A DNA stretch of 64,000 bases, taken from Escherichia virus TH58. The stretch is from sequence record MT446423.1; one strand, given 5' to 3'. Positions 1 through 64,000 of this stretch are shown here, piece after piece. The notes beneath the pieces are model-generated. The model saw only the letters and a program-made list of their open reading frames with translations, did not search any database and was not told the DNA's origin. Positions within the stretch are counted from its first letter, which is position 1; every line of letters starts with the position of its first letter. Position numbers and translations under genes: made by a program.

Positions 1-390
1 TCATCTGTTGGAAGTCAAACTATTGAAGTTACTGCAACTATTACTGCAACTGATTACGATAGCAAAACTATTACAGCAGAAGGTCAAGTTCAGGTAACTG
101 ATAGAGTTGCTCCAGAACCAGAAGGTGAACTACCTTATGTTCATCCTCTTCCACATCGTACTTCAGCTTACATCTGGTGCGGATGGTGGGTTATGGATGA
201 AATCCAAAAAATGACCGAAGAAGGTAAAGATTGGAAAACTGAAGATCCAGATAGTAAATATTACTTGCATCGTTACACTCTTCAGAAGATGATGCAAGAT
301 TATCCAGAAGTTGATGTTCAAGAATCACGTAATGGATACATCATTCATAAAACTGCTTTAGAAACTGGTATCATCTATACATATCCATAA
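1..390 (+). CDS. hoc: Hoc-like outer capsid protein, C-terminal fragment (5' end outside window)
   Basis: Frame open from nt 1 to stop 388-390; Ig-like repeat TATITATDYD then W-rich C-terminal domain; sits beside 24.3/24.2/rnlB/24 as in T4. Confidence 0.55.
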   Translation, partial: SSVGSQTIEVTATITATDYDSKTITAEGQVQVTDRVAPEPEGELPYVHPLPHRTSAYIWCGWWVMDEIQKMTEEGKDWKTEDPDSKYYLHRYTLQKMMQDYPEVDVQESRNGYIIHKTALETGIIYTYP

Positions 391-396
391 TCGTAA

Positions 397-415
397 GGGG
401 CTTCGGCCCCTTTCT
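397..415 (+). terminator. intrinsic terminator hairpin GGGGC-TTCG-GCCCC plus T-run
   Basis: GC stem with UUCG loop followed by TTTCTTCGTTTTT directly after hoc stop. Confidence 0.55.
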
Positions 416-452
416 TCGTTTTTAAAGCATACAAAACACAACTTGAGATTGA

Positions 453-462
453 TGTGTATAAT
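453..462 (+). promoter_or_regulatory. possible early promoter -10 (TGTGTATAAT)
   Basis: TATAAT at 457-462 with upstream TG; no clear -35. Confidence 0.3.
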
Positions 463-479
463 GGCACAAACCAAATAAT

Positions 480-686
480 ATGGGATTGATTATGAGAGCT
501 GAAGTTGAAGTTTATACATTACACGAGGCGGGATTTTCATTCGTAGAAATTGCTCAAAAAATCGGTTTACAACCTAAAGAAGTTGGATTACTATGGACTA
601 AAGCCGAGACAGCTCGGTCAAAATTTAAAGCAAAAGAAAAAGTTGTATACCGTAAACGTTTGATTAATAAAAAGGTGAAGAAATGA
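480..686 (+). CDS. small basic protein, possible HTH (T4 24.3 position)
   Basis: 68-aa ORF; FSFVEIAQKIGLQPKEVGLL resembles a helix-turn-helix; lysine-rich tail; start 480 or 492. Confidence 0.4.
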   Translation: MGLIMRAEVEVYTLHEAGFSFVEIAQKIGLQPKEVGLLWTKAETARSKFKAKEKVVYRKRLINKKVKK

Positions 687-934
687 GTTTTGCACAGGAA
701 TTAAGAGAAAGGGCTCTAGCCACTAAAGCTAATTTGTTGAGTGATTTTATTACTAACTTCTCTGTGATGGCAGAGAAAGCCGCTGACAAAGGTCAGACAC
801 AATTCACGTACTATCCATCAAAGAATGATTTAACTATAACTGAACAGGTCGGGCAATGGCTTCGTGATAACGGCTTTCAGTACAAAATTAATCACGACCA
901 ACGTGATGGGCATTGGATAGAAATCAAGTTCTAA
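683..934 (+). CDS. hypothetical protein (T4 24.2 position)
   Basis: 83-aa ORF overlapping upstream stop (ATGA). Confidence 0.4.
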   Translation: MSFAQELRERALATKANLLSDFITNFSVMAEKAADKGQTQFTYYPSKNDLTITEQVGQWLRDNGFQYKINHDQRDGHWIEIKF

Positions 935-937
935 TAT

Positions 938-962
938 GCTTTACATTTTTTGATGGTATAAT
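938..962 (+). promoter_or_regulatory. possible early promoter upstream of rnlB (CTTTAC ... TATAAT)
   Basis: CTTTAC 939-944 and TATAAT 957-962; spacer short, so tentative. Confidence 0.3.
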
Positions 963-1053
963 GAATCTAGGTTCTATCCATTCAAATTAAACATCCGGTC
1001 AGAGATAGAGTCTCTGCTAATTATTTTGATATTATTATTTATAATGGTGATTT

Positions 1054-2052
1054 ATGTTTAAGAAATACAGCAGTCTTGAAAACCACTACAACTCTAAGTT
1101 TATTGAAAAACTCTACACTAATGGTTTGACTACTGGTGTTTGGGTAGCACGTGAGAAAATCCATGGAACCAACTTTAGTTTAATTATTGAACGTGACAAC
1201 GTCACATGCGCCAAGCGCACAGGCCCTATTCTTCTAGCAGAAGATTTTTATGGTTATGAAATCGTACTCAAGAAGTATGATAAAGCTATTAAAGCCGTTC
1301 AGGAATTAATGCACGCAGATCGAGCAGTATCATATCAAGTATTCGGTGAATTCGCTGGTGGTGGAATCCAGAAAGGTGTTGACTACGGTGAAAAAGATTT
1401 TTATGTGTTCGATATCCTTATCAATACAGAAAGTGGTGATAATACGTATTTGACCGATTACGAAATGCAAGATTTCTGTAATGAATTCGGTTTTAAAATG
1501 GCACCAATGCTTGGTCGTGGAACATTTGATTCTCTTATCATGATTCCAAACGACCTTGATTCTGTCTTAGCAGCTTATAATGCTACTGCGTCAGAAGACC
1601 TTGTCGAAGCAAATAATTGCGTATTTGACGCTAATGTTATTGGCGATAATACAGCAGAAGGTTATGTTCTGAAGCCTTGTTTCCCTAAATGGCTGCCAAA
1701 CGGTACTCGTGTAGCTATTAAGTGTAAGAACTCTAAATTCAGTGAAAAGAAAAAGTCTGATAAGCCTATTAAAACTCAGGTTCCATTAACCGAAATTGAC
1801 AAAAACTTGCTTGATGTCCTAGCTTGTTATGTTACATTAAACCGTGTTAATAATGTGATTTCTAAGATTGGGACTGTAACGCCAAAAGATTTTGGCAAAG
1901 TGATGGGATTGACTGTTCAAGATATTCTGGAAGAAACTTCTCGTGAAGGTATTGTATTAACAACATCCGATAATCCGAATCTTGTTAAGAAAGAATTAGT
2001 CCGAATGGTGCAAGATGTTCTGCGTCCTGCATGGATTGAATTAGTATCATAA
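1054..2052 (+). CDS. rnlB: RNA ligase 2 (Rnl2)
   Basis: 332 aa; N-terminus [16 protein letters not shown] and adenylation motif KIHGTN; size and position as T4 Rnl2. Confidence 0.85.
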
Positions 2053-2086
2053 CAAAAAAAAAAGGGACCTTACGGTCCCTTTTTTA
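2053..2086. terminator. bidirectional intrinsic terminator between convergent rnlB and gene 24
   Basis: A-run, GGGACC-TTAC-GGTCCC hairpin (2064-2079), T-run. Confidence 0.7.
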
Positions 2087-3367
2087 TTCATCTATAATAA
2101 TTTTAGGCAATTTAACACCGAGTAAAACAGACAAGTCTGAACGTCCTGCCATTTTATCCATGTCCCCACCATCAATTATTCTCGCTTCTTTTTCGTCTTT
2201 TGCTACTGTGTAAGGATTTGCTGATAAAGCATATCTAACCAATAATCCGATAGACGGTTGCAAGCTTTCTGGATCAACTACAACTTTAAAAGCACCGACG
2301 TGTTCTGGGTCATCTAAATCTACTCCTTCAGTGTATGGAGCATAAAAGACAGACCCTACAATTTCTTTTTCGCCGAGATTTTCTACAACACCCACAATAA
2401 CATAATCTAATGGGCTGTTGGTATCGCAGTAAAGAGGTAATCCATTTGCCAAGAATCCATAAGCATTTTGTGAAAGATACTTGTCATCTTCTGGCTTATG
2501 TTTTAACCAACCAGAAGCAGCAAGAATAGCAGCTGCACGAGCTGAGGCTACACAAAACGTTGCAGTATAAGTTGTCTCTTTTTGAATGTGTGATACCATT
2601 TCGCATACCATTCGATATAACGAACGACCTGCTTCTGGAGCGGATGCATAGCTCAAGTCAATAAATCCAGTGTCAGTAATTCCAGTAACTTTATAGCGTT
2701 TCGATACAGTAATTAAAGACTGAAGAATATCTTTATTAATTTCATCAGCCATTTCAGTAGCAAGCAAATCTTCTAAGAAGTTAGGGGCATCAAATCCATT
2801 CGCTTCCAAATCTTGCGCTAATTCAACCGTGAGACCAGTTTTAAGTTTACGAGATTTGACTGAAGTTTGCCATTTATTAATCTGGAATCTTGCATCAGAA
2901 ATTTCGCTGCCAGAGCTTTCAAATTTGCTTGTTACCGCTGCATCTGAAAATAACCGTACCTTTAAATGAACGACTGCAATCTGAAGAGCTAATTCTAGAT
3001 CACTTTCTTGAATATCTGCAAATGGTGTATCTTCTAACACTTTATAGACGATATTATTATATTTGAAAAAATCGCCTTTATTTAGTGTGGCTTTTGATTC
3101 TTCTGTGAGCTCAGTAATTTTTTCTCGGTCTACATATCCAACTTCGCCTGCATAAGTAGCACCAGTTTTAAATGTGAATTCGTTATCTGGGTTAAGATAT
3201 TTGATACCATAAAAAGCAGCAACAGGCTGATTAGTTCTTTGTGTTGCTACAATGTCAGAATATATTAATTTAGTCGTAGCGCGAGTCAAAGCAACGAGAT
3301 TTGGGCGACCGATTGAGTTGCTGGTAGACGTTGTAGATTCACGCAATAATTTTTGGATTTTACTCAT
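2084..3367 (-). CDS. 24: head vertex protein gp24
   Basis: 427 aa, same length as T4 gp24; capsid-fold similarity to gp23; synteny. Confidence 0.9.
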   Translation of the reverse strand: MSKIQKLLRESTTSTSNSIGRPNLVALTRATTKLIYSDIVATQRTNQPVAAFYGIKYLNPDNEFTFKTGATYAGEVGYVDREKITELTEESKATLNKGDFFKYNNIVYKVLEDTPFADIQESDLELALQIAVVHLKVRLFSDAAVTSKFESSGSEISDARFQINKWQTSVKSRKLKTGLTVELAQDLEANGFDAPNFLEDLLATEMADEINKDILQSLITVSKRYKVTGITDTGFIDLSYASAPEAGRSLYRMVCEMVSHIQKETTYTATFCVASARAAAILAASGWLKHKPEDDKYLSQNAYGFLANGLPLYCDTNSPLDYVIVGVVENLGEKEIVGSVFYAPYTEGVDLDDPEHVGAFKVVVDPESLQPSIGLLVRYALSANPYTVAKDEKEARIIDGGDMDKMAGRSDLSVLLGVKLPKIIIDE

Positions 3368-3394
3368 TGCATTTTTTCCTTATGTGATATAGAT

Positions 3395-3402
3395 TATTTA
3401 TA
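3395..3402 (-). promoter_or_regulatory. late promoter TATAAATA for gene 24
   Basis: TATAAATA on minus strand about 30 nt upstream of gp24 ATG. Confidence 0.6.
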
Positions 3403-3408
3403 AAGATT

Positions 3409-3439
3409 GTTTACAACGTATTTGGTATGTGATACTATA
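3409..3439 (+). promoter_or_regulatory. early promoter cassette (GTTTAC-N17-TGTGATACTATAG)
   Basis: Member of the dispersed GTTTAC/TGnTAYWRTA family; 30 nt upstream of ORF 3469. Confidence 0.5.
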
Positions 3440-3468
3440 GACTTATCAACTACAGAGGAGTAAACAAA

Positions 3469-3738
3469 ATGACTAAAGCACGTTTCTTACGAGATACTTT
3501 AAAAGTTCTGGAAGCTGAAGCAGTTAAGTTAGTAGAAAAATATGGTGCAAAAGTTAATGGTAATGCCTTCAACAAAGTATGGATGAAAGTTGATTCTGAA
3601 GCTCGAGCTAAAGGTTATTGGGCCACTGATAAACTTGCATCATTCAAAAACAAAGACGGCTCCCCAGCATACGTCCAAGAAGGTATGCCTAATTGGCAAA
3701 ATATTTTGAAAACTTACATCGAAATTGCACAGAAATAA
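3469..3738 (+). CDS. hypothetical early protein inserted between genes 24 and 23
   Basis: 89-aa ORF with GAGGAG RBS, own early promoter, opposite strand to flanking late genes. Confidence 0.45.
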   Translation: MTKARFLRDTLKVLEAEAVKLVEKYGAKVNGNAFNKVWMKVDSEARAKGYWATDKLASFKNKDGSPAYVQEGMPNWQNILKTYIEIAQK

Positions 3739-3748
3739 AACCAAAAAT

Positions 3749-3766
3749 GGGAGACCGAAGTCTCCC
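3749..3766 (-). terminator. hairpin GGGAGAC-CGAA-GTCTCCC; T-run on minus strand (gene 23 terminator)
   Basis: Stem-loop directly downstream of gp23 stop on minus strand followed by U-run in that orientation. Confidence 0.55.
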
Positions 3767-3795
3767 ATAAGGTTATGTATTTTAACGTTAAAGCA

Positions 3796-5364
3796 TTAAA
3801 TTCCTTTAACGTAGACGCGTCTAAAGTAAGCGTTCTTACCAAGGCTGTTCAGGATAGACGGCATACCGGACTGGATGCGAGCACCTGGAGCCTGCAGGGA
3901 ACTTTCAGCAAACGGGTTAACACCGATACCGTAACGAGTTTTAAAGCCCATTACCGGCTGGAAGTTCTTAGGATCGGAACCACGCAGTGGGGTAAGTGCA
4001 ACGTAAGGAGCATAGTAAATACCTGCATCCATTTCGTTAGCGCCTTTGTAACCAACGGTGAAGTAATCCTGTTTAGCATACTGGTCGATGTATACGCGGT
4101 ATTTACCGCCAAGTACACCGGCAAATACAGACTTAGTAGTGTCGGTATTAAAACCAGAAGCCAGACCCTGTGCAGCATAAGAAATACCAGTATCAACTGA
4201 AGCCAGTACGTTAACTACGTTACGGGAAGCGATAATGAAGTTACCTTCACCACGACCGGTTTGACGAGCAATTTCAACTGCTTCTTTATCAATCTGGAAC
4301 AACAGAGCTTTAAAGCTTTCACCGGCCCAACGAGCACCACGGATATCAATCGGGTCCTGGAAGTCAAATACACCAGCTTTAGAACCAACGATATTAGTCA
4401 TACCAGATTTACCAACCTGAGCGGAGTAGTTAATCCAGTCAACAACTTCACGGTTGATTTCCAGCATAATTTCAGTAGCAAGAATACCACTCAGTTCAGC
4501 ATCAGCATCCATACCGTGTACTGCACGGAGGTCTTGTGCCAATTCGATAGAGTAAGCTGCTTTCAGCTGACGAGATTTAGCTTCAATAACTTGTTTGTCG
4601 ATACGGAAGCCCATTTCGTTCCACGGGTTGTCGGTAGAACCATTGAAGCCTTCCTGAAGTTCAGCGATAGAAGTAGCCATACCTTCAGCGATTTCTACCA
4701 GTGCACCAGCTTCCATTTGTTTCTTAATTTCAGCGTCTAATTTAGTTGCATCGGTAGCGCCAGCATCAATTGTTACTACAGCGGAAGCTTGTAGATACAC
4801 AGTACCAGTGTCCTGGAAGAAGTGAGTATAGATATCACCTACAACGGTTTGTGTGCTATCAGCCAGAAGTGGGAATTTCTTAGCAGCACCCTGACCAGAG
4901 AACATCGCGTCCGGAGCATACATCGGATGGAAAGCTTCTTTAGCGTCAGCAGCGATAGGGTCTTTACCATATACTGCACGGAGAGCAAATACCTGACCGG
5001 TAGGGCTGTTCATAGGCTGAACACCACAAATATCAAAAGCGATCAGATTAGGAATAGCACGACGAACCATACCCATAACTGCTGGCCCAATTTGGGTTAC
5101 TGCACCAGAGGTTTGACCTGCTGCGATGTTCTGAGCATTATAACCATGGTCCCCACCAATTTCAGCTTCGGTCAAGAAAGAACCAAATGCCTGAGCGATT
5201 TTCTCGTCTTTATATTCAGGGGATACTTCGAAATCTTTTTCCTGGTTTTCGAAGATTTTAGCGATAATAGCCTGCTTGCTATTAGCGATTTCCGGCAGGC
5301 CTTCACCTTCCAGCAGTTCTTTCCATTTGTCTACGAGCTGAGCTTTAGTTTTGATAGTAGTCAT
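3796..5364 (-). CDS. 23: major capsid protein gp23
   Basis: 522 aa; N-terminus MTTIKTKAQLVDKWKELLEGEGLPEIANSKQAIIAKIFENQEKDFEVSPEY matches T4 gp23. Confidence 0.95.
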   Translation of the reverse strand: MTTIKTKAQLVDKWKELLEGEGLPEIANSKQAIIAKIFENQEKDFEVSPEYKDEKIAQAFGSFLTEAEIGGDHGYNAQNIAAGQTSGAVTQIGPAVMGMVRRAIPNLIAFDICGVQPMNSPTGQVFALRAVYGKDPIAADAKEAFHPMYAPDAMFSGQGAAKKFPLLADSTQTVVGDIYTHFFQDTGTVYLQASAVVTIDAGATDATKLDAEIKKQMEAGALVEIAEGMATSIAELQEGFNGSTDNPWNEMGFRIDKQVIEAKSRQLKAAYSIELAQDLRAVHGMDADAELSGILATEIMLEINREVVDWINYSAQVGKSGMTNIVGSKAGVFDFQDPIDIRGARWAGESFKALLFQIDKEAVEIARQTGRGEGNFIIASRNVVNVLASVDTGISYAAQGLASGFNTDTTKSVFAGVLGGKYRVYIDQYAKQDYFTVGYKGANEMDAGIYYAPYVALTPLRGSDPKNFQPVMGFKTRYGIGVNPFAESSLQAPGARIQSGMPSILNSLGKNAYFRRVYVKGI

Positions 5365-5381
5365 TTGTGTTAACCTTTAAA

Positions 5382-6194
5382 TTAGAAACGAGATGCGACT
5401 TTCGCATATAAACTTACATTAGAATTCTGTTCTACCTGAGTTGTGGTAGTGTCAACTGCTTCGGCAACAAAATTAAGACCGGCAGCGTCATTGTCAACTG
5501 TATTTATATTTTCGGTAATAGCGGCTTCTTCTTTAGTAGAACCTTTAACCATTTCTACAATAGCAGTTAACTTAGTACCAAATGCGTCAGAATAATCCAT
5601 ACCTTCAACCAGGCCAATAACTTTTTCTTTCTGAGATTCAGTCAGGTCTTTTACACTTTCATTAATAGCGGTTTCACGCTGAACGTAATTGATATATGCA
5701 TCACGTTTGGTAACTTCTTCGAACAAACGAGCGGTTTCTTCTTTATGTTCGGCCAGCTCTTCTTCCATTTCTGCTACAACATCTACAGATTCTTCTGGAA
5801 CGACAACGTTATGTTCAACAAACAGTTCTTTCAGACCACCAAGCATGGATTCGAACAAATCAGCTTTAATGCCTTTATCAACTGCGATTTGGTTTTCTGC
5901 GAGCCATTCTTTTGCAAGATGGTCTAGGAATTTAGAAGCTTGTTCAGCCAATTTTTTATCAGCTTTCTCTTCAGCATCTTCTTTAGCCTTTTCAACTTCT
6001 TCTTCAGCCTTTTCGGCGATGGCTTTGATATGAGATTCAGCCAGTTTGACTGCTTCCTGCTTAACGGTGGCTTCGAATACAGTGCTGAAATTAGCTTTAA
6101 CGTCCGGAGACAGTTCTACTGATTCGAAAACACTATTAAGAGCAACTGAAGTCTCGATGTTCTGAGCTTCTTTCAAAAGTTGTTCTTTGATCAT
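5382..6194 (-). CDS. 22: prohead core scaffolding protein gp22
   Basis: 270 aa, acidic coiled-coil-rich; position and size as T4 gp22. Confidence 0.8.
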   Translation of the reverse strand: MIKEQLLKEAQNIETSVALNSVFESVELSPDVKANFSTVFEATVKQEAVKLAESHIKAIAEKAEEEVEKAKEDAEEKADKKLAEQASKFLDHLAKEWLAENQIAVDKGIKADLFESMLGGLKELFVEHNVVVPEESVDVVAEMEEELAEHKEETARLFEEVTKRDAYINYVQRETAINESVKDLTESQKEKVIGLVEGMDYSDAFGTKLTAIVEMVKGSTKEEAAITENINTVDNDAAGLNFVAEAVDTTTTQVEQNSNVSLYAKVASRF

Positions 6195-6224
6195 TTTAGT
6201 GTCCTGTGGTTTAGATTACATTAT

Positions 6225-6232
6225 TATTTATA
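6225..6232 (-). promoter_or_regulatory. late promoter TATAAATA for gene 22
   Basis: Minus-strand TATAAATA 31 nt upstream of gp22 ATG, overlapping gp21 stop. Confidence 0.6.
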
Positions 6233-6869
6233 ATGCTTTTAAACTCTCTGCGAGAGCTTTAAATGCTTCGTCAGCACTGTTTTTGGTGATTTCCACCGAA
6301 TTTTCTGATTCTGATATTTGTTTAGGAGTAACCCAAGCATCTGGAGCAGAAGGTCCCCATACAGCATCTACGCCGACGGTTAATTTAAATCCTTCGTTAA
6401 CGATACGGTACCCTTTATTGGTGTCGGTTAAAGAACCAAGACCACGAGAGGAAACACCTGGAATCCAACCAGCTCGTATATTAGCAGCTAATTTATCGCC
6501 GGGACCATGGTCGCCTTCAATAATTCTAGCACGTCCATATACATCGTTTCCTTTCCACCACATATCTTCAATAATGATAGCGGCTTGCATGGGGTCAACA
6601 TTTGCACGAGGTGGATGGTTTAATTCTCCAAGGGCTTGTTTGGTTGCGACTTGTTCTTTAATATAGTCACTTACTGCTTTTTCTAAAACGCGTTTAGGAT
6701 ATAAACGTTTATTTCGGTTAACAACCTCTGCCTGAAGAAAAATACCTTCTATATAAAGCCCTGGTTTTAAGCCAGAATCTTTTCCATCATGAGATTCCAA
6801 CATTGGAACGCCATCAATAATCTCACCGGGTTGACCCCAAGTTTCAATAAGTAACTCGGGTTTATTCAT
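6228..6869 (-). CDS. 21: prohead core protease gp21
   Basis: 213 aa; size and synteny with T4 gp21 (212 aa). Confidence 0.85.
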   Translation of the reverse strand: MNKPELLIETWGQPGEIIDGVPMLESHDGKDSGLKPGLYIEGIFLQAEVVNRNKRLYPKRVLEKAVSDYIKEQVATKQALGELNHPPRANVDPMQAAIIIEDMWWKGNDVYGRARIIEGDHGPGDKLAANIRAGWIPGVSSRGLGSLTDTNKGYRIVNEGFKLTVGVDAVWGPSAPDAWVTPKQISESENSVEITKNSADEAFKALAESLKAL

Positions 6870-7294
6870 TAGCTTAATCCTAATGCTTTACGACGTTTAA
6901 GAGCTTTTTTACGCTTACGCAAGCCTTTAACTTGGCCTGAAGGGTTAGCTTTTTTAGCTTTAACGACCTTACGAGCGATTTGTCTACGTTTTGCTTTAGA
7001 AAGACCGGTTGTTTGGAACGCGTTACGTTCACGAGTTTTACGGTCTTTAGTGCGGGTGACTTCACCACGAGAAGAAACATGTTTAACGATAAACTCGTTT
7101 AACTGTTCTTCATTAATAATGGAAGCCATTGCAACAGCTAAATCCGTTTCAGTTTCAAGCATGTTCTCGATAATAGTATTTATATCGTCAATATCGAGAG
7201 CAGAAGACAATGCATCGATTCGGCCCTGTGCTTCAGGAATAAGTGCTTCGACATTTTCGAGTACCAATTCATAAGATTCAGGGATAAGATACAT
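6869..7294 (-). CDS. 68: prohead core protein gp68
   Basis: 141 aa as T4 gp68; basic C-terminus; synteny. Confidence 0.7.
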
Positions 7295-7518
7295 TATTCA
7301 TCGTCCTCATCGTCTTCGTCGTCATCGCCTTCATCAGCGTCGTCTTCCGAAGCTTTCTTTTCTTCTTCAGGTTCTTCGCCTTCAATCAAAAATTGAGAAG
7401 CGATTTCTGCTTTGCGTGCTTCAATCAAACGAACCGTTTTTTCTGCCATTGCACTTTCAAAAAACTTTCGAGTAGCAACGAGGTCGTTTGATTTAATAGC
7501 TTGAATTAAATCGTCCAT
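7294..7518 (-). CDS. 67: prohead core protein gp67
   Basis: 74 aa with poly-acidic C-terminus; position as T4 gp67. Confidence 0.65.
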
Positions 7519-9089
7519 TAAAAATCCTCTTGTTCTTGGTCGGGGTCTTGGAAACGAGCCTCTTTCGACTCTTCTTCAATTTGCTTAGCCTCTTGTTCAA
7601 TTTCCTCGTCAGACATCTGAAGAATATCTTTCATAGCTGTTCTGTGAGAAATATATTTACCAATAAATGGTTCGGCCATCTGAAGCATATTAATGCGACG
7701 CTCCAGAATCTCAGCATCCTTTAATTCCGAGAAATAACTATCCCGATGAAATTTTATCTTAATATTATTTATTTCATCATTCCACTCATCTTCTGTAATA
7801 ATTCCTTTAAGAATTAAATTAGTTTTAAGCGGGTCTAGGAATATCTCTTCAAATTTATGTTGCAGCTCACGAATAAATTTACCAAATGACAATTCATCTC
7901 GTGTAATAGAAGTACCAGCATCAAACTGTATACCACCTTGGTCACTTGGAATACGGGTAATAGGAATACGTAAAGCCATATAAAGCGCATTACGGAACCA
8001 ACGTACATCTTCCATATTTCCAGTATTATCTGCACCCGGTAATGTGTCAACTTCTGTTACTGCTTTACCATCACGTCGTTGTAACCAATAATCTTCGGTC
8101 ATTGACATAATATGCTGTTGGTTTTTAATCTTGCCTGTAGTAGCATCATATGCAATACGGTTTTTCATCGTATTCATAACATGTTGCATATGTTCTGCTG
8201 CTTTTCTTGAAGGCATATTACCCGTATCAACGTACCATACACGACGATCGGGAGCACGAGTAATACGATAAATTACGACGGCATCTTCAAGAAGTTTTAA
8301 TTGGTTCGCTGGCTTAATAGCCCGATGCAAATAACCGATGATATTTTTACCACAACAATCAACTAAACCAGAATGGGCATAAACAATCGCGGCTTTAGGG
8401 ATTTTTATTTTTGTGCCAGCTTCATATATGCGTCCATCACAAGCATAAGATTCGTGTGATGTGTCATAAATGAAATATTCTTTATAACCCTTGACTATTT
8501 TAACACCGGCTTCAGTGGTTGTAATAACTTCACGGACATACTGAACTTGACGTGGGTCTAAACGACGAAGCTCTTTAATACCTTCTTTAGGGCGTTTAGG
8601 GTCAATAATTTTATGGAAGAAAATTCGAGAATCCACATACCAACGTCTAAAATGATCTGAACCTTTACGTTGGAAAGATAAATGATTTAACACTTCATTA
8701 AATTCATCCAACATCATTGATTTGATATTTGGACTAAATTTTGTGTTGTCTAAATTTATAGAAACGACTTCTGTATCATCTTCATACACGATAGCATCGG
8801 AAACTATTTCAGAGACAGCGTTATCCACTTCATAGTTCGTCATCAAATTTCGATACGTATCGATTAATTCACGGGTTGATTTGAGCCCTGGTTCTTGACT
8901 ACCGAACATTCTCTGAAACATAGCATTATATGTTTGCTGTGCTTCATTTTCAGATACTTCGTATTCTTTAGCGCCGTCGTCTAATTTTGGTGTGGTGATA
9001 GATTCTAAATTTTCTTTTTCTTGGTCTTTGTAATCACGTTCGTCCATTTTTGCCCATGGAGCAAACAAACTTAAGATATTAAATTTCAT
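7518..9089 (-). CDS. 20: portal vertex protein gp20
   Basis: 523 aa; size and synteny with T4 gp20 (524 aa). Confidence 0.9.
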
Positions 9090-9117
9090 TGTATTCTCCG
9101 AATGGGAATTATAGTTA

Positions 9118-9125
9118 TATTTATA
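9118..9125 (-). promoter_or_regulatory. late promoter TATAAATA for gene 20
   Basis: Minus-strand TATAAATA about 30 nt upstream of gp20 ATG. Confidence 0.6.
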
Positions 9126-9173
9126 TGGACTTCTCCGTCATCACGGGAAGCTGGGGATTTCTCCCCAACCAGA

Positions 9174-9665
9174 TTATTCCCACCAATCAAGAGCAAGAGT
9201 TACTTCAAACGTTTCAATCTCGTTATTGCTGTCCCAGTCAAGAGATACTTCACCAACGTTAGTAGGCCACAAGCCAACAATTTCAACTTCTTTAGTGACC
9301 GTTTTAGCATCACGAGCAAATTGACGAACGATAGCAGTCTTTTTATATTCAGCAGGTTTACCACCGGTAATTTCATTACCTTGTCCTGCTGCAATTCCTT
9401 GCCAATCAACAAATTTCTGACGAATGCTATGAGCATCATCGTTCATTACTGTAATAGTCCAATCATCGAATGTACGATCACCAGCCACGTTAATTTTACG
9501 GTTCATATAAGAAACAGGAACCTTTTCAACGATCGCAGCAGGAAGAGCCGTAGCACGACACTGGAAGCTAAAGTTTTGCCCAAGATAAGAGATTTCTACT
9601 TCAAACAGGTTAGGGCGAGCGAAATCACCTGATTCGAAGGCACGAGTTACGTCATCTACAAACAT
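9174..9665 (-). CDS. 19: tail tube protein gp19
   Basis: 163 aa as T4 gp19; synteny. Confidence 0.9.
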   Translation of the reverse strand: MFVDDVTRAFESGDFARPNLFEVEISYLGQNFSFQCRATALPAAIVEKVPVSYMNRKINVAGDRTFDDWTITVMNDDAHSIRQKFVDWQGIAAGQGNEITGGKPAEYKKTAIVRQFARDAKTVTKEVEIVGLWPTNVGEVSLDWDSNNEIETFEVTLALDWWE

Positions 9666-9738
9666 ATTAGCCTCTGTAGTAATATGGGCTTAGGATTAAC
9701 CAGATGCCCATAGAATTAATTTTTAAACGATATAGTTA

Positions 9739-9746
9739 TATTTATA
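9739..9746 (-). promoter_or_regulatory. late promoter TATAAATA (gene 19)
   Basis: Minus-strand TATAAATA in the 18/19 intergenic region; embedded in a 19-nt duplicate of the gene 20 promoter. Confidence 0.5.
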
Positions 9747-9778
9747 TGGGCTACCGAAATAGCCCATCAGGCGTCTTA

Positions 9779-11761
9779 TTAGCCACTTACAGCACCAATT
9801 AGTTCGTCGAAATCGGCACCAGTTGCTGTTGCTACAAAGTTCAACGTAATATAATTTATCGAGCGGGCAGGTTGTAAGTAGAAAGTAGCTACAAATTCAT
9901 TACGGTCGATAACTGCTGGGGTGTTATTGGTAGTATCACAAACAACTTTAAAGTTATATACACCGCCAAGAGCTTTAATACCCTGTAGATATTGAGAAGT
10001 CTCTGTACGGAAAGAAGAACGGGTAAATGCGTTGTTCAATTCAAACAGGCGATATTTAGATGCTGAACCAATGTTCGTTTTAACCATATTGAACAAACGA
10101 CGAACGTTAATACGGTCAAATGGTGAAGGAACAGAAGTGGCAGTTTTATCACCGTACAGAACATACCCATCACCACCGGTACCAGTAACAGGGTTAATAG
10201 CTTCCTGATACAAACGATCACGCTGTGGTTGGCGAGTTTCAATTGCAAGCTTAATAACGTTAAGAATTTGTCCACGGTTATAACCGGCAGGAGACATCCA
10301 AGGCTTAGAAATATTGTCTGTGCGAGCACAAAGACCAGCAATATCAGCAGCTAATGGAACCCAACGATTCACGTCATTATATTTGTCATATTGATATTTA
10401 TAGTTACCGTCAATAGCAGCGTAAGTAGAACTTACATTAAAGTTATTATCAGTGTAAGCTCCTGACGCAGTACGCCAATCAACCAGATTATCAACTGCAC
10501 GATTAACAGGAATACCGACTATAGTTGCACGTGGCGGTGAGCAAAGAACCAAACAATCTTGGCGAGAATCACCAATTGCTACAACATGTTTCTGAACTGT
10601 AGAAGCAACTTCTAAAGATTCACCTGCACAAGATCCGGCAATAAACAACTGCGCATTAACAGATTCACGGTCAGCAAACAAATCCCAAGCTTCCATTAAA
10701 TCACCAGCGTCAACCGTTTCATTAGATGATAAGCCACCGTTCAGTTTGATTACACCAGAGAAACCTTTTGGCCAACCTTGTGCCGTAGCGAAAATATAAT
10801 TGCTTGCGCCTTTAGCAAAGAAATCATCAATAAAGATATTACTACCGTAAATATCGCGTTCACCACGTTTAGTAGAAAGAATTACGCTCTGAACTACAGC
10901 ATCGTTACGACGAACGATAATTGCATATTGGTCATCAGTTTGTGGGCCATATCCAAACACTGCTTTAGCAGTAGATGCACGAGTACCACCATCAGGATAA
11001 ATTTTTAACTGGGCTGAAGCACCTTTGTCATAGTCTGCTTTAGATACGATTTCAATTTCGAGCTGGTCGCCAAGTTCACCAGGATAAAGAGCAACTACGC
11101 CTGGGACACCATATTTTTTAATAGATTCTTGGAAAGTTAGAGAAGTAATAGCTTCTTGAGAAGTTTCAACTTCAGTTAACAGAATACCCGAATCAGTTAC
11201 GATAGAACCAATTGTAATAACGCCAGAAAGTCCAGAAGAAGAACTGGCAACTTCGGCTGTCCAATTAGAACCCAATGCCGGATATTCATTAATTTCTTTT
11301 GCACGAGCAATAATTTTACCGGTTGGGATATAAATGTTAAGAATTTTACCATCGACATCAACTGAAGTGACATAACCATCTGCTTCAACAGTTTCGGTCA
11401 AATACTTAACGATAATTTTATCACCAACTGCATAGTTACTACCAGCAGCAGAGATTGTGAATTCAATATTGCCTGCTACAGGAGATGAGTTCTTAGCAGT
11501 ATCACGATCAACTGCGCGTACAACACGAAGGTCATTACCATATTGAAGGAAGTTCATAGCAGACATGAAATAATCTGCTGTATCCGTATTAGGAGTACCA
11601 AACATATCAACTAATGCAACTTCATCAGTGATTTGTTTAATCTGGAATGCAGGTCCCCATTGGAATTTTCCAGCCAGGGCAGCAGTACCAGTGGAGTTAT
11701 TAACTACAGTACTCTGTACGGTAGTTTCTTTGAGCTCAACGCCCGGAGAGAGAAGTGCCAT
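9779..11761 (-). CDS. 18: tail sheath protein gp18
   Basis: 660 aa; size and synteny with T4 gp18 (659 aa). Confidence 0.9.
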   Translation of the reverse strand: MALLSPGVELKETTVQSTVVNNSTGTAALAGKFQWGPAFQIKQITDEVALVDMFGTPNTDTADYFMSAMNFLQYGNDLRVVRAVDRDTAKNSSPVAGNIEFTISAAGSNYAVGDKIIVKYLTETVEADGYVTSVDVDGKILNIYIPTGKIIARAKEINEYPALGSNWTAEVASSSSGLSGVITIGSIVTDSGILLTEVETSQEAITSLTFQESIKKYGVPGVVALYPGELGDQLEIEIVSKADYDKGASAQLKIYPDGGTRASTAKAVFGYGPQTDDQYAIIVRRNDAVVQSVILSTKRGERDIYGSNIFIDDFFAKGASNYIFATAQGWPKGFSGVIKLNGGLSSNETVDAGDLMEAWDLFADRESVNAQLFIAGSCAGESLEVASTVQKHVVAIGDSRQDCLVLCSPPRATIVGIPVNRAVDNLVDWRTASGAYTDNNFNVSSTYAAIDGNYKYQYDKYNDVNRWVPLAADIAGLCARTDNISKPWMSPAGYNRGQILNVIKLAIETRQPQRDRLYQEAINPVTGTGGDGYVLYGDKTATSVPSPFDRINVRRLFNMVKTNIGSASKYRLFELNNAFTRSSFRTETSQYLQGIKALGGVYNFKVVCDTTNNTPAVIDRNEFVATFYLQPARSINYITLNFVATATGADFDELIGAVSG

Positions 11762-11788
11762 TTTAATTCCTCTTAATTTGCTTTATTT

Positions 11789-14114
<2,326 letters not shown>

Positions 14115-14936
14115 TTATTGTTTTCTAGGACCAGGAGGGGTTGGTGGAGTCGGGATTGGAATATCATGAGTATAAGTTTGTTCAACTTCACCATTCCAAT
14201 CTTGTGCTTCAACGTCTCTCGGTTTAATTTCTGTATCAACTGATTCAAAAACACTGGCGGCTGATTGAAGGTCTCGTTCATTAGCATGAAAATCAAGATA
14301 AGTCGTTTTAATAAGGCCTTCTGCTGCGCCTACCGGAGGATACATCCATCCATTTACTTCAAATGTTAATGACCACTCTAAACGTCGACGGGATAAATTA
14401 TCACCGTCTATTTGTTCATCCATTGCTGCTGACATCCATACGACTTTAATATCCCTTTCAAACGGAATATCCTGTCCATATTGCTCAATCATAGTCGTAT
14501 TAAAATGCGGCTGAAAATATGGAATAATTTGCTCAACGATTTGGAACATATCATCTTCATAACGAGTAAAGATGCTCAGTTCAAAAATCATTTTAATTGG
14601 TGATGGGTTGTATTGGTCTACAATATCCTTAGTCGATTTACTCAAAAGAGAGTTATTCAATATATTCGTTTTAAACGTTGGGTTATAAACGAAATCTACC
14701 ATTTGGAGATTTATACGTGGTAGAATAGTTTCGACTTTAGCCACATCTTCTTGTGAGTTTATAGAGGTCCATTTATTAAGTTTCATCATAAAGCGCTCTT
14801 TAGATGCGTACGTAATAGGAACTCTAATTAATTTATTGCCTGTAGACAATTGACGGTTAACTTGGATATTTGAAAACAAATCGCCCATCATTGTGATATA
14901 TCGCCTGAATGACGAGTTGTAAAAATAACCAAACAT
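14115..14936 (-). CDS. 15: tail sheath stabiliser/completion protein gp15
   Basis: Start MFGYFYNSSFRRY; about 273 aa as T4 gp15. Confidence 0.8.
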   Translation of the reverse strand: MFGYFYNSSFRRYITMMGDLFSNIQVNRQLSTGNKLIRVPITYASKERFMMKLNKWTSINSQEDVAKVETILPRINLQMVDFVYNPTFKTNILNNSLLSKSTKDIVDQYNPSPIKMIFELSIFTRYEDDMFQIVEQIIPYFQPHFNTTMIEQYGQDIPFERDIKVVWMSAAMDEQIDGDNLSRRRLEWSLTFEVNGWMYPPVGAAEGLIKTTYLDFHANERDLQSAASVFESVDTEIKPRDVEAQDWNGEVEQTYTHDIPIPTPPTPPGPRKQ

Positions 14937-14988
14937 CATTTCTCCTAACCGGCCTTTCGACCGGTGTTTGCTTTATCTTATCTATTTA

Positions 14989-15753
14989 TTAATTCATAAA
15001 CCCATCGTCAAATGGTGAATTTTGTCTACCACGGTTGTTAACTACTACATACGGCTCAACGTATTCACTTGCCTCTGAATTGATTTGCTCAACTTCAGAA
15101 TATTCATCGATATTAATGTCATGGATACCGTCAAGATTTCTAACAGGGTTAAGTTCCAAGTCACTAAATTCAGGTATATTGATACCTTCATTTTTCTGAA
15201 GCACCGGATTGATTTCTTCGCCAGAGTAAATAAACTTGCCTGCAGTAATTTTACGAATCGCATTTTTACCTACTTGATAGAATGGGTCATATGGTTCAAC
15301 CCAGTTAATCTCAAACAAACTGTTGTCCATTGGGAAGTATATTAAATCACCTTCCTTAGGCTCCTGATTGTTGACCTGGTGTTTGAAAAGACCTGGGTTA
15401 ATAGATAATGTAACTTCGTCTTGAACTTGCATTCCGAAGTTGCTGAAGAACGATTTCGCTCCTTCATAACCTTCAAAAGAGTTCAGATATGCAGCAAATT
15501 TCCATGCTTTAGTAAATTTATTTTTAAGGTCCTCACCAAAGATAAGGTCCACGGCAACATATTCACGTGGAACATAAAAACATTCAATACCGCGCATCTG
15601 TATGCTTTCTGCCACTAGAACATCGGCTAATGTCTGACTATTTTCGTATTTGTTGAAGTTCACGTATTTGTTTAAAATCTCGGTTTCATTAGTTTTAGAA
15701 TAGCCACCACGATTTTCTAGTTTGGCGAAAAGATTTTTATCATAAGTTGCCAT
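14989..15753 (-). CDS. 14: neck protein gp14
   Basis: 254 aa; synteny with T4 gp14 (256 aa). Confidence 0.8.
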
Positions 15754-15754
15754 A

Positions 15755-16681
15755 TTAACCTACCAAAATACCTGCAGGAGGGTCCAGTAAATATAACTCT
15801 TCTCGTAAAGCTTCTTTCTCTAAACGAGCTTCTTCAATTAATCGAACACCATCAACAGTGACGCCGCCCGGTAACATCATACCTTGATGTTTAGCAAGAA
15901 TTTGTCCATTAAGCTCTTTAGCTAATGCAGTTGCATAATCTTTAACCCAGCGGTTGTTATATGCGCCTTGTTTGGTTGCAGGATCTTCACCAACTCGACG
16001 TCTGGCTAAATTATGGTCTGGATTATCATAACGTTCAGAAAGAGACCATGAATCACGAGGACCGACCCGACCGTACCCTACTGTATTTCCTACCATCTTA
16101 TGGGTCTCGATATAAGAGCGAACATACGATTCAACGATAATGACATCTTTCTGTCTAAAGTTACCCATTACTTTTAATTGCTCGTTTGCAGAGTTAAACC
16201 AAAAGTCTGGAAGAGGAGCAATCATATCTTGAAGCATACCCATATAAGATACTAATTGAGAATAATACCCGAGGTCAGCGCCAAAAGCGTTCGGGCCGTA
16301 GAATTTACCACAATTACTGCCCATACCACCTGAAACACCTGCCATTCCTAAAAGGAAATCAGTGAACCATGGATAAGTTGCGTTACCATCCATTGAAGTA
16401 ATAGAGCCAACGTTTGTTCTTATAATTCTTGTTACAGCAAATACGTTAGAACCACGCATATCAAATACGCCGTGACGGTATTTTTCTTCATCATCAACAA
16501 AAAATACATGGAAACCTTTATTCAACCCGTCAAAATGGTATTCGCCATAAAGTTCTAACGCTCGTGAAATACAATCATAAATTTGATCTGTAGTTAATTC
16601 AACATTTACAATAGGAGCGCCTAAACGACGTAATATTACGTCCTTTAATTCTTTAGGGTTTTGTGCATTATAACCTGACAT
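15755..16681 (-). CDS. 13: neck protein gp13
   Basis: 308 aa; synteny with T4 gp13 (309 aa). Confidence 0.8.
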
Positions 16682-16713
16682 ATAAATCCTTTAGGGCCCG
16701 AAGGCCCTTTTCA

Positions 16714-18162
16714 TTAAGCTGTAGGAAGTTCAACCCATGCACCGTCTTTGCGAACATAGAATTTACCGTCTGAAGGAGCATCTTCAATATATCCAGCGTC
16801 CTTAAGAGTTTGGATTTCAGCTTCTGCAGCGGCCAAATCAGTTTCAAGAGTAGCAATTCTAGAAGTTAAACCATTAATTGTCGTATCATGACTTTTAACT
16901 GTAGGCAATATACCACGTTCTTCAACAGTCGAACCATTTGGGTTGGTGCCGTTTATAAGAGTATTTAATGTGTTTACAGAACCCTTAATTCCTGTGGAAT
17001 TAGTCCCAACATCAGTTTGAATGTTCTGAATGTCATTACTCATCCAACTGATAGTTCCTTCAAGCTCTCGAGTACGATAAAGCAAAGAGCCGTCTGGTTC
17101 TGGTTTCCCGCCTGAAGCGTCAACACCAACTACATTATTTAACCATGACACATTAAAACGCAATCCTGACGAAGAATCAGAGCCAACAACGGTGTTCAAT
17201 GCTCCAATAGCATCAGTATTGAGTTTAATACGTCCTTGGATTGTAGTAGGCAAATCATCAGCACCAATGGCGGTTTCTACTTTGGTCAAACGAGGTTTAA
17301 TACCACCTAATTGATTGAGCTCAAGATTAATGTCGTTTATTACTGAACTATTCGCATTAGTTGTAGTGATAATAGAAGTCATATTAGGATACCCAATAGA
17401 CCGTTTAATGCCGTCCAAGTCAGCATTTTGACGCGACAAAGTTAAATCAATATCAGAAAGACGACTAAACACTGGAGTAGTGAAAGAAGTACGAGGTCCC
17501 ATTTCTTCGCGCAAGTGTTCAACTTCAGTAGTTAAAGATCCGACATCAGAATCAGCAAATTTAGTTTCTAAATCGGTTAATCGGACGCCGTGGTCAACAA
17601 TTATAGAGCTATTAGTCATAATACGGCGTTTCATACCAGTGCTATCATTTCCTGGAGTAGGAACCCCATTAATATCTTGACCAGTATATTGTCCTAATTC
17701 GTTTTTAATCCAAAGCAGGTCGTTACGAACCGTTCTATAAACTGAATCTGTTTCCTGATTATAAACACCAATATCATCAGTATTAGCATCAATATGTTCA
17801 TTCAAATCATTCAATTCACCAGCATGGGTTTGAATTGTGACTTTAATGACATCAATATCTTGGGTGTTCTGGCCTATCTGTGCAAGAGCATCAACGTCCC
17901 CAGAAACATCTAAAATACCTTGAATAACTTTGATATCTTCATTGGCTGTATTCAAAGAAGATGCTATAGTTTTAATATTAACATCTAACGCTTCTACGTT
18001 ACGTTGAACTTCAACAATAGGACGGTTCATTACACCTTCAGAACCGTATTTTGTGTCAGCACCTGTTATTTCTTCATCGTTTTTAATCCATTCAATACGA
18101 CTCTGACCCGCGTCTGGCGGGCCGTCAACATATGGTAAATCTACCAGAGTTATATCAGTCAT
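16714..18162 (-). CDS. wac: fibritin (whisker antigen control)
   Basis: 482 aa with heptad coiled-coil segments and C-terminal foldon-like end GYIEDAPSDGKFYVRKDGAWVELPTA. Confidence 0.85.
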   Translation of the reverse strand: MTDITLVDLPYVDGPPDAGQSRIEWIKNDEEITGADTKYGSEGVMNRPIVEVQRNVEALDVNIKTIASSLNTANEDIKVIQGILDVSGDVDALAQIGQNTQDIDVIKVTIQTHAGELNDLNEHIDANTDDIGVYNQETDSVYRTVRNDLLWIKNELGQYTGQDINGVPTPGNDSTGMKRRIMTNSSIIVDHGVRLTDLETKFADSDVGSLTTEVEHLREEMGPRTSFTTPVFSRLSDIDLTLSRQNADLDGIKRSIGYPNMTSIITTTNANSSVINDINLELNQLGGIKPRLTKVETAIGADDLPTTIQGRIKLNTDAIGALNTVVGSDSSSGLRFNVSWLNNVVGVDASGGKPEPDGSLLYRTRELEGTISWMSNDIQNIQTDVGTNSTGIKGSVNTLNTLINGTNPNGSTVEERGILPTVKSHDTTINGLTSRIATLETDLAAAEAEIQTLKDAGYIEDAPSDGKFYVRKDGAWVELPTA

Positions 18163-19745
18163 TCTTTTACCTTAATTATGTAGTTTAAAGAAATGTTCCA
18201 TGGGCGAGTTTCATTTCCAATTAGTTCTGGACGATTCATAGTATATCTAGAGTTACGCTGAGGTGCCGGATCAATTTCGTATCCATCATTAGTAAAATAC
18301 GAACGGTTATCCCAGTCAAGTCCTTTGCGTGTACCGACAAAAGTTGATCTACGGGTATTACCAAATGCTCCAGCATCATCCTGTTCGCCAAATCCACCAG
18401 CATGTTTATGATAAGACATCTGCTGTTTTTGTACTTCACCAACATATCCACCAGTACAACCAACTCCTAAACGAGGTTTACCAAATTGGTCATCACCATT
18501 AACGTTAGGGTTAGTTAAATGCGAACCACGTCCTGAGCCGCGAACAAACAATCCACGCATATCAGGTAAACCTGGATTAGTTGAATCACCACCATATCTA
18601 GTTCCAATTCTAGCCGCATATAAAGGGCATTCATATGCTGAAACAGCTCCACCGTGACAGAAACGCCATGCATCACTAGGAAGACTATCAGCCGCCCACA
18701 TCATAATAGCTCCAACTGGAACGGTTCTATCTAATTCATTCTGTGTAACAATACGATTACCTTGAATATAACCGCCGGTCATATTGACATTACCAGTTAT
18801 ATTAGCTCCACCAGAACCAACCGTCAACGTATTATTAATACGAAGCGTGCCATTAATAGTTTGTCCACCTCGTTGGTGGATAACATCAGCATTCCAAGCA
18901 AGGGCAGAAGAACCATCACCACCTGATTGGCTACCCGCTTGTGTAGTTAAACGAACAACTCCGCGTAAAGAAGTTGTAGCCCCACGCCCGTTTAATGTTG
19001 CGCCGGTCACTACAACTGAAGAGTTGTTACTATTTACTTCAGTCTGTGTCCCTAGTTTAACGACACCTTTATTAGTTTCTGATGCTACTGAATTCATAAA
19101 GGTATAAGGTGAAATTGCATAGCCTTCACGCAGGGTGCCTTGTTGTGCTTGAGCAACTGTAGCCAAACGAACAACACCTGTAATAGATTCGGAGGCGTCA
19201 CTATTATTTGGAGCAATTTGCGAAATAAGTTTAATTGCTAATTGTTGCGTTTTTAACGGAGTCATTGCCGTTGTATCATCAGAACCAGCTAATGCCGCAG
19301 CAGAAGTTGAAATTTTAATTACACCATTTGTTGCTTCTGTTGACACTTTTGTCTGAAATACATTGTCTATTTTTTGATTCAATTTAAGCGGAGTAATTGA
19401 TGCATCGTCAATAGCTCCGATTACTGCTTCATCTTCAGTAGCATAACGAGTTAAGCCGTATTGTGTTTCGGATGCATTAGGATATTGTAGACGAGCATTC
19501 AGCGTTGCCGGAGTAACAGCTTTACTATTATCTAATCCATCAATAACTTCTTGTGGAGTAGCTATTTGAATAATTCCTGGTGTAGTAGTTGTTGCTTCCG
19601 GTACGCCATTAACACCTGAAGGAGAAATAGCAGCTAATGCGGCTTGGACATTAGTGACTGTATCTGGAAAATTCGACCCCGTAGGGTCGAATTCAACGTA
19701 AATGGATTCGTTTGAAACGTGTTGGTATGTATTGTTATTACTCAT
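18159..19745 (-). CDS. 12: short tail fibre protein gp12
   Basis: 528 aa; N-terminus [21 protein letters not shown] and C-terminus [12 protein letters not shown] as T4 gp12. Confidence 0.9.
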
Positions 19746-20401
19746 GAGGCTCTCACAAAGTGGTAGAAAACGGTGGGAGTGCTATGGTTATCAAGAGTAA
19801 CCGTTTGGGCACCCAATAAATTCCATGTTCCGTATCCGGATTTTGCTTCAGACAAAATTTCTTGCGAAATTGTTACACCAAACGAAGCGTATGTTGGCAA
19901 CACATGACGTTGGTTATCTAAATATGTCACCTGAAGTTTATTACCTTCGGTCGGATGGTCTTTATAAGAAGAAATAGCGATTTGATTAGCAATGGCTTCT
20001 TGTAAAGCTATACGAACTTGTGCCGTTAATTCGTTATCAGTCATACCGATTGTTGCTTTAACAGCGAGTCCAAATACGTTAATAACGACCGGCGTTCCAG
20101 GGGCCAAAGTATCGTCGAGAACATCGCCAGAAAAAGTCCAATAATCAACTTGTGCTGTACCTTCAGGCGATACGCCTGAAGTGTTTGTGACAACAGTACC
20201 AATATCAGCTCGTGCCATATTATGGACATCATTTATTGCAGATTCTACGTTGGCATCATAAAAACCGCGAGCTAACTGAGAAATAGTCACGGAACCTACA
20301 GCTTGGTTGTTTAAAACATCAATTTGAGCTGGATTTTTTCTGTAATTCAAAAAATCAGCATGACGGGAAATAACTCCCGCCTTTGTATTAAGTACAGTCA
20401 T
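19742..20401 (-). CDS. 11: baseplate wedge protein gp11
   Basis: Start [18 protein letters not shown]; 219 aa as T4 gp11; ATG overlaps gp10 stop. Confidence 0.85.
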
Positions 20402-22206
20402 TATGCAATCCTTACCCAACGGTATACAGTTATAGATGGCTGAATATTAGTTATAGAACGCGCTGGAACATGAGATCCATTAGTCTTTGCATGGTCTTCA
20501 CGGTATTTAGTGTAAATAGGACCTTCTTCATCCGGGTCATATTGGCAACCGCCTATAATTACTGTACCATTATCATCAGAAATAAGAACCTTTTCATCGG
20601 TTTGTGTAGCTGGTAAATCAGCATTTTCTAATGTGATGGTTGTTACACCAACAGTCCCACCTGCGGTATGAGTAGGGTTACCATTGACGTCAAGGTCATT
20701 ATTATTTAATGCAAAATTAGGATCTGACGCGTCATCATTCCAACCTGCTAATACTTTGCCTTGTCCCCAAATTTTCCACGAACCAAAACCTAAATAAGTT
20801 GCCGGATTATTAGGGTTAACCGCATTTTCGTAAATAGTCCCGACAGGATAAATTGTATCAAATATTGCTGAGATAGTCGAGAATTCACGTTCATATTTAG
20901 GAACAGGTTCTACATTAGGCCATCCAATTTTATCGAAATCGGTTAATGCAACGTCACCAGTAATTTCAATGTTAGACCCTTGAGAAACATATTTCTCATC
21001 AGCGACATCAAGGATTTCGTCCATTTCAAGAAGAGTTCCTAAATCGTTATTAAACCATGTGATGGTAATAATGTCTTGGTCTTCAAATTGACGGTCAAAC
21101 AAAATTGCGCTAGGGATATTATCAGTATATTCAATCGCATAATCTGTATACGATTGAGTCCATGTCCCGCCGAGGTTTGCGCATGACTCTTCAGAATCAG
21201 CATCCACACCTTCACAACGGAAAATAGGAGTTCCAACAGTACCAGCTAATTCTTGGAGAATACCGTTGAAGCGAACTTCTAATGAATTCGGGTTAGGTGG
21301 TTCTGTAGGATTAATACCAAATGCTGTAAATGGAATAGAGCGGAACGTACTCAAATCGGTGACGTAAATACTTCCATCAATAGACTTTTTAGTAGTCAAT
21401 TTATTATCTAAAATGCGAACTTGGCGACGAGTATATGAACTACGCCACTGAGAAACACCATCTAGGAATGTCTCAATTTGTACGGTGTCCCCGATATTAC
21501 ATGGTTGGCGTAATCTAATATTAAATCCATCAAGTGCAACCAGTTCACCAGGATTAGCGCCTGGAGAACCAAAATCACTATTATCACTGAATACATCACC
21601 ATAATACAATTCGTTGCCACGATGTTTTACGCGAATGTTATTAACGTTATAAGAGGTCCCGTTAAAAACATCCATGAAATCGGTCTGACCTTGGGTTTCA
21701 ACCAGATATTCTCTACGAGCAACGTTACTAATGTCAGAGCTAACTATTTTATCAATTTGTTTATTCTTGATGTATTCCCAACGTCCAGGAGCACAATAAA
21801 CTAATTCCAAGTCGGAGAACTGAACGTTAATTTCTACCGGAGATGAAGAACCTTTAATCGTGTCTCCATTTGCCGGAATTAAAGTAACAGGGTTAATGTT
21901 CCAAGTTGCAAATACGTCACGAGCACGAATAACTTTATTATAGTCTGCAATTGTCCCTTTAGGAAGATTTACCGAAACTCGTCCAGAAGTAGTATTAATC
22001 GCATAAGATTTACCCCAAGCAGCCTTAAGATTAAGACCATCGGCCGCATCATAGGTCTTCCATGCACCAGCGGCATAAGGAACTTCACCATCACCTAATT
22101 CATAATAGATTTCGTCAAAGTTCTCATTTATCTTTTCACCACCTCGACGAAGGTAATCGCCTTGTCCGTCATCAACGACGTTACCAATTTTAATATTTTG
22201 TTTCAT
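20401..22206 (-). CDS. 10: baseplate wedge protein gp10
   Basis: 601 aa; synteny with T4 gp10 (602 aa). Confidence 0.85.
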
Positions 22207-23078
22207 TATTGAGCGACCCCAATTTTCTGAGTTGAGATAATTTTAACTGCTGAACGTAATCCAATAATATCGGATGTAATCGTCATAGTAGCAAAGTTGT
22301 TAATAATACTAAAGCTAATATTAGCAATCTCGTCGGTTTCATCTACATTACCAACTCGCATTACTGCAAATTCGGTAGAAAGAACTTCTGAGTTAATTGT
22401 ATCTATTAGAATATTTATTTCACATGTTTTTATTTTTCTACCGTCAGCGGATTGGCATGTAACAAGCAATTTAGCCATGTTATAATCCGTGCGATAAAAC
22501 AGAGGAATAGAAACTGTGTTTCCTGTAAGACTCCAAGTCCCATCAACAGGAGATTCTTTTTGTCCAAACATGCTATCAGTAGAATAATTCCATACTGAAG
22601 TTGGCCCATTAATTTCAACACAACGAAGAACAACGTGGGTATAAGGGGTGAAAATAACAAGATTATTAAGAACGCCTTTAATTGAACCATCGGTTACTTG
22701 GATACTTAAAGGATTGTTAACAGAAATAGACCCATTAGAGTTTATGAATTCTACGGAGTCACCTAATTCAGGACGGTCAATAATAACAATCACACCGCCA
22801 TCAGAAGCATCAATATCATGCATGGTGCCGGGTTTAATAGGAGTTTGATAATCGACCGCCTTTCCTTTTTGATAATAGCCTGTGGCATGAATAGTTTGAC
22901 CTGTAGGTCCGGTTCCATCTGCTACGGCCATTTTACGTTGATCGCCAAATGCATTGTAAATAGCGTTGATATCGTCATTTATTTTATTACCACCGTCGAA
23001 TAAGATATCACCTGTTGAGGCATTACCAATTTCGCCGGTATCGATTAATTGTTTAGGAGTTTGCTTAAAAAATGCCAT
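22206..23078 (-). CDS. 9: baseplate wedge / long tail fibre connector gp9
   Basis: 290 aa; synteny with T4 gp9. Confidence 0.8.
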   Translation of the reverse strand: MAFFKQTPKQLIDTGEIGNASTGDILFDGGNKINDDINAIYNAFGDQRKMAVADGTGPTGQTIHATGYYQKGKAVDYQTPIKPGTMHDIDASDGGVIVIIDRPELGDSVEFINSNGSISVNNPLSIQVTDGSIKGVLNNLVIFTPYTHVVLRCVEINGPTSVWNYSTDSMFGQKESPVDGTWSLTGNTVSIPLFYRTDYNMAKLLVTCQSADGRKIKTCEINILIDTINSEVLSTEFAVMRVGNVDETDEIANISFSIINNFATMTITSDIIGLRSAVKIISTQKIGVAQ

Positions 23079-23110
23079 AATTCTGCCTTTTGTTGTCCTA
23101 TATTATATTC

Positions 23111-23118
23111 TATTTATA
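23111..23118 (-). promoter_or_regulatory. late promoter TATAAATA for gene 9
   Basis: Minus-strand TATAAATA 33 nt upstream of gp9 ATG. Confidence 0.6.
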
Positions 23119-23129
23119 GATACAAAAAT

Positions 23130-23147
23130 GGGAGCCCGAAGGCTCCC
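23130..23147 (-). terminator. hairpin GGGAGCC-CGAA-GGCTCCC after gene 8
   Basis: Stem-loop directly downstream of gp8 stop on minus strand, followed by U-run in that orientation. Confidence 0.5.
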
Positions 23148-23150
23148 TAA

Positions 23151-24155
23151 TTAAAACATAAACAAAATGTTAATTTCTTCTGTTTGGTCCATTGCCATAA
23201 TAACAGGTGGTCGGTTTTCCATATAAATCATTTCACCTGAATGACGTTGCAGGTCTCTAGGGTCGTAATAATCCTTTTCTGCTTTAACATTAGGGTCATT
23301 TGGATTTTTCTTAGCTTCTAATGGGTTTGTGATAATTGATATCTGTCTAAAACCCTTGTTACCAGGCAAAGCCGCCTCAGGGAAATAAACAGAATCAAAA
23401 TATGCTTTAAACCGCATCGTATTGGCTTTAACACGGTAAATCAAGCCGTAGTCGTCTTGTTGCCAAGTTAAGTTATTTTCATATCCCCAACGGGTGGGGT
23501 CTTCTTTAATTTCTTCCGGCCATGGAACTACAAGATATTCATTAGTGCAACGGTTAATTGACACATCGGCAGGAATCTCATAAAGATATTCCCAAATATA
23601 TCCATCACCGGTTTCGATAACCCCATTAGCATCGCCTCTGCCTTCAGGAGGAGACATAGAACGAACAGACGGAGTCCATTTACCACCTAATTTAAGACAT
23701 TCATCTTTATTATCTAAAGATTCTATTGAACAGAGCCCTACGTCAGGGACATCTAAACAGCGGTAAATTAACCAACCAGCCCCAACTTCTGTCGCGTTGT
23801 ATGGAGCAGTATTACATGCGACTATATCGTTAATTCTAAACGTGTAAGGGTCTGGATATCGTACATCTCCCCAATCACGTCTAGGAATAACAGAATCTAA
23901 CATTGAAGGTAAAACTTTAACGGTGCCCATCATATGGGTCCACATATCAGTAACACCAAGAACAGAATCTGTAGGATAAGGTGGGGCGAAGCCCACCTCA
24001 TTTTCATTTGACGCCCAAGGCTCTGAACGTCCAAACGTAATATAAATGGAGTTCTTATCATCTCCATCCCCAACTGAATTATAAAAATTCAGCATTTTCT
24101 CTGTTCTAAATTTTGATGTAACTATTGCACGATAGATAACACTTGAATCATTCAT
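23151..24155 (-). CDS. 8: baseplate wedge protein gp8
   Basis: 334 aa, same length as T4 gp8. Confidence 0.8.
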   Translation of the reverse strand: MNDSSVIYRAIVTSKFRTEKMLNFYNSVGDGDDKNSIYITFGRSEPWASNENEVGFAPPYPTDSVLGVTDMWTHMMGTVKVLPSMLDSVIPRRDWGDVRYPDPYTFRINDIVACNTAPYNATEVGAGWLIYRCLDVPDVGLCSIESLDNKDECLKLGGKWTPSVRSMSPPEGRGDANGVIETGDGYIWEYLYEIPADVSINRCTNEYLVVPWPEEIKEDPTRWGYENNLTWQQDDYGLIYRVKANTMRFKAYFDSVYFPEAALPGNKGFRQISIITNPLEAKKNPNDPNVKAEKDYYDPRDLQRHSGEMIYMENRPPVIMAMDQTEEINILFMF

Positions 24156-27100
24156 CTAATTTAACCTGTGGTGGATTCACGGGGTCTCTTGGATTTCCTA
24201 CATTATCGATTAACCGTTGTTCAACCAAATCTCTAAATCTAGAGAATGTTGTTCCGGACGCATCAAATAATGGGCTCATCAGTTTACGTCGTTCCGATGG
24301 AAGTTGACCTTGAAATATGGAGTTATTGTTTTCAGCGTTATAATCTTCAGGCAATGGATAATCTTGACCAGCCATAGGGCCTATTTCATATATTGCTTTA
24401 CCTGTAATAGGGTCAAACTCAACATTTCCTTGTGGGTCTAATTTAGCCACTCGGTCTGCATATTTAGTCGGTAATCCAGAATCCCACTTATAGTTTTTGT
24501 ATTTATTAATAATGGTTTCAACATGTTTAAGTGTTAATCCGGTGTTAATAAACATTGTGAGAAGGGTAATTGCGATAAATCCAAATCCAACCGGATGAAC
24601 AAAACGTAATACGTCTGATTTCCAACGAGATGATGGAAGTTTAGATTTAATCTTCATTACGTAGTATGCTCTACCACGATTTATGTAATCGATGTTGTTC
24701 TGAGAAAGCTCTTTACCTTTAATACCACGAACAATTTCACCTTCAAAACCAGGGAGTCTTTCAGCTTTAACTTCCTGTCCTTGGATTAAACGACCTAAGA
24801 GGTTGTGAATTGTTACAGTCCATTGTAATTTACCTTTAGAGTAACTTCTCTCGATATACGTCACATTACAACGTCCTGTAGCGGTGTATATGGTTTGTCC
24901 GACCAAATCTTCTGTCAACGAATCAGATTCAATGATGATATCATATTCGGTCCCGGAACTAGATTCAATTTCAATTTCAACATCTTCGTTATAAAGCACT
25001 TTAAACAAGAATTTATATGATGCTTCAGTTCCTTTAGTTGAATAGAAGTCATAACTTCTTGATTCAAAGAAACGAGACACTAAATCGCGTTTTTCGGCGT
25101 TTAAGTAAATGTTTCGTTTATAAATCTCAGACCATAAATATTCCCACGCATGTTCTTCTCGCGGATATTTATTTTTAATAAGATTTAAAAGGTTGTTATA
25201 ATGGGTCCCATAGCCGTCAGAAAGATACTGAATATAAGCCTCGCAGAACGCTTCGAAGTTTGTATTATCTAAAAGATAAGACTCCGGCATCATTGTAGTG
25301 AGCAATGGACGTAAATCTGGGTCCGCAATACCATTCTCTTCCACAGGAGTCCATGTGGTATCTTTTTCTTGGTTTTGTAACGATGCTGTTAAGAATATAT
25401 TAGTAGGCTTCCAAATTATAGAAACATTATCTCTAACACGGTAACTAAAATCATAATAAGAAATAATCTCACCTGATGCTTTATAGAAAATCATGCCAGA
25501 TGCATATTTTTTAAATCCGGTGAAATCTACGTTAGGCATCACTATTGTACAGTCACCGTCCTTCCAATATTCATGAACTTCACGGTCTGAAGAACTAAGT
25601 GGATGATTCTCAATAACCTTAGTGTAAAGTAAATCAGAATAAATTACAACGGCCTTGTCTGAGTTATTAATCCAGCAGCGAGTACCAGACTTTCTAGAAT
25701 AACTAAAGAATGGCTCAGCGTAGTATTCCATTGGTTGGGGGGTGAACGATTCCCATTGAGAGTCTTCAGTTGAAATAAATGCCATCATATGATAATGTTT
25801 ATCAGCCAGCCATTCACGAGGATACTCATATTTAACAGCACCGATTAAACCGTGCTTGACTTGTGTTTTTGGGTCATCAACAATATCCGATTCTAGAAAT
25901 TTAAAATTACTAGATGAAATAGATAACTCAACACCATCAGTAGACATACTGGTGTACCCTGGTTCAATACGGTGACGTTCTTCTTCAGTATTACCAAACA
26001 CACGTTTAAATGTGCCAGCATCATGGTCTAGAACGTAAACACCTTTATCAGCAGAATCAACAATAGGAGTGGTCCTCGGGTCGTCGTTAAGATTAACAAC
26101 TTCACCGATAATCAGTGCAAATATTTTACCACCGACAGAATCCATTTTATAACAAACGGCCTTAGGGTTACCTGTGATGTTAAACGTTTCTTGTTCAAAC
26201 AAACGTTCAGAATATGTCGGAGATAATGGGTCTGAATCGATAGGGGCATTACTAGTTTTAATAAAACGAACTTTATCTCGAGCAGCAACATATATATAAT
26301 CGTCATTGCAAACGATAGCTTCTGCAATACGTGATACGTTAGCGGGTAATGATGCATAATTACCAAATATTTCTACATCAAATCCTAAATTTAATTGGTC
26401 ACCGATTTTAGCAAATGTTATATCTTGAGAACTAAATCTCACGTCATTTGCAGACCAACGAATATCAGTTGATTTACGGCCGTAAAATAATTTATCGTAC
26501 CCAAGAACATACGTGGTGTAATCTGTCTGGTAATATACTGTTCTTGATACAGGGTACCCTACACGGTCATTAAACAATTTAACCGATTTCCAGGTTTGTC
26601 CCTTATCATTAGAGACTTTAACCACAGGCTGATATCGTTCAAACAAATAAAGAATTCCTTCGGATTCCATCAAATAAACACGGTTTATATCATGACACAC
26701 CTGTTGAATCGAACCTTGAATTTCATGATACTCATTTTCGCCAATAATGAAATTTTTAATAGACGAAATATCCGCATAAGCAGGGCTAAATTGGAATGAT
26801 TCATTCATTAGAGCGGCCATTATAGTGTCGTTATTAAAATCGACATAAGCCATGTTGTTATTTGTAAATTTTTCTCTAATAAAAGTATTAGCCAATTGCA
26901 TTTCAATCATATGTTGAAATGTATACGCGTTAGTCTGAAATGATTCAAATATTTCAGTATATACCCAATCAGATCTCTCGAAGCCTTCGGCGGCAGTTGA
27001 TACACGAATAATATAAGAAGTTAATGGGTCTAAGCTACTTTCGAACCAGTTGCTATTAGGAGTATATCCTAAATTTATCCATCTATAGTTGGCAGGGGGA

Positions 27101-27246
27101 ATTATTTCCCCGTCTGCCGTTTTAGTCTCAGCGATTTCTACGAAATAGTAGAAATTAGCACCAACGTCATCCCAGCGTATTTGAACTTGGTTAGCGGACA
27201 ACTTGGATATTCTGAGACTTGTGACTGCTGGCGCTTTTACTGTCAT
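24148..27246 (-). CDS. 7: baseplate wedge initiator gp7
   Basis: 1032 aa, same length as T4 gp7. Confidence 0.85.
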   Translation of the reverse strand: MTVKAPAVTSLRISKLSANQVQIRWDDVGANFYYFVEIAETKTADGEIIPPANYRWINLGYTPNSNWFESSLDPLTSYIIRVSTAAEGFERSDWVYTEIFESFQTNAYTFQHMIEMQLANTFIREKFTNNNMAYVDFNNDTIMAALMNESFQFSPAYADISSIKNFIIGENEYHEIQGSIQQVCHDINRVYLMESEGILYLFERYQPVVKVSNDKGQTWKSVKLFNDRVGYPVSRTVYYQTDYTTYVLGYDKLFYGRKSTDIRWSANDVRFSSQDITFAKIGDQLNLGFDVEIFGNYASLPANVSRIAEAIVCNDDYIYVAARDKVRFIKTSNAPIDSDPLSPTYSERLFEQETFNITGNPKAVCYKMDSVGGKIFALIIGEVVNLNDDPRTTPIVDSADKGVYVLDHDAGTFKRVFGNTEEERHRIEPGYTSMSTDGVELSISSSNFKFLESDIVDDPKTQVKHGLIGAVKYEYPREWLADKHYHMMAFISTEDSQWESFTPQPMEYYAEPFFSYSRKSGTRCWINNSDKAVVIYSDLLYTKVIENHPLSSSDREVHEYWKDGDCTIVMPNVDFTGFKKYASGMIFYKASGEIISYYDFSYRVRDNVSIIWKPTNIFLTASLQNQEKDTTWTPVEENGIADPDLRPLLTTMMPESYLLDNTNFEAFCEAYIQYLSDGYGTHYNNLLNLIKNKYPREEHAWEYLWSEIYKRNIYLNAEKRDLVSRFFESRSYDFYSTKGTEASYKFLFKVLYNEDVEIEIESSSGTEYDIIIESDSLTEDLVGQTIYTATGRCNVTYIERSYSKGKLQWTVTIHNLLGRLIQGQEVKAERLPGFEGEIVRGIKGKELSQNNIDYINRGRAYYVMKIKSKLPSSRWKSDVLRFVHPVGFGFIAITLLTMFINTGLTLKHVETIINKYKNYKWDSGLPTKYADRVAKLDPQGNVEFDPITGKAIYEIGPMAGQDYPLPEDYNAENNNSIFQGQLPSERRKLMSPLFDASGTTFSRFRDLVEQRLIDNVGNPRDPVNPPQVKLDE

Positions 27247-29216
27247 TGTGAAATAGGCTCCAAATCTATAGTTAAGTACTGAGGACGTAAGTCATTTTCG
27301 AATACGATTAAAGAACCATCCTTTGTAAAAATAATATCATCTGCAGGGTCGGAATAAAGTTCAATTGTTTGGACTTCAAAACGATCTGAAGTGAGGTCAA
27401 TTTTAGCAATGTTCCAATAAATCGAATCAGCAGGATAATTCACTTCACCAATTGAATAGTATTTGTTTCGTCCGTCAGTAACAGTAAGTTTATTAAAATC
27501 ATTACCTGTATAAGGTTGTATATTTTCGTTTTCAACAACATCACCGTCTGCAAATGGACCAATAATAACTTGACCTATGCCACGGTCATTACGGTCAGAA
27601 GATACTATGCGAACACCGTATTTAATAGTTTCGTTTGCATTTTCTGGATTAGGTCTGTGCGAATCAAACGAGAATATATTAGATTCCATCGATCTATCTT
27701 TAATCTGATTATTGTATTTAATACCGGCCTCAGGCGTTTTATAGAAGTTTTGTACTTCGCGAACCATTTGAATAGTAGCTGAAGAACCAATAATAGAAAT
27801 ATCTGCATCATCGACATAAGTTAGCATTTTAGATTTTGCAAACGATGAGTTAAAAATTTCTACATCTTCAATATAATATCGGTCAATTTTATTAATAATT
27901 TGCCCTTCAAGATATTGTTCTGATTCTTGGAGCTTATTCAACGCGTACGTAACTTTGATATTCATTTTGATAAACAAATAATCAGGAGAAATAACAACAG
28001 GAGTAATAGTCCCTAAGTTATAATCATTCAAATAATTTTTGATATCATCACGTTGGACAGAAGTCAAATACAATCCAGATTTAGGCTTAGCGGCAATATA
28101 GGCGTATCCTGGTTTAGATGAATCTGTGAATGTTTGAACCGCTTGAATAATAGAACCAAACCGCTCAGAGACGAATGTGTCATAGTCGGAAGCGGTTACA
28201 CAACGTTGTTGAGTTTCGCGTTTAATTGTGCCTAATTCTCGAATACGTTCAATATCTTCAGGGTCACCGCCGCCATCGGCCCCAACAAAGTCTGGGTTAT
28301 TGCTAGGGTTCTCGTTAATATCGATTACCGTGATATTAGCTAATGTATCAGCATAAGAAAATCCTACAGCGCCGTTAGCATCTGCGCCGTTAGTAGAAAT
28401 ATACTCAATTACGATTTTAGAACCCTGAACAGGTTTAAGGCCACCAATATAGTTAGATGTTAACGCACCTTCTGATGTGTTAATAGAAATTTCGCCTTCA
28501 CCAAAATAAAATTCGGTGTTCCCATCAACTGTTTCACGCATATAATAGATTGTTGACGTAGAACCAGCGTGAACCATCGACTTACGAGTCCAGTTAATCC
28601 ATTCTGCTCCGTCAACATACAACTTAACTAAATTACGGTCAATATTCTTATCACGAATAATGATAGGTTTTAATCTATCAAATGTTAATTCAGTGCGAAC
28701 AATACGTCCTTGAGCTAATCGAAGACGTGGAAAATATTGGTTATTTTTATCTTTAACTACAATGACATCTTCAGTAGAAACAAAGTTATACGGGTTAACA
28801 GAAGTATCTTTAGCGTATGCTAAGAAGCGAGTGCCACGTGGAATGGTGATATAGTTTCTATTTAATGCATCCGTGCAGGTGAGCATAATTTCTGTTTGTG
28901 CTGCTGATTTAGATGAAGGCAGATATCCGTTATCTTGAGCCGCTTGTACAACAGAACTACGCAAGTTTGCAGTACGCATAAAACTTTCATACACTGCACT
29001 ATTACTGAACTGTTGGATGTAAAGAGTGTTATATGCTAAAAGGTCACACAATACGTTTAAACGCGAACCTTCAAAATCATAATCAAGAAATTCATTCTGC
29101 CCGTTGAGCCATTCGATAATATTCTGTTTGATTTCGGCAAATGTGCCCCCGATAAAAATCTCGGGAATAGCATTCGCTGTTCGGGTTAATTGATAATTTA
29201 CAGGAGTGTTTGCCAT
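27243..29216 (-). CDS. 6: baseplate wedge protein gp6
   Basis: Start MANTPVNYQL with RBS; about 657 aa as T4 gp6 (660 aa). Confidence 0.85.
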   Translation of the reverse strand: MANTPVNYQLTRTANAIPEIFIGGTFAEIKQNIIEWLNGQNEFLDYDFEGSRLNVLCDLLAYNTLYIQQFSNSAVYESFMRTANLRSSVVQAAQDNGYLPSSKSAAQTEIMLTCTDALNRNYITIPRGTRFLAYAKDTSVNPYNFVSTEDVIVVKDKNNQYFPRLRLAQGRIVRTELTFDRLKPIIIRDKNIDRNLVKLYVDGAEWINWTRKSMVHAGSTSTIYYMRETVDGNTEFYFGEGEISINTSEGALTSNYIGGLKPVQGSKIVIEYISTNGADANGAVGFSYADTLANITVIDINENPSNNPDFVGADGGGDPEDIERIRELGTIKRETQQRCVTASDYDTFVSERFGSIIQAVQTFTDSSKPGYAYIAAKPKSGLYLTSVQRDDIKNYLNDYNLGTITPVVISPDYLFIKMNIKVTYALNKLQESEQYLEGQIINKIDRYYIEDVEIFNSSFAKSKMLTYVDDADISIIGSSATIQMVREVQNFYKTPEAGIKYNNQIKDRSMESNIFSFDSHRPNPENANETIKYGVRIVSSDRNDRGIGQVIIGPFADGDVVENENIQPYTGNDFNKLTVTDGRNKYYSIGEVNYPADSIYWNIAKIDLTSDRFEVQTIELYSDPADDIIFTKDGSLIVFENDLRPQYLTIDLEPISQ

Positions 29217-29224
29217 TTTAATTC

Positions 29225-29518
29225 CTATTTTATAAAGACTTTTGACGAGGCCTGAGAAACAGTATCCCCGCATGAAATTGGGTCAGCCATTTGAACGGCC
29301 TTTTTACCGGTGACGTATACTTTAGATGTACGAGGTTCAGTAACACCCCCATGAGTCTCGTATGGTTTTTTAATTTCTGTATGAGGTGTTATTTGGTCTC
29401 CTGCCACAAGAACAGGAATACCGCCGGTGAATACTTTAGATTGGGAAGCATTTATTACAGTAGGAGGCCATGCTTCATGACCTGTTGTAACGCACTTGTC
29501 GTAACTTAAGCCAGACAT
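29225..29518 (-). CDS. 5.4: gp5.4 PAAR-type tail-spike tip protein
   Basis: 97 aa from [10 protein letters not shown], same length as T4 gp5.4; lies between genes 5 and 6. Confidence 0.7.
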
Positions 29519-29520
29519 TT

Positions 29521-30036
29521 TCACGGCCTCACATAAACATAGTTTCGTAATTGTTGAGCCCATTTGCTCCAATTTCCTACTATAGTTTTTGTATAAACCT
29601 TAGTAAGAGTTTTTTGTACTGGAGCCGGTGGAGGTTCTGTACCAGAGGCACTTCTAGAATCGCCTGATGAACTTTCTTCTTGGTAGTTATAAATCATTTC
29701 AACCGTATAACTAAACACTTTACGAAGATTCTGAGGAGCTCTCCACAAATATAACTGTGTGGATTCATCTTTCGGTAAATCATCCCATGAAGATGCGGTT
29801 TCAAAATCATCATTTAATCGGTATTTCAATGCATCTGAAGAAAAGCTAAACACACTTTCATATGTTCCGTATAAATGATTACCATCTACCGTAATGCCTT
29901 GTGTCGGTTCATAATCTGTTATATTTATTGACACTAAAGTTTCGGTTGTTTCTAACTGTGGAGTAAAAAGGACGTCAATAGACGCCCCTTCCATGTCTTC
30001 TCCTAAGTCGGTATTTAAAGGAAGTATTTGTGCCAT
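29521..30036 (-). CDS. hypothetical protein (T4 5.1 position)
   Basis: 171-aa ORF between gp5 and gp5.4. Confidence 0.45.
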
Positions 30037-30039
30037 ATA

Positions 30040-31773
30040 TTACCCAATATCAATACGAGATCCGTCAACAGTGTATTGTCCTGAAGCTACTGAGCTCATT
30101 GTAGACATTGTTTCTGCCCAATCACCTGCAACAGTCATATCAACATTACCATTAACAGTCCATTTAACGTTTCCGTTGACGGTGTAATCATGATTCCCTT
30201 CGACCTGAGTTTTAGCATCGCCTTTAACAAGAATATCTGCGTTTCCGTCAACAACTATTTTGATATTGCCCTTAACGTAAAGAGTTCCATCGCCTTCAAC
30301 AGTTTTAGATTGGTTACCACGAATAAAGATTGTGTCATTGCCGTCTATTTGATGGAGGTGGTCTGCCATGTTATAATATATTTCATTAGCACCAACGTTA
30401 ACAAGCTTATCACCAGAAATCAAGAAGTTCCCATCACCATTAGTGATGTCAAAAAGGTCTTCTACAGTTTTACGAGTACGACGCCCAGACGGAGAAACTT
30501 CCTCATATGACCCTGTTGGATGAACTAAGCGATAACGTTCATTACCTGGAGTATCGTCAAATTCTTGGATATGACCACTTTCTGTTTCCATAGCATGGAC
30601 GTATGGATACTCACCACGATAACTTGATTCCGGTTCTTTAAAAAGGATGCGTGAATCTAACGGAACAGGAGGACCAGCTGGGTCTTCTGGATCGGTATTT
30701 CTAGTAACTAAATCAGCACCAACTCCTGGTGAAGGTGGTGTTTTAACAGGAACGCCATATGATTCCATGTTACCAGTTAAAATAATTGTTGTTACACGTG
30801 AAGCACGCCCTTTAGTCTGTTGGAACCATAACGAATCGCGTCCAGATTTGTATGCAGTTTTCCAATCGCCTGTGGCCATTGCTTTAAGCATAGTATTGAA
30901 TTTTGCTACACCACCAACGCCCATCTGGAAGCACATGTTTTCTAATGCCATTTGGCGAGATCTGTTCATTTTAGCATAAACAGGACCTACTTTAGAATTA
31001 GAACGAATGTCTTTCTGCATCTTAGCAAGGTCCTTCTCAAATAACGCTGTTGCTTCTTCTAATGTAATAGTTCCCGGATTTCCTGTTACTTCACGCCCTA
31101 CTTGATCAGATAACAATTTATTAATTCGAGACATATCTCGGGTTTTTTCCATTACTATAAGGTGTCCAATACCTACTGTAGGATATCCGAGATGGTCCCA
31201 ATACACTTTATCACGAAGACCTTCGTCACGACGTAACATTTCTGTTATTGTAAAATTAGGGTCATCATCTTCTGGAATATTTGCTAAATCTGTATCATCT
31301 GGGTTTATACCATAATCCAAGTTGTTATCTTGAATTACATTAGAGTTTGAATAATAACCAGCTTCACCGCCTTGGTTTAATACGTTCGTATCATTACCTA
31401 AACGTCGCGGATACTGGCCTGTCGGGTCCGAAAAACCTTCAAGTCTATTAGGCTTTTCACGTACTATTCCGCCGTATGTACCAAGTACAATCCCGTTTGT
31501 TTTCCATTTGTCTAAGAAATGACCATATACTCGAGTTCCTTCAACAGGACCTGTAACAGAACCACCAATACCTGACATTGATGCAGACGTAATAGGTTGA
31601 ATAACAGTCATCCATGGAAGTTTTTCTGTAGGAATACCTTGTACATCACCTTGTGTTCTCTGCGCCGGATGAAGACCAACGACTCGAACTCGAACTCGCC
31701 CTTGTTTTAATGGGTCCATTCTGTCCTCGACAACACCCACGAACCAATTAAGGCTACTGCTAATCATTTCCAT
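30040..31773 (-). CDS. 5: baseplate hub subunit and tail lysozyme gp5
   Basis: 577 aa; N-terminus MEMISSSLNWFVGVVEDRMDPLKQGRVRVRVVGLHP as T4 gp5; C-terminal beta-helix repeats (VxGxxxxxV). Confidence 0.9.
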   Translation of the reverse strand: MEMISSSLNWFVGVVEDRMDPLKQGRVRVRVVGLHPAQRTQGDVQGIPTEKLPWMTVIQPITSASMSGIGGSVTGPVEGTRVYGHFLDKWKTNGIVLGTYGGIVREKPNRLEGFSDPTGQYPRRLGNDTNVLNQGGEAGYYSNSNVIQDNNLDYGINPDDTDLANIPEDDDPNFTITEMLRRDEGLRDKVYWDHLGYPTVGIGHLIVMEKTRDMSRINKLLSDQVGREVTGNPGTITLEEATALFEKDLAKMQKDIRSNSKVGPVYAKMNRSRQMALENMCFQMGVGGVAKFNTMLKAMATGDWKTAYKSGRDSLWFQQTKGRASRVTTIILTGNMESYGVPVKTPPSPGVGADLVTRNTDPEDPAGPPVPLDSRILFKEPESSYRGEYPYVHAMETESGHIQEFDDTPGNERYRLVHPTGSYEEVSPSGRRTRKTVEDLFDITNGDGNFLISGDKLVNVGANEIYYNMADHLHQIDGNDTIFIRGNQSKTVEGDGTLYVKGNIKIVVDGNADILVKGDAKTQVEGNHDYTVNGNVKWTVNGNVDMTVAGDWAETMSTMSSVASGQYTVDGSRIDIG

Positions 31774-32348
31774 TATGCAATCTCCATCTCACGAATCAAA
31801 TCAGTAATAAACGAGTTTATATCTTCTTTTGCAACAATTTTTATTTTACGAAGTTTTTCATTATCTAATATTGCCGCTTCATAAGTATCTACTGCAGCTA
31901 AAGGTCCTTTATATTGCGGATACTTACGAGCTTCATCACCTTTATCATACCACACTAAAGGCTCGTCCGGATATGAAACTAAATTGTAAAATTTCTCACG
32001 GTTCTCGTTAATATGGTAAAGAATTTGGTCTCCACCAGCATTTGCATATTTCTGAATAGACGCTTGATACGCTGCTTCCTGAGATGTAATCCAACCATAA
32101 TACGGGTCATAGTTATCGTTACACATCAAAAGGACCCAGTATAATTGAGGGTTGCCATAAATTATGTTTGATAGTTCTTCAGGACGTGGAGAGCCTTTAA
32201 TGTAATAAGAACGTAATCTATAATTGGCAGCCACACGCTTAAAGTACTCTTTATAGTTACGAAATATGTCTGTCATAGGAATAGTAGGTGCATTCTTATC
32301 AACTGTTTTAGCACTATATCCTATTGGGTCGAAGAATGTAAATAACAA
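31773..32348 (-). CDS. 53: baseplate wedge protein gp53
   Basis: 191 aa; synteny with T4 gp53. Confidence 0.8.
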   Translation of the reverse strand: MLFTFFDPIGYSAKTVDKNAPTIPMTDIFRNYKEYFKRVAANYRLRSYYIKGSPRPEELSNIIYGNPQLYWVLLMCNDNYDPYYGWITSQEAAYQASIQKYANAGGDQILYHINENREKFYNLVSYPDEPLVWYDKGDEARKYPQYKGPLAAVDTYEAAILDNEKLRKIKIVAKEDINSFITDLIREMEIA

Positions 32349-32375
32349 AATAGTCTCCTTCCAATATTAAATTGG

Positions 32376-32383
32376 TATAAATA
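32376..32383 (+). promoter_or_regulatory. late promoter TATAAATA for gene 4
   Basis: Plus-strand TATAAATA 27 nt upstream of gene 4 ATG. Confidence 0.55.
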
Positions 32384-32390
32384 ATAATAC

Positions 32391-32398
32391 TATTTATA
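32391..32398 (-). promoter_or_regulatory. late promoter TATAAATA for gene 53 (divergent)
   Basis: Minus-strand TATAAATA upstream of gp53 ATG, in the 53/4 divergent intergenic region. Confidence 0.5.
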
Positions 32399-32409
32399 AG
32401 GAGGACAAC

Positions 32410-32859
32410 ATGGCCTACTCTGGTAAATGGGTCCCGAAAAATTTAAAAAAATACCGTGGAGACCATACCAAAATAACGTATCGTTCAAACTGGGAAAAAT
32501 TCTTTTTCGAATGGTTGGATAAAAATCCGGAAATTATTGCATGGGGTAGTGAAACAGCAGTAATTCCATATTTTTGTAATGCTGAAGGTAAGAAACGTCG
32601 ATACTATATGGACGTATGGATGAAAGATGCATCAGGTCAAGAGTTCTTTGTAGAAATAAAACCAAAGAAAGAAACTCAACCGCCTATTAAGCCTGCAAAT
32701 CTTACTACCGCAGCAAAGAAACGTTATATGAATGAAATATACACCTGGTCTGTGAACTGCGACAAATGGAAAGCTGCTTCTGCTGTCGCAGAAAAGAGAA
32801 ATATAAAATTTCGAGTTCTAACCGAAGACGGACTTAGGAAACTCGGATACAAGGGGTAA
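32410..32859 (+). CDS. 4: head completion protein gp4
   Basis: 149 aa; N-terminus [18 protein letters not shown] as T4 gp4. Confidence 0.85.
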
Positions 32860-32861
32860 TT

Positions 32862-33683
32862 ATGAGCATATTCCAAATTATATCTGAAGGCGTACAAGCC
32901 ACTAAGATTGCTCAGTCTATGAATGAAAGAAAATGGATTGAGATAGGATTAGAGTACAAGAAAGCTAAAGAGAAAGGAATCACTGCAAAAGCATTTGCAG
33001 AATCAAAAGGAATAAAATACTCGTCGTTTACATCTGCAATGTCTAGATATGCATCATCTATTAAGATTGCACAGAAAATTGAAACGCTTGAATCTAAACC
33101 TAAAAATAAACTCAATAAGCAAGAACGTCAACTTCTGATGATAAACTCGTTTCGCAGTTCAATACGAGAAAAGATTAGAAATGAAGGCGCAGCAGTAAAC
33201 AACAAATCATCTAAGTGGTTTGTTGAAACAATTAAGAAAAGTGTAAAAGGTCATAAAGTAGTCAAGCCTATGCCAGGCAAAATTTATACTTACGTGTATG
33301 ATGCTAAACATAAAGATACTCTACCATACTGGGACCGATATCCTTTGATTATTTATTTAGGATTAGGTAAACATAATTTGATGTATGGGTTAAACTTGCA
33401 CTATATCCCACCTAAAGCACGACAACAGTTTCTTGAAGAATTGCTGAAGCAATATGCTAGCACAACTACTATTACTAATAACACAAAGTTGAAGATAGAC
33501 TGGAGCAAGGTGAAAGGATTTCAAGGTGCTGACAAAATGATTAAAGCATACCTGCCAGGCCACATTAGAGGAACAATAACAGAAATCGCTCCTAAAGACT
33601 GGGCTAACATAATCATGTTACCTACTCAGCAATTTATGTCAAAAGGAAAACGTTTCTCTGCGAATACTGTTTGGAAATCTTAA
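32862..33683 (+). CDS. 2: DNA end protector protein gp2
   Basis: 273 aa; size and synteny with T4 gp2. Confidence 0.8.
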
Positions 33684-33785
33684 TTCTATTCTCTTCCGTT
33701 CTTCTGATATTCTGTTAAACCGGATTAATGGAAGAGACCTAAAACCATTATACTGCATTTTTATTAAAGCGTTTTTGAGGTGCTT

Positions 33786-34370
33786 ATGACTCGTCCAGCG
33801 AGACAGATTTTTAACCAAACAAATATAACAAACTTTGTTGTGGATATCCCGGATAGTACACGAACTTCAGGTTTTGTGCTCAATGCCCAAACGGCTCCAT
33901 TACCTGGTGTGAGAATTCCTGTTGTTGAAACTGTGACGGGCACAATGGGGTTAGGACGTGCAATGCGCGCAGGCACTACATTTGAATATGACCCTTTTAT
34001 TGTACGATTTATAGTTGATGAAGACATGACGTCCTGGATGAACATGTATAAATGGATGCTCAGCACTAATAACTATATAACCGGTCATAATACAGCCCAT
34101 GCTGATGGTCCTGAGTTTGTTACTTTGCACATTTTAAACAACAATAAGACTGAAGTAGTTTTGACGGCGAATTTCTATAAACCATGGATTTCTGATTTGA
34201 GTGAAATTGAATTTAGTTACACCGAAGACTCTGACCCTGCCGTTACGTGCGTAGCAACTATTCACTATGCGTATATGACGATAGAAAAGGATGGTGAAGT
34301 CATTGTATCTCAACAACCACGTCAAGCAGTCGAATCTAAATCCATTTCTAGACACCCTTCCTTGCGTTAA
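33786..34370 (+). CDS. 3: tail completion and sheath stabiliser gp3
   Basis: ATG 33786 with GAGG RBS; synteny with T4 gp3. Confidence 0.75.
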   Translation: MTRPARQIFNQTNITNFVVDIPDSTRTSGFVLNAQTAPLPGVRIPVVETVTGTMGLGRAMRAGTTFEYDPFIVRFIVDEDMTSWMNMYKWMLSTNNYITGHNTAHADGPEFVTLHILNNNKTEVVLTANFYKPWISDLSEIEFSYTEDSDPAVTCVATIHYAYMTIEKDGEVIVSQQPRQAVESKSISRHPSLR

Positions 34371-34423
34371 TCGCTTCTAGCTCCGTATGTTATAATCACT
34401 CATAAATTATATGAGGAAAACCT

Positions 34424-35158
34424 ATGGAGCTAATCTTTTTAAGTGGCATCAAACGTAGCGGTAAAGACACTACTGCTGATTACATCAATTCAAACTTTAA
34501 GTCCGTAAAATACCAATTGGCATATCCGATTAAAGACGCTCTAGCAATAGCCTGGGGACGTAAACATGCTGAAAACCCTGATGTATTCACAGAGTTGAAA
34601 TACGAATACTTTGAAGGTGTTGGATACGACCGTGAAACACCATTAAATCTCAATAAGTTGGATGTTATTGAATTATTGGAAGAAGCGCTAATTTATTTAC
34701 AAAGTCAATATTTACCAATTAATAATGTTAAAGTATTATCATCATTAGAAGGTGGGTATTCATATCTAGATATTAAACCATATGAAGCCCTGCGTGAAGC
34801 TATAAATAATATCAACGACACATGGTCAATCCGCCGTCTTATGCAAGCCCTCGGTACGGATGTTGTCGTTAATTTATTTGACCGTATGTATTGGGTTAAA
34901 CTTTTTGCATTAAACTATATGGATTATATTGGAAGTGATTTCGATTACTATGTTGTAACCGATACACGCCAAGTCCATGAAATGGAAACCGCTAGAGCGA
35001 TGGGTGCTACAGTTATTCATGTGGTTCGCTCTGGTACGGAATCCACCGATAAACATATTACAGAAGCTGGGTTGCCTATTGAAGAAGGCGATTTAGTTAT
35101 TACAAACGACGGCTCTTTAGAAGAGCTTTATTCTAAAATTGAAACAATCTTAAGGTAA
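34424..35158 (+). CDS. 1: deoxynucleoside monophosphate kinase gp1
   Basis: 244 aa; P-loop GIKRSGKDT at N-terminus; as T4 gp1. Confidence 0.9.
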   Translation: MELIFLSGIKRSGKDTTADYINSNFKSVKYQLAYPIKDALAIAWGRKHAENPDVFTELKYEYFEGVGYDRETPLNLNKLDVIELLEEALIYLQSQYLPINNVKVLSSLEGGYSYLDIKPYEALREAINNINDTWSIRRLMQALGTDVVVNLFDRMYWVKLFALNYMDYIGSDFDYYVVTDTRQVHEMETARAMGATVIHVVRSGTESTDKHITEAGLPIEEGDLVITNDGSLEELYSKIETILR

Positions 35159-35162
35159 TAAA

Positions 35163-35848
<686 letters not shown>

Positions 35849-35861
35849 TTTTCACAAAACA

Positions 35862-35891
35862 GTTTACATAAGGATGATGGTGTGTTACTAT
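35862..35891 (+). promoter_or_regulatory. early promoter cassette with inverted repeat (GGATGAT / ATCATCC)
   Basis: GTTTAC 35862-35867, TGTTACTAT 35883-35891; arms flank the -10. Confidence 0.5.
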
Positions 35892-35926
35892 CATCCTATC
35901 AAATAAACAACCAAATGGAACCTAAA

Positions 35927-36190
35927 ATGAAAACTTTCAACGAATTCATCTCAGAATCGTCTGGTGTGAAAATTAACAAAGCGGTTAATCAGGTTATTGC
36001 TGATATTCTTAATTTGTATAACATTGACTTAACTCCGCATATCACGCTTGGTAACAAACGAAACTTTTTTATATTTGACACATCCGAACTTGATGAAAAC
36101 CAGTTCAATAACATTCAACGTTTTGCGAATGATAAAGGTCTTCGACACGAGCCTGGCGGCTATAAAAAATACGCAATATATTTGAAATAA
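35927..36190 (+). CDS. internal protein (ipI-like) with capsid-targeting sequence
   Basis: N-terminus MKTFNEFISE matches the T4 internal-protein targeting motif MKTYQEFIAE; position of ipI. Confidence 0.55.
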   Translation: MKTFNEFISESSGVKINKAVNQVIADILNLYNIDLTPHITLGNKRNFFIFDTSELDENQFNNIQRFANDKGLRHEPGGYKKYAIYLK

Positions 36191-36192
36191 AG

Positions 36193-36223
36193 GTATACAA
36201 ACCTATAGGGATATGTTATAGTA
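36193..36223 (+). promoter_or_regulatory. early promoter cassette (GTATAC ... TGTTATAGTA)
   Basis: Family member; inverted repeat ATAGGG / CCTAT around the -10. Confidence 0.5.
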
Positions 36224-36259
36224 GTCCTATCAAAACAAATGAGTAAATGGAGAAATAAA

Positions 36260-36445
36260 ATGAAACGCGCTGAACTGATTCGTAATGTTGCTGTAGTAAT
36301 TGCTTCAGTAGCTTTTAGTTTTTCGATGTTTGTAGGATTCATTTGTGGACTACTGACAACAACAGAAAATTCTATCTCATTGGTAGTAGCATTTCTAATC
36401 GGCTTAATCGCTATCGTTATGGATAAAATTGCAAAAGGTGAGTAA
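36260..36445 (+). CDS. small membrane protein
   Basis: GGAG RBS then ATG 36260; about 61 aa with two hydrophobic segments. Confidence 0.4.
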   Translation: MKRAELIRNVAVVIASVAFSFSMFVGFICGLLTTTENSISLVVAFLIGLIAIVMDKIAKGE

Positions 36446-36446
36446 A

Positions 36447-36809
36447 ATGAAATATCATGTATATGCGGATTTTGAAGCAAATCCTTCTAAAGACCCTGAT
36501 TGTCGTTTGATACGCGAACCATTTGATTCAGCAGCTCAAGCATGGGCTTGGATTAAATCTAAATCGCCTGGTTATATGTTCTTTGAAGTAGTCGATGACA
36601 ATGGTACACTGCATCCAGAACCTACAGAAACTATTAATTTCCTTCTGTTTGCTGGTTACGACTGTTATCCTCTTGGTGGTATTGACGACCTTGTTGCTAC
36701 AGGAAAAACCGTTGAGGCTCTTCGCGAAATTTATAAAAACGCAGAAGAAAATTTTGACTGGTATCATATTGTTGATGCTCACACCTTTGAAGTGGTGGAA
36801 CACTCATGA
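36447..36809 (+). CDS. hypothetical protein
   Basis: 120-aa ORF, tightly packed with neighbours. Confidence 0.45.
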   Translation: MKYHVYADFEANPSKDPDCRLIREPFDSAAQAWAWIKSKSPGYMFFEVVDDNGTLHPEPTETINFLLFAGYDCYPLGGIDDLVATGKTVEALREIYKNAEENFDWYHIVDAHTFEVVEHS

Positions 36810-37096
36810 TTCTTTATGCTAAAGTAAAATCTGTTGAGAATGGATATGAAAGCGATCGACGTGCAGCTAAAGCACTAGTCGATGACTATGGTATTTTGAC
36901 CCACTTTGAGGTTGAAAAGGTTTACGTCGACCGTTCATCTTCACAGGTTAAATTACTTTGGGAAGACCGCAAATTTAATAGTGTGAACTTTGATTTCTTT
37001 ATTGAAACAGAAAAAGGCCCTCTTGAATATGATATTTTCAAGAATCCTTTGAAATTACGTTGCATTGAATATAATTACATTAATATGGTACGGTGA
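36806..37096 (+). CDS. hypothetical protein
   Basis: 96-aa ORF overlapping upstream stop. Confidence 0.45.
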   Translation: MILYAKVKSVENGYESDRRAAKALVDDYGILTHFEVEKVYVDRSSSQVKLLWEDRKFNSVNFDFFIETEKGPLEYDIFKNPLKLRCIEYNYINMVR

Positions 37097-37100
37097 GTAA

Positions 37101-37616
37101 ATGAATATTTGTTTAGGCAGTACAATTCCTAAAGGTTACGTAATTGATGTCACTACTTGGGAAAATGATGGCGACAATTATAAAACCAAAACATTATTTG
37201 GTGTAGAAGAGCATGAGCTCCAACAGTTTAAATATCTCTTGAAGAAATTTAAGAGTCGCCATTCTAGCACTAAAGCTGAACGTTACTGTGGTAATACACC
37301 ATTCAGTGATTGCTCGCTTTTAATCTATGAATACTTGGTTGAAGGACTGTTCTCAGACCAGCTTTATCCAGAATTCATTAAAAAGGTCTTTGATATTGAA
37401 GTCGACCTCGGTAATAAATCTGAAGAAGACGAATCACGTGTATTTGACCTGTTCCGTGAGAATGGATATTTGGTATCAGAAGGTCTCACTGATATTCTTG
37501 GCCATGCTTCTGAATATTATGATTATGATTTCTTGCGTGTAGTTGAACGTGTTGAATTCGCTTATATTGAAGAAGAAATTGTTTTGCCGACTGTTAAAAT
37601 GATTGATTTGCTTTAA
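37101..37616 (+). CDS. hypothetical protein
   Basis: 171-aa ORF. Confidence 0.45.
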   Translation: MNICLGSTIPKGYVIDVTTWENDGDNYKTKTLFGVEEHELQQFKYLLKKFKSRHSSTKAERYCGNTPFSDCSLLIYEYLVEGLFSDQLYPEFIKKVFDIEVDLGNKSEEDESRVFDLFRENGYLVSEGLTDILGHASEYYDYDFLRVVERVEFAYIEEEIVLPTVKMIDLL

Positions 37617-37695
37617 GAATTATGTGTTATTATTAATTCATACCCTCTATTACCAAAGGTGCTCTAAAGTGCCTTTCATAATAGAAAGTTATTTA

Positions 37696-37769
37696 GGCCC
37701 TGTAGCTCAATGGTTAGCAGCAGTCCCCTCATAAGGGAAAGGTTACCAGTTCGAATCTGGTCTGGGCCA
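37696..37769 (+). tRNA. tRNA with anticodon CAU (Met or Ile2)
   Basis: Acceptor GGCCCTG/CTGGGCC, T-arm ACCAG-TTCGAAT-CTGGT, anticodon loop CTCATAA; no encoded CCA; D-arm non-canonical. Confidence 0.6.
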
Positions 37770-37775
37770 TATATT

Positions 37776-37852
<77 letters not shown>

Positions 37853-37870
37853 ACTTCAAATGAGGAAAAT

Positions 37871-38215
37871 ATGAAAGGCAATATTTATTTGGTAGTTCAT
37901 GATTTAACGTTTTATTTTAACGAACAGGATACAGTTATTTCCGACCGGTTGATTAATTCGTTATATCAACACGCTGATTACGTTTATTTTAAAAATGAAT
38001 TCGGACATTGGAAGTTTCTTAAAAACCGTTCCGGGTTAACTAGTTTTGAATACTTTGACCGTAAAGACCTTTTAAACGAAATCCCATTGCAACATCGGTT
38101 CCAGAAACGCGAATCATTATATTATTGCCGTCATATACCAAACGCAGAATGTGCTTATGAAGCGATTAATCTATGGCGTCGGCGTCGAGAACAAATTGAT
38201 GATATGCCAAAATAA
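37871..38215 (+). CDS. hypothetical protein
   Basis: 114 aa from ATG 37871 with GAGGA RBS; lies between the tRNAs and the RNA region. Confidence 0.4.
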   Translation: MKGNIYLVVHDLTFYFNEQDTVISDRLINSLYQHADYVYFKNEFGHWKFLKNRSGLTSFEYFDRKDLLNEIPLQHRFQKRESLYYCRHIPNAECAYEAINLWRRRREQIDDMPK

Positions 38216-38520
38216 GAAACCGGGTCGCTACCGGTAAGTCGTCGGACTGATGTTCCCTGGAGTATAGTTCCTCCCACAGTTTTACTGTGTTCTGGTTCTT
38301 TACTATCACAGCTGAAACGGCGCACAGAATTATCGATTCGAGGAAATATCTTTGCCGTAAGCCGAGTAGCGTTTTTGACGGAACGTTCGGATATGGTCGA
38401 GATATGGCCTTTTAAAAATATTGAGTAGCGTCAACTGCTTAATAACCGGGTTCGAATCCCGGCGTTTCGTACAAACACTTGCCTTAGCAGGTGGAACCCC
38501 GACAAGGTTGCCGCAAGGCA
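38216..38520 (+). ncRNA. candidate stable small RNA region with tRNA-like T-arm (possible T4 rnaC/rnaD analogue or decayed tRNA)
   Basis: No credible ORF; CCGGG-TTCGAAT-CCCGG T-arm at 38446-38462 with pairing acceptor-like arms (38398-38404 / 38463-38469); ends at a strong terminator. Confidence 0.25.
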
Positions 38521-38522
38521 TA

Positions 38523-38554
38523 GCCCCTTCCGAAAGGTTGGGGCTTTTTTTTTT
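38523..38554 (+). terminator. intrinsic terminator GCCCCTTCC-GAAA-GGTTGGGGC plus T10
   Basis: GNRA-loop hairpin followed by a 10-nt T-run; one of four near-identical copies. Confidence 0.75.
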
Positions 38555-38596
38555 GGCATAATAAATAGATAAGTTAATTAACTTAGGAAAAGCAAC

Positions 38597-39061
38597 ATGA
38601 AATCATACGCTGAATTTTTGACTGAACAATCTAGTTCAGATGTAAAAGCCGCTGCGATTGCAGCAATTCGAGCAGGTAAATATTCTTACAAAGACGCCTC
38701 TGATGAAGAACGTTTCCGTTTTATTAGAGATTTTAAAGCCGAAGGTTTTACTAATGCTAATACTGTTAGCCGAGTTTTTAAAAGCCTAGCTGCATCAGGT
38801 GAATTGTTCCAGAAAGCTACAGGTAAAGCACCTGCGCCAAAAGCGGACCCTAAAGCCGCTCAAGAAAAAAATATCGCCAAAGGAATTATTTCTAAGTATG
38901 AAGCAATTCTTAAAGAGCTTTTAGTAATCAAATCAGAAGGCCAGAAACTGGCACGAGCACATAGCTTCAAAGATAATCCTCACGCTCATAGCCTTGAGTA
39001 TGTTGAAGATATCCAAAAACTTATTAAAGACCGTATCTGGTCTGCTAAACAAATTAAATAA
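38597..39061 (+). CDS. internal-protein-like protein with capsid-targeting sequence
   Basis: N-terminus MKSYAEFLTE resembles the targeting motif; 154 aa. Confidence 0.5.
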   Translation: MKSYAEFLTEQSSSDVKAAAIAAIRAGKYSYKDASDEERFRFIRDFKAEGFTNANTVSRVFKSLAASGELFQKATGKAPAPKADPKAAQEKNIAKGIISKYEAILKELLVIKSEGQKLARAHSFKDNPHAHSLEYVEDIQKLIKDRIWSAKQIK

Positions 39062-39067
39062 TAGAAT

Positions 39068-39095
39068 GCCCCTTCCTTACGGTTGGGGCTTTTTG
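39068..39095 (+). terminator. intrinsic terminator GCCCCTTCC-TTAC-GGTTGGGGC plus T-run
   Basis: Near-identical copy of the 38523 terminator. Confidence 0.7.
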
Positions 39096-39127
39096 GTATC
39101 TAGGGCATAAAAATATTTCATAAAGAT

Positions 39128-39157
39128 GTTTACTTCTTCTAAGGACATGATACTATA
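39128..39157 (+). promoter_or_regulatory. early promoter cassette (GTTTAC ... TGATACTATAG)
   Basis: Family member upstream of ORF 39185. Confidence 0.5.
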
Positions 39158-39184
39158 GACTTATCAACCACATAGGAAAATGTT

Positions 39185-39688
39185 ATGAGTCTTTATACTG
39201 AACTGAATAAAAAATCTGAAGAATCTGCTGAAACTATTTTTAAAAACGTGCAAAAACGTATTTTAGAAAAGATGTATAACGCTGCATCTAAAGGTGAAAA
39301 ATCTTGCCGGTTCCCGATGAGGTGTTCCTCCGATTTATGCGCAAATACTATTGAATGGCTGGAAAGTGAAGGTCTTACGGTAGAGAAAAACCCGGCGACT
39401 TCTATTGACAGCGAATCATATATTAGTATTTCTTGGGATAAATCAAGGGTAGAAGAGAAAGATGGTGATTGGGTTGTAGATGTTAAAACTTCTGATGGTG
39501 GACGTTCTGTTGAAGTTTCAGCTGTAGTTAAAGGTACCCACGAACAAAGGACTTGGGGTTGGGGTGGTGAAGAAAAAGAAATTGTTCTTAGTGTGATTGC
39601 CAGGTCAACTAGTAATAAAATTGCACAAAGCATCATTGACGCTGCAATTGCTGAAGCAGAAAAAATTTGCAAAATTAAAAATAAATGA
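39185..39688 (+). CDS. hypothetical protein
   Basis: 167-aa ORF. Confidence 0.45.
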   Translation: MSLYTELNKKSEESAETIFKNVQKRILEKMYNAASKGEKSCRFPMRCSSDLCANTIEWLESEGLTVEKNPATSIDSESYISISWDKSRVEEKDGDWVVDVKTSDGGRSVEVSAVVKGTHEQRTWGWGGEEKEIVLSVIARSTSNKIAQSIIDAAIAEAEKICKIKNK

Positions 39689-39712
39689 TGTACAAACGCC
39701 AAGGATGGTGAT

Positions 39713-39994
39713 ATGATTACTCCACCAACAAATGAGGAAAACAAAATGTTTAAGTCTGATATCGAACAAGCTAAAGAAATCGCCTCAGAATACTTTGGTT
39801 CATTCTTACGTCTTTTTGGAGAAATTCCTGAATTTAATTCTGCATCAGAATCTGCGGAAGCTTTAAAGGCCATTGAAAATATTATTTTGGAAGACCTTAA
39901 ATCTTTCGACGGTTCTAATCTTTCGGCACTTCCTCGTATAATCGATATCCATGTTCTGGATAAAATGGAAGAGATTATTAATTCGTACAAATAA
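39713..39994 (+). CDS. hypothetical protein
   Basis: 93-aa ORF. Confidence 0.4.
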   Translation: MITPPTNEENKMFKSDIEQAKEIASEYFGSFLRLFGEIPEFNSASESAEALKAIENIILEDLKSFDGSNLSALPRIIDIHVLDKMEEIINSYK

Positions 39995-40024
39995 GTGTAC
40001 AAACTCTTGAGAGCAGAGTATAAT
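39995..40024 (+). promoter_or_regulatory. early promoter (GTGTAC-N18-TATAAT) with GAGAGC / GCTCTC inverted repeat
   Basis: -10 TATAAT 40019-40024 flanked by inverted repeat. Confidence 0.45.
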
Positions 40025-40066
40025 GCTCTCGTTGGATAATAAAACCACCAATTGAAAGGTAATAAT

Positions 40067-40660
40067 ATGAACACACTAAAGAAACTTGTTGAATTCATCC
40101 GCACTAAACTGGGTACTGCTATGGCTAAAAATCTGACTGTCGAAGAACAGTATAACGCAGCCGCAGATAAGTTGATTACCCAAATCAAAGAACTAAAAAC
40201 GGCTTCTGTTAAATCTATTAATGAAGAAAAACGTATTCGCGAACTTGCTAATGAAAAGAACAAGCAAGCTGCTTCTAAGGAACGTGAAATTCGTAAGCTC
40301 CTGGCTGAAGGACAAGATGTTACCATGCATGCTAAGCTTGGTCTTCTGTATCGTCGAACTGCCGAACAACTTAATACAAAAGCTGCCGGGTATGCCGCTA
40401 TGCGAATTGAAATTGCTCGTAAGGTGGTTGAACTTGATGATGCTCGTCAGAATCTGGCAATCAAACTCGAATACATTCGTGAAACTCGAGCAGCTAATGC
40501 CCTTGGTATCTCTACGGCTGATGATGTAATTGAAATCGCTGCACTGACTAAGGTTGATATCGAAGACACTCTGACTCGTGTTGAAACGTTCAATGGCACT
40601 CCAACCGGTGTCGAAACCACTTCTGCTGATGTACAAGAATATATTAACTCTTTGAAATAA
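40067..40660 (+). CDS. coiled-coil protein (weak PspA/IM30-like character)
   Basis: 197 aa, almost entirely heptad-like helical sequence. Confidence 0.4.
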
Positions 40661-40668
40661 AATAATAC

Positions 40669-40691
40669 GGAGGACTCCGGTCCTCCTTTTG
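40669..40691 (+). terminator. intrinsic terminator GGAGGAC-TCCG-GTCCTCC plus TTTT
   Basis: Perfect 7-bp stem then T-run after the coiled-coil gene. Confidence 0.65.
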
Positions 40692-40709
40692 GATAATAAA
40701 GGAGTTAAC

Positions 40710-41306
40710 ATGCGAAACCAAAATAATGATATTGACTCGATGTTCGAAGAGTTCCGAAATAAGGTAAATCCACCTACGTCTTTAGTTGATTCATTACGAT
40801 ATATTGCAACTGGACGTAAATGGTACTGGTCGTCTTCTTATGAGACAACTGAATATGCAAATAACCGAAAATCTTTATTAGCCCCAGGTATTATGATTCA
40901 TGATATCGGAGCTATTGCTAAACTAGTTGCAGACCATGATATTAGATTCACTGATTTCGTTGCTCCTACGTGGTCTGTTTGTTGTTTAAACACTGAATGG
41001 GACTATATCAGTGAACGCTCTGAAGATTATTATGGTTTTAGAGATAAGCTCTTAAGGTCTAACATGTTTTATATCGATACTGAAGTCCTAGTCGATAATA
41101 AAAAATATTACTTTACGTTAATCGTCGATTCTGAAACTATGTATGAAGGCAAGCCTTTGCTTAAAAGAGTTGATGCTTTAAGTGCTATTGATGCGCTTTA
41201 TGAAACTATGGTTGTTAGTCCTAATTTCACTAACAATTTAATCCTTGAGCAATTTATTATGGAATGTAGAGAATATGTCAAAGCCAACCCTATACATGCC
41301 AAGTAA
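40710..41306 (+). CDS. hypothetical protein ending in FIMECR motif
   Basis: AAGGAG RBS then ATG 40710; 198 aa. Confidence 0.45.
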   Translation: MRNQNNDIDSMFEEFRNKVNPPTSLVDSLRYIATGRKWYWSSSYETTEYANNRKSLLAPGIMIHDIGAIAKLVADHDIRFTDFVAPTWSVCCLNTEWDYISERSEDYYGFRDKLLRSNMFYIDTEVLVDNKKYYFTLIVDSETMYEGKPLLKRVDALSAIDALYETMVVSPNFTNNLILEQFIMECREYVKANPIHAK

Positions 41307-41670
41307 GCCCTGGGCATACGAATACAAACGTAAATTAATTCCTAATGAAGTGTTGTTTGGTCCTATTTTAGCTTTAGCATTTTTAATCTTTATGATTATA
41401 GGAGCTATTTTAGATTCCAATAAAGTTATATCGTCTGATGCAGTGTTTTTACTTATTATAGTCGGGTCGTTTATTGTACCATTTTTATTAATGCCTATTA
41501 ACTGGGTGGGATATTGGTACCAAGGACGTCATCATAGAGCCCGATTAAGAGAATGGAAAGTTCAGTGCGCAAAAGCCCAAGCTCAGTATGACGAAGCTGT
41601 TAAAAAGTATGAATATGAAGAAGCTATGGAATTCGTTAAGGAAATAAGATGCAAAAGCCTCAACTCTTAA
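41275..41670 (+). CDS. small membrane protein ending in FVKEIRCK motif
   Basis: About 131 aa with two TM segments. Confidence 0.45.
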   Translation: MSKPTLYMPSKPWAYEYKRKLIPNEVLFGPILALAFLIFMIIGAILDSNKVISSDAVFLLIIVGSFIVPFLLMPINWVGYWYQGRHHRARLREWKVQCAKAQAQYDEAVKKYEYEEAMEFVKEIRCKSLNS

Positions 41671-42008
41671 CCGTATGGCCTTCTCTTGGTGAGAACATTC
41701 TAATTTTTATTATGAGTATTGGCATGGGATTTGCCTTTGGACTAGTTGGATTTCTTATTGACGGTGTTGTGTTAGGATTTATAGGGAACACCGGTGGATT
41801 CACAGACCAATGGCAGGACTTACGGTATACCCAAGCCTTTGCATCCATCGCATCCTTTTGTACTGTAGTCTATTTTTACTATGATTTTATAAGCCATAAC
41901 AAGAAAAATAAAAAGGTTTACGCTTCTCAAATGATTAGTTATAATGAACTCCTAGCTAGACGTGAAAATGAAACAATAGAAAACTTTATTAAGGAATGTA
42001 GAAAATGA
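41649..42008 (+). CDS. small membrane protein ending in NFIKECRK
   Basis: 119 aa with two TM segments. Confidence 0.45.
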   Translation: MQKPQLLTVWPSLGENILIFIMSIGMGFAFGLVGFLIDGVVLGFIGNTGGFTDQWQDLRYTQAFASIASFCTVVYFYYDFISHNKKNKKVYASQMISYNELLARRENETIENFIKECRK

Positions 42009-42310
42009 GTAAGATTATTGAAATTAAAGTACCAGAGTTTAATGATGCCAAATCCGCTTCAGATGCAATTTATAAACTTCTGAATCAAGCTGAACGTATC
42101 GAAGAAGAGGCAACAAAGATCGCAGACCAATACGCCGTATCATTTTCTGTAGGTGATTATGGTAGCGGTCGTACTTATTATCCTAAGGGTGAAATCGTAT
42201 CCCAGTGGATGAAAGATGAAATTGAAAATAATGGTGGCGATGTTAAGCGTGAAGGTAATGGTTACGTTATTACTGAAGGTGCTTGGGTTTCGTCTTCTGC
42301 GTTGTGCTAA
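42005..42310 (+). CDS. paralog 1 of tandem trio (C-terminus GAWVSSSALC)
   Basis: 101 aa. Confidence 0.45.
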   Translation: MSKIIEIKVPEFNDAKSASDAIYKLLNQAERIEEEATKIADQYAVSFSVGDYGSGRTYYPKGEIVSQWMKDEIENNGGDVKREGNGYVITEGAWVSSSALC

Positions 42311-42321
42311 GGGGAATCATT

Positions 42322-42594
42322 ATGTCTAAAGAACAAACCGAACTGGCTGAAGCTGTAGCAAAAATCTATGCAGCTATTGAGGCTGCCAAAGAAATTGCTG
42401 ATAAACAAAACACAACATTCGACTTGTGTCCAGCTTATGGTATGGGCGGAACCTATCATTCACCCGGACAACTTAAAGCCGATCTTGAACGTTGTACAAA
42501 AAACGGCTATGCTGAATGGGCTGACGTTTACCAATACGACTACAATCTGAGCCTCGAAACTGGTGGTTGGATTGCATCTTCTCACACTTGTTAA
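42322..42594 (+). CDS. paralog 2 of tandem trio (C-terminus GGWIASSHTC)
   Basis: About 90 aa. Confidence 0.45.
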   Translation: MSKEQTELAEAVAKIYAAIEAAKEIADKQNTTFDLCPAYGMGGTYHSPGQLKADLERCTKNGYAEWADVYQYDYNLSLETGGWIASSHTC

Positions 42595-42603
42595 GGAAAC
42601 CAT

Positions 42604-42801
42604 ATGTCTCGTGAATTAGATTGTGCTGTACGTACGGCAGTAGCTGCTCTGGAAAACCTGTTCCAAATTGCAACAGAAGAACGCGAAGAAGTTACATTAT
42701 GGATTGAAGATAACGCAGGTCTGAATCTCCAGAACGCAATCTCGGTATCAAATAATAGTATTACTGTTCAAGGCTGGGTATCATCTAGTTATTCTTGCTA
42801 A
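42604..42801 (+). CDS. paralog 3 of tandem trio (C-terminus QGWVSSSYSC)
   Basis: 65 aa. Confidence 0.45.
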   Translation: MSRELDCAVRTAVAALENLFQIATEEREEVTLWIEDNAGLNLQNAISVSNNSITVQGWVSSSYSC

Positions 42802-42805
42802 AACA

Positions 42806-42836
42806 GTTTACAACAAGATAGGGCTATGTTATAGTA
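42806..42836 (+). promoter_or_regulatory. early promoter cassette (GTTTAC ... TGTTATAGTA) with inverted repeat
   Basis: GATAGGGCT / AGTCCTATC arms around the -10. Confidence 0.5.
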
Positions 42837-42863
42837 GTCCTATCAAATTAAATGGAGTCCACA

Positions 42864-43103
42864 ATGATTTATTACGAAAGTGTTGGAACCAAAGTGGTTG
42901 GTAAAACCATTACTCGTGAAAAGTTTGCTAAGATATTCGATATGCGTTATAAAAAATCTGAACACAAAGGCATTCGATTCGAAGATGCGCACTGTACAAT
43001 TTGCCCTTATAATGAAGACATAAATGGTACAATCGTTCCATTGGTAGAGGCTTCACACGATGACCTCTGGGATGAATATGATATCGCATGTCGTGAAATT
43101 TAA
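42864..43103 (+). CDS. hypothetical protein
   Basis: GGAG RBS then ATG 42864; about 79 aa. Confidence 0.4.
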   Translation: MIYYESVGTKVVGKTITREKFAKIFDMRYKKSEHKGIRFEDAHCTICPYNEDINGTIVPLVEASHDDLWDEYDIACREI

Positions 43104-43131
43104 GTTAATGAATTAATCCGAGGAAAATATT

Positions 43132-44088
43132 ATGATGTTAGTTATTGGTTCTCGTGCACTTCACTATCACGGTCTTATTGATTCTAATGCTATCAAAAAT
43201 AGTGACTGGGACTTTATTGCAGACCAAGGTTCTTGGAATGCATTTAAAAATCAAATGATGGGTGTATATGTTCATCAAGATAACCCTGATGTCCAAGTTT
43301 TCAAATGCTTCCATAACGGACGCGAAACTCATTTTGAAGCATATATTGTTCCGGCAATCACTAATGTCCGTGAATTAGTAGGTGAACTCACTCCTGAAGA
43401 TTTCACGTCTTCTTATGACCTTTTAAAATACGCCAAGAAAAATTTGTCTAAAGATCATTTGAACGGGTTTTACTGGGCAACTCCTGAGATGTGTCTTGCA
43501 ATTAAGATGTCTCATCGTTTCAAGAAAAATAATCCATTCTTTTTAAAGACTATGAACCATATTCAGTATCTTCGTGGTAAAGGTGTTACACTGAACGATG
43601 AACTTACTGAAATTATGCTGAAACGCCAGAAAGAAACCTTGAACTATGCTCACCCAGTTCTTGACACTTCTAAAAGTGCGTTCTTTAAAGATGACATCTA
43701 TACTTATGACCATGATACTATTCATGAAGCCATTGCACTAACAGACCGTCCAGCGTATACATTTTATATGAAAGACGGTTCTGAAGTCATGACCTCACGT
43801 GAGAAGTTCGAATCATTACCAGAAATGGTCAAATTGGCCGGTGTATATGAAGAATCATGTGTACTAGCATTAGAACGTTCTCAGATTCCTAATGACTTTA
43901 AAATTAACCCTGAAGCCAGTTTTATGATGGCATTGGAAAAAGTCTGTACAAGCATCACCTCCGGTTGGTTCCGTGAGTACGCATACGAGAACTATTATGA
44001 AGTAGTGGCTATGTATCATAAGCTCGGCAAAAATGATTACGTCAAACGTTTCAAACAAAATTTCCATATGGTAAAACCTTTCAAATAG
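43132..44088 (+). CDS. hypothetical protein, possible nucleotidyltransferase fold
   Basis: 318 aa; N-terminal VIGSRAL...SDWDFI loosely resembles a GS...DxD motif. Confidence 0.4.
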   Translation: MMLVIGSRALHYHGLIDSNAIKNSDWDFIADQGSWNAFKNQMMGVYVHQDNPDVQVFKCFHNGRETHFEAYIVPAITNVRELVGELTPEDFTSSYDLLKYAKKNLSKDHLNGFYWATPEMCLAIKMSHRFKKNNPFFLKTMNHIQYLRGKGVTLNDELTEIMLKRQKETLNYAHPVLDTSKSAFFKDDIYTYDHDTIHEAIALTDRPAYTFYMKDGSEVMTSREKFESLPEMVKLAGVYEESCVLALERSQIPNDFKINPEASFMMALEKVCTSITSGWFREYAYENYYEVVAMYHKLGKNDYVKRFKQNFHMVKPFK

Positions 44089-44100
44089 TTTCGCAAAGCT

Positions 44101-44131
44101 GTTTACAACATGATAGGACTATGTTATAGTA
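44101..44131 (+). promoter_or_regulatory. early promoter cassette (GTTTAC ... TGTTATAGTA) with inverted repeat
   Basis: ATAGGACT / AGTCCTAT arms around the -10. Confidence 0.5.
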
Positions 44132-44158
44132 GTCCTATTAAAACATGAGGAGAATATT

Positions 44159-44464
44159 ATGAAATTAGGCGAAACCAACCGAATTGGTCTTTTAACAATA
44201 TTTGCATCACCTTTTTACGCAGCTCTTTCTGTTGCAGTATTACAAAAGGCTTACGATATGGATGGTGTTCCTGGTTTTGTATTCTTATCGCCGTTTTTGC
44301 TATTCGTTGGAGCATTGTTATTATATGCCACGACTAGTTTCGACCATAATGTCTGGGTCAATTATAAATGTAAATTGTCTGAAGAAGAACACGCGGAAGC
44401 TCGTAAAAAAGCTATTGAATCTACCAATCTAGAAAATTTCATTAAAGAATGTCGAGGAAAATAA
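44159..44464 (+). CDS. small membrane protein ending in NFIKECRGK
   Basis: 101 aa with two TM segments. Confidence 0.45.
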   Translation: MKLGETNRIGLLTIFASPFYAALSVAVLQKAYDMDGVPGFVFLSPFLLFVGALLLYATTSFDHNVWVNYKCKLSEEEHAEARKKAIESTNLENFIKECRGK

Positions 44465-44465
44465 T

Positions 44466-45152
44466 ATGAATAGTTCTAAAGTGTTTAATAGTCAAGCTCG
44501 TGCAGTAGGTGGTTTTGCTCATGCGATTAAAAACGACCAGATTAAAAACGAGCCTATGTTCTTTAACTGTGATTTGAATTTTGCTTTTGATAATGGCGGC
44601 CCAATTACTCGTAGCTTTATCCAAAATCTTCCCGACGATTGGAAAGACTCGGATGTAGTATTTGATTCACGAGTTCACATGCTGATGCCTGGTTGGTATC
44701 CTGCTATTCCTGGATATCACCATGATGATGTTCCTCGCCCTGATATTCCAGTTGGTCAACACTTTATTACTGCAGGACAACCTGATTATGACAACCCTCG
44801 TTACCATTCTGAACATATTCTTGGTCTTGTTAACGCTGATGTGTGTCCTACTCATTTTGCAACAGGAACTGCAGAGTTCAGTCAGATTCCTGATGGCGAA
44901 CTTATCTATCGCCAGTGGCACAAAGAAGTCCTCGAAAAAATCGAAAAAGGCGAACTAGAGAAATGGGAAGCTCCAGATCATACTCTTCTTCAGTTTGATT
45001 GGCAAACATGGCACACTGGTTCTCGTGCAATTAGTAATGGATGGCGTTGGTTCGGCCGTGTATCTCGTAATACAGACCGAGTTAAAAAGATTACCAATGA
45101 AATTCGTGTCAACGCTCAAGTTTATCTGGAATTCCCTATGGAAGGCTGGTAA
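44466..45152 (+). CDS. hypothetical protein (weak HxD...H pattern)
   Basis: 228 aa; YHHDD and WHTGSR motifs. Confidence 0.4.
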   Translation: MNSSKVFNSQARAVGGFAHAIKNDQIKNEPMFFNCDLNFAFDNGGPITRSFIQNLPDDWKDSDVVFDSRVHMLMPGWYPAIPGYHHDDVPRPDIPVGQHFITAGQPDYDNPRYHSEHILGLVNADVCPTHFATGTAEFSQIPDGELIYRQWHKEVLEKIEKGELEKWEAPDHTLLQFDWQTWHTGSRAISNGWRWFGRVSRNTDRVKKITNEIRVNAQVYLEFPMEGW

Positions 45153-45631
45153 TGATTAACAATAATATAGACGATGGCAATGAAGGTATTTCATACTATT
45201 CAGTAGATTGGACAGGATGTCCATCCTACTTAGTGAAACATATTTGCCAAGAATTTAAAATCGACCAGCCAGCAGGTATTATCGTGAACAGATACATTAA
45301 TGGATATCAACCTATCGATGAAGTAATACGAACAACTCAAGCTGAGCTTGAAAGGTTTTTCAATAAGTGCCAATGGATAACAGGATGGATTATATTTGTA
45401 CCATCTATATGGTTTTTCAGTACTAAGGTGAGTTCTTTCGGTTTTGTTGATATTATTGCTATCTTATTAGCATCTAGTATCATAAGTGTTGTTGGTGGCA
45501 TCATCGGCGGCGGTACCGCCGCCATCATTATTAATCTTATTAAAAGTAGTTTACAAGAACATAAAGACAAGATAAAGGCCAAGAATAATGAAGTTGAACG
45601 TTTTATTACCGAATGCAGGAATTTGAGATGA
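45152..45631 (+). CDS. membrane protein ending in RFITECRNLR
   Basis: 159 aa with glycine-rich TM segment. Confidence 0.45.
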   Translation: MINNNIDDGNEGISYYSVDWTGCPSYLVKHICQEFKIDQPAGIIVNRYINGYQPIDEVIRTTQAELERFFNKCQWITGWIIFVPSIWFFSTKVSSFGFVDIIAILLASSIISVVGGIIGGGTAAIIINLIKSSLQEHKDKIKAKNNEVERFITECRNLR

Positions 45632-45864
45632 GTATAGCAATTTACATTAAATCAGAATCATGTGATTCTTATCTGTATTCCTATGATACCGGAACGTCAG
45701 AAGAGAAAATCAAAGAAGATTTAGAAAGCGACTTGGATATGTTCCGACCTATTTCTGATTATATGGTCCAAATATCTGATAGTGAAAGTCCGTCAACAGA
45801 AACATGTGTTGAAATTATTATACGAGATATCTTTAAACGATCATGGGACCGAGATGATGAGTAA
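45628..45864 (+). CDS. hypothetical acidic protein
   Basis: About 78 aa from ATG 45628 with AGGA RBS. Confidence 0.4.
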   Translation: MSIAIYIKSESCDSYLYSYDTGTSEEKIKEDLESDLDMFRPISDYMVQISDSESPSTETCVEIIIRDIFKRSWDRDDE

Positions 45865-46312
45865 GAAAAATAAAGTGAAAGAACTATCAGCCGGTATTAT
45901 TTTCCTTACCGAAGATAAAGAATTATTCATGGGGCGTGTAACTGGTTCTCGTCCTAAAGGTTCTTTAGCTCATCGGTGGGATATTCCTAAAGGTCATGTC
46001 GAGCCCGGCGAATCTCCTATTGAAGCCGCTATTCGTGAATGCGAAGAAGAAACTGGGTTTACACAATATGACCCTGCCTTCCTGAAAGACCTAGGTGAAC
46101 ATCGTTACTCAGACAATAAGAATATTCATCTGTTCCTATATACCATCCCTGTAGAGCACGAGCAATTCAGAAACAGTGTTTGTAATTCCTATCATACGTT
46201 CCCAGATGGTCGACAGATTCCTGAATTTGATGCATTCGCTTTAATTAAACCTTCTCAATGGGAATATGTAATGGGCAAATCATTATATAAGGTGCTCACT
46301 ACCATCCTATAA
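45854..46312 (+). CDS. nudE: Nudix hydrolase
   Basis: Nudix box GHVEPGESPIEAAIRECEEETGF; directly upstream of lysozyme e as T4 nudE. Confidence 0.8.
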   Translation: MMSKKNKVKELSAGIIFLTEDKELFMGRVTGSRPKGSLAHRWDIPKGHVEPGESPIEAAIRECEEETGFTQYDPAFLKDLGEHRYSDNKNIHLFLYTIPVEHEQFRNSVCNSYHTFPDGRQIPEFDAFALIKPSQWEYVMGKSLYKVLTTIL

Positions 46313-46320
46313 GTAATAAA

Positions 46321-46344
46321 TACCTCCTATAAACGTGGGAGGTA
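46321..46344 (+). promoter_or_regulatory. RBS-sequestering hairpin (TACCTCC / GGAGGTA) upstream of e, with TATAAA in loop
   Basis: 7-bp inverted repeat whose 3' arm contains the GGGAGG Shine-Dalgarno of e. Confidence 0.5.
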
Positions 46345-46346
46345 TT

Positions 46347-46835
46347 ATGAATATATTTGAAATGCTTCGTAATGACGAAGGTCTTAGACTGTCTTTATAC
46401 AAAGACACTGAAGGCTTTTGGACGATTGGCATAGGTCATTTAGTAACAAAGAACCCGTCTTTAGCCGTAGCTAAAGCTGAACTTGACAGAATGATCGGAC
46501 GTAAATGCAATGGTACAATTACCCTTGATGAGGCTGAAAAGCTATTTAATGAAGACGTTGATAAAGCCGTTCGCGGAATCTTGGGTAATGCTAAACTTAA
46601 ACCGGTATATGATTCTTTAGATGCAGTTCGTCGATGTGCATTGGTCAATATGGTCTTCCAAATGGGTGTAGCAGGCGTCGCTGGTTTTACTAATTCTCTT
46701 CGTATGCTTCAACAGAAACGTTGGGACGAAGCGGCAGTAAATCTAGCCCAATCTAAATGGTATCGTCAGACACCTAATCGCGCGAAACGCGTAATCTCAA
46801 CATTTAAAACAGGAACTTGGAAAGCGTATATATGA
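46347..46835 (+). CDS. e: endolysin (T4 lysozyme)
   Basis: N-terminus [32 protein letters not shown] matches T4 lysozyme; 162 aa. Confidence 0.9.
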
Positions 46836-47113
46836 AAACATATAGTGAATTTTTATCAGAATCTATTCTTAACGAAGCTACTGACACATTTGCAACTAAG
46901 CTAGGTGCAGCTTTGGTTGAAGCTGAAAGTCTATTAGCACGTATTTCTGAACTTGCTAGTAAGATAGATACTCGCAAATTTGAGCGCACCAGTGATATCG
47001 TTAAGCTTGAAGCCTTGTTGCGTATGTGCGATAAACCGGAAGAAATCGCTAAGAACGGCTCGCTGATGAAACAACGTCTTGAAAAATATATTTCAGGCGC
47101 TTCAGAAAAATAG
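46832..47113 (+). CDS. internal protein with capsid-targeting sequence
   Basis: N-terminus [10 protein letters not shown]; ATG overlaps e stop (ATGA). Confidence 0.55.
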
Positions 47114-47114
47114 T

Positions 47115-47145
47115 GTTTACTTCCTCCAAGGACTTTGATACTATA
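47115..47145 (+). promoter_or_regulatory. early promoter cassette with inverted repeat masking the denV RBS
   Basis: GTTTAC 47115-47120, TGATACTATA 47136-47145; TCCTCCAAG (47122-47130) pairs with CTTGGAGGA (47159-47167). Confidence 0.5.
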
Positions 47146-47171
47146 CATTCATCAACTACTTGGAGGAAATT

Positions 47172-47585
47172 ATGACTCGTATCAATTTAACACTTGTTTC
47201 TGAACTGTCCGACCAACATCTTATGGCTGAGTATCGTGAATTACCACGCGTATTTGGTGCAGTCCGTAAACATGTTCAAAACGGTAAATGTGTAAAGGAT
47301 TTTAAAATCTCCCCGACATTTATCTTAGGCACAGGTCATGTAACATTCTTTTACGACAAACTCGAATTTTTACGTTTACGTCAAATCGAGCTAATCGCTG
47401 AATGCTTGAAACGTGGTTTCAAAATCAAGGACACGACTGTCCAAGATATTTCCGACATCCCTGCCGAATTTCGTAATAATTATGTCCCGACCGAAGCGTC
47501 CATTGCGATAAGTCAAGCTCGTTTAGATGAAAAAATTGCTCAACGTCCTACTTGGTACAAATACTATGGTAAATCAATTTACTAA
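47172..47585 (+). CDS. denV: endonuclease V (pyrimidine-dimer DNA glycosylase)
   Basis: N-terminus [31 protein letters not shown] and C-terminus [14 protein letters not shown] as T4 DenV. Confidence 0.9.
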
Positions 47586-47616
47586 GGAAAAAGGTTGCGA
47601 TGGTAAAGCTTAAACA

Positions 47617-47646
47617 GTTTACGCTTAAGTATTAATATGGTATAAT
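47617..47646 (+). promoter_or_regulatory. early promoter (GTTTAC-N18-TATAAT)
   Basis: Upstream of internal-protein gene 47677. Confidence 0.5.
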
Positions 47647-47676
47647 TACTCTATCAAAACAAACAAGGAAACAAAA

Positions 47677-47979
47677 ATGAAAACATATCAAGAATTTATT
47701 ACTGAAGCGCGAGTGAGTGCAGGTAAATTAGAAGCCGCTATAAATAAAAAGGCCTATTCATTTCACGATTTGTCCGATAAAGACCGTAAGAAACTTGTAA
47801 GCCTTTATATTGACAAAGAGCGTATTCTCGCTCTTCCTGGCGCTAATGAAGGTAAACAGGCCAAGCCTTTGAATGCTGTCGAAAAGAAAATTGATAACTT
47901 TGCTTCTAAATTCGGTATGTCTATGGATGACCTTCAGCAAGCGGCTATCGAAGCAGCTAAAGTAATTAAAGGTAAATAA
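47677..47979 (+). CDS. internal protein with capsid-targeting sequence
   Basis: N-terminus MKTYQEFITEARV; 100 aa. Confidence 0.55.
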   Translation: MKTYQEFITEARVSAGKLEAAINKKAYSFHDLSDKDRKKLVSLYIDKERILALPGANEGKQAKPLNAVEKKIDNFASKFGMSMDDLQQAAIEAAKVIKGK

Positions 47980-47981
47980 CA

Positions 47982-48010
47982 GTTTACTTTCTCCTAGAAT
48001 TGTGATAGTA
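47982..48010 (+). promoter_or_regulatory. early promoter cassette (GTTTAC ... TGTGATAGTA)
   Basis: Family member upstream of the denV-remnant ORF. Confidence 0.45.
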
Positions 48011-48058
48011 TATTCATAATTACTTGGATGGGTAAAATGACTCAATGAAAAAATTTTA

Positions 48059-48241
48059 ATGAAGCCACACTGGTATAAGTATTACGGCAAAAATATTTAC
48101 ATTCAAATAACATGGGAACAACCTGGACCTCATGATTCTATGAGGGATTCCCGCCAACCTGTAATAAGGTCGAGCCCAAGTGCGGTAATGGGTAAATACA
48201 GAAATGGACAATTCATGTGCCATGGAATGGCCCAAACCTAG
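48059..48241 (+). pseudogene. ghost of a denV 3' end (PHWYKYYGKNIY) fused to a short ORF
   Basis: Codons 3-14 (48065-48100) duplicate the denV C-terminus with many synonymous changes. Confidence 0.4.
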
Positions 48242-48245
48242 AGAG
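48154..48245 (+). repeat. direct repeat copy A (about 92 bp) upstream of the internal-protein gene
   Basis: CCAACCTGTAATAAGGTCGAGC...GCGGTAATGGG...ATGTGCCATGGAATGGCCCAAACCT repeated at 48651-48745. Confidence 0.6.
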
Positions 48246-48251
48246 AACAAA

Positions 48252-48581
48252 ATGAAAACATATCAAGAGTTTATCACTGAAGTTACATTATCTGCGGAAC
48301 AGAAAGCTGCTATCGAAGAAGCTAAAAATCCCAAAGTAACATATAAAGTAAATAGTAAAGGCGTTTTTGATGACTTGGTTCAAGACCCTGAATTGAAAAA
48401 AGCTCTTTCTAAAACTAATGCGTACTTTGCTCCTAAATTTAACACAGCCGGCGTACTTATTGGATTGGATGTATTCAACTCTAAAGGTGTTCTATCTAGT
48501 GCCTTTGGTTATGCCGCTAACAAAATTACCAAAGCCGCATGGGAATCCAATACCAAACAAGCTCAAAAGCCTAGAGTATAA
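48252..48581 (+). CDS. internal protein with capsid-targeting sequence
   Basis: N-terminus MKTYQEFITEVTL; 109 aa; flanked by direct repeats. Confidence 0.55.
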   Translation: MKTYQEFITEVTLSAEQKAAIEEAKNPKVTYKVNSKGVFDDLVQDPELKKALSKTNAYFAPKFNTAGVLIGLDVFNSKGVLSSAFGYAANKITKAAWESNTKQAQKPRV

Positions 48582-48650
48582 TTCTTGCCTAATAAAGGGA
48601 AACGCAACCTCTCCTTATGAACGTCGAGTCCTCTAAGTGATGTACCTTTT

Positions 48651-48745
48651 CCAACCTGTAATAAGGTCGAGCGCAATGCGGTAATGGGTTTACATAGCGA
48701 GTCGAAGGACCTAACATGTGCCACGGAATGGCCCAAACCTTAAGA
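48651..48745 (+). repeat. direct repeat copy B (decayed, 1-nt indel versus A)
   Basis: See copy A. Confidence 0.6.
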
Positions 48746-48753
48746 GAAATAAT

Positions 48754-49293
48754 ATGAGAACATTTTTAACTGGACCTTATCTATCCCTGATGAATGCTTT
48801 TACACACCATTCTGATGCTAGAGTAGAAGAAATTTGTAAGAACGGTTATGTCCCGCCGTTTGAAGACGTACTCAAGCAGTACTGTACACTTCGTTTAGAC
48901 GGCGGCCGACAATCAGGTAAATCAATTGCTGTGACTAACTTTGCTGCTAATTGGCTGTATGACGGTGGAACAGTTATTGTTCTTTCTAATACTTCAGCTT
49001 ATTCTAAAATTTCTGCCTGCAACATTAAAAAAGAATTTTCTCGTTATTCTAGCGATGATATTCGATTCCGTTTATTTACTGATTCTGTCCGTAGTTTTAT
49101 TGGCAATGAAGGTTCTAAATTCCGTGGATTAACGCTTTCTCGTATTCTGTATATAATTGACGAGCCTATTAAAGCTCCTGATATGGATAAGATTTACAAT
49201 GTCCATATTAAATCAGTACAGCACTGCTGCAAAAGCAAATATTGCATCGGCGGTAATGCTCGTCCTCAATTTTTTGTGATTGGAATGCAATGA
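48754..49293 (+). CDS. small P-loop NTPase (T4 vs.8 position)
   Basis: Walker A GGRQSGKS and Walker B LYIIDE; about 179 aa. Confidence 0.5.
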   Translation: MRTFLTGPYLSLMNAFTHHSDARVEEICKNGYVPPFEDVLKQYCTLRLDGGRQSGKSIAVTNFAANWLYDGGTVIVLSNTSAYSKISACNIKKEFSRYSSDDIRFRLFTDSVRSFIGNEGSKFRGLTLSRILYIIDEPIKAPDMDKIYNVHIKSVQHCCKSKYCIGGNARPQFFVIGMQ

Positions 49294-49598
49294 TGACAAC
49301 TATTGAAGTTTTTGAATATTGTTATAATAGCCCAGTATGCAATAAAAGGGCCCTTGTAGAAAATTACGAGATTTACCATTTTAAACCTAAACGATATCGT
49401 TTGACTAAAGGCCCGTTCGCAGGGCAGCAGGTTCTTTGTACTGCTCCTAATGAGCGGTTGATGACTAGTATTCCGCATTTCAAAATGGAATTTATTGATG
49501 GGCCATTTAAGGGATTAATCACTCAAAGTTTAATGGCGTTTAATTCCGACCCATTTTTGATTAAAGAAAAAACTTGGATAAATTTATTTTCTAATTGA
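49290..49598 (+). CDS. hypothetical protein (vs.7 position)
   Basis: 102 aa, overlaps upstream stop. Confidence 0.4.
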   Translation: MMTTIEVFEYCYNSPVCNKRALVENYEIYHFKPKRYRLTKGPFAGQQVLCTAPNERLMTSIPHFKMEFIDGPFKGLITQSLMAFNSDPFLIKEKTWINLFSN

Positions 49599-49604
49599 GG
49601 TTAT

Positions 49605-49967
49605 ATGAAAGCATATCAAATTCTTGAAGGTGCACATAAAGGCACTATTTATTTTGAAGACGGTACTCAAGCCCGGATTATCGTCTCTAAGACTTTTAAA
49701 GAAGACGCTATTGTAGACCCGGAAATTTTCTACGGTTTGAATGCCCGTGAAATTGAAATTGAACATCAACCTAAAGTTAAAATTGAAGGTGGTCAACACC
49801 TGAACGTTAACGTTCTGCGTCGTGAAACTCTGGAAGATGCAGTTAAGCATCCAGAAAAATATCCGCAGCTGACCATCCGTGTATCCGGTTATGCGGTTCG
49901 CTTTAACTCTCTGACTCCAGAACAGCAGCGCGACGTTATCGCTCGTACCTTTACTGAGAGTCTATAG
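49605..49967 (+). CDS. autonomous glycyl radical cofactor (GrcA/YfiD-like)
   Basis: C-terminal half [61 protein letters not shown] matches the E. coli GrcA glycyl-radical motif (RVSGYAV). Confidence 0.85.
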
Positions 49968-50191
49968 TGGCTAAATTGATTATAGAAGGGTCTGAAGATG
50001 TTTTAAAATGTTTTGCCGCCTGGTTTAGTTGCTCAGGCGAGCAATCATTCACTGAAGCATTTAGAATGGGTGATATTACTGGAAACTATCCGACAACTGA
50101 TATCACTGTACGTGGATATGGTATTAATGAGCCTATCCAATTGGTCGAATATGACCTTGCCACCGATGAGGAAATTCCTTATGTCGATTGA
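49967..50191 (+). CDS. hypothetical protein (vs.5 position)
   Basis: 74-aa ORF. Confidence 0.4.
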   Translation: MAKLIIEGSEDVLKCFAAWFSCSGEQSFTEAFRMGDITGNYPTTDITVRGYGINEPIQLVEYDLATDEEIPYVD

Positions 50192-50447
50192 AGATATTAA
50201 AGGTTACAAACCGCTCACCGATGACAAAATCGGCAAAGTGAACGCTATTAAAGATGCAGAAGTCCGTCTTGGATTGATGTTTGATGCTCTGATTGAAGAA
50301 GCATATATCTTGAAAGAAAATGAATCAGAGCAACAAACCAAAGAAGATATGGATGCAGTGCAGGCTCTTAAGTATGCTAAGCAACATCTAAAAGAAGCCA
50401 GTATGTGGGCATGTCGTGCAGTATTTCGACCTGAGGAAAAATACTAA
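50184..50447 (+). CDS. small helical protein at T4 vs.4 position (candidate Acb2-type cyclic-nucleotide sponge)
   Basis: 87 aa from ATG 50184 with GAGGAA RBS; assignment by synteny only. Confidence 0.4.
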   Translation, partial: SIEDIKGYKPLTDDKIGKVNAIKDAEVRLGLMFDALIEEAYILKENESEQQTKEDMDAVQALKYAKQHLKEASMWACRAVFRPEEKY

Positions 50448-50662
50448 TGGCTTCTACTATTACTGGGTTATTGGACTTTCAAGAAAAGGTCAACAAAATT
50501 TGTAGTGAATACTTAAAGTATCTTGAAGAAGACCTTGAAGATTGTAAGGAAGAAGGCGAAGAAGACTATGCTGACCAGCGTCGTCGCCAAATCGAAGAGA
50601 TGAGGCATTTCACCGATATAGTATCTAAAGAATCTTGGGCTTTAACTCCATTTTATCAATAA
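50447..50662 (+). CDS. hypothetical acidic protein (vs.3 position)
   Basis: 71-aa ORF. Confidence 0.4.
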   Translation: MASTITGLLDFQEKVNKICSEYLKYLEEDLEDCKEEGEEDYADQRRRQIEEMRHFTDIVSKESWALTPFYQ

Positions 50663-50666
50663 AGTA

Positions 50667-50696
50667 GTTTACTTCTCCTCTAGTTGTGTTACTATA
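50667..50696 (+). promoter_or_regulatory. early promoter cassette inside a 12-bp perfect inverted repeat that sequesters the regB RBS
   Basis: GTTTAC 50667-50672, TGTTACTATA 50687-50696; CTCCTCTAGTTG (50675-50686) pairs with CAACTAGAGGAG (50704-50715). Confidence 0.55.
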
Positions 50697-50723
50697 GAAC
50701 TGTCAACTAGAGGAGAAATCAAA

Positions 50724-51182
50724 ATGACTATCAATTCAGACGTTTTTATCCGCCGTAATAAACTCCGTCGAATCTTTGAAACGGAGTTCCGCAAAATAAA
50801 TGCCGGTATAAAAGATGCTGCAAAGTCTCTTGGACTACCAGGCTTTCATATCAAGTATTCTCAACATCTCTTAGATCGTGCCATCCAGAGAGAAATAGAT
50901 GAGAACTACGTTTTTGAATTATTTCATAAAGTAAAAAATCATGTTAAAGAAGTTGCAGAATTTTTATCAATGCCGGCACGTCCGGATGTTGATGAAGATT
51001 TTGACGAAGGTGTCGAATATCGCCCAGGCCGTTTAGAAATAACTGATGGAAATCTTTGGTTAGGACTTACAGTTTGTCGCGAAAATCCGGCATTCAAAAT
51101 GAAGACTCTTCAATGCAGAATGGCTATTATTAACAGTAAACGATTACCAGGAAAAGCTTCTAAAGCAGTGATTAAAATCTAG
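50724..51182 (+). CDS. regB: RegB endoribonuclease
   Basis: 152 aa; N-terminus MTINSDVFIRRNKLRR; size and position between vs genes as T4 RegB. Confidence 0.7.
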   Translation: MTINSDVFIRRNKLRRIFETEFRKINAGIKDAAKSLGLPGFHIKYSQHLLDRAIQREIDENYVFELFHKVKNHVKEVAEFLSMPARPDVDEDFDEGVEYRPGRLEITDGNLWLGLTVCRENPAFKMKTLQCRMAIINSKRLPGKASKAVIKI

Positions 51183-51190
51183 AGGTAAAC

Positions 51191-51733
51191 ATGAGAAAAG
51201 CACTACTCGCTGGTCTATTTGCTCTTTCATTATCAGCACATAGCTCCGAGCATACTTTTAGTAATGTCCAACTCGATAACTTGAATTATGCTTATCAGTT
51301 TGGGGAACAGTTTTCTAAGGACGGAAAATTTAAAACGCATGAAAATATGCATAAGAAAGGACTTGGATACATAATGGCCGCAATACTATGGCAGGAATCA
51401 TCTGCCGGTATTAATCTTAAAGATAAGAAAGGTCACCATGCGTATGGAATGTTCCAAAATTATCTACCAACAATGAGGGCAAGAATTAACCAGCTTGGTT
51501 ATAATATGTCTGATGCCCAAATTAAGAAAATGCTATCTAAGCGGTCTAATTCAGCCAGATGGGCTTATATCGAATTTTCTTATTGGTTAAATATACATAA
51601 CGGGGATATAAGAAAAGCTATATCCTCATATAATGCGGGATGGAAGACAAGTGCTGGAAGTAAATATGCTTCTGAAGTCCTAGAAAAGGCTAATTACCTT
51701 AAATCAAATAAACTACTGGAAATAAAAGAATGA
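51191..51733 (+). CDS. secreted lytic-transglycosylase-like protein (T4 vs.1 position)
   Basis: Signal peptide MRKALLAGLFALSLSAHS; SLT motifs QESS, AYGMFQ, SSYNAGW. Confidence 0.6.
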   Translation: MRKALLAGLFALSLSAHSSEHTFSNVQLDNLNYAYQFGEQFSKDGKFKTHENMHKKGLGYIMAAILWQESSAGINLKDKKGHHAYGMFQNYLPTMRARINQLGYNMSDAQIKKMLSKRSNSARWAYIEFSYWLNIHNGDIRKAISSYNAGWKTSAGSKYASEVLEKANYLKSNKLLEIKE

Positions 51734-52077
51734 CCAAAATGTTGGCTTTAATAGTTGGCTTGGTTTCATTTAACGCTCTTGCTAATACTACATATACTGA
51801 TGTAACGGAGTATACAAACAGAACGGCGTCTGATTATTGTGGTCAAAGTCAAGAGTGTAAAGTAGATTTTTCACAAAAATTGTTATATGCGTATAAAGAC
51901 GGAGAAAAAGATGGGGCGTCTAGTAGGTTCAAGGCGTCTACCTTAATTAAAAGATACTATAAAAAATGGCAAATATTAGAATGCTCGGTGGCGGAACCTA
52001 AAGATAAGGCAGCATGCAATTCTATGGTGGACCGTCTAGTTGACTCTTATACTAGAGGACTTGCAGCAAGTGATTAA
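51730..52077 (+). CDS. small secreted cysteine-containing protein (T4 vs position)
   Basis: Signal peptide MTKMLALIVGLVSFNALA; four Cys; ATGA overlap with the SLT gene. Confidence 0.5.
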   Translation: MTKMLALIVGLVSFNALANTTYTDVTEYTNRTASDYCGQSQECKVDFSQKLLYAYKDGEKDGASSRFKASTLIKRYYKKWQILECSVAEPKDKAACNSMVDRLVDSYTRGLAASD

Positions 52078-52537
52078 AAACTATATCAAGGGCGATATTG
52101 TCGCCCTGTTTTCTAAAGGTAATAATATTGCTCATGGGTGTAATTGTTTTCATACAATGGGCGCCGGCGTGGCAGGACAATTAGCAAAGGCTTATCCAAA
52201 AATTTTAGAAGCCGATAAACTTCAAACCGAATTCGGAGACGAGTCTAAACTCGGGACTTATTCGGTTTATGAAAAATATTTTAAGACACATAAAGCTTAT
52301 TGCTTTAATCTTTATACACAGTTTGAGCCGGGACCTAATTTTGAGTACTCTGCTTTAATGAATTGTATAATAGAATTAAATGAATTCGGAAAGAATAAGA
52401 TAACAAAGCCTGTAATTTATATGCCAAGAATTGGTGCAGGTATCGGTGGTGGAAACTGGGATGTCATCGAAGAGATTTTAGATACGTATTCCACTAAACT
52501 AGAAATTGTGATTGTTGATTGGGAACCATTATTATGA
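52070..52537 (+). CDS. TARG1/OARD1-like macrodomain protein (T4 tk.4 position)
   Basis: KGDIVA...IAHGCNCFHTMGAGVAG and YMPRIGAGIGGGNWDVIEEIL align with TARG1 motifs; start uncertain (GTG 52070 with GAGGA RBS, or TTG 52040). Confidence 0.6.
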   Translation: MIKNYIKGDIVALFSKGNNIAHGCNCFHTMGAGVAGQLAKAYPKILEADKLQTEFGDESKLGTYSVYEKYFKTHKAYCFNLYTQFEPGPNFEYSALMNCIIELNEFGKNKITKPVIYMPRIGAGIGGGNWDVIEEILDTYSTKLEIVIVDWEPLL

Positions 52538-52746
52538 ATATACATTATCCGCATCCATATGACCCAAAGAATAAGGCAGTAATTATTCGACAATGGGAAC
52601 GCATTTGTCGTACCAAATGTCCAATTAATAGTCCACATGATGTAGATAAAGACTACATCGGAACATTCGTTGAATATACCTTTATTGATAAGAAAGGTCG
52701 TAAACAGCATGTAGAAGAATACTGCTTAAAGGTGACATGGTTATGA
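52534..52746 (+). CDS. hypothetical small protein (tk.3 position)
   Basis: About 70 aa from MNIHYPHPYD. Confidence 0.35.
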   Translation: MNIHYPHPYDPKNKAVIIRQWERICRTKCPINSPHDVDKDYIGTFVEYTFIDKKGRKQHVEEYCLKVTWL

Positions 52747-52928
52747 GTTTAAGCAAAGAACAAAAAGACAAACTCTTTTCTCTTATCCACGAAGTTATGG
52801 ATAAAAACAGTGAATTGGAAAAAGTTTGTGATGAATGCGGTCCTTTTAATGCAAACGAGTACGAAGAACTTTCTAAAGAATTCGATAATAAAGAACAAGA
52901 ACTTATTAATTATATAAATTCCTTATGA
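52737..52928 (+). CDS. hypothetical small acidic protein (tk.2 position)
   Basis: 63 aa; resembles the next ORF. Confidence 0.35.
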   Translation: MVMSLSKEQKDKLFSLIHEVMDKNSELEKVCDECGPFNANEYEELSKEFDNKEQELINYINSL

Positions 52929-53122
52929 TTACTCGCGAACAAAAGAACGAAATATTATTTTTAGTTGGTGAAATTATTAGTTTAGAAAAGGATTTGTCTT
53001 TTGAATTATCTTCTGATTATGGAGATGCCGAAACATATTACGAATTAGTAAAATCTATCGATAAAGCTGAAAATGATTTAGAAACATATTTAGAAAATTT
53101 AACTAAGGACTCTTATGGCTAG
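52925..53122 (+). CDS. hypothetical small acidic protein (tk.1 position)
   Basis: 65 aa. Confidence 0.35.
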   Translation: MITREQKNEILFLVGEIISLEKDLSFELSSDYGDAETYYELVKSIDKAENDLETYLENLTKDSYG

Positions 53123-53696
53123 TTTAATTTTTACATATGCCGCTATGAATGCTGGTAAGTCTGCTTCATTACTTACTGCCGCACATAACTATAAAGAACG
53201 TGGCATGGGTGTATTAGTTCTTAAACCGGCTATTGATACTCGCGATTCAAAAGGTGAAATAGTCTCTCGTATTGGTATTCGTCAAGACGCCAATATAATT
53301 ACAAAAGACATGGATATCTTTGAATTCTATAAATGGGCTGCAGCACAAAAGGATATTCATTGTGTATTTGTTGACGAAGCTCAATTCTTAACTACTGAAA
53401 AGGTGTATCAACTTAGTCGTATTGTTGACGTATACAATGTGCCGGTAATGGCATATGGACTACGAACAGATTTTAAAGGTAATCTATTTGAAGGTTCTCA
53501 AGCATTAATGGCTATTGCCGATAAGCTTGTTGAACTTAAAGGTGTCTGTCATTGTGGTAAAAAGGCCACAATGGTAGCTAGAGTCACGGAAGACGGACTT
53601 CCAATTACAGATGGCAGTCAAATTGAAATTGGTGATACTGATAGATATGTGTCATTATGCCGGAAGCATTGGAATGATTTGACAGGGTTGTTATAA
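53115..53696 (+). CDS. tk: thymidine kinase
   Basis: 193 aa; P-loop AAMNAGKS at N-terminus; CHCGKKA zinc motif. Confidence 0.9.
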   Translation: MASLIFTYAAMNAGKSASLLTAAHNYKERGMGVLVLKPAIDTRDSKGEIVSRIGIRQDANIITKDMDIFEFYKWAAAQKDIHCVFVDEAQFLTTEKVYQLSRIVDVYNVPVMAYGLRTDFKGNLFEGSQALMAIADKLVELKGVCHCGKKATMVARVTEDGLPITDGSQIEIGDTDRYVSLCRKHWNDLTGLL

Positions 53697-53723
53697 ATAC
53701 TAATATCTAACCAAGAGGTATAT

Positions 53724-53936
53724 ATGCAGCAATTAAACGAAAGACAACTTCGTAATCTTACTGTAACCCAATTGGATGAAATCCGAAGAGAATTAGGACA
53801 TTCTATTTCTCATTTAAACGAGGATATCCGTCAAACTGGTTCTAAAGCTGATTATACACGCAAGCGCAAGCTGGAAAAATACCTCACAGATGTTAAGGCC
53901 GTCCAAAGGCGAAAAATAAATACTGGCCAAAATTAA
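53724..53936 (+). CDS. hypothetical protein
   Basis: 70-aa ORF between tk and rI. Confidence 0.4.
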
Positions 53937-53948
53937 CAGGAGGCCTAT

Positions 53949-54252
53949 ATGGCCTTAAGAGCGATAGCTGTCATGGCGATGCTGGGGTTTTTTTGCAGCA
54001 ACAACTCCTATCGTTGGTACTGCACATATTGACCCATATTTTGATAACTTTATGGAATCAGGGATTAAAAACGTATATACTTTGTTTGAAATTCAAAATG
54101 TCGAGAATTCTGAAAAATTCTATAAGTATATGGCAAAGCATTACAAAAATAGCCCCTGTGATGATGCATTTGAATGTCATGAACAAGGCATAAAAACTGC
54201 CAGACAATTTGCCGAGTTCATGAAAATAAAATTAGAGCCTACATCTATCTAA
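53949..54252 (+). pseudogene. rI: rI lysis-inhibition regulator (antiholin), interrupted by a +1 frameshift in a T7 tract
   Basis: AGGAGG RBS and ATG 53949 give MALRAIAVMAMLGFF then stop at 54030; the RI-like periplasmic domain (DPYFDNFMESGIK...KIKLEPTSI) continues in the +1 frame to 54252; T7 at 53988-53994. Confidence 0.6.
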
Positions 54253-54259
54253 TTTACCT

Positions 54260-54287
54260 GCCCCTTCCGAAAGGTTGGGGCTTTTTG
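54260..54287 (+). terminator. intrinsic terminator GCCCCTTCC-GAAA-GGTTGGGGC plus T-run
   Basis: Copy 3 of the repeated terminator, directly after rI. Confidence 0.7.
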
Positions 54288-54295
54288 TATAAATA
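54288..54295 (+). promoter_or_regulatory. late promoter TATAAATA
   Basis: Perfect TATAAATA 25 nt upstream of ORF 54320. Confidence 0.5.
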
Positions 54296-54319
54296 TCCTT
54301 GTAAACTAAGAGAGGATAT

Positions 54320-54877
54320 ATGAAATTTTTAAAATATGTAAGTTGGGTTGTTCTTGTTCCTATAGATTGGATCGCAGCGATTTTAGCAATTATTCTAGCG
54401 CCATTTGTAGTTCCATTCCATAGTGAAAAAACCGGTAAACTACCTTATGGCTTTAACTGGATGATGACTTACGATAATCCTATCGATGGTGACCGCGGCC
54501 ATGTTGAACGTTGGTCTAAAATACGTAAAATTCCTGTTATAGGTAAATATGCTCAACGCGTAGCTTGGCTATGGCGCAACAAAGCATATAATTTTTCGTA
54601 TCATGTTTTAGGTCGCGAAGCTTCATCAGAATGGCATTATAAAGGCAACGCCGAAACTAAATCTGGATCTCCTGATCCAGCACATCATGGATATCTTTTA
54701 GTTTGGAACGAGTCGGCATGGGGATTATTCGCTGCTATACCTTATCTTAAGGTTGGTGGTATTACATTTTATCTGCGTGTTTACTGTGGTTGGAAACTTA
54801 AGAGTCTTTTGAGTCGTCCTATTCCACGCGCAATGCTTTCATTCCATATCAACCCTTTACGATATTACAAAAACTAA
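54320..54877 (+). CDS. membrane protein
   Basis: 185 aa with N-terminal TM helix, Trp/Tyr-rich; late promoter upstream. Confidence 0.45.
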   Translation: MKFLKYVSWVVLVPIDWIAAILAIILAPFVVPFHSEKTGKLPYGFNWMMTYDNPIDGDRGHVERWSKIRKIPVIGKYAQRVAWLWRNKAYNFSYHVLGREASSEWHYKGNAETKSGSPDPAHHGYLLVWNESAWGLFAAIPYLKVGGITFYLRVYCGWKLKSLLSRPIPRAMLSFHINPLRYYKN

Positions 54878-54882
54878 TCAAA

Positions 54883-54910
54883 GCCCCTTCCGAAAGGTTG
54901 GGGCTTTTTG
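54883..54910 (+). terminator. intrinsic terminator GCCCCTTCC-GAAA-GGTTGGGGC plus T-run
   Basis: Copy 4 of the repeated terminator. Confidence 0.7.
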
Positions 54911-54920
54911 GCATCTATCA

Positions 54921-54950
54921 GTTTACTTCTCCTCAGGTTGTGTTATAGTA
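54921..54950 (+). promoter_or_regulatory. early promoter cassette (GTTTAC ... TGTTATAGTA) with CTCCTC / GAGGAG inverted repeat
   Basis: 3' arm GAGGAG (54965-54970) is the RBS of ORF 54977. Confidence 0.5.
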
Positions 54951-54976
54951 GTCCTTACTTAATAGAGGAGAATGTT

Positions 54977-55156
54977 ATGACACGTAAAGAAAAAATTTCT
55001 AAGTTAATGTTTTTGATTGAAGAGTATGCTAATGCGGTGTCTGATTGGGAAAATGCTCATGGTTGTGAAGATGGAGACATCGACATTAACAGAGCTATGA
55101 AAAAGATGGCTGAAGCCCACACCGAATTGCAAATGTATGTTAACGAGATTATGTGA
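54977..55156 (+). CDS. small acidic protein
   Basis: 59 aa from MTRKEKISKL. Confidence 0.35.
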   Translation: MTRKEKISKLMFLIEEYANAVSDWENAHGCEDGDIDINRAMKKMAEAHTELQMYVNEIM

Positions 55157-55163
55157 GGATATT

Positions 55164-55328
55164 ATGCTTTACGATTATACTGGAAAATCTGAAGACGGTG
55201 TACTTGAACTTTTACCTGAAAGCGCTGAAGATGATATGGTGGTGATATATTGTGTTGGTTGTCAATCAATGCATGATGAAATTTTTAAACGTGAACCAAG
55301 AAACTGTTGGCACAGGAGCATGAGATGA
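55164..55328 (+). CDS. small protein (MLYDYTGKSEDGV family)
   Basis: 54 aa; paralog of 55420 ORF. Confidence 0.35.
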   Translation: MLYDYTGKSEDGVLELLPESAEDDMVVIYCVGCQSMHDEIFKREPRNCWHRSMR

Positions 55329-55420
55329 TTTATTATCTTGAACCTTGGGCTTGGTTAACAATGGCTGTAGGACCTGTTTTAATTGGTTTATTCTTTTCAT
55401 GGTTAGCGAGGAAACTGTAA
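55325..55420 (+). CDS. 31-aa hydrophobic micro-protein
   Basis: MIYYLEPWAWLTMAVGPVLIGLFFSWLARKL; start and stop overlap neighbours. Confidence 0.3.
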   Translation: MIYYLEPWAWLTMAVGPVLIGLFFSWLARKL

Positions 55421-55635
55421 TGTTATATGACCCAAGCGGTTGTTCTGAAGATGGTGTGATTGTTCTGGAGCCTGAGCATCCAGTTGGTGATGTATATCGC
55501 ACCGTTGAAGTATGCGAATGTAATTTCGTTGAAGGTAATACTGGCGGAATTTCCATTGAGCAAGATGATGATGTTATTTACCTGGATGCAAGCCAAGTTG
55601 AAGAGCTTTATCAACATTTAAAACACAATCGGTAG
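55420..55635 (+). CDS. small protein (MLYDPSGCSEDGV family)
   Basis: 71 aa; paralog of 55164 ORF. Confidence 0.35.
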   Translation: MLYDPSGCSEDGVIVLEPEHPVGDVYRTVEVCECNFVEGNTGGISIEQDDDVIYLDASQVEELYQHLKHNR

Positions 55636-55665
55636 TTTACGTTTTGGTAGGACTATGATATAGTA
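55635..55665 (+). promoter_or_regulatory. early promoter cassette (GTTTAC ... TGATATAGTA) with GGTAGGACT / AATCCTACC inverted repeat
   Basis: Family member. Confidence 0.5.
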
Positions 55666-55692
55666 ATCCTACCAAAACAAATGGAGAACAAA

Positions 55693-55803
55693 ATGAAACT
55701 TTTGCTTATCGCTTATGTTGTAGTACAATACAATTATCCGATGTTTACTTATAACATGGTAAACGGCATAGTGAATCTTATTGAAACGAGTATGGTAAAA
55801 TGA
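55693..55803 (+). CDS. 36-aa hydrophobic micro-protein
   Basis: MKLLLIAYVVVQYNYPMF...; GGAG RBS; stop overlaps next ATG. Confidence 0.25.
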   Translation: MKLLLIAYVVVQYNYPMFTYNMVNGIVNLIETSMVK

Positions 55804-55979
55804 CCCGTGAACAAGCTAATAAATTGATGGACCTTATCCATGACTTACGTGAAGCTGATTCAGATTTGAATGATGTAGCTTATCATGCGGTAAATGATAA
55901 CGGAGATTTTTATGAAAATCAGGTTGATGCTTGCCAGAATGCTTTGGTGAATTTTGTTGAAACTTTAATTGGTGAATAA
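55800..55979 (+). CDS. small acidic protein
   Basis: 59 aa from MTREQANKLMDLIHDL. Confidence 0.35.
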   Translation: MTREQANKLMDLIHDLREADSDLNDVAYHAVNDNGDFYENQVDACQNALVNFVETLIGE

Positions 55980-55980
55980 T

Positions 55981-56511
55981 ATGAAAACTGTAATTGAAAC
56001 AACCGAGTTGTTTGGTGATTTATGTATCGAAAAACGTGGTTATGTGTATGTTCTAACACAAGAAGATGATGCTGCTACTATTCTTCCTATGGAACTGGAC
56101 AAGATTTTGAAACTCAATCCACCAGGTCATGCATCTGTAATTAACATCGGTGAAGACCTCCAAGTTCGTTTTTATCATGGACTTTATAGTGGGGTTAATA
56201 TCGAAACTGAAGACGAATGTTTTTCTATTAATAATTGGAAAACATTCGTCACTAAGGTGAAAGAATTAATGGAATCTGAAACAGCCAAAAAGGCCAAACT
56301 TCAATGGGCTAAATGCCGTAATGCTTTTATTACAAATCAGGACCGCCCTGACTATACAACAGTCCTAGGCGTTAATCCTTCTTATGAAGATGGTGATGTC
56401 GTAGTTATTCGTCAAATTGATGACCTTCGTCAACATATCATTACATTAGACAAAGATGAAGCAGTTGCTCTTAAAGCTTATCTTGATTCTATTATCCCGA
56501 CTTTGAAATAA
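55981..56511 (+). CDS. hypothetical protein
   Basis: 176 aa from MKTVIETTEL. Confidence 0.45.
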   Translation: MKTVIETTELFGDLCIEKRGYVYVLTQEDDAATILPMELDKILKLNPPGHASVINIGEDLQVRFYHGLYSGVNIETEDECFSINNWKTFVTKVKELMESETAKKAKLQWAKCRNAFITNQDRPDYTTVLGVNPSYEDGDVVVIRQIDDLRQHIITLDKDEAVALKAYLDSIIPTLK

Positions 56512-56520
56512 GGAATTATT

Positions 56521-56994
56521 ATGATTATCAATGAAAACTCTTGGCACTTTAAAATTTATGCCGCGTTCAATAGTACATGGAATCGCCCTAAAACATTATG
56601 TGCTTATTTTTGGAAAACGTTAATCCCGGTATTGTCTGTTTCAATTATCGGATTTGCGATTTTAGCAGCAGTAACAATCATTGGCCAGGAAATTTTAACT
56701 AAATTCTTTGTTTTTAGCAGTCTATGGACATTAGTTCCAGCCTCAATTGGCGTAGGCATTTTAATGACATCGGTCATGGCTTTTATTTCTGCCGGGTTGA
56801 TAATTGGTCCGTCTTGGTTGTTAGACAAATATAACGACAGAAAATATTATAAAGAAATTGAGTTCATTGCGAAAAACCAAGAACGAATTAAAAATGGACT
56901 TGAGCCTATTGAACGTAAGAAATCATTAATAGGTGAATACCTTAAAGCTCGTAAAGAAAAAGTCTGTCCTACTCTTGAATATAAGGCTAAATGA
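56521..56994 (+). CDS. membrane protein
   Basis: 157 aa with three predicted TM segments. Confidence 0.45.
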   Translation: MIINENSWHFKIYAAFNSTWNRPKTLCAYFWKTLIPVLSVSIIGFAILAAVTIIGQEILTKFFVFSSLWTLVPASIGVGILMTSVMAFISAGLIIGPSWLLDKYNDRKYYKEIEFIAKNQERIKNGLEPIERKKSLIGEYLKARKEKVCPTLEYKAK

Positions 56995-58004
56995 TGAAAA
57001 CAATTGTGAAAACTTATTTTGGTAGCCACCTTTATGGAACGTCTACCCCAGAATCTGACGTCGATTTTAAAGAAATTTATGTCCCTCATGCTCGTGATAT
57101 CTTGACCGGTAACGTTAAAGAACACATGAGCAAGAACACGAATAACACATCTTCTAAGAACACAAAAGACGACGTGGACCATGAGTTGTATAGTCTCAAA
57201 TATTTCTTTAAACTAGCTGCTGAAGGCGAAACCGTTGCTCTGGACATGATTCACACACCGGCTGAAATGGTGGTTAAATCTGATTTACCTGATGTATGGA
57301 AATTTATCCAAGACAATCGTTCACGCTTCTATACAACTAACATGAAAGCCTATTTAGGGTACGTCCGTAAGCAAGCTTCTAAATATGGTGTTAAGGGTTC
57401 TCGTCTGGCTGCTCTGCGTGGTGTACTGGCTATCGTTAACCAGATTCCTGAACAATGGGTTGATTATCAAGAAGGAATCCCTGATAGACTTCGTCGTACT
57501 AAAGTAGAAGATATCAAACACAGACTCCCTGAAAACGAGTTCTGTGAATGGGTATTCCATAACCATGAGAAAACAGGCCCACAAACGTTCTATACTGTTC
57601 TCGGACGTAAGTACCAAACAACGTTATCAATTACAGAGCTCAAGCAATCTCTGAATAAGCTTGATGCTGAATATGGTGAACGTGCTCGTAAGGCAGAAGC
57701 TAACGAAGGTATTGACTGGAAAGCATTGAGTCATGCATGTCGTGGTGGACTTCAACTATTAGAAATTTACAAAACCGGCGACCTGGTTTACCCACTTCAG
57801 GATGCTCCATTTATTCTCGATGTTAAGCTTGGTAAACATACGTTTAAAACTGTACAAGAATTCCTAGAAGATATCGTTGACCAAGTTGAACATGCGTCAG
57901 AACAAGCTGCCAAGAATGGTATGCAGCAAAAAGTAGATATGAGTTTCTGGGATGACTTCCTTGAACAAGTTTACTTAGAAAACCACAATTCGTACTATAA
58001 ATGA
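56991..58004 (+). CDS. Pol-beta superfamily nucleotidyltransferase
   Basis: 337 aa; N-terminal motif YFGSHLYGTSTPESDVDF (GS-x10-DxD). Confidence 0.6.
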   Translation: MMKTIVKTYFGSHLYGTSTPESDVDFKEIYVPHARDILTGNVKEHMSKNTNNTSSKNTKDDVDHELYSLKYFFKLAAEGETVALDMIHTPAEMVVKSDLPDVWKFIQDNRSRFYTTNMKAYLGYVRKQASKYGVKGSRLAALRGVLAIVNQIPEQWVDYQEGIPDRLRRTKVEDIKHRLPENEFCEWVFHNHEKTGPQTFYTVLGRKYQTTLSITELKQSLNKLDAEYGERARKAEANEGIDWKALSHACRGGLQLLEIYKTGDLVYPLQDAPFILDVKLGKHTFKTVQEFLEDIVDQVEHASEQAAKNGMQQKVDMSFWDDFLEQVYLENHNSYYK

Positions 58005-58007
58005 TAA

Positions 58008-58024
58008 GGGCCTTCGGGCCCTTT
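58008..58024 (+). terminator. hairpin GGGCC-TTCG-GGCCC plus TTT
   Basis: Stem-loop directly after the nucleotidyltransferase stop. Confidence 0.5.
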
Positions 58025-58051
58025 AGGGGGTCAAAATATTTTTAAAAAGTA

Positions 58052-58081
58052 GTGTACATGCTTTTAGGATATGTTATTATA
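58052..58081 (+). promoter_or_regulatory. early promoter cassette (GTGTAC ... TGTTATTATA)
   Basis: Family member upstream of the AAA+ gene. Confidence 0.5.
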
Positions 58082-58118
58082 GACCTATCGAAACGAAATG
58101 AGTAAATTGGAGAATAAA

Positions 58119-59099
58119 ATGTTCAACGTTCAAATCAAAAAAGGTATCTATCGTAATAACGAAATCTCTGGTTCTTATGTTGCCACAAAGACATGGTTCC
58201 CGGCAAAGCTTAATCCTGAATGTTCCCACTTAGGTGACGGTAAAATTTTCGTTATGATCGATGGTTCTGAACGTGGAGTATGGGTCTTCAAATCAGACAT
58301 CGTAATGGAAGGAGTTGAGACGTCACCAGTTGCAGTTGTTGAAAGCACTGAAGATATGAAAACTCGTATCAACAAACGCTTTAAAGTAATGAACATGATG
58401 ACGAACGGCATTATCGATGGCAAAATTCGTTCACTCATTATTTCAGGTGCAGCTGGTATTGGTAAGACGTATTCTCTGGATAAAGCACTTAATAATGCTA
58501 ATGATAATGGTTTCATCAAATACAAAAGCATTAATGGTAAAATCTCCGGTATTGGCCTTTACGAACAACTTTGGCTCAACCGTGATGCAGACAGCGTTCT
58601 CTTAATCGACGACGTTGACGTATTCTCGGATATGGACATCTTGAACCTTCTTAAAGCAGCATTAGATACCGGTGATAAACGCAAAGTTTGTTGGAGCACT
58701 GCGTCATCTTATCTCGATGATAAGGGTATTGATAAAGAATTTGAGTTTGAAGGTACTATCGTTTTCATTACAAACGTTGATATCGATAAAGAGTTAGAAC
58801 GTGGTTCGAAACTTGCTCCACACCTTCAAGCTTTAGTATCTCGTTCAGTGTATCTCGACCTTGGAGTACACTCTAATGAAGAGATTATGGTTCGAGTTGA
58901 AGATGTAATATTATCTACTGACATGATGCAGAAACGTGGTCTGACGGATGCAGAAACGTATAAAGCATTGTCCTGGATGAAGGCTAACGTATCTCGTCTT
59001 CGCAATGTATCATTACGTACGGCTCTTTATGTAGCAGATTTTATTTCAACTGATAAAGATGGTTGGGAAGAAATCTCGGAAGTTACTTTACTGAAATAA
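58119..59099 (+). CDS. AAA+/P-loop ATPase
   Basis: Walker A GAAGIGKT, Walker B VLLIDDVD; GGAG RBS before ATG 58119. Confidence 0.55.
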   Translation: MFNVQIKKGIYRNNEISGSYVATKTWFPAKLNPECSHLGDGKIFVMIDGSERGVWVFKSDIVMEGVETSPVAVVESTEDMKTRINKRFKVMNMMTNGIIDGKIRSLIISGAAGIGKTYSLDKALNNANDNGFIKYKSINGKISGIGLYEQLWLNRDADSVLLIDDVDVFSDMDILNLLKAALDTGDKRKVCWSTASSYLDDKGIDKEFEFEGTIVFITNVDIDKELERGSKLAPHLQALVSRSVYLDLGVHSNEEIMVRVEDVILSTDMMQKRGLTDAETYKALSWMKANVSRLRNVSLRTALYVADFISTDKDGWEEISEVTLLK

Positions 59100-59237
59100 G
59101 CTTATAGGAAGTTCTGAGGTAACAAAAGCCATAAAGATGAATAATCATATGGCTTACCTCAAAGAAGGACACCAGGAACCTACTGAGGGCATAGAAATAT
59201 TTAAAAATAATGATGTACAAATCAAAGAGGATATGTT

Positions 59238-59525
59238 ATGGATTTTATGCAAAAAATTAAAGCCGCAGTCGAACTGTATGCTCATCGTATGGTTAGTTCT
59301 ACGATGCAATATAGCGAGGATGTTCGCCAGGACTCTTCCTTGAAAGGAAAAACTAAAGCCTTAATTACCTTAGATCGTTTGCAAAAGAATGCCATAGAGA
59401 TGCTCCAGTACGACAAGGATGCATATAAGAAAGAACAGGAAGAGAAACTTAAATCTGAAAAATTACAGAAAATTCCGAAATCGGTTTGGTTCAGTGGAAA
59501 AAATACCGAAAAAAGTTTCTTTTAG
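59238..59525 (+). CDS. hypothetical protein
   Basis: 95-aa lysine-rich ORF with AAGAGG RBS. Confidence 0.4.
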   Translation: MDFMQKIKAAVELYAHRMVSSTMQYSEDVRQDSSLKGKTKALITLDRLQKNAIEMLQYDKDAYKKEQEEKLKSEKLQKIPKSVWFSGKNTEKSFF

Positions 59526-59527
59526 TT

Positions 59528-59557
59528 GTTTACAAGGTCTATGGTTATGTTATTATA
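59528..59557 (+). promoter_or_regulatory. early promoter cassette (GTTTAC ... TGTTATTATA)
   Basis: Family member; GGAGG RBS follows. Confidence 0.5.
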
Positions 59558-59583
59558 GACCTATCAACTACTGGAGGTAAAAC

Positions 59584-60112
59584 ATGAACGCTAAAGATAT
59601 TTTCAACCTGGTAAATTATAACGACGGTAAATTTAAATCTGAAGCACAAAGCAAGTTCTTTAACGACGTTGCTTATGGTAACGAGATTACCGTGGACGGA
59701 GGTCAGATTTTCAAATCTCGCTGGAATTGGATTGCTATCATCGATTCAGTTGGAATTGTGGAAGTCTACAAAAACACTAGCAAAAAAACGTACATTATTC
59801 TGGTCTCGTGAAACTAACGAGCAGTACAAAAAGGATAAAGCATCTCGTTTATCCAAAGTAACCCAGGAAGATATCGAGTTTATCAAGAAAGATATCGAGA
59901 TGTACGAAAATTTAATCGCTGAAGACCAGGCAGTACTCGATAAGTTTGATGAAATTAAAGCTTCTCGTGAAATCCCTGACTTCATGAAAGAAACAGTAAA
60001 CGAACGATACGCTCTCACTTCAGAACGTATTGCAAACTATACAAAACAGAAAGCAGAACGTATTAGTACTCTTCGGAAATTTGAAGAACGTTTAAAGACG
60101 GTTCACGCATAA
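59584..60112 (+). pseudogene. early ORF split between two frames at an A7 tract
   Basis: Frame 1 (59584-59811) has the RBS and start; frame 2 is open from 59669 to 60112 without its own RBS; A7 at 59782-59788. Confidence 0.4.
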
Positions 60113-60115
60113 ACG

Positions 60116-60139
60116 CTTTACCCAAGGACGGGTTATAAT
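60116..60139 (+). promoter_or_regulatory. possible early promoter (CTTTAC ... TATAAT, short spacer)
   Basis: Truncated relative of the 61171 and 62163 promoters. Confidence 0.3.
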
Positions 60140-60174
60140 GGTTTTGAGTTCCAATTCAATCTGAGGAAATAGTT

Positions 60175-61170
60175 ATGAGCATTACATCTGATGCGGTAAA
60201 ACATGAAATTAACGGTTTATGTGCTTCACAGATTAAAGTGTGGTTTAAAGACCATAATGATCGCAGAGCACTTAATTATGAGCAAATTGCTATCCAAGTT
60301 CATCAATTACTGACTAGTAAATTTGATTTTCATATGCCATCTGAAATCTATACTAATCTACCGCGAGCGCTTATTAAAGCGTGTAAAGGTTACGGAAAAT
60401 CAATGGCCGATGGAATCTTCAGCGCGCTGAATAAACTTAACGTTCTATCGATGATTAACTCTAACAACATCCTGCGTAATCTAGGACGTACTGATTTGTT
60501 CGGTCGTGAACAGTGTAAAATGCCTTTGAAATGGATTGTTGCTCATCTTAACGAGAACCAAACACGTTTTCTGGCCGTATCAGCACGCTTACAAATGGGC
60601 CTAGATCGTCAGATGAACTTTAAAACTCATCCACGTTATTCAGGTTCAACAGACTTTTATAAATGTGAGCTTCAAAAGGTTGCAGGTAAAACTGTCTTAG
60701 TAGTTCGTGTAACGTTTGAAGGACGACGTCAAGGATATTTTGACCTAATCGGCTCCGGTCTTAAACATTGTGGATTTATTGTCGAAGTTGATATCAAGCG
60801 AGACGGCATTGGATACCGTATTGGATATGTTTGTACTCTTAAAGAAGAGATTTCAGGACCAGCACCAGGACTAAAAGACGTTAGATATAAAGACGAGCTC
60901 GTTGAAGAAATAAAAGAAGTTGAATATGATATCAACCAAGAAGATGCTCTTAAAGACCTTATTGATGAACTAAACCAAGACGTTATTCCGGTTCAGAAAT
61001 TTGAATCAAAACATGCTGAGCAAATCAAATACTTTGAAGCTTTGATTAACGAACTTAATGTAACTATTCAACAGACTGACGACGAAATCTCACGATTAGC
61101 AGGCTTAAACGGTAAAAATAAAACAGAACGAGCTAATCTTATTCAAGTAGTAAAACTTCTTAAGGAATGA
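60175..61170 (+). CDS. hypothetical protein with C-terminal coiled coil
   Basis: 331-aa ORF. Confidence 0.45.
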   Translation: MSITSDAVKHEINGLCASQIKVWFKDHNDRRALNYEQIAIQVHQLLTSKFDFHMPSEIYTNLPRALIKACKGYGKSMADGIFSALNKLNVLSMINSNNILRNLGRTDLFGREQCKMPLKWIVAHLNENQTRFLAVSARLQMGLDRQMNFKTHPRYSGSTDFYKCELQKVAGKTVLVVRVTFEGRRQGYFDLIGSGLKHCGFIVEVDIKRDGIGYRIGYVCTLKEEISGPAPGLKDVRYKDELVEEIKEVEYDINQEDALKDLIDELNQDVIPVQKFESKHAEQIKYFEALINELNVTIQQTDDEISRLAGLNGKNKTERANLIQVVKLLKE

Positions 61171-61199
61171 TGTACAACCAAGGATGGTTGGAGTATAAT
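61171..61199 (+). promoter_or_regulatory. early promoter (TGTACA-N17-TATAAT) with CAACCA / TGGTTG inverted repeat
   Basis: Near-identical to the 62163 promoter. Confidence 0.45.
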
Positions 61200-61225
61200 A
61201 AATTTTTCAACATGAGGAATATAAA

Positions 61226-62158
61226 ATGGCTTCTATTACACGTAGAGAACTTATCAAAGAATTTACCTCGAACGCATATACCCCAGGTCCTAATCCTATC
61301 CGTATGCCTGTAAAGACTCCTGAAGAGATTGAGGAAGTCTGTTCATATTATGGGATTACTTCTCGTAAGTTTACTCAATTTGAATGCGTTACTAACACAC
61401 CCGTTAAAGAGTTCATTAAAAATGGTGAGTTCAGCCGTTTATTAGCCAAACAGAAACTTCGTAATTTTTGTATCGGCGGCTACGGACAATATTTTGCTAA
61501 ACAGTTCAGAAATAACCTTAACAATCTGATGGCCATTGCTTCTCGTATTCGTCCTCAAGCAATTAACATGAAACATTTGAAATATACTTACGATAAGTTA
61601 GAAATCATGGTTATCAGTGAGAATGAGTTCACTCTTACGTATAAACCTAAGAATGATAACGTTGCTCGTGTATTCCACCAAGCGTTGGAAGTTTTAGGTG
61701 ATAATATCCACCAGATTAAAGCAATTTATTCTCGTGAGCTTAATATTATCGACCCTATCAAGAATAAGGGCCATATCGCTATCCAGGCTCGTGTATCTGT
61801 TGGTAAAAAGGTTCCTGCTCCATGGTGGCACAAAGACTCTGAATACTATCAAAATCTTAAAAAGGAAAATGCAACGTTCGAAGCGTCAATTATTGTTGCC
61901 CCAACTATCGGTAAGATTAATGCAGCTTCAGCACAACCTGTTATGTTTAATGGCACGCCGTCGACTAAACTGGAAATCTCTAATGGTCTTCTTCCTGCCG
62001 AAGATTACTATTATAATCAAATCAAAGCCACTGTGGACCAACTGTCTGTTGAACTTGACAAAGCACAAGCTAAACTTCGTGATGCTCAACAAGTAGTTAC
62101 CAAGCTCCAGTTGCAGTACTCTAAACTTTTTACCGCAATGAATGCGTTAAAATCATAA
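61226..62158 (+). CDS. hypothetical protein with C-terminal coiled coil
   Basis: 310-aa ORF. Confidence 0.45.
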   Translation: MASITRRELIKEFTSNAYTPGPNPIRMPVKTPEEIEEVCSYYGITSRKFTQFECVTNTPVKEFIKNGEFSRLLAKQKLRNFCIGGYGQYFAKQFRNNLNNLMAIASRIRPQAINMKHLKYTYDKLEIMVISENEFTLTYKPKNDNVARVFHQALEVLGDNIHQIKAIYSRELNIIDPIKNKGHIAIQARVSVGKKVPAPWWHKDSEYYQNLKKENATFEASIIVAPTIGKINAASAQPVMFNGTPSTKLEISNGLLPAEDYYYNQIKATVDQLSVELDKAQAKLRDAQQVVTKLQLQYSKLFTAMNALKS

Positions 62159-62162
62159 ATCA

Positions 62163-62192
62163 GTTTACAACCAAGGATGGTTGGAGTATAAT
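62163..62192 (+). promoter_or_regulatory. early promoter (GTTTACA-N17-TATAAT) with CAACCA / TGGTTG inverted repeat
   Basis: Consensus -35 and -10 with 17-nt spacer. Confidence 0.55.
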
Positions 62193-62220
62193 CTTTCTAT
62201 CTTAACGAGAGGAAAATATT

Positions 62221-63171
62221 ATGACACGTTCACATTACATTGATTATTTTGCAGGTCTTATCGCTAACGTTCATGCCCAACGTGCTTCTGGTTCATTAGG
62301 ATTTGATGTTCCACACCGAGTTGTAGTAAGTGGTATTCTTCGCGATTTTTGTACATACACAGGCCAAGAAAATCATATCTGTAAAGATACTCAGAATGCG
62401 TATTCTCATTCATTAGGGACACTGCTTCAATGGTTCAAACGTTCTCGTTTATTATCTTCTACTGTAGCTCGCGATAACATTAAAAACTTTATGAAGCCTA
62501 GCTTTATTAAATCTGTGACATCTAAAACCGATTTGGTTGAATTCACTATTGTTAATGATGTTAAAAAGACTCATTTGGCTGATTGGTTATCTACCATTCC
62601 TGAAACTAAATTCGCTGATAAATTTGCTTGTGAATTCAATAACCAAGTGAATATGCTTTTTAAACATTCTCGTAAATTATTCACTGGCGGTGATGGCCGT
62701 ACAAATAAAGTTCATGTTAAAGATTGGGTTACTGCAGTATTCAAACCAACTGGTAATGGTAACGCATCATTGTCAATTGATATCCAGGTTCCTTATTACT
62801 ACTCACGTAATCTCGGTACCATGAAAGCCGAAGAAATTAATAAGCACAACAAAACCGTTCGTTCGCTGTCTTATAAACTTCGTATGATGTTACAGACTAT
62901 GGATGTTGTTGAAATGTTCAGCGAAACCGAAGATAACGGTTCAATGTTATTCAGTTCTCGTATTCAAATTAAGCTGAAGAACCCTAACGAGTATAAGCCT
63001 AAGCCTATTAAAGAGCCTAAAGCAGAAAAAGTTGATAACTTAAGAGAAGAACGCGAATATCTCAAATCTCGTCTGAAAGAAGTCGAAGCCCAGATTGCAG
63101 AACAAACTAAATCATTAAAAGCTCTGAATGCAAAAGCTGATGGTTTACGAAATGCCATTGAGGTGTTATAA
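62221..63171 (+). CDS. hypothetical protein with C-terminal coiled coil
   Basis: 316-aa ORF. Confidence 0.45.
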   Translation: MTRSHYIDYFAGLIANVHAQRASGSLGFDVPHRVVVSGILRDFCTYTGQENHICKDTQNAYSHSLGTLLQWFKRSRLLSSTVARDNIKNFMKPSFIKSVTSKTDLVEFTIVNDVKKTHLADWLSTIPETKFADKFACEFNNQVNMLFKHSRKLFTGGDGRTNKVHVKDWVTAVFKPTGNGNASLSIDIQVPYYYSRNLGTMKAEEINKHNKTVRSLSYKLRMMLQTMDVVEMFSETEDNGSMLFSSRIQIKLKNPNEYKPKPIKEPKAEKVDNLREEREYLKSRLKEVEAQIAEQTKSLKALNAKADGLRNAIEVL

Positions 63172-63476
63172 TGAAACTACGTCTTTTAGAGGATATTGAC
63201 ATGAGCACTAATCACAGCTTGGTTAAGTTTATTGACTATAGTTCAAAGATTGAATTTGTTCAGCGAGATAAAATCCACGGTGAAGAAGAGTTCGTTCCTC
63301 CGGCATGGAACGAAATAATGAAAATGGTTGAACGACGTGAAAATGCTGCCAAATCGGCAGCAAAACATCCATGTCCGGAATGTGGAACTATCCAAGTCCA
63401 ACTGGTTAACTGGACCACTGATAACTTGAAATTGAAATGCCGTAAATGCTTCCACAAATTTGAGAGAACATTATAA
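63171..63476 (+). CDS. zinc-ribbon protein
   Basis: 101 aa; CPECG...CRKC four-cysteine motif. Confidence 0.45.
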   Translation: MKLRLLEDIDMSTNHSLVKFIDYSSKIEFVQRDKIHGEEEFVPPAWNEIMKMVERRENAAKSAAKHPCPECGTIQVQLVNWTTDNLKLKCRKCFHKFERTL

Positions 63477-63889
63477 TGAGATATAGCCTTCGTTGTTTTA
63501 TTGCAGCTTTAGTTTTTGCCATAATTCCATTCATTTGGAATAGCCAGAATACTTACATGGAAACTAAAGTAATTCCTGTGGAGGTAGTGGAATTAATCTC
63601 AGGCCAATCTACAGGAAAATATTCTAAATTAGAATTTATTGCCGTCTATAAAGATGAGCAAGGACGAGTTTTTGACAGGCATGTATCACCGTCGTTTTAT
63701 ACGCTTCTGAATAAAGGTGATACGATAGCTATAGAAATTCGTGAGATGGATATCAAACAAACTACTAAAGATAACTTGATTTGGTTCTTTGGTACAGTGT
63801 TGTTGGTTTCTATCTGTATCACAGGTTTTATTACATGTATTGTATTTGGCGTTGCATATTTAATCGATGAAAGGAAAAATAATGTTTAA
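63476..63889 (+). CDS. membrane protein
   Basis: 137 aa with N- and C-terminal TM helices. Confidence 0.45.
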   Translation: MRYSLRCFIAALVFAIIPFIWNSQNTYMETKVIPVEVVELISGQSTGKYSKLEFIAVYKDEQGRVFDRHVSPSFYTLLNKGDTIAIEIREMDIKQTTKDNLIWFFGTVLLVSICITGFITCIVFGVAYLIDERKNNV

Positions 63890-64000
63890 AGTGTACGGGT
63901 ATGACTCTACTATTCATAAATGCATTTATTGCGATAATGCGAAACGATTGCTGACTGTTAAGAAACAGCCATTTGAATTCATTAATGTTATGCCAGAAAA
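63882..64000 (+). CDS. nrdC: glutaredoxin-like thioredoxin NrdC (3' end outside window)
   Basis: N-terminus MFKVYGYDSTIHKCIYCDNAKRLLTVKKQPFEFINVMPEK with CxxC motif; as T4 NrdC. Confidence 0.75.
   Translation, partial: MFKVYGYDSTIHKCIYCDNAKRLLTVKKQPFEFINVMPE

Follow-up and report, generated by a model that had tools for sequence, protein, structure and literature searches.

Between genes 24 and 23 of Escherichia virus TH58 lies a short open reading frame (ORF) that runs in the direction opposite to both of these capsid genes. What does it encode, when would it be expressed and how did it come to stand there? The window, meaning the whole 64,000-nucleotide stretch of DNA that was analysed (sequence record MT446423.1), holds at this position the block of head genes from a T4-like phage that belongs to the RB69 group (Mosigvirus). 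An earlier note on this DNA had read the ORF as a moron-type insertion into an otherwise tightly packed capsid operon. The description of the operon is correct, because the gaps across genes 20 to 23 are at most 33 bp. The gap between genes 24 and 23 measures 428 bp, and its sole conserved ORF is the 89-aa frame that the note had placed at 3469–3738. The locus contains the following features, given with the evidence on which each call is based:

2084–3367, minus strand: gene 24, capsid vertex protein, 427 aa; left flank of the cassette (ORF and tblastn)
3402–3395, minus strand: T4-type late promoter of gene 24, TATAAATA; left boundary of the cassette (read from the sequence)
3409–3438, plus strand: putative T4-type early promoter for sigma-70, with the −35 element GTTTAC at 3409–3414, an 18-nt spacer and the extended −10 element TGaTACTAT at 3430–3438, of which TG occupies 3430–3431 and TACTAT 3433–3438 (sigma-70 scan, pattern count and cross-genus conservation)
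3455–3460, plus strand: Shine-Dalgarno sequence GAGGAG, 8 nt upstream of the ATG (read from the sequence)
3469–3738, plus strand: ORF of 89 aa with ATG start, PHROG 6003 family (profile match, selection and fold)
3737–3768, minus strand: intrinsic terminator of gene 23; right boundary of the cassette (folding, terminator call and conservation)
3796–5364, minus strand: gene 23, major capsid protein, 522 aa; right flank of the cassette (ORF)
ending at 3796, minus strand: the gene series 20, 67, 68, 21, 22 and 23 (ORF list)

The identity of the flanks is clear. The product of gene 24 is 94–99% identical to annotated gp24 of Mosigvirus and Tequatrovirus (tblastn), and gene 23 is labelled as major capsid protein in every matching record. 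Beyond gene 24, rnlB follows on the plus strand. The 551 bp around the cassette are 95–99% identical to many Mosigvirus genomes.

The 89-aa ORF is a real gene. Its translation matches the PHROG 6003 profile from end to end (E = 2.1e-45; residues 1–89 against profile positions 1–90 of 90), and it is under purifying selection, with dN/dS values of 0.03–0.15 in unsaturated pairs. Between the window and phage APCEc01, the ORF shows four differences, all of them synonymous. Seven residues (M1, K3, F6, G31, N32, N35 and Q70) are invariant in an alignment of 19 family members. Base composition does not set the ORF apart from its surroundings: its GC content is 36.3%, compared with 37.9% for the window, and its GC3 of 0.27 falls within the 0.24–0.37 of the neighbouring genes.

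The structure of the protein was predicted with AlphaFold2. A model based on the 19-member alignment reached a pLDDT of 94.3 and replaced an earlier one built from five sequences (pLDDT 68). The predicted model comprises two long helices (residues 3–25 and 31–48), a beta hairpin (52–70) and a C-terminal helix (76–88). The protein is soluble, hydrophilic and basic, with a pI of 9.6. The pI lies between 9.2 and 9.9 in 18 of the 19 family members despite about 30% identity, and a net charge of +4 to +7 is conserved in the family. This basic charge is a weak pointer to nucleic-acid binding.

Neither sequence nor fold comparison connected the protein with a known function. Pfam searches with the ORF and the 19 family members gave sub-threshold matches only (DUF4859, 17.9 bits against a cutoff of 22.6), an NCBIfam search of the 89-aa protein returned nothing meaningful, and the best match in a sequence-profile search of the PDB had an E-value of 0.3. 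No nuclease motif or match was detected in Pfam or NCBIfam. When 1.8 billion representatives were searched exhaustively with an HMM, nine hits were obtained, all of them family members except two repeat proteins. The latter match in a motif of roughly 30 residues; one consists of cytochrome-b5-like repeats, and both matches were judged to be due to chance. Foldseek found no PDB structure below E = 1 for the predicted fold, and the fold search of BFVD retrieved a family member only. As modelled, the protein has a confident fold without a known structural or sequence relative. Because these comparisons gave no functional lead, any mechanism proposed for the protein is a reasoned guess.

The cassette has its own GTTTAC/−10 promoter and a GAGGAG ribosome binding site, just as the earlier note had it. 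A −35 GTTTAC, the spacer, a −10 of the form TAnnnT, an A/T-rich tract upstream and an ORF preceded by a Shine-Dalgarno sequence are all present, as expected for a T4-type early promoter. A generic sigma-70 scan reads the same promoter as TTTACA-17-TACTAT with TG. The window contains the pattern GTTTAC-N16-19-TANNNT 20 times, compared with 4.4 occurrences expected, and 19 of the 20 lie on the plus strand; the site at 3409–3438 therefore belongs to the early-promoter family of the phage. The promoter and leader of the cassette also resemble two further early-promoter regions of the window, with 80–83% similarity. Transcription would start near 3445 and, judging by the promoter sequence, probably takes place in early infection. 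Five other early promoters of the window carry an inverted repeat across the −10 element that sequesters the ribosome binding site. No such repeat exists here, where the longest complement is 4 nt, which is the chance level.

Promoter, Shine-Dalgarno sequence and ORF are conserved in eight aligned loci from four genera. The leader alignment of these eight loci contains three conserved blocks, namely the late promoter TATTTATAAA, a −35 element (G/A)T(T/G)TAC and a TG-extended −10 element TA(C/T)TAT, and GGAG is retained at the Shine-Dalgarno position. The leaders also align throughout with the sequence upstream of T4 segD, a free-standing GIY-YIG homing endonuclease gene that occupies the opposite strand of the 23/24 spacer (Edgell et al., 2010, PMC2988022). 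The T4 sequence reads TTTACA-N17-TATTAT, which equals the early-promoter consensus of the T4/PST group (PMC4122927). In RB69, the homologous early and late promoters had already been predicted as Pe:109605 and Pl:109573 (Nolan et al., 2006, PMC1524935 supplement), with a score of 29.9 for the early site in the early-promoter HMM of that study (PMC1524935).

The late promoter of gene 24 is retained in all eight aligned loci and lies 6 bp from the early −35 hexamer, so that the core elements of the two promoters stand back to back. The earlier note had described the promoters as overlapping. This holds for the A/T-rich tract and for the polymerase footprints, which must overlap because the promoters are only 6 bp apart, but not for the core elements themselves.

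At its other end, the ORF abuts the terminator hairpin of gene 23, again in line with the earlier description. The gap between ORF and hairpin is 8 nt, and the U-tract of the terminator (3746–3737) overlaps the stop codon. The hairpin at 3747–3768, ATGGGAGAC-cgaa-GTCTCCCAT, has a 9-bp stem and folding energies of −17.4 and −18.9 kcal/mol on the two strands, with z about −4.5 for both. A terminator, with a UUCG loop and the tail TTTTTGGTTTT, was called on the minus strand only, and for this reason we assign the element to gene 23; the plus strand forms a stable hairpin without a T-run. The hairpin was retained in all compared loci, including the RB32 site that lacks the ORF, and a terminator downstream of gene 23 was reported for all six genomes compared by Nolan et al. 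(2006, PMC1524935).

Given this arrangement, the functional entity might be the transcript and not the protein. Early read-through would be antisense to the 3′ part of gene 23, or late read-through of gene 23 would be antisense to the ORF, and either could tune the late capsid genes or shut off the early gene. Canonical termination on the plus strand is not predicted, because no T-run follows the hairpin, and the closeness of the early promoter to the late promoter of gene 24 would fit such a role as well. However, the low dN/dS values and the confident, conserved fold indicate selection on the protein. The early promoter is directed away from gene 24, the ORF overlaps neither late gene, and RNA antisense to gene 23 would arise only by read-through past the hairpin. 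In phage VR20, T-runs flank the hairpin on both sides, which would make it a stop for the early transcript in that phage. Expression of genes 23 and 24 is normal in phages whose spacer is empty, and the early and late promoters of T4 act at different times. We consider a role of the transcript itself unlikely.

How widespread is the gene? In tblastn searches, the 89-aa protein was found in 239 phage records, compared with 1418 records for gp24. About 120 of the 239 show at least 80% identity and are all of the Mosigvirus type, many of these entries being 99–100% identical at the protein level; about 119 others match at 30–38%. The diverged allele occupies the same place in the same orientation in Gaprivervirus VR20, in Dhakavirus WG01, in phage 04086 and in the metagenomic T4-like contigs L010 and L012, and it is also found at the 23/24 site of some Tequatrovirus. 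The gene is thus conserved within its genus and present at the same site in three further genera. Since the near-universal retention and strong purifying selection concern about 120 Mosigvirus records, the gene may be more important in this genus than the word 'dispensable' implies.

Elsewhere the site is occupied differently. In Tequatrovirus of the JK45 type, a Dhaka-type allele is followed by segD 4 nt after the ORF stop, and phage 04086 has segD at the same 4-nt distance behind the shared promoter. The T4 spacer contains segD alone, behind the homologous promoter, and the spacer of RB32 is empty, its 83 bp consisting of the late promoter, 17 bp and the terminator hairpin. Four states of the site were therefore seen: empty, ORF only, ORF with segD and segD only. 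Genes 23 and 24 are 81–96 bp apart in RB32, Karamvirus, Gelderlandvirus, Jiaodavirus and Acinetobacter phage Acj61, and most Tequatrovirus have an empty spacer of about 85 bp. The ORF is absent from T4, from RB32 and from representatives of Karamvirus, Gelderlandvirus, Jiaodavirus, Tegunavirus, Krischvirus and Lasallevirus. Other inserts were found in the spacer too. Endonuclease genes lie there on the opposite strand in phiR1-RT (Tegunavirus) and on the same strand in a Klebsiella phage, and Krischvirus has two small ORFs on the same strand.

A megablast search with a 1401-nt query across the locus, from which a spread sample of 60 rows was examined, gave a consistent picture. About 120 matches were full length, about 35 records of the JK45 type matched in two pieces over roughly 2060 bp, and T4 and PST spanned 1784 bp. 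In the sample of 60, 28 rows of the Tequatrovirus type spanned 1056 bp, which is 345 bp less than the query.

Some copies are broken. In the RB69 reference, one insertion and one deletion split the ORF into the annotated RB69ORF188c/189c, and the ORF of phage mogra is frameshifted or split too. The RB69 frameshifts are possibly errors of a 2003 sequence. Distant family members (30–40% identity) occur in Vequintavirinae (Acinetobacter phage ABPH49) and in metagenomic contigs, where they lie in long runs of small same-strand ORFs, away from capsid genes; no endonuclease gene is annotated next to the Vequintavirinae homologues.

Comparison of individual loci revealed exchange of alleles at this site. 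The 600 nt of genes 24 and 23 adjacent to the cassette are 98.2% and 97.5% identical between the window and JK45, whereas the ORF is only 48% identical at the nucleotide level. Conversely, JK45 and WG01 share flanks of 66% and 82% identity and an ORF of 90%. This mismatch between flank and ORF identity means that the module of one lineage has taken the place of another's as a whole. For the original insertion, we infer direction and mechanism as follows: an ancestor of the E. coli T-even genera would have acquired a module of about 345 bp in its 23/24 spacer, later copies may have been lost, replaced by or joined to segD, or turned into pseudogenes, and the module would have been swapped from lineage to lineage by recombination in the conserved flanks. 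Either one ancestral insertion or repeated lateral acquisition may underlie the present distribution.

The joint occurrence with segD suggests another possibility, in which the ORF is the cargo or partner of a homing-endonuclease element, the mobile unit is ORF plus segD and the window holds a remnant left after loss of segD. The direct succession of ORF and segD behind one promoter in JK45-type phages and 04086, the retention of promoter and segD without the ORF in T4, the entry of the Dhaka-type allele into a foreign flank along with segD, and the further endonuclease genes hosted by the spacer would all agree with this. Most carriers (all Mosigvirus seen, WG01, VR20, L010 and L012), however, have neither segD nor any trace of it in the 8-nt gap between stop codon and hairpin, and the homologues in Vequintavirinae have no annotated endonuclease gene beside them. 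We regard this origin as very unlikely; a segD that landed downstream of a pre-existing ORF is the simpler reading. The window also differs from the T4 segD locus in that it has no endonuclease gene, neither GIY-YIG nor HNH, although spacer, orientation, homologous upstream promoter region and downstream hairpin are alike.

It is highly improbable that the ORF is an essential core gene of the capsid region, such as an assembly or regulatory factor for gp23 or gp24. A fixed place between capsid genes in four genera, strong purifying selection and retention in almost all Mosigvirus records seen would be expected of such a gene. Against this, the ORF is missing from T4, RB32 and the majority of Tequatrovirus as well as from five further genera whose capsid is the same, it is frameshifted in the viable phages RB69 and mogra, its promoter is of the early and not the late type, and its Vequintavirinae homologues lie among early-type small ORFs and not beside capsid genes. 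On the grounds of these absences and frameshifts we rejected a core function. The earlier note had proposed that an ORF present at this position in all relatives would be a conserved core gene. Within the genus the gene is indeed shared in this way; across the subfamily it is not, and it is no core gene of T4-like phages. The cassette is accessory, being absent or decayed in viable relatives, and at the scale of the subfamily the gene is dispensable.

Morons, a concept of the Hendrix lab, are known from lambdoid and other phages. The cassette resembles them in adding a gene, promoter included, between two genes that stand side by side in related phages, a position documented here by the 81–96 bp separating genes 23 and 24 in relatives and by the 345-bp size difference to most Tequatrovirus. 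The likeness is less clear for the terminator, the only hairpin being that of gene 23, without a T-run on the ORF strand in the window but with T-runs on both sides in VR20. The cassette differs from morons in that there is no prophage expression, because the phage is virulent, and the insert is ancient and genus-wide, not sporadic. Compositional foreignness was rejected, since the GC content is close to that of the window.

The view of the cassette as a moron-type insertion therefore survived in part. It is a discrete, self-contained early cassette at a variable site, as attested by the closely spaced genes 23 and 24 of many relatives, by the allele exchange and by family members in another phage group; the idea that it is a novelty of TH58 was not borne out, in view of the matching GC content, the same allele in about 120 Mosigvirus records and an RB69 counterpart predicted in 2006. 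That a recent insertion specific to TH58 or a few close relatives was acquired from outside, as its own promoter and Shine-Dalgarno sequence, its absence from many relatives with adjacent genes 23 and 24 and its family members in an unrelated phage group might suggest, is extremely unlikely and was rejected on its distribution, given the same allele in several Mosigvirus species, the 30–38% identical allele at the same site in three more genera, GC and GC3 values indistinguishable from those of neighbouring genes, and a homologous promoter kept even in T4. Judged by this distribution, the cassette is old and genus-wide, not a recent insertion.

A closer parallel is provided by promoter-early stem-loop (PeSL) cassettes, which mediate modular shuffling of ORFans in T4-type phages and form excised mini-circles during infection (Arbiol et al., 2010, PMC2839356; Comeau et al., 2014, PMC4122927). 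As in these cassettes, an A/T-rich tract, a TTTACW-N17-TAYWAT promoter, a Shine-Dalgarno sequence and a start codon precede a small ORF of unknown function; the elements found here, TTTACA-17-TACTAT, GAGGAG and ATG, agree with the published consensus (PMC4122927). A GC-rich stem-loop at the cassette boundary, presence, absence and allele replacement among close relatives, and the resemblance of promoter and leader to other early cassettes of the same genome are further points of likeness. The differences concern the stem-loop and the setting. No terminator-like hairpin was called on either strand of 3368–3408, where the stem-loop of a PeSL would lie upstream of the promoter and which instead holds the gene 24 leader and late promoter. 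The cassette's only stem-loop follows the ORF and is that of gene 23. Moreover, the cassette sits on the opposite strand inside a conserved head-gene block, a setting in which PeSLs are infrequent according to the authors who described them (PMC2839356; PMC4122927). Because the stem-loop directly upstream of the promoter is missing, we rejected full membership and did not file the cassette as a PeSL. By analogy, it may nevertheless work like one, and its two boundaries, an A/T-rich tract and a GC-rich stem-loop, are sequences of the kinds at which crossovers occur in the PeSL model.

The same gene at the same place has been annotated before, as RB69ORF188c/189c, as VR7ORF190c and, in Mosigvirus, Dhakavirus and Gaprivervirus, as the 'hypothetical protein' (PHROG 6003) encoded between genes 23 and 24, with the same divergent pair of early and late promoters and the same terminator hairpin as in the window. 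The RB69 reference differs by the two frameshifts that split its ORF, which is intact in the window, and otherwise in nothing of substance.

Taken together, we consider it probable that an autonomous cassette with an accessory early gene occupies a recurrent insertion hotspot here, namely the spacer between the terminator of gene 23 and the late promoter of gene 24. For such a cassette, we infer the transcript ends and the mode of action of the protein as follows. Within minutes of the onset of infection, the sigma-70 RNA polymerase of the host would initiate at the T4-type early promoter, near 3445, and produce a short monocistronic mRNA with a strong Shine-Dalgarno sequence. The terminator hairpin of gene 23, read in reverse, would stabilise the 3′ end of this mRNA and perhaps terminate it in part. 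The predicted product would be a basic, well-folded protein of 89 residues that may act in a stoichiometric manner, by binding to a macromolecule of the host or of the phage at an early stage. From its conserved charge of +4 to +7, the most probable target would be a nucleic acid or an acidic protein. The gene would then, like the majority of small early ORFs of T4, supply a dispensable fitness factor whose value depends on the host or on competition.

A more far-reaching interpretation has, in our estimation, a small chance of being right. The protein would found a new structural family of small basic early proteins in Straboviridae and Vequintavirinae that bind host nucleic acid or a defence or takeover target, the gene would be an exchangeable determinant of host range or anti-defence that selection keeps at the hotspot together with segD, and T4 segD would have in the conserved promoter an early promoter that had been overlooked. 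The comparison does provide evidence that T4 segD stands behind a conserved early-type promoter; according to a 2010 review, no segD promoter could be located.

As a discovery the locus matters little. The gene is already known as a hypothetical protein annotated in more than 200 phage genomes, and the RB69 promoter pair was predicted in 2006. Since an old optional cassette already annotated in more than 200 T4-like phages is involved, the window holds an ordinary and not a new insertion. Its value lies elsewhere, in a clean early-gene module of 345 bp for which a single site shows four alternative states, inside an otherwise conserved head-gene block, which makes it useful for studying the gain, swap and loss of accessory genes in T4-like genomes. 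For an uncharacterised family spanning two phage groups, it also comes with a structural model of high confidence. If the protein were indeed a host-takeover or anti-defence factor, the gene would offer a compact and naturally dispensable target for phage engineering.

The upstream region of segD, the homing endonuclease gene, was aligned with the leader of the 89-aa early ORF (3469–3738, plus strand). A review of the mobile elements of T4 reports that a promoter specific to segD could not be found (Edgell et al., 2010; PMC2988022). In T4 (NC_000866), the segment upstream of segD on the minus strand (locus L006, 5234–5323) could be aligned with the early promoter of the ORF, and it contains the series TTTACA-N17-TATTAT followed by GGAG. 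From this alignment, the T4 state looks like a former arrangement of ORF plus segD, as in phage JK45, from which the ORF was lost while its promoter and Shine-Dalgarno sequence were kept. In phage 04086 (OR842557; locus L003, 3768–4501), the sequence 3′ of the ORF stop closely matches the start of the JK45 segD. The segD gene downstream of the ORF is left without annotation in the 04086 record, which also gives the major head protein in a shortened form.

The promoter and leader of the cassette (3395–3475) share 80–83% identity with two other early promoter–leader regions of the window, at 39114–39177 and 50685–50730. These three sites form a dispersed family of regulatory cassettes of a kind that has been reported under the name of promoter-early stem-loop cassettes, or PeSLs (PMC2839356; PMC4122927). 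Five of the 17 plus-strand GTTTAC promoters carry an exact inverted repeat of 8–14 nt that pairs the promoter spacer with the Shine-Dalgarno region, against about 4–5 nt in shuffled control sequences:

44101, plus strand, early promoter with inverted repeat
47115, plus strand, early promoter with inverted repeat
50667, plus strand, early promoter with inverted repeat (arms TTCTCCTCTAGTTG and CAACTAGAGGAGAA)
54921, plus strand, early promoter with inverted repeat
55635, plus strand, early promoter with inverted repeat

In read-through transcripts that begin farther upstream, such pairing would occlude the ribosome binding site. In the same comparison of plus-strand GTTTAC promoters of the window, this repeat was absent at the 3409 promoter.

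Homologues of the 89-aa protein, at 30–40% identity, are present in a different phage group, where they lie within long runs of small ORFs on the same strand, distant from capsid genes:

6001–6267, homologue in the Acinetobacter phage ABPH49 (Vequintavirinae; locus L014)
4001–4264, homologue in comparison locus L007
5001–5267, homologue in comparison locus L008

Residues 40–72 (window 3586–3684; W-x-T-x-K-L-A-x-F-x-N-K-D-G-S-P-A-Y-V) also resemble part of P0013, a 655-aa metagenomic protein, namely the strand region at the N terminus of its repeated domain, which is taken to be cytochrome-b5-like. This match is probably due to chance, because the motif is not conserved among the diverged Dhaka-type alleles of the ORF; its E-value of 5e-6 is inflated by the five repeats.

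Two copies of the ORF are broken in their sequence records. In the RB69 reference (NC_004928; locus L019, 9211–9633), one inserted and one deleted nucleotide, on either side of a cluster of substitutions, divide it into two annotated fragments, RB69ORF188c and 189c, and in phage mogra it is likewise split into two ORFs. Both are either pseudogenes or sequencing errors.

Gene 24 is present once in the window and as two tandem paralogues in Gaprivervirus, Dhakavirus, Gelderlandvirus and two metagenomic T4-like phages (loci L001, L002, L010, L012 and L016). This duplication does not track ORF presence: Gelderlandvirus carries both paralogues yet lacks the ORF.

From the gene-23 terminator hairpin to where gene 23 ends (3768–3794), the window is identical to JK45, which is classified as a Tequatrovirus, but differs at many positions from the Mosigvirus APCEc01. 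A further hairpin of the same design as this terminator, GGGAGCC-CGAA-GGCTCCC, lies at 23130–23147 and differs from its stem at two positions. In genes 23 and 24, JK45 shares 98% identity with the window, itself of Mosigvirus type, and only about 88% with T4. The capsid region is thus a mosaic that crosses genus boundaries, and one junction lies at or near the gene-23 terminator hairpin.

Follow-up and report, generated by a model that had tools for sequence, protein, structure and literature searches.

The 64,000-nucleotide stretch of Escherichia virus TH58 DNA analysed here (MT446423.1; the window) carries a dispersed family of elements that are very probably sigma-70-dependent T-even early promoters, often accompanied by a hairpin, which serve as recombination cassettes of the promoter early stem-loop (PeSL) type. 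Elements of this kind have already been described (Arbiol 2010; Comeau 2014; Nolan 2006): a PeSL is composed of a sigma-70-type early promoter, a stem-loop and a Shine-Dalgarno sequence with its ATG, and PeSLs cluster in hyperplastic regions and at indels (PMC2839356). Every sequence-level feature that defines them is present in the window and gene-content breakpoints are concentrated at the cassettes, which supports this reading; the preliminary description, which had listed 18 early-promoter stem-loop cassettes, is confirmed in part.

The early promoter family

The window is ~95% identical to the Mosigvirus genomes MM02 and SHSML-52-1, and this comparison identifies its source as an RB69-like T-even phage (Mosigvirus). 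Its + strand follows the T4 gene order 57B-ipI-tRNA-e.x-nudE-e-denV-vs-regB-tk-rI-nrdC.x. All 18 listed coordinates hold both boxes, a GTTTAC-like -35 and a TGnTAnnnT -10, in a layout formed by an AT-rich upstream region, GTTTAC, TGn, TAnnnT and, ~28 nt further on, the ATG (26-30 nt from the -10 box in most copies). The 17-nt gap initially proposed between GTTTAC and TG had to be corrected: the pattern so written has no match, and the true arrangement is GTTTAC-N14/15-TGn. GTTTAC-N13-17-TGNTAYWRT finds 12 perfect matches, each on the + strand (0.04 expected). A two-block weight matrix, run over both strands and over locally shuffled sequence with a threshold of at least 16 bits, recovered ~20 sites, all of them on the + strand; the - strand and the shuffled sequence gave none. 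Of the 18 seed sites, 17 had leave-one-out scores of 9-45 bits, and a site at 63143 scored 0.9 bits. All genuine cassettes are located on the early-transcription strand, where none is expected by chance, and the features described below are all on the + strand; the matrix found no copy in the stretch of late virion genes between 3409 and 35862.

Judging from their homology to T4, from which their promoter activity is deduced, 17 of the 18 coordinates listed are true early promoters of the T4 type. The remaining one, at 60116-60139 (CTTTAC-N12-TATAAT), is a degraded relative of the 61170/62163 subfamily that the weight matrix did not recover; its 12-nt spacer is non-functional, being too short for a sigma-70 promoter. 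In addition, the site formerly placed at 61171 is an ATGTAC at 61170, and a good copy at 39688 had been overlooked. A further copy at 41916 is unsupported, and those at 63143 and 565 are doubtful; the one at 63143-63172, an exact GTTTAC-N15-TGtTATAAT match, falls within the last part of a coding sequence, with its -10 abutting the next ATG and flanks unlike those of the family. The first cassette, 3409 (3389-3468; -35 at 3409-3414, -10 at 3433-3438, ATG at 3469; leave-one-out score 35.5 bits), lies between late genes 24 and 23 and precedes an 89-aa ORF of unknown function that it is predicted to drive.

Gene-content breakpoints

An association of the cassettes with gene-content breakpoints, set beforehand as a test, was borne out when the window was compared with five close relatives (Mosigvirus genomes), with a concentration of breakpoints at cassettes and several joints inside them. 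All 17 indel or replacement events fall between 35.9 and 62.0 kb, and 13 of the 36 breakpoint edges lie within cassette spans, which represent 5.6% of the region (p=4e-8). A breakpoint is present at 10/16 cassette junctions and at 11/50 other junctions (p=0.004). The swapped genes code for internal head proteins or are of unknown function, and each relative contains 3-6 extra cassettes, every one within a segment present only in the relative.

It is improbable, though still worth weighing, that these are ordinary early promoters only, their likeness reflecting a strong consensus, and that edges coincide with them as only rearrangements of whole gene-plus-promoter units are viable, recombination being illegitimate, unguided by the cassette and of the 'moron'-type accretion kind. 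This would fit the lack of significant enrichment over other intergenic gaps of at least 40 nt (10/16 vs 5/13, p=0.18) and the edges found at cassette-free gene junctions or within genes (37094, 37606, 50452, 52537-53104, 57410-57567 and 61884-61979), and selection for intact expression units could yield part of the association. Against it, four events have their joints in cassette sequence, each leaving a hybrid cassette. Cassette 44101 (44081-44158; -10 at 44125-44130, ATG at 44159) is a hybrid of the two cassettes that in SHSML-52-1 and MM02 border an additional gene of 201 nt, and its crossover lies within the -35 box GT(T/G)TACAA, where 8 nt are shared. Cassette 58052 (GTGTAC; -10 at 58075-58080, ATG at 58119), part of a composite element (58008-58118) with a terminator upstream (GGGCCTTCGGGCCCTTT, 58008-58024), is likewise a hybrid of two cassettes, which in SHSML-52-1, SF and Shf125875 border an additional gene; here the crossover lies within 58071-58094 (24 nt shared). 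Cassette 39688 (39668-39745; -35 ATGTAC, TGa and TATGAT at 39712-39717, ATG at 39746) is chimeric, the relatives' homology stopping at the boundary between spacer and -10, and cassette 35862 (35842-35926; -10 at 35886-35891, ATG of an internal head protein at 35927) contains a joint with SF and mogra in a shared stretch of 57 nt (35894-35950). One more event is bordered by a 27-nt terminator repeat: D6 terminators at 54260-54286 and 54883-54909 form a direct repeat around the window-only gene 54320-54877 (185 aa, DUF7338, with a late-promoter-like TATAAATA upstream at 54288), the latter terminator belonging to a composite element (54883-54976) with cassette 54921 (-10 at 54944-54949, ATG at 54977). 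Also against ordinary promoters, the 27-nt core of cassette 62163 (62143-62220; -10 at 62187-62192, ATG at 62221), at 62166-62192, is identical to 61173-61199 in cassette 61170 (ATGTAC; 61150-61225; -10 at 61194-61199, ATG at 61226; family D15), and the genes downstream are unrelated.

Other edges lie at or near cassettes. Cassette 36193 (GTATAC; 36173-36259; -10 at 36217-36222, ATG at 36260) is the right edge where an internal-head-protein gene is replaced. SF breakpoints are found at 39104 and 39179 in a composite element (39068-39184) formed by an intrinsic terminator of the D6 family (39068-39094) and, downstream, cassette 39128 (-10 at 39151-39156, ATG at 39185). Homology to all five relatives restarts at 39989, in cassette 39995 (GTGTAC; 39975-40066; -10 at 40019-40024, ATG of e.6 at 40067), and homology also restarts at 50656, in the regB cassette 50667 (50647-50723; -10 at 50690-50695, ATG at 50724), and at 55594, near cassette 55635 (55615-55692; -10 at 55659-55664, ATG at 55693). 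Cassette 47617 (47597-47676; -10 at 47641-47646), whose gene (ATG at 47677) encodes an internal head protein with a capsid-targeting leader, has breakpoints at 47592/47602 and 47665-47699, and the window-only segment 48037-48714 begins 25 nt past the -10 of cassette 47982 (47962-48058; -10 at 48006-48011).

These data favour the PeSL reading, under which the sigma-70 early promoter (AT-rich UP region, GTTTAC, TGn, TAnnnT) would serve a small early gene ~28 nt downstream, each gene with its own promoter constituting a self-contained expression module. Phage homologous recombination would cross over in the cassettes because they are near-identical over 40-100 nt, share one orientation and lie between non-essential genes; a crossover between two of them would delete, insert or swap the intervening genes, as in the PeSL model.

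Hairpins at the promoters

The -10 box had been described as lying between inverted-repeat arms in most copies; a real hairpin is present in 9-11 of the 18. In nine copies (35862, 39995, 42806, 44101, 47115, 50667, 54921, 55635 and 59528) a helix of at least 7 bp encloses or overlaps the -10, compared with 19% of between-copy chimeras and 10% of random 58-nt windows. The arms are AGGATGATGGT/ACTATCATCCT in 35862 (35871-35881/35887-35897, one G.T), GAGAGCA/TGCTCTC in 39995 (40009-40015/40024-40030), GATAGGGCTA/TAGTCCTATC in 42806 (42786-42863; -10 at 42830-42835, ATG at 42864; arms at 42817-42826/42835-42844, one G.T) and AGGTCTAT/ATAGACCT in the nrdC.8 cassette 59528 (59508-59583; -10 at 59551-59556, ATG at 59584; arms at 59535-59542/59555-59562); those of 44101 lie at 44111-44121/44130-44140, and 55635 has a 15-position helix with one C.A (55641-55655/55664-55678). 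Two helices are borderline, AATTGTGA/TCATAATT in 47982, which is perfect in the T4 orthologue, and the weak, mismatched one of 3409. About half of the copies tested gave no convincing hairpin: 36193 has an imperfect helix only, 61170 a small stem within its spacer (AACCA-AGGA-TGGTT), and none was found in 47617 or within the promoter of 39128.

Native 5' and 3' halves of the cassettes fold to -10.9 kcal/mol in the window, vs -7.4 +/- 0.65 after swapping the halves among copies (0 of 2000 permutations reach the native value); the values are -12.3 vs -7.95 +/- 0.78 in T4 (0 of 5000) and -8.7 vs -6.7 for 125 distinct IMG/VR cassettes (p=2e-5). Within individual copies the two arms change together, a pattern that also holds in T4 and among orthologues: the helix is kept with differing arms in regB (CTAGTTG/CAACTAG, CTTGACTG/CAGTTAAG, CTTTATG/CATAAAG, TGTAAG/CTTACA) and in denV (CCAAG/CTTGG, TGTAG/CTACA, GTTTG/CAAAC, TGTG/CACA), where a second helix geometry is also seen. 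Native-half folding in the three sets, together with these compensatory arms, indicates that the hairpins are under selection. Single mismatches in the helices are mostly G.T and seldom A.C (17 vs 3 in seven genomes, 15 vs 0 in IMG/VR), pointing to a hairpin in the sense read-through RNA, although the raw counts overstate the number of independent cases: many G.T pairs fall at one ATGGT/ACTAT position, in which one partner is fixed by its place in the -10 box. None of the nine hairpins is followed by a T-run, making a 'terminator' role doubtful and efficient termination, as in the RB49/phi1 stem-loops, unlikely.

The repeats could instead act at the DNA level, as cruciforms or single-strand hairpins at which replication stalls or to which a nuclease or recombinase is drawn; the cassettes would then be site-specific recombination hot spots or operators of a dimeric regulator for early-promoter shut-off. 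In favour of this, the repeats overlap the -10 box, this shut-off is still without an explained mechanism and Arbiol et al. speculated that the stem-loop could be a DNA-binding protein target (PMC2839356). Such a role is very unlikely: arm sequences differ wholly among copies and orthologues although they still pair, contrary to what a sequence-specific protein site would require, a cruciform would be hurt equally by G.T and A.C, yet G.T prevails by 32 to 3, and the joints are scattered (-35, spacer/-10 boundary, -10/+1, 5' leader, repeated terminator) and not at a single site.

In about half of the copies, part of the spacer can pair with the -10/+1 region or with the Shine-Dalgarno sequence. 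As the spacer carries the 5' arm, the hairpin would be possible only in RNA reading through from upstream, and transcripts begun at the cassette's own promoter would be without this arm; hairpins not covering the Shine-Dalgarno sequence would insulate or stabilise the upstream RNA. Start sites, termination and effects on translation are all deduced from sequence.

Shine-Dalgarno sequences within the stem

It had been stated that the 3' arm frequently holds the GGAG ribosome-binding site, which is the case in three copies only: the denV cassette 47115 (47095-47171; -10 at 47139-47144, ATG at 47172), with a long-range helix TTCCTCCAAG/CTTGGAGGAA (47121-47130/47159-47168), regB, with a 14-bp helix TTCTCCTCTAGTTG/CAACTAGAGGAGAA (50673-50686/50704-50717), and 54921, with TTCTCCTC/GAGGAGAA (54927-54934/54965-54972). 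In these genes the read-through hairpin would hide the ribosome-binding site, so that translation would occur only from the own, short-lived early transcript. For regB (12 sequences), the Shine-Dalgarno sequence is predicted to be paired with a probability of 0.97 in read-through RNA and of 0.21 in the transcript from its own promoter; the corresponding values for denV (29 sequences) are 0.95 and 0.45. Gene e, the positive control, whose known structure is present in the window, scores 1.0. Such predicted pairing is common genome-wide (mean 0.64; at least 0.9 in 11/41 cassette-free genes), and the argument for gating therefore rests on compensatory change and not on the folding score.

Relationship to known elements

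The closest counterparts are the PeSLs of the T-even pair PST/T4 (Comeau, Arbiol & Krisch 2014, PMC4122927), with the same promoter consensus (TTTACW-N17-TAYWAT), a 3' end that carries the Shine-Dalgarno sequence and the ATG, AT-rich stems that vary in size and sequence (their AGNA...TCNT agrees with the AGGA...TCCT of the window), indels or replacements at the elements between close relatives and degraded copies near indels. Like the cassettes of the window, they occupy hyperplastic regions and are found beside internal head protein genes, and 'PeSL-like' elements at T-even internal-protein loci were attributed to Repoila 1994 by Arbiol 2010 (PMC2839356). The window differs in belonging to another genus (Mosigvirus) and in that most of its stems are internal to the promoter, running from the spacer to +10 or to the Shine-Dalgarno sequence, whereas the PST figure legend puts them just upstream (PMC4122927); a classical terminator is found upstream in three cassettes only (39128, 54921 and 58052).

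The phi1/RB49 PeSLs, of which each genome has ~50, mainly in hyperplastic regions and preceding ORFans (PMC2839356), are also composites of promoter, stem-loop and Shine-Dalgarno sequence, their stem can occupy the spacer between the two boxes or overlap the -10, and deletion of a gene between two elements leaves one chimeric element. However, RB49 has near-perfect TTGACA/TATAAT boxes instead of GTTTAC and TGn, and G/C-rich stems (Gn-loop-Cn) terminating like rrnB T1, unlike the AT-rich stems without T-run of the window. Arbiol et al. call the T-even elements analogues, not homologues, and mini-circles were demonstrated for RB49/phi1 only (PMC2839356).

As promoters, the cassettes share the consensus (UP/-35/TGn/-10) and the location ahead of early genes and novel ORFs reported for T4 (Hinton 2010, PMC2988021) and for RB69, where 57 early promoters were predicted (Nolan et al. 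2006, PMC1524935); the searchable text of these two papers does not mention stem-loops, hairpins, inverted repeats or recombination at promoters. Orthologous T4 sites exist for ipI, trna.4, e.6, ipIII, denV, regB, mobD.2 and nrdC.8.

Hairpins that sequester the ribosome-binding site and have a promoter inside are known for T4 genes e, soc, 49 and I-TevI (Uzan & Miller 2010, PMC3014915), where a long read-through RNA folds over the Shine-Dalgarno sequence or AUG and a promoter within the region encoding the 5' arm gives a short, translatable transcript. regB, denV and the gene at 54977 are missing from the list in that review. The known cases have a late promoter inside, which delays translation, whereas in these three the inner promoter is early and would confine translation to the first minutes.

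Early-promoter cassettes of the TH58 genome

Megablast searches with the 35-48 kb and 48-64 kb portions matched hundreds of T-even phage genomes, the best matches being the RB69-like Mosigvirus phages MM02, SHSML-52-1, SF, Shf125875 and mogra (about 95-96% identity), and the gene layout of the window was taken from the annotation of these relatives. The late virion genes 23, 24, wac, 12, 11, 10 ... 5, 53 are located on the - strand (1-32.3 kb), and the + strand carries, from 32.4 kb, genes 4, 2, 3, 1, 57A, 57B, ipI, trna.x, two tRNAs and e.x, followed by nudE, e, denV, the internal head protein genes, vs.x, regB, vs, tk, rI, mobD.x and nrdC.x; the + strand is accordingly the one transcribed early. 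The orthologue of nrdC.8, a single 528-nt gene in the relatives, is broken up at 59584-60112 into an ORF at 59584-59811 and a second, overlapping ORF in another frame at 59669-60112, a pattern suggestive of either a frameshift or a sequencing error. The 381 nt at 38216-38596, downstream of the pair of tRNA genes (37696-37852), contain no called ORF and have no match in Rfam; the corresponding region of T4 encodes the small RNAs rnaC and rnaD.

The cassettes, designated here by the window position of their -35 box, had been described as 18 copies of GTTTAC(A)-N17-TGnTAYWRTA. GTTTAC (or a one-mismatch variant) and TGnTAnnnT are indeed present at all 18 sites, but the pattern as written has no match: GTTTAC and TG are separated by 14-15 nt and not by 17, and once this spacing is corrected there are 12 exact matches in the window, on the + strand only, against 0.04 expected. 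The motif model that the preliminary description had envisaged as a check was built as a two-block weight matrix (the UP region with the -35 box, and TGn with the -10 box and 12 nt), and a scan of the window at a threshold of at least 16 bits returned about 20 sites on the + strand, with none on the - strand or in locally shuffled sequence. Leave-one-out scores were 9-45 bits in 17 of the 18 seed sites and 0.9 at 63143. The copy list survives for 17 of its 18 sites, which are early promoters; the remaining one, 60116, is degraded, with a spacer of only 12 nt and kinship to the 61170/62163 subfamily, and a further copy found by the matrix had been overlooked (39688, with ATGTAC and TGaTATGAT, ATG at 39746). 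Two sites, 565 and 63143, are doubtful copies, and 41916, which lies inside a gene and scores below 10 bits, was dropped.

These 17 sites and 39688 have the organization of a sigma-70-type early promoter (-35 box, 17 ± 1 spacer, -10 box) with an AT-rich upstream region, and show the features of the T4 type: GTTTAC at -36 to -31, a TGn extended -10, a TAnnnT -10 box and an A-rich UP element. They precede early genes on the early-transcribed strand, and orthologous sites exist in T4, in whose GenBank and RefSeq records no promoter features are annotated. Their consensus is that of the T4 early promoters (PMC2988021), which has also been predicted 57 times in RB69, in a report whose available portion makes no mention of hairpins (PMC1524935). 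Judging from this homology, the cassettes are T4-type early promoters, probably active as those of T4 are. Seventeen copies are distributed over 35.8-62.2 kb and one lies between genes 24 and 23, where, around 3469-3766, an 89-aa ORF (phrog_6003), with its own terminator (3735-3766) and an early-promoter cassette, is encoded on the strand opposite to these two late genes. The cassette families are the chief dispersed repeats of the window, the others being a capsid-targeting leader (five copies) and a 27-nt terminator (four copies), and no Rfam family covers the cassette elements. A core of 27 nt is identical at 61170 and 62163, upstream of two unrelated genes; tandem gene duplication was rejected as its origin, the downstream proteins having no similarity.

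The stop codon of the upstream gene is usually found 0-13 nt before the -35 box, so that the UP region overlaps the 3' end of that gene, and the ATG follows the -10 box after 26-47 nt, most often 27-28 nt. Only three cassettes are preceded by a classical terminator: 39128 and 54921 (in both cases the repeated 27-nt one) and 58052. A helix of at least 7 bp bracketing or overlapping the -10 box is present in 9 of the 18 copies, compared with 19% of between-copy chimeras and 10% of random 58-nt windows. Hairpin geometry varies between copies, with two predominant types of helix; one type, present in six copies (35862, 39995, 42806, 44101, 55635 and 59528), pairs a 5' arm in the spacer with a 3' arm that begins at the end of the -10 box and reaches about +10. 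The hairpins that had been noted are thus real, but the -10 box is placed between their arms in only about half of the copies rather than in most, and the ribosome-binding site, said to be frequent in the 3' arm, occurs there in three copies only.

Promoter-early stem-loops (PeSLs) were defined in phi1/RB49 as a promoter, a stem-loop and a Shine-Dalgarno (SD) sequence that mediate modular shuffling and form mini-circles, and AT-rich analogues at T-even internal-protein loci were pointed out by Arbiol et al. (PMC2839356); the same authors later described PeSLs in PST/T4 with exactly the consensus of the cassettes studied here (PMC4122927). In contrast to the RB49 type, these have GTTTAC/TGn in place of TTGACA, and their stems are AT-rich and lack a T-run. 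The identification of the cassettes as PeSLs was right in substance, as far as sequence features go: the SD and start codon of the downstream gene stand at the 3' end of the cassette, and the surrounding region is hyperplastic with non-essential genes or ORFans (the downstream genes encode internal head proteins or are ORFs without known function). A stem-loop in or beside the promoter, with arms that co-vary, occurs in 9-11 of the 18 copies, three more having an upstream terminator and about five neither. The motif is real, but a described class has been found again in a new isolate, with spacing, copy list, hairpin frequency and role of the RBS corrected. T4-like phages are already known to use such strong early promoters also as recombination linkers through which accessory genes are shuffled. 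In the annotation of this genome, the cassettes delimit transcription units and plastic zones.

Breakpoints and joints at the cassettes

The window was aligned with the five Mosigvirus genomes, and breakpoints were taken as edge clusters of insertions, deletions and replacements. The comparison of cassette positions across related genomes, also envisaged beforehand, gave 17 distinct events between 35.9 and 62.0 kb, and none against the five relatives between about 17-19 kb and 35.9 kb, the span of the aligned late region plus genes 4 to 57B. The supposed link between cassettes and gene-content breakpoints is present: 13 of the 36 edge clusters fall inside cassette spans, which account for 5.6% of the region (binomial p = 4e-8), and a breakpoint is found at 10/16 cassette junctions versus 11/50 other junctions (Fisher p = 0.004), a difference that is not significant when cassettes are compared with other gaps of at least 40 nt (10/16 vs 5/13, p = 0.18).

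Stronger evidence than these edge counts is provided by joints at the nucleotide level, where insertions, deletions and replacements have left chimeric elements, as in the published PeSLs. At 44101, where SHSML-52-1 and MM02 have two cassettes around an extra 201-nt gene, a single hybrid cassette is found in the window, with its joint in GT(T/G)TACAA; at 58052 two cassettes flank an extra gene in three relatives, and the joint of the window lies in ATGTTATTATAGACCTATC. Homology to all five relatives stops exactly at the spacer/-10 boundary of 39688 and is found again from 6 nt upstream of the -35 box of 39995, which means that the gene between these two cassettes (39746-39994) has been swapped. 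A fourth joint (35894-35950), with SF and mogra, falls in the 5' leader and capsid-targeting codons common to internal head protein genes. The position of the joint within the element varies, which is more in keeping with general homologous recombination between short shared sequences than with a site-specific enzyme. Each relative has 3-6 cassettes that are absent from the window, all within relative-only segments, and the swapped genes encode internal head proteins or have no known function.

Conservation of the hairpins, probably as RNA structures

Selection on the hairpins was assessed by exchanging 5' and 3' halves between copies and comparing folding energies. In the window, the native mean of -10.9 kcal/mol compares with -7.4 ± 0.65 kcal/mol after exchange and is not attained by any of 2000 permutations; thirteen T4 early promoters gave -12.3 versus -7.95 ± 0.78 (0/5000), and 125 distinct cassette-like sequences sampled from IMG/VR gave -8.7 versus -6.7 (p = 2e-5). 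Orthologues retain the helix while the sequence of the arms changes: at regB (cassette 50667) the arms are CTAGTTG/CAACTAG in the window, CTTGACTG/CAGTTAAG in T4, and CTTTATG/CATAAAG or TGTAAG/CTTACA in more distant phages, and at denV (cassette 47115) they are CCAAG/CTTGG, TGTAG/CTACA, GTTTG/CAAAC or TGTG/CACA. RNAalifold, applied to a MAFFT alignment of regB leaders, recovered the SD/anti-SD core alone because the alignment was out of structural register, and per-sequence folding with comparison of the arms was used in its place. A search for mobD.1 relatives, intended to sample the 55635 cassette, yielded one locus only.

Helices for the mismatch count were found with a scorer in which every non-Watson-Crick pair had equal weight. 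Single mismatches were G.T in 17 cases and A.C in 3 in seven genomes (15 vs 0 in the IMG/VR sample), where composition would give equal numbers, many of the G.T pairs representing one ATGGT/ACTAT position where the -10 box is one of the partners, which brings the independent cases nearer to ten versus two. This excess points to a sense-strand structure that tolerates G.U, that is, to RNA reading through the cassette from upstream. If the hairpins were instead intrinsic terminators of that RNA, a T-run should follow the 3' arm; none of nine does, so that efficient intrinsic termination is unlikely, strong termination is doubtful and this explanation was rejected. A protein operator was likewise discarded, the arm sequences not being conserved. 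A structure formed in read-through RNA is also consistent with the contexts of hairpin-free cassettes, two of which stand behind a true terminator and a third (3409) has no co-directional upstream gene. Only this evidence, which would make promoter-embedded hairpins conserved sense-strand RNA structures, goes slightly beyond the literature consulted; it is a modest addition that bears on the timing and insulation of T-even early genes.

Possible control of translation at regB, denV and 54977

Three genes, regB, denV and 54977 (the gene of cassette 54921), have a layout of the gene e type, with the 5' arm upstream of the start of the inner promoter and the 3' arm over the SD or AUG. The predicted probability of SD pairing is 0.97 in read-through RNA and 0.21 in the own-promoter transcript for 12 distinct regB sequences, and 0.95 and 0.45 for 29 distinct denV sequences; in the window the corresponding values are 1.0/0.23 (regB), 0.96/0.16 (54977) and 1.0/0.63 (denV), and gene e, the textbook case used as positive control, gives 1.0. 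Many genes have an SD that is predicted to be paired (mean 0.64), so this score alone is weak evidence, and the weight of the argument is on the compensatory helix changes among the 12 regB and 29 denV orthologous sequences. In another phage group, the 5' arm of denV consists of the -10 box and discriminator region, most of which would be lost from the promoter's own transcript, and the same consequence is predicted as for the spacer geometry. This second geometry, in which SD and AUG pair with the -10/discriminator and not with the spacer, is seen in the denV upstream regions of IMG/VR loci L149, L154-L156, L164-L171 and L177.

With the 5' arm placed upstream of the start site of the cassette itself, folding would be limited to read-through RNA. 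It is quite possible, if somewhat short of probable, that hairpins in T-even early promoters, maintained by compensatory evolution in T4-like phages, are RNA-level gates, which at regB, denV and a few other genes would bury the ribosome-binding site in read-through RNA and leave translation to early-promoter transcripts, the remaining hairpins, without a T-run, serving not as terminators but to insulate upstream cistrons or stabilise their 3' ends. On the folding model, translation of regB and denV would be tied to the gene's own early transcript, made in the first 2-3 minutes of infection. By analogy, an early promoter inside the hairpin would confine translation to these first minutes, mirroring the gates of e, soc, 49 and I-TevI, in all of which a late promoter is inside the hairpin, according to a review of T4 post-transcriptional control that names these four genes and mentions for regB only a typical early promoter and a self-cleaved SD (PMC3014915).

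Other repeats and window-only segments

The terminator hairpin GCCCCTTCC-loop-GGTTGGGGCTTTTT is present in four copies (38523-38549, 39068-39094, 54260-54286 and 54883-54909), two of them directly upstream of early-promoter cassettes, and is a second dispersed repeat that also acts as a recombination joint. Its direct repeats (54260-54909) stand on either side of a 185-aa gene (54320-54877, DUF7338, phrog_2143) that is missing in all five relatives. Upstream of this gene, TATAAATA at 54288 corresponds to the T4 late-promoter consensus, and its SD is covered by a predicted helix (ATATCCT/AGGATAT), a layout like that of gene e.

The capsid-targeting leader of the internal head proteins, ATGAAAAC(A/T)T(A/T)...GAATT, occurs at 35924, 38594, 46829, 47674 and 48249, and holds two recombination joints (35894-35950 and 47665-47699). 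The window-only segment 48037-48714, with the two copies of a sequence of about 100 nt as its boundaries (48154-48247 and 48651-48748), contains an ORF of 60 aa and an additional internal-head-protein-like gene (48252-48581, phrog_3966); the leader of this gene and that of the gene at 47677 share 94% identity.

Follow-up and report, generated by a model that had tools for sequence, protein, structure and literature searches.

Organization of the locus

The window, i.e., the whole 64,000-nucleotide stretch of Escherichia virus TH58 that was analyzed (MT446423.1), carries the order tRNA-Met, tRNA-Arg, small ORF, rnaD, rnaC, which is that of RB69 (Table 1). By sequence homology, positions 38212-38471 are the orthologue of both small stable RNAs annotated in the T4 reference record (NC_000866), in which rnaD (species 2 RNA) and rnaC (species 1 RNA) directly follow tRNA-Arg; the ends given here were transferred from that annotation. 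A sequence-only reading of this DNA had treated 38216-38520 as one element of about 300 nt and had proposed an analogue of the T4 stable RNAs. The alignments to rnaC and rnaD turn the analogy into orthology, and the single element into two RNAs and a trailer, starting by homology at 38212. rnaC is annotated at the same place in the Kha5h record, and 816 phage records matched the locus query, 679 of them over at least 80% of its length (762-816 records per query). Since rnaD and rnaC are already known in phage T4, the element is not new and its identity was already established. Indeed, the species 1 and species 2 small stable RNAs of T4 have been known since the 1970s, and the classic work comprised RNA sequencing and the processing of their precursors by RNase P, RNase III and "RNase F."

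The two tRNAs of the window, against eight in T4 as the sequence-only reading had correctly counted, scored 57 and 71 bits with the Rfam tRNA model. In T4 the rnaD-rnaC pair comes directly after tRNA-Arg, whereas here a 114-aa ORF (345 nt) intervenes, the counterpart of RB69ORF150c by position and size, and the first bases of rnaD overlap its TAA stop codon (38213-38215). This ORF also separates tRNA-Arg from rnaD in RB69 and T2; T4, RB32 and Dhakavirus lack it and have rnaD immediately after tRNA-Arg. The ORFs flanking rnaD and rnaC had no Pfam match and matched only PHROGs of unknown function. Candidate peptide ORFs lie at 38287-38415, 38421-38561 and, on the minus strand, 38330-38521. As a host origin or target, the segment 38212-38560 had no blastn match among 5,426 complete E. 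coli genomes.

Table 1. Features of the rnaD-rnaC locus and its surroundings, in window coordinates.
Feature	Position	Strand	Description	Basis
tRNA-Met(CAU)	37696-37769	+		ARAGORN
tRNA-Arg(UCU)	37776-37852	+		ARAGORN
114-aa ORF	37871-38215	+	phrog_3355, function unassigned; between tRNA-Arg and rnaD	
rnaD (T4 species 2 RNA) orthologue	38212-38326	+	about 115 nt	aligns to NC_000866 71053-71171
rnaD 5' hairpin	38219-38235	+	ACCGG / loop GUCGCUA / CCGGU	RNAalifold; single-sequence fold agrees
rnaD long stem-loop	38238-38325	+	GUCGUCG (38238-38244) predicted to pair with CGGCG-C-AC (38318-38325)	
Spacer	38327-38332	+	GAAUUA, 6 nt; between rnaD and rnaC	predicted RNase P leader
rnaC (T4 species 1 RNA) orthologue	38333-38471	+	139 nt; putative tRNA-derived cloverleaf	homology to T4
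Acceptor-like stem	38334-38340 / 38463-38469	+	CGAUUCG with CGUUUCG; 7 bp with two internal U.U mismatches	
D-position arm	38341-38410	+	about 70 nt	compensatory double changes in every helix
D-position apical loop	38375-38380	+	UUGACG; proposed 6-bp kissing with CGUCAA (38429-38434)	
Elbow candidate GG	38406-38407	+	5' of the 3' strand of the D-position stem; putative contacts with U38452 and C38453	
Linker	38411-38418	+	UUUAAAAA; A/U-rich, single-stranded; between D-position arm and anticodon-position hairpin	
Anticodon-position hairpin	38419-38428 with 38435-38444	+	10-bp stem and 6-nt loop CGUCAA	
T arm	38446-38462	+	CCGGG / UUCGAAU / CCCGG	100% paired, two covarying pairs
3' tail	38470-38473	+	U-A-C-A; discriminator N73 and degenerate CCA position	homologue pattern, model alignment
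Conserved 3' trailer	38472-38521	+	50 nt; hairpin CACUUGC-CUUA-GCAGGUG at 38476-38493	
Intrinsic terminator	38522-38554	+	AGCCCC-UU-CC-GAAA-GG-UU-GGGGCU and 10 U	sequence, fold

Conservation and fold of rnaC

The rnaC of the window is identical to T4 rnaC (NC_000866 70908-71046) at 137 of 139 nt. T4 rnaC matched the window over its full length with nhmmer (E = 1.9e-49), and a covariance model of rnaC (R1) gave a single match in the window, at 165 bits. Its single-sequence minimum free energy (MFE) was -50.2 kcal/mol (z = -4.55), a stability equaled by none of 200 shuffles. The signal is thus beyond chance, as judged from the identity to T4 together with the fold z-score. As in T4, rnaC follows rnaD and precedes the same trailer and terminator, on the same strand relative to the tRNA genes. 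Of the two substitutions, one gives a U-G pair in the anticodon-position stem, where T4 has U-A, and the other lies in the D-position arm, among the unpaired bases that separate two of its helices.

Covariation was assessed with 24 distinct homologues that represent about a dozen genera of T4-like phages. Over these sequences, 93.7% of cells were paired and compensatory double changes were present in 30 of the 49 proposed pairs; the observed values were reached by none of 500 shuffles, and slid controls were 35-45% paired. RNAalifold on the homologues gave compensatory changes in 25 of 40 pairs, and the MFE fold of the window's own sequence is the family consensus, every helix being present. 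Covariation supports a predicted cloverleaf composed of an acceptor stem, a D-position arm, an anticodon-position hairpin and a T arm, and rnaC is under strong purifying selection. The sequence-only reading had stated that no D-arm or anticodon arm could be drawn. Instead, both positions are occupied (38341-38410 and 38419-38444), and both covary.

The T arm noted in that reading is present and its stem covaries (C-G to U-A, U-A to G-C). The acceptor stem was only half correctly drawn: 38463-38469 does provide the 3' strand, but the 5' strand had been placed at 38398-38404. That partner was rejected because it performs no better than shuffles, being paired in 61% of cells over the 24 homologues, a value reached by 289 of 500 shuffles. 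The true 5' strand is 38334-38340, the 5' end of rnaC, with compensatory changes: C-G becomes A-U in PM2, and G-C alternates with A-U (7 sequences). Most rnaC acceptor stems contain the two U.U mismatches, 75% of cells being paired, and these positions become U-A and C-G or U-A in TG1, L023 and PM2. Some lineages have a non-canonical T loop (UGCAUCC or UGCAUGC), which argues against a strict need for enzymes that read the canonical T loop.

The D-position arm is a long, irregular hairpin closed by three base pairs, AGG/CCU (38341-38343 with 38408-38410), and its helices are 38348-38351/38400-38403, 38355-38358/38393-38396, 38363-38365/38387-38389 and 38370-38374/38381-38385. The arm occurs in two sequence types, and the pairs are kept in both. 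The AAAAU core of the following linker is invariant in all 24 homologues and unpaired in the consensus fold. In the anticodon-position hairpin, 8 of the 10 pairs show double changes, and the rnaC model places this hairpin on the anticodon arm of genuine tRNAs.

The tips of these two hairpins may pair with each other. The proposed kissing helix is paired in 99.3% of cells over the 24 sequences and is compensated at two positions in separate lineages, from A-U to G-C in kv_tblp5 and Marfa (UUGGCG/CGCCAA) and from C-G to U-A in TG1 and L023 (UUGAUG/CAUCAA); elsewhere both loops are invariant. These two compensated positions support the loop-loop pairing, and if the tips are indeed paired, rnaC would expose no anticodon. 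A contact between the GG at 38406-38407 and the T loop, comparable to the G18-psi55 and G19-C56 elbow, also appears to be kept. Here, the three aligned sequences whose T loop is non-canonical (LC53, L033 and L037) have C-G in place of G.U, and the G-C pair is invariant. This evidence is weaker than that for the kissing contact and remains suggestive, since the change may reflect a single evolutionary event.

The 3' tail follows the pattern U-N-C-A in the homologues of the A3 alignment and in 23 of 24 sequences of the A6 alignment. A true U-CCA is encoded in kv_tblp5, Marfa and PM2; the window encodes U-ACA. The rnaC model aligns UaCAAuu to the N-CCAAUU of tRNAs. The T4 annotation ends rnaC at the A equivalent to 38471 (..GUA) and not at a CCA end.

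rnaC compared with tRNA and tmRNA

Gene finders designed for tRNAs do not recognize rnaC: ARAGORN called only the two upstream tRNAs in the window. The Rfam search proposed in the sequence-only reading matched no family in 38100-38650, giving chance-level matches only (such as PyrR, Yfr10, tRNA-Sec and isrK), at the gathering threshold and at E up to 10. Among these, the only tRNA-type match was tRNA-Sec, whose acceptor stem was mis-assigned (16.6 bits, E = 1.8). The pairing that it implies, 38378-38385 with 38463-38470, has no mismatch in the window. In most relatives, however, A.C replaces G.U, and no covariation was seen, and the pairing was discarded.

In the reverse direction, the rnaC covariance model cross-detected genuine tRNAs end to end at 20-25 bits, the alignment covering leader, acceptor, anticodon arm, T arm and the CCA-AUU tail. 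In a motif scan of bacterial and archaeal genomes, which gave at least 120 loci, no locus among those retrieved fitted the rnaC profile outside the seeded motif (19 bits at most). With its T arm and acceptor stem, and with a model that cross-matches tRNAs, rnaC is probably a tRNA descendant. As far as comparative evidence goes, rnaC is a tRNA derivative in which an acceptor stem made by its own ends would be stacked on the T arm, with U-(A)CA standing for N73-CCA.

Like a canonical tRNA (RF00005), rnaC has a 7-bp acceptor stem that abuts a 5-bp T stem with a 7-nt UUCGAAU loop, a tail in the N73-CCA position, the spacing and location of a member of tRNA arrays, and possibly an elbow. Unlike it, rnaC is 139 nt long, lacks nucleotides 8-9 and has a variable region of 1 nt. 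A tRNA D arm has 3-4 bp and a loop of 7-11 nt, whereas the 3-bp stem of rnaC closes a 64-nt insert (38344-38407), so that a hairpin of about 60 nt occupies the D loop. Where the canonical tRNA has nucleotide 26, rnaC has a linker of 8-9 nt. Instead of an anticodon arm of 5 bp with a 7-nt loop, it has 10 bp with a 6-nt loop, apparently paired to the tip of the D arm. Comparison of relatives portrays rnaC as a conserved tRNA-shaped RNA predicted to be unable to decode.

The making of an acceptor stem and a T arm by the two ends of a longer RNA is shared with tmRNA. However, rnaC has neither a tag reading frame nor a series of pseudoknots and is only 139 nt long; ARAGORN detected no tmRNA, Rfam gave no tmRNA match, and no conserved ORF was present. 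Parallels in concept are mascRNA (MALAT1) and the tRNA-like RNAs of murine gammaherpesvirus 68, which are tRNA-shaped, non-decoding and released by RNase P from a longer transcript, the herpesvirus RNAs being virus-encoded, as is rnaC. These RNAs belong to other hosts, share no sequence relationship with rnaC and have neither an expanded D arm nor a loop-loop contact.

rnaC in related phages

rnaC is retained in about a dozen genera. In T4-like genera other than that of the window, it lies between tRNAs inside tRNA arrays with normal inter-tRNA spacing, being 5-7 nt from the preceding tRNA and/or 7-16 nt from the following one (EcS1, LC53, TG1, CF-SP2, EcL8g, PM2 and kv_tblp5). The Dhakavirus members CLBP2 and L053 lack rnaC, and VR20 has an ORF in its place. 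Since it is missing in CLBP2 and replaced in VR20, rnaC is dispensable in some relatives.

rnaD and the rnaD-rnaC spacer

The rnaD of the window aligns to T4 rnaD over positions 1-118. Conservation is concentrated in about 45 nt at the 5' end and about 25 nt at the 3' end, the middle being variable. The 5' hairpin varies from C-G to U-A in the Vequintavirinae phage LTH01, and from A-U to G-U or G-C. The long stem-loop contains a conserved internal UUCCCUG and a hypervariable apical hairpin. Its CGUCG/CGGCG core shows no variation over 12 sequences; the outer closing pair changes from G-C to A-U in KP182, and the EnC15/KP182/Ursula group has compensatory changes in the inner stems. The segments UUCCCUG and ACAGCAGAAA, which flank the hypervariable hairpin, are invariant and single-stranded in appearance.

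The 5' hairpin, the closing stem CGUCG/CGGCG and UUCCCUG are shared with T4 rnaD. In contrast, the central hairpin is of unrelated sequence, T2-like rather than T4-like, and the RNA is 4 nt shorter here, with CACA at the 3' end where T4 has CACC. rnaD is a module separate from rnaC that travels independently; an unrelated phage subfamily carries rnaD alone, next to a tRNA. The spacer between rnaD and rnaC, AAAUUA in T4, resembles the inter-tRNA spacers of tRNA arrays, and the rnaC covariance model aligns it to the AAUAAU/AAUUA leaders of genuine phage tRNAs.

Trailer, terminator and promoters

The trailer that follows rnaC is nearly invariant among T4, T2, RB32 and Kha5h, and its fold, including the terminator, had a z-score of -2.84. 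It is a module separate from rnaC: in CLBP2 and L053 (Dhakavirus) it comes directly after rnaD, and in VR20 after the ORF cassette. A strong terminator beyond the region, as announced in the sequence-only reading, was recovered with its hairpin at 38522-38545 and a T10 run to 38554, and the homologous site of Kha5h is annotated as a terminator. The terminator of the window escaped a simple scanner, owing to the UU/UU mismatch inside its hairpin.

A sigma-70 promoter scan gave no plus-strand site near or immediately upstream of rnaD, and the nearest upstream plus-strand late-promoter motif, TATAAATA, is at 34801. Since rnaD is preceded by an ORF and not by a tRNA, its 5' end would need another endonuclease or a promoter.

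Proposed maturation and possible functions

Taken together, the locus very probably consists of rnaD and rnaC orthologues followed by the conserved trailer and the intrinsic terminator that would end the transcript of the tRNA region. In itself, this is an ordinary finding, the T4 rnaD/rnaC locus being re-discovered in an RB69-type phage. In most database records, however, the locus is unannotated or lies under spurious small ORFs, and neither RNA has an Rfam family. The rnaC model could thus serve as a basis for correct annotation in hundreds of T4-like genomes. Besides, the function of T4 rnaC and rnaD is called unknown in PMC3014915 and likewise in PMC12685909, and papers from 2010 to 2025 still say so. 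For this old question, the comparative model of rnaC (cloverleaf, loop-loop contact, elbow and CCA-position tail) offers concrete targets for mutation.

With regard to maturation, the host tRNA-processing machinery would cut rnaD and rnaC from a polycistronic transcript of the tRNA region. RNase P would cleave at, or one nucleotide from, 38333/38334; the rnaC 5' end annotated in T4 lies 1 nt from the base of the acceptor stem, 1 nt upstream of the canonical RNase P position. The 3' end of rnaC may then be trimmed to the acceptor stem, possibly with CCA repair. PMC9697503 classes T4 RNAC and RNAD as late-accumulating and cites Northern validation, the probes described there being for ssrA and RNAC.

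The weakest step of the scheme is the next one, in which rnaC would act as a stable, non-decoding tRNA mimic whose acceptor/T-arm/elbow surface engages a tRNA-binding protein, for instance to decoy or titrate that protein late in infection. We regard this step as doubtful. The full form of the proposal, that T4-like phages use a conserved, phage-specific mimic, with its anticodon-position loop sequestered by intramolecular kissing with the expanded D arm and with the acceptor/T-arm/elbow face as all that is left of a tRNA, to occupy or decoy a tRNA-binding host factor late in infection, is put forward as a speculation that is unlikely to hold. Candidate targets are a CCA-adding or processing enzyme, or a defense toxin that attacks the acceptor ends of tRNAs. 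The decoy reading, if true, would give a function to the 50-year-old "species 1 RNA" and define a new class of phage counter-defense RNA.

Alternatively, one or both RNAs, rnaD more likely, could be base-pairing regulatory RNAs acting on host or phage mRNAs. This is unlikely but has some appeal for rnaD, whose invariant segments UUCCCUG and ACAGCAGAAA look single-stranded around a hypervariable hairpin, and in which a convergent adaptive SNP arose when a T4-like phage was evolved on a semi-permissive host (PMC12685909); the authors of PMC9697503 use the term small regulatory RNAs. However, neither RNA has its own terminator hairpin and U-tail, as is usual for Hfq-dependent sRNAs, and in rnaC the conserved loops are apparently paired to one another.

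It is still less probable that the region has no function in trans and works as a cis-acting processing or stability module (RNase P/RNase E punctuation, 3' protection), the stable species being by-products. The region does lie at the 3' end of a transcription unit, directly before the terminator, and trailer and terminator are kept where rnaC is missing; moreover, tRNA-like units serve as processing punctuation elsewhere. Nevertheless, rnaC is internal to tRNA arrays in other genera, where real tRNAs already punctuate the transcript, and its conserved loops, A-rich linker and loop-loop contact exceed the needs of a processing signal. The occurrence of rnaD alone, next to a tRNA, in an unrelated phage subfamily also argues against such a module.

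That rnaC is a decayed tRNA persisting beside the tRNA cluster and doing nothing, as the sequence-only reading had considered, is very improbable. Its T arm, its acceptor stem and the cross-matching of its model to tRNAs fit such an origin, as does the failure of ARAGORN and of the Rfam tRNA model to call it, but the reading is contradicted by the covariation of rnaC. Indeed, the compensatory double changes (30/49 pairs) extend to the non-tRNA arms and to the loop-loop contact, the sequence is under purifying selection, with 137 of 139 nt shared with T4 while the center of the adjacent rnaD diverged, and it is kept in about a dozen genera. In addition, rnaC is a detected stable RNA in T4 according to PMC9697503.

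Finally, a coding role, implied by many automatic annotations and by the ORFs of 42, 46 and 63 aa that overlap the region, with CDS ("hypothetical protein") placed over the homologous DNA in, for example, T2, HX01, Marfa and NM4.3, is scarcely credible: in agreement with the sequence-only reading, which had seen no credible ORF in 38216-38520, no frame stays open across the homologues and every frame of the window has at least one stop across rnaC, while the homologues differ by 1- and 2-nt indels, base-pairing and not codons governs the substitutions, and the element fills the gap between two tRNAs in several genera.

Identity of the non-coding stretch

The window belongs to a T4-like phage, and the surrounding 16 kb show matches of about 95% to RB69-type phages of Escherichia and Shigella. 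When positions 38216-38570 were searched by blastn against 50,697 phage records, 816 matched, nearly all of them T4-like phages of enterobacteria, with 679 matching over at least 80% of the query. In the T4 reference record, two misc_RNAs lie directly 3' of tRNA-Arg, namely rnaD (“small, stable RNA; species 2 RNA”, 119 nt) followed by rnaC (“species 1 RNA”, 139 nt), and in the record of phage Kha5h the homologous site is annotated with both rnaC and a terminator. Because the T4 features align with the window and the gene order of RB69 is shared (tRNA-Met, tRNA-Arg, ORF150c, both RNAs, ORF149c), the two RNAs are orthologues of T4 rnaD and rnaC (see the table). Hence, the analogue of the two stable T4 RNAs proposed in the sequence-only reading is an orthologue and an element already known, although the hairpin at the centre of rnaD has diverged from T4 and is T2-like in pairwise alignment. 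Rfam holds no family for rnaC or rnaD. According to a 2022 article (PMC9697503), the T4 RNAs accumulate late and were detected by Northern blot, the probes described being for ssrA and RNAC, and reports from 2010 (PMC3014915), 2022 (PMC9697503) and 2025 (PMC12685909) still give the function of both as unknown.

Features of the locus (window coordinates)
Feature	Position	Strand	Basis or description
tRNA-Met(CAU)	37696-37769	+	ARAGORN, Rfam; just upstream of the non-coding stretch
tRNA-Arg(UCU)	37776-37852	+	ARAGORN, Rfam; just upstream of the non-coding stretch
114-aa ORF	37871-38215	+	phrog_3355, unknown function; between tRNA-Arg and rnaD
rnaD	38212-38326	+	T4 pairwise alignment; 5' ~45 nt and 3' ~25 nt conserved
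rnaD 5' hairpin	38219-38235	+	Compensatory changes
rnaD long stem-loop	38238-38244 with 38318-38325 (closing)	+	GUCGUCG/CGGCG-C-AC
rnaD/rnaC spacer	38327-38332	+	T4 pairwise alignment
rnaC	38333-38471	+	T4 pairwise alignment; 137/139 identical
Acceptor-like stem	38334-38340 with 38463-38469	+	7 bp, two U.U mismatches
D-position arm	38341-38410	+	AGG/CCU 3-bp stem closing a long irregular hairpin
Linker	38411-38418	+	A-rich, single-stranded, invariant
Anticodon-position hairpin	38419-38444	+	10-bp stem, 6-nt loop CGUCAA
T arm	38446-38462	+	1 nt (38445) from the anticodon-position hairpin
Trailer	38472-38521	+	50 nt; hairpin 38476-38493; nearly invariant among T-even phages
Intrinsic terminator	38522-38554	+	AGCCCC-UU-CC-GAAA-GG-UU-GGGGCU then ten T; ends the non-coding stretch

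Both the count of two tRNAs and the strong terminator closing the stretch were borne out, the former by ARAGORN and Rfam, the latter by the sequence and its fold. The tRNA called Met(CAU) may instead be of Ile type, the RB32 record stating that the T4 CAU-anticodon tRNA bears Ile identity elements. The next downstream terminator (39068-39094, GCCCCUUCC-UUAC-GGUUGGGGC followed by U5) has nearly the same stem, and the two look like one reused terminator type. The 114-aa ORF, which has no Pfam match, overlaps the first bases of rnaD with its stop codon. RB69 ORF150c is equal to it in size, and T2 and HX01 carry ORFs at the equivalent position; T4, RB32 and Dhakavirus lack it, rnaD coming straight after tRNA-Arg. 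The ORF has the appearance of an insertion that split a formerly contiguous tRNA-Arg/rnaD junction.

Small ORFs (42, 46 and 63 aa) do overlap the stretch. A coding role was nevertheless rejected, in agreement with the earlier judgement that no ORF is credible: each frame of the window rnaC is interrupted by at least one stop, no frame stays open throughout the rnaC homologues, and these differ in length by indels of 1 and 2 nt (alignments A3 and A6). Automatic GenBank annotation places “hypothetical protein” CDSs over rnaD/rnaC DNA in other records (L002:1572-1843, L050:1011-1154, L181:166-303 and L178:96-269), and the Marfa record even carries ribosome-binding sites there; such calls are very likely spurious. 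The suggestion of a decayed tRNA was also discarded, since rnaC is nearly invariant between T4 and the window whereas the adjacent centre of rnaD has been replaced, a pattern contrary to decay.

Structure of rnaC

Twenty-four distinct rnaC homologues were aligned (A3 and A6), from Tequatrovirus, Mosigvirus, Kagamiyamavirus, Winklervirus, Tegunavirus, Gelderlandvirus, Karamvirus, Kanagawavirus, Mosugukvirus, Moonvirus and Marfavirus, together with Edwardsiella phage PEi20 and several uncultivated contigs. The RNAalifold consensus is a four-arm cloverleaf with compensatory double changes in 25 of its 40 pairs, and the minimum-energy fold of the window rnaC is identical to it (-50.2 kcal/mol, z = -4.55, none of 200 shuffles as stable). 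With both proposed tertiary contacts included, 93.7% of cells in A6 are paired and 30 of 49 pairs show both-sided changes, values reached by none of 500 shuffles; sliding the model by 1-3 columns left only 35-45% paired. In the acceptor-like stem, the U.U mismatches become U-A, C-G or U-A in TG1, locus L023 and PM2, and a further pair switches between A-U and G-C.

The T arm lies exactly where it had first been read. The acceptor partner then proposed (38398-38404) is paired in 61% of cells, a value matched by 289 of 500 shuffles, and was abandoned. Likewise, the statement that no D-arm or anticodon arm could be drawn does not hold, both positions being occupied in the covariation-backed cloverleaf. 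A tRNA-Sec-type pairing (38378-38385, a weak Rfam match) showed no covariation and was rejected. This structural model and the view that rnaC and rnaD are independent tRNA-array modules, both drawn from comparison of sequences, may be new here, and an earlier description of the structure may exist.

At the apex of the D-position arm, the loop UUGACG (38375-38380) is complementary in sequence to the anticodon-position loop CGUCAA (38429-38434). Both loops are invariant save for joint changes in two separate lineages, to UUGGCG/CGCCAA in kv_tblp5 and Marfa and to UUGAUG/CAUCAA in TG1 and L023, and 99.3% of the cells in this helix are paired. This is good comparative evidence for a putative intramolecular kissing interaction; if formed, it would leave the anticodon-position loop unavailable for decoding. 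Besides, G38406 and G38407, just 5' of the 3' strand of the D-position stem, face T-loop residues U38452 and C38453 in the order of G18-psi55 and G19-C56 of tRNA. A G.U to C-G change occurs there in the three aligned sequences with a non-canonical T loop (UGCAUCC or UGCAUGC). This elbow contact is suggestive and weaker than the kissing contact, because the change may be a single evolutionary event. The non-canonical loops replace UUCGAAU with the T stem kept (L006:1197-1346, L033:2496-2645, L037:4198-4347 and L011:5946-6108), and coincide with G to C at the putative elbow partner in the three such lineages aligned.

Proposed maturation and possible function

In EcS1, LC53, TG1, CF-SP2, EcL8g, PM2 and kv_tblp5, rnaC stands inside a tRNA array without adjacent rnaD, separated by 5-7 nt from the tRNA before it and/or by 7-16 nt from the one after it (e.g., tRNA-Phe/rnaC/tRNA-Trp). 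Beyond the acceptor stem, the A3 sequences and 23 of the 24 in A6 read U, any base, C and A, and a true U-CCA is encoded by three of the homologues. A covariance model built on A6 found a single copy in the window (165 bits) and, at 20-25 bits, also matched genuine tRNAs of phages (Gln, Ile, Ser, Met) over their whole length, aligning the rnaC leader AAUAAU to the tRNA leader, the 10-bp hairpin to the anticodon arm and the UaCAAuu tail to N73-CCA-AUU. The annotated 5' end of T4 rnaC lies 1 nt upstream of the first acceptor pair. The view that rnaC derives from a tRNA and is treated as one is partly shown and partly inferred. Because of the array setting, CCA-like tail, cross-detection and 5' end position, tRNA-type maturation is proposed: RNase P would release the 5' end of rnaC, the same cut would free the 3' side of rnaD, and the 3' end of rnaC would then be trimmed to the stem as in tRNAs, possibly with CCA repair.

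No sequence similar to the window RNAs was found among 5,426 complete E. coli genomes, and the motif matches in bacterial genomes were attributable to chance among the matches listed. In the model, rnaC keeps the acceptor, T-arm and elbow face of a tRNA and buries the anticodon position, on which basis it could tentatively be a non-decoding mimic binding some tRNA-recognising protein. Regulation by base pairing is rather unlikely and more plausible for rnaD. A purely cis-acting role in processing or stability is less probable still. In the experimental evolution described in PMC12685909 (2025), every line of a T4-like phage kept on a single semi-permissive host acquired an identical rnaD SNP, a hint at a host-dependent role.

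rnaD, rnaC and the trailer as modules

Compared across phages, rnaD, rnaC and the trailer are separable modules. In rnaD, compensatory changes back the 5' hairpin and the inner stems, and the long stem-loop combines an invariant UCCCUG segment with a hypervariable tip. The trailer, within which no informative covariation was found over its 50 nt, is treated as part of the precursor 3' end. In Dhakavirus CLBP2 and contig L053, rnaD is fused directly to the trailer and terminator without rnaC. In Gaprivervirus VR20 (L047:917-1421), an ORF cassette of about 120 nt plus a 127-aa ORF takes the place of rnaC, with trailer and terminator kept; the 120 nt include a pair of G+C-rich hairpins resembling each other, GGGCGGTGCGCCC and CGGATGGTGCATCCG. 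A short rnaD-like sequence (AAGCCGUCG...CGGCGCAAC) between tRNA-Arg and full rnaD at L053:325-385 retains the motif of the closing stem and resembles a truncated tandem duplicate.

Outside the T4-like phages, the Vequintavirinae phage vB_EcoM-LTH01 carries a complete rnaD directly after tRNA-Met (L049:1193-1293), with a compensated pair in the 5' hairpin. This version is matched over 80% or more of its length in just 6 records, a distribution suggestive of horizontal transfer of the module from one phage subfamily to another. An rnaD-like element lies between tRNA-Asn and tRNA-Asp in Karamvirus, Jiaodavirus and phage Ursula. Between it and tRNA-Asp, about 140 nt are conserved and unannotated in Karamvirus EnC15 (L055:673-816), Jiaodavirus KP182 (L056:~675-806) and Citrobacter phage Ursula (L057:~675-818), save for a CDS annotated over the segment in the Ursula record. 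Since the copies differ by 7-8-nt indels, the segment is unlikely to be coding; it may represent a third small RNA embedded in the array.

Follow-up and report, generated by a model that had tools for sequence, protein, structure and literature searches.

A repeated terminator hairpin that brackets late-promoter gene cassettes in a Mosigvirus genome and probably serves their shuffling

Introduction

In the genome of Escherichia virus TH58 (sequence record MT446423.1), a Mosigvirus, i.e., an RB69-like T-even phage, one stem-loop followed by a T-run recurs at separate loci. This raises the question of whether these elements descend from a common copy, and whether they delimit gene modules that can be exchanged, as the initial annotation of the locus had proposed. 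We analysed a stretch of 64,000 nucleotides (hereafter the window) together with related phages. A possible precedent is the promoter-early stem-loop (PeSL) of T4-type phages, for which the shuffling mechanism and the mini-circles that it yields were shown experimentally (Arbiol, Comeau, Krisch 2010, PMC2839356), and which was later extended to T-even phages (Comeau et al. 2014, PMC4122927); early (PeSL) and middle (PmSL) forms have been described (PMC2839356, PMC4122927). We argue that the element of TH58 is probably a terminator family that doubles as short homology for the gain, loss and relocation of gene cassettes, in the manner of PeSL modular shuffling.

Results

We searched the window with the pattern GCCCCTTCCNNNNGGTTGGGGC, allowing up to three mismatches. 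All four matches were found with no mismatch at all, against a chance expectation of 0.01, and four matches were reached in none of 100 shuffled sequences. The pattern GCCCCTTCC-N4-GGTTGGGGC followed by a T-run likewise matched exactly four times, always on the + strand, which is the orientation of every flanking gene. This confirmed the four copies of one terminator reported at 38523, 39068, 54260 and 54883 (Table 1). The 22-nt stem-loop described earlier is indeed identical in the stem of all copies, but it is not a perfect 9-bp helix: the predicted stem consists of five G-C pairs, a tandem U.U internal loop and two C-G pairs, closed by a four-base loop that reads GAAA in three copies and TTAC in one. 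Predicted hairpin energies range from -14.2 to -17.4 kcal/mol, with z-scores of -2.4 to -3.7.

Table 1. Positions of the terminator copies and neighbouring features in the window
Feature	Position	Strand	Remarks
rnaD-like (species 2 RNA) region	38212..38325	+	blastn of T4 rnaD: 94% at positions 1-53, 92% at 94-118; partly conserved with T4
rnaC (species 1 RNA) homolog	38333..38471	+	98.6% identity to T4 rnaC over all 139 nt
Trailer, rnaC 3' end to terminator copy 1	38472..38522	+	conserved with T4
Terminator copy 1	38523..38554	+	hairpin 38523-38544, loop GAAA, then T10; counterpart of T4 terminator after rnaC
Late promoter, near-consensus AATAAATA	38560..38567	+	exact TATAAATA here in Tequatrovirus HY01 and Dhakavirus relatives
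Cassette A gene, 154 aa, phrog_2280, function unknown	38597..39061	+	not in T4 or ECO111 5-P
Terminator copy 2	39068..39094	+	hairpin 39068-39089, loop TTAC, T5, then GGTATCTAGG common to T4 flank
Early promoter, T4-type, TTTACT N16 TACTAT	39129..39156	+	3' of copy 2; PeSL-type composite with copy 2
rI (lysis-inhibition) gene	53949..54252	+	frameshifted in window: extra T in run 53988-53994
Terminator copy 3	54260..54286	+	hairpin 54260-54281, loop GAAA, T5; begins 7 nt past rI stop
Late promoter, exact T4 motif TATAAATA	54288..54295	+	JS10 has same motif plus GTAAACTAA leader
Cassette B gene, 185 aa, Pfam DUF7338 / phrog_2143	54320..54877	+	N-terminus hydrophobic
Terminator copy 4	54883..54909	+	hairpin 54883-54904, loop GAAA, T5, then GGCATCTA; begins 5 nt past DUF7338 stop
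Early promoter, T4-type, TTTACT N16 TATAGT	54922..54949	+	3' of copy 4; PeSL-type composite with copy 4
First gene past slot B, 59 aa, DUF7438	54977..55156	+	ATG 54977; adjoins single terminator in relatives without cassette

In copies 2, 3 and 4 the hairpin begins 5-7 nt past a stop codon, and in copy 1 it begins 51 nt past the 3' end of rnaC. The elements thus have the features of intrinsic terminators, with a G+C-rich hairpin directly before a U-tract, placed in sense orientation where a gene or transcription unit ends. This architecture suggests that the four copies form a real Rho-independent terminator family that is active in vivo, and software-predicted terminators are annotated at orthologous sites in several GenBank records. 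A standard terminator scan called none of the four copies, because the stem has a tandem U.U interior rather than forming a perfect helix, and simple scanners used in annotation will overlook the hairpin for the same reason. No second repeated terminator family was detected by a scan of the whole window for hairpins followed by T-runs, and covariation analysis of the stem gave one compensatory pair, which was not significant. Stable hairpins of the CUUCGG type were reportedly described in T4 intercistronic regions by Tuerk and colleagues in 1988. Like these and other canonical terminators, the TH58 element combines a G+C-rich hairpin, a stable tetraloop (here GNRA) and a U-tract just past gene ends; it differs in its tandem U.U internal loop, in a loop that is GAAA or TTAY rather than UUCG, and in the reuse of one sequence at several loci of one genome.

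We then asked whether four identical stems imply copying. The exact stem followed by TTTT occurs in 57 IMG/VR stretches, many with unrelated flanks, one being a 77,554-bp contig that we take to be phiEco32. Besides unrelated phages, 29 contigs of bacteria or archaea, belonging to diverse phyla, contain the exact stem. Such a hairpin can therefore arise or spread widely, so that stem identity alone is insufficient to prove copying, and the four hairpins might be strong terminators that evolved independently and share their sequence by chance. We consider such convergence exceedingly improbable, since what the T-even copies have in common reaches past the stem into the flanks: TTTTTGGYATCTA and then a homologous early promoter follow both copy 2 and copy 4. 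The unusual U.U/U.U interior is common to the copies, and from genus to genus the stem variant shifts in concert on the two flanks of a cassette, reading GA in Tequatrovirus HY01, TT in Mosigvirus and GGCCC..GGGCC in Dhakavirus. Convergence is further contradicted by relatives that differ from the window by exactly one repeat unit. Flanks and comparative data, rather than stem identity alone, thus support the earlier proposal that the hairpin was copied.

Each genome carries this terminator at 1-4 sites. Its loop comes as two alleles, GAAA and TTAY, which agree at none of the four bases; either slot can hold either allele, depending on the phage. Like the stem variants shared by both flanks of a cassette, this points to exchange between copies. 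Little variation is seen in the 3' arm GGTTGGGGC, which T4, Mosigvirus and the majority of other variants have unchanged and which departs by one base each in Dhakavirus and in copy 1 of SA79RD, while the 5' arm varies. Most stem variants retain the tandem mismatch; fully paired ones exist in T4 (GA) and ECO111 (AA).

Copies 1 and 2 are direct repeats around the 154-aa gene and its late-type promoter, giving a unit of 545 bp; this gene had no Pfam match. Copy 1 terminates the tRNA/rnaD/rnaC unit that the window shares with T4, and its T4 counterpart is a hairpin about 50 nt past rnaC; copy 1 is conserved across three genera at the end of this stable-RNA operon. T4 carries GCCCCGACCGAAAGGTTGGGGC and T5 at the equivalent place after rnaC. 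The upstream flank of this single T4 hairpin matches that of copy 1, and its downstream flank, TTTTTGGTATCTA, matches that of copy 2. T4 and HY01 differ by the cassette of this first unit, which is absent from T4, and ECO111 5-P lacks window positions 38550-39067 with an alignment overlap of 27 nt, keeping a single terminator.

The initial annotation named, as grounds for refutation, copies that prove to be parts of conserved coding or RNA genes in relatives; copy 1 lies outside mature rnaC, so that this objection does not apply, and the Rfam matches in the region were tRNAs only. A role of the hairpin at the RNA level past termination, as a 3' stabiliser or as a signal for processing or protein binding on the tRNA/rnaC precursor, later put to use on mRNAs, with only an incidental link to indels, would agree with the conservation of copy 1 in three genera at the end of an extensively processed operon, and with a 3' arm that is nearly constant while the 5' arm varies. 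It would, however, leave the unit-length indels and the cassette relocation described below unexplained, and the Rfam result gives it no family to belong to. We regard it as quite improbable as the main explanation, although such a role is compatible with shuffling and the two are not exclusive.

Copies 3 and 4 are likewise direct repeats, around the DUF7338 gene with its late-type promoter, and the unit measures 623 bp; the earlier statement that two copies flank the late-promoter gene at 54320-54877 is borne out, including an exact late motif. DCP548, AV110, SF and HX01 lack window positions 54287-54881, with an overlap of 28-29 nt, and keep one terminator. In our phage collection, the rI junction is empty in 131 records and the DUF7338 gene is present at ≥95% identity in 22. 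T4 has an extra gene at this slot, rI.-1, and where the window has copy 4 it carries an unrelated terminator of the CUUCGG type, GTCTCC-TTCG-GGAGAC, 5' of its homolog of the 59-aa gene; the rnaC-type hairpin at the rI slot is therefore derived. Some junctions in the same slot do not use the terminator: the cassette of HX01 ends in a different hairpin, and an IME341-like contig (L154) keeps a 3' remnant of the DUF7338 gene.

At both loci, then, what separates relatives from the window is precisely one repeat unit, and the 27-29 nt alignment overlap is the repeat itself, so that the copies coincide with gene-content breakpoints. We counted indel boundaries in a 25-kb region: 8 of 17 right-hand boundaries lie no more than 20 nt 5' of an early promoter or terminator copy, where 0.27 were expected (P about 1e-10), which upholds the suggested link to promoter cassettes. 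The early promoters after copies 2 and 4 fit TTTACT-N16-TAYWRT, and the T-even early promoter consensus is TTTACW N17 TAYWAT (PMC4122927); the ATG after the copy 2 promoter is at 39185. Copies 1 and 3 are instead followed by late-type motifs (AATAAATA at 38560, TATAAATA at 54288) without an early promoter, and other early promoters of the region lack an upstream hairpin.

Related phages also carry these genes in other arrangements. In Dhakavirus JS10 and JS98-like contigs, the DUF7338 cassette occupies the rnaC slot, between two terminator copies, with the same TATAAATA, GTAAACTAA leader and 5-nt gap from stop codon to hairpin as in the window. A further contig (L046) also has the DUF7338 cassette in the rnaC slot. 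Because the same cassette sits in the rI slot of the window and in the rnaC slot of these relatives, at least one relocation is needed. Gene order within the rnaC slot varies too: one contig (L168) has a gene of the 154-aa type followed by DUF7338, and another (L075) has DUF7338 followed by a 205-aa distant homolog of the 154-aa gene. Together with the unit-length indels at both loci, the different terminator-bracketed slot that the DUF7338 cassette takes up in JS10 sustains the proposal that the copies bracket exchangeable modules.

Presence or absence alone does not fix gain versus loss for each indel event. Terminator-flanked cassettes could be ancestral, with the repeats promoting only deletion, by slippage or direct-repeat recombination, and never insertion or relocation. 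Deletion between short direct repeats is the simplest event and would account for every single-terminator state, including the 131 empty against 22 occupied rI slots. We nevertheless think it unlikely that loss is the whole explanation, given the identical cassette, leader and spacing in two slots, the derived hairpin at the rI slot and the differing gene order in the rnaC slot.

Discussion

The sequences themselves show the four copies with their predicted fold, orientation and position, precise indels that end in the repeat, one cassette in two slots, and genus-specific variants common to both flanking copies. Shuffling through the terminator as short homology would account for them. The hairpin would originally have belonged to the end of the tRNA/rnaD/rnaC transcription unit, at the site of copy 1. 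Each repeat pair encloses a self-contained expression cassette, in which one small gene has its own late-type promoter and Shine-Dalgarno sequence. At the RNA level, the repeat would stop transcription reading in from upstream, thereby insulating both cassette and neighbouring genes; at the DNA level, the 22-28 bp over which copies are identical would offer a short homology patch, through which the very active recombination and replication machinery of the phage could excise, insert and relocate cassettes. Excision would probably follow a recombination pathway with a circular intermediate, a 545-bp or 623-bp circle, and leave one terminator copy behind. The repeat is short, and this was counted against the shuffling explanation, as were the imperfect stem that the standard scan passed over, the small number of copies per genome, the rI-slot junctions that bypass the terminator and the weak covariation support.

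The likeness to PeSLs is close. Copies 2 and 4 are stem-loops just 5' of a sigma70-like early promoter, a Shine-Dalgarno sequence and an ATG; both loci lie in hyperplastic regions, where small genes of unknown function are flanked and indels or replacements between close relatives end in the elements. In both systems, self-expressed, transcriptionally insulated modules can be inserted or deleted. However, the composite structure is found at copies 2 and 4 only and not at every copy, and the unit repeated here is the hairpin with its T-run, in which the junctions lie, whereas mapped crossovers in RB49/phi1 lie in the promoter and Shine-Dalgarno part and not in the stem-loop (PMC2839356). RB49/phi1 has dozens of PeSLs, against 1-4 copies per genome here. 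The family is traceable to the tRNA/rnaC operon terminator, and copies 1 and 3 join it to a late-type promoter (TATAAATA), a combination not described in PMC2839356 or PMC4122927. PeSL shuffling would thus act here via the stem-loop part, with two of the four copies joined to late and not early promoters.

It is tempting to compare the arrangement with integron attC cassettes, in which a single ORF is also followed by an imperfect hairpin, cassettes stand in tandem and in variable order in one slot, and excision is presumed to pass through a small circle. A nuclease or recombinase of phage or host might recognise the imperfect hairpin in single-stranded or cruciform DNA, in an attC-like or homing-like manner. 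The tandem mismatch is kept in most variants and crossovers map to the hairpin and T-run, and Arbiol et al. speculated that a conserved GGGG...CCCC stem-loop is a possible target (PMC2839356). We find such enzyme-directed mobility very unlikely: neither cassette gene (the 154-aa gene lacking a Pfam match, the other being DUF7338) is a recombinase or endonuclease gene, and no recombinase domain was found in the neighbouring ORFs scanned. Fully paired stems indicate that the mismatch is not required, and T4-type recombination needs only short homology (cited in PMC2839356). The phage cassettes differ from those of integrons in the apparent lack of an integrase and attI, in having a promoter each and in a hairpin that doubles as terminator. 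That the tandem T.T/U.U interior, which several T4-like genera retain, makes the hairpin a structure-specific, integron-like recombination site, moving late-promoter cassettes among rnaC and rI terminator slots and among genera, receives very little credence from us; general homologous recombination suffices for the cassette events. As in solo-LTR formation and other deletions between short direct repeats, relatives without the cassette have just a single repeat left at the empty site, although the repeat here, 22-28 bp long, is a regulatory hairpin that belongs to no transposable element.

Shuffling by short terminator homology predicts 545-bp and 623-bp circles and precise single-terminator deletion junctions, and the slots could be safe insertion sites in the engineering of therapeutic T-even phages. 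The case adds a clean new instance of gene shuffling by a mechanism known from T4-like phages, and is an unusually clean natural example of how these phages swap accessory genes while leaving the neighbours undisturbed. At least two slots are defined by one short terminator whose source can be followed back to where the tRNA/rnaC operon ends; among sequenced relatives the slots are seen empty, occupied, differently occupied and reordered. The case also widens the PeSL concept, which now takes in Mosigvirus and Dhakavirus, the stem-loop portion of the element and late-promoter cassettes.

Four Copies of a Terminator Hairpin

The window derives from a T-even phage in the genus Mosigvirus (RB69-like), its nearest records being 95-99% identical, and early transcription runs along the + strand. 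We scanned it for the hairpin GCCCCTTCC-N4-GGTTGGGGC with up to three mismatches allowed and obtained four matches against a chance expectation of 0.01, all of them perfect and all on the + strand, confirming the four near-identical copies described in the initial annotation. Each copy is predicted to fold in RNA into five G-C pairs, a tandem U.U internal loop, two C-G pairs and a tetraloop, with energies of -14.2 to -17.4 kcal/mol. The built-in promoter and terminator scan of the window reported none of the four copies, because it demands an uninterrupted stem and is defeated by the internal loop. An RNAfold-based census of hairpins followed by T-runs, carried out across the 64-kb window in place of the simple scan, recovered all four and found no second repeated terminator family. 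Rfam matched only the two tRNAs of the region, and we found no mention of the hairpin sequence itself in the literature.

Features of the rnaC and rI regions of the window
Feature	Coordinates	Strand	Remarks
Two tRNAs	37696-37852
rnaD homolog (T4 stable RNA)	about 38212-38325
rnaC homolog (T4 stable RNA)	38333-38471		98.6% identity to T4 rnaC
Copy 1	38523	+	loop GAAA, then T10
154-aa gene	38597-39061		phrog_2280
Copy 2	39068	+	loop TTAC, then T5
Copy 3	54260	+	loop GAAA, then T5
DUF7338 gene	54320-54877		185 aa
Copy 4	54883	+	loop GAAA, then T5

Copy 1 starts 51 nt past the 3' end of rnaC, and the other three lie 5-7 nt behind a stop codon, copy 2 after the 154-aa gene, copy 3 after rI and copy 4 after the DUF7338 gene. 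The rI gene (53949-54252) is frameshifted: the T-run at 53988-53994 has seven T versus six in eight relatives, and the extra T results in two stop codons in the normal frame; the cause is either a true rapid-lysis (r) mutation or an error in sequencing the homopolymer. Past copy 1 (38545-38554) the window has T10 where SF and ECO111 5-P have T5; here, as in rI, a T homopolymer is expanded, a hint that the source assembly may contain homopolymer errors.

Gene Content of the rnaC Slot

In T4, a single related hairpin, GCCCCGACCGAAAGGTTGGGGC followed by T5, is found at the equivalent place after rnaC, with a fully paired stem and a predicted energy of -20.3 kcal/mol. Its upstream flank is that of copy 1 and its downstream flank, TTTTTGGTATCTAAGCC, matches that of copy 2, TTTTTGGTATCTAGGGC; the window therefore contains an extra 545-bp unit relative to T4, in which a late-type promoter and the second terminator accompany the 154-aa gene. 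Judged from these alignments, copy 1 appears to be ancestral and the 154-aa gene a bracketed insert. Tequatrovirus HY01 shows an arrangement like that of the window, with the T4-type GA stem in both copies, and the Mosigvirus ECO111 5-P lacks exactly 38550-39067, with a 27-nt alignment overlap, keeping one terminator.

HX01 carries a different gene of about 205 aa in this slot, with its own TATAAATA. With 24% identity and a pairwise E of 5e-5, the 205-aa and 154-aa genes are distant homologs; they act as alternative occupants of the slot, and neither gave a match in Pfam. The 205-aa gene (contig L075, 8145-8762; locus L277, about 5820-6440) has a Pro/Lys-rich linker. In SF, a T4-like e.8 gene is additionally inserted right behind TTTTTGGTATCTAGG. 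Elsewhere the slot contains DUF7338 alone (L046), no gene (L137), DUF7338 and then the 205-aa gene (L075), or a 154-aa-type gene and then DUF7338 (L168), and gene order inside it thus varies. A mosaic slot was seen at L154 480-1150 (an IME341-like genome of 172,379 bp): a Mosigvirus-type terminator comes first, then a 154-aa gene 95% identical to that of the window, then about 119 nt in which part of the 3' end of DUF7338 survives, and last a Dhakavirus-type terminator, the record of a crossover away from the terminator.

Upstream of this slot, a 130-aa open reading frame (37823-38215, phrog_3355) lies between tRNA-Arg and rnaD; the start codon listed for it, a TTG, overlaps the tRNA, and the phrog_3355 match runs from residue 17 on. 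T4 has no protein gene at this place, and its tRNA-Arg, rnaD and rnaC are contiguous. AV110 and ECO111 5-P have a 560-nt insertion right after tRNA-Arg (37842-37860), in which AV110 annotates a 534-nt CDS.

Relocation of the DUF7338 Cassette

At the rI slot, 54287-54881 is missing from DCP548, AV110, SF and HX01 (alignment overlap 28-29 nt), in which one terminator is all that stands between rI and the early promoter of the following gene. PTE-Eco05 and ECO111 5-P contain the DUF7338 cassette. The phage collection holds the empty rI junction in 131 records and the DUF7338 gene, at an identity of at least 95%, in 22. LF82-4, a genome 1.3 kb longer than its siblings, has an ordinary rI locus with no terminator-bounded duplication. 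Because the additional gene rI.-1 and an unrelated terminator of the CUUCGG type are found at this place in T4, the rnaC-type hairpin is derived here.

In Dhakavirus JS10 and JS98-like contigs, a DUF7338 homolog (75% amino-acid identity) is located in the rnaC slot, not beside rI, between two copies of the variant GGCCCTTCCGAAAGGTTGGGCC. Its TATAAATA, its GTAAACTAA leader and its 5-nt gap from stop codon to hairpin are all the same as in the window, and the second terminator copy is followed by an early promoter homologous to the one after copy 2. One cassette is therefore found in two terminator-bracketed slots, at rI in the window and behind rnaC in JS10; the DUF7338 gene forms another bracketed cassette, one that has moved. 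A model invoking loss only would account for the empty sites; it leaves the relocation between slots unexplained and we regard it as unlikely. The unit-length indels and the relocation of DUF7338 bear out the earlier proposal that the copies bracket exchangeable modules.

Stem and Loop Variants and Probable Exchange among Copies

Stem variants differ by genus but agree between the two copies flanking a cassette: Tequatrovirus has GA, Mosigvirus TT, and in Dhakavirus pair 2 is flipped from C-G to G-C, a compensatory change. The loop alleles GAAA and TTAC/TTAT differ at all four bases, yet across Mosigvirus genomes each allele turns up at either slot. Together these variants are consistent with gene conversion or recurrent recombination among the copies. 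An underpowered covariation count on 11 stem variants gave one compensatory pair and was not significant. Movement of the cassettes by a structure-specific, integron-like process is highly improbable and not needed, with no recombinase nearby and with fully paired stem variants in existence (GA in T4, AA in ECO111 5-P).

Copy 4 of ECO111 5-P (L278 22908) reads GCCCCAACC... and has regained a fully paired 9-bp stem; copy 1 of SA79RD (L004 2027), GGTCGGGGC, has one more mismatch. Other T4-like genera have a third conserved terminator site, outside the window, between '...tttagtctagtgt..' and a convergent gene encoding an acidic C-terminus. It carries the GCCCC variant at L050, L062, L118, L152, L160, L164 and L165 and the GGCCC variant at L092, L167 and L169; the Dhakavirus copy at this site likewise has the genus-specific GGCCC.

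Indel Boundaries at Early Promoters

T4-type early promoters follow copy 2 (TTTACT-N16-TACTAT) and copy 4 (TTTACT-N16-TATAGT), and among the early promoters of the region only these two have an upstream hairpin. Alignment of 33000-57900 of the window to four Mosigvirus genomes gave 17 distinct right-hand indel boundaries, of which 8 have an early promoter or terminator copy no more than 20 nt downstream of them, where 0.27 were expected (binomial P 9e-11; none of 100,000 random placements as high). Regulatory elements are thus preferred junctions in this hyperplastic region, in line with the link to promoter cassettes suspected from the sequence. The right-hand boundaries at 39989, 41916, 44101, 47602 and 50663 (versus AV110, SF, HX01 and ECO111 5-P) each precede a T4-type early promoter (39996, 41917, 44102, 47618 and 50668) by 1-16 nt. 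Since all five promoters lack an upstream hairpin, they appear to be promoter-only recombination linkers.

Occurrences outside T-even Phages

The exact stem followed by TTTT (22 bases specified) was present in 57 IMG/VR stretches carrying many unrelated flanks, and in a genome scan in 29 bacterial or archaeal contigs (L279-L307) of diverse phyla, none of these 29 from Escherichia. Such hits might favor convergence; within T-even phages the copies have common flanks and unit-length indels, which excludes it and upholds the view that they were copied rather than formed independently. Given the many unrelated flanks and diverse phyla, we do not claim occurrences beyond the T-even group as copies, and because the 29 exact hits are spread over such phyla, with none in Escherichia, we no longer ascribe all non-T4 occurrences to horizontal transfer of the element. 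Among the IMG/VR loci (L016-L165), the same pattern with TTTT, with loops that include TTTC, TTTT, TCAC and GCAA, also occurs in other T4-like genera (KP15, RB43, CfP1, PEi20) and in non-T4 contigs, one of them 77,554 bp long.

We also scanned for GCCCCNNCC-N4-GGNNGGGGC-TTTT. Among the matches listed (at least 120 GCCCC-NN-CC...GG-NN-GGGGC hairpins, not independent of one another), the non-Watson-Crick interiors TT/TT and tandem-GU TG/TG were commonest; given this scope, we draw no functional conclusion on the U.U interior.

Proposed Roles of the Terminator as Insulator and Linker

The best-supported reading gives the hairpin two roles, a terminator insulating cassettes and a homology linker for their movement. 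As an intrinsic terminator it would insulate small, self-expressed cassettes, with termination presumed to occur in vivo, and its 22-28 bp of identity may be the linker used in homologous recombination or in direct-repeat slippage. Such events could excise, insert and relocate cassettes, probably via small circles, and would leave one terminator at empty sites.

The hairpin family is an instance of the modular-shuffling model of promoter-early stem-loops (PeSLs), for which experiments in RB49/phi1 demonstrated mini-circles and the activity of terminator and promoter (PMC2839356) and which was extended to the phage pairs T4/PST and KVP40/nt-1 (PMC4122927). In contrast to PeSLs, the repeat here is the stem-loop itself, to which the junctions map, a genome contains no more than 1-4 copies, late-type promoters adjoin two of the copies, and the family is derived from the tRNA/rnaC operon terminator. 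It is a clean further case of an already known kind, the regulatory linkers of PeSL type, and varies from it in some features.
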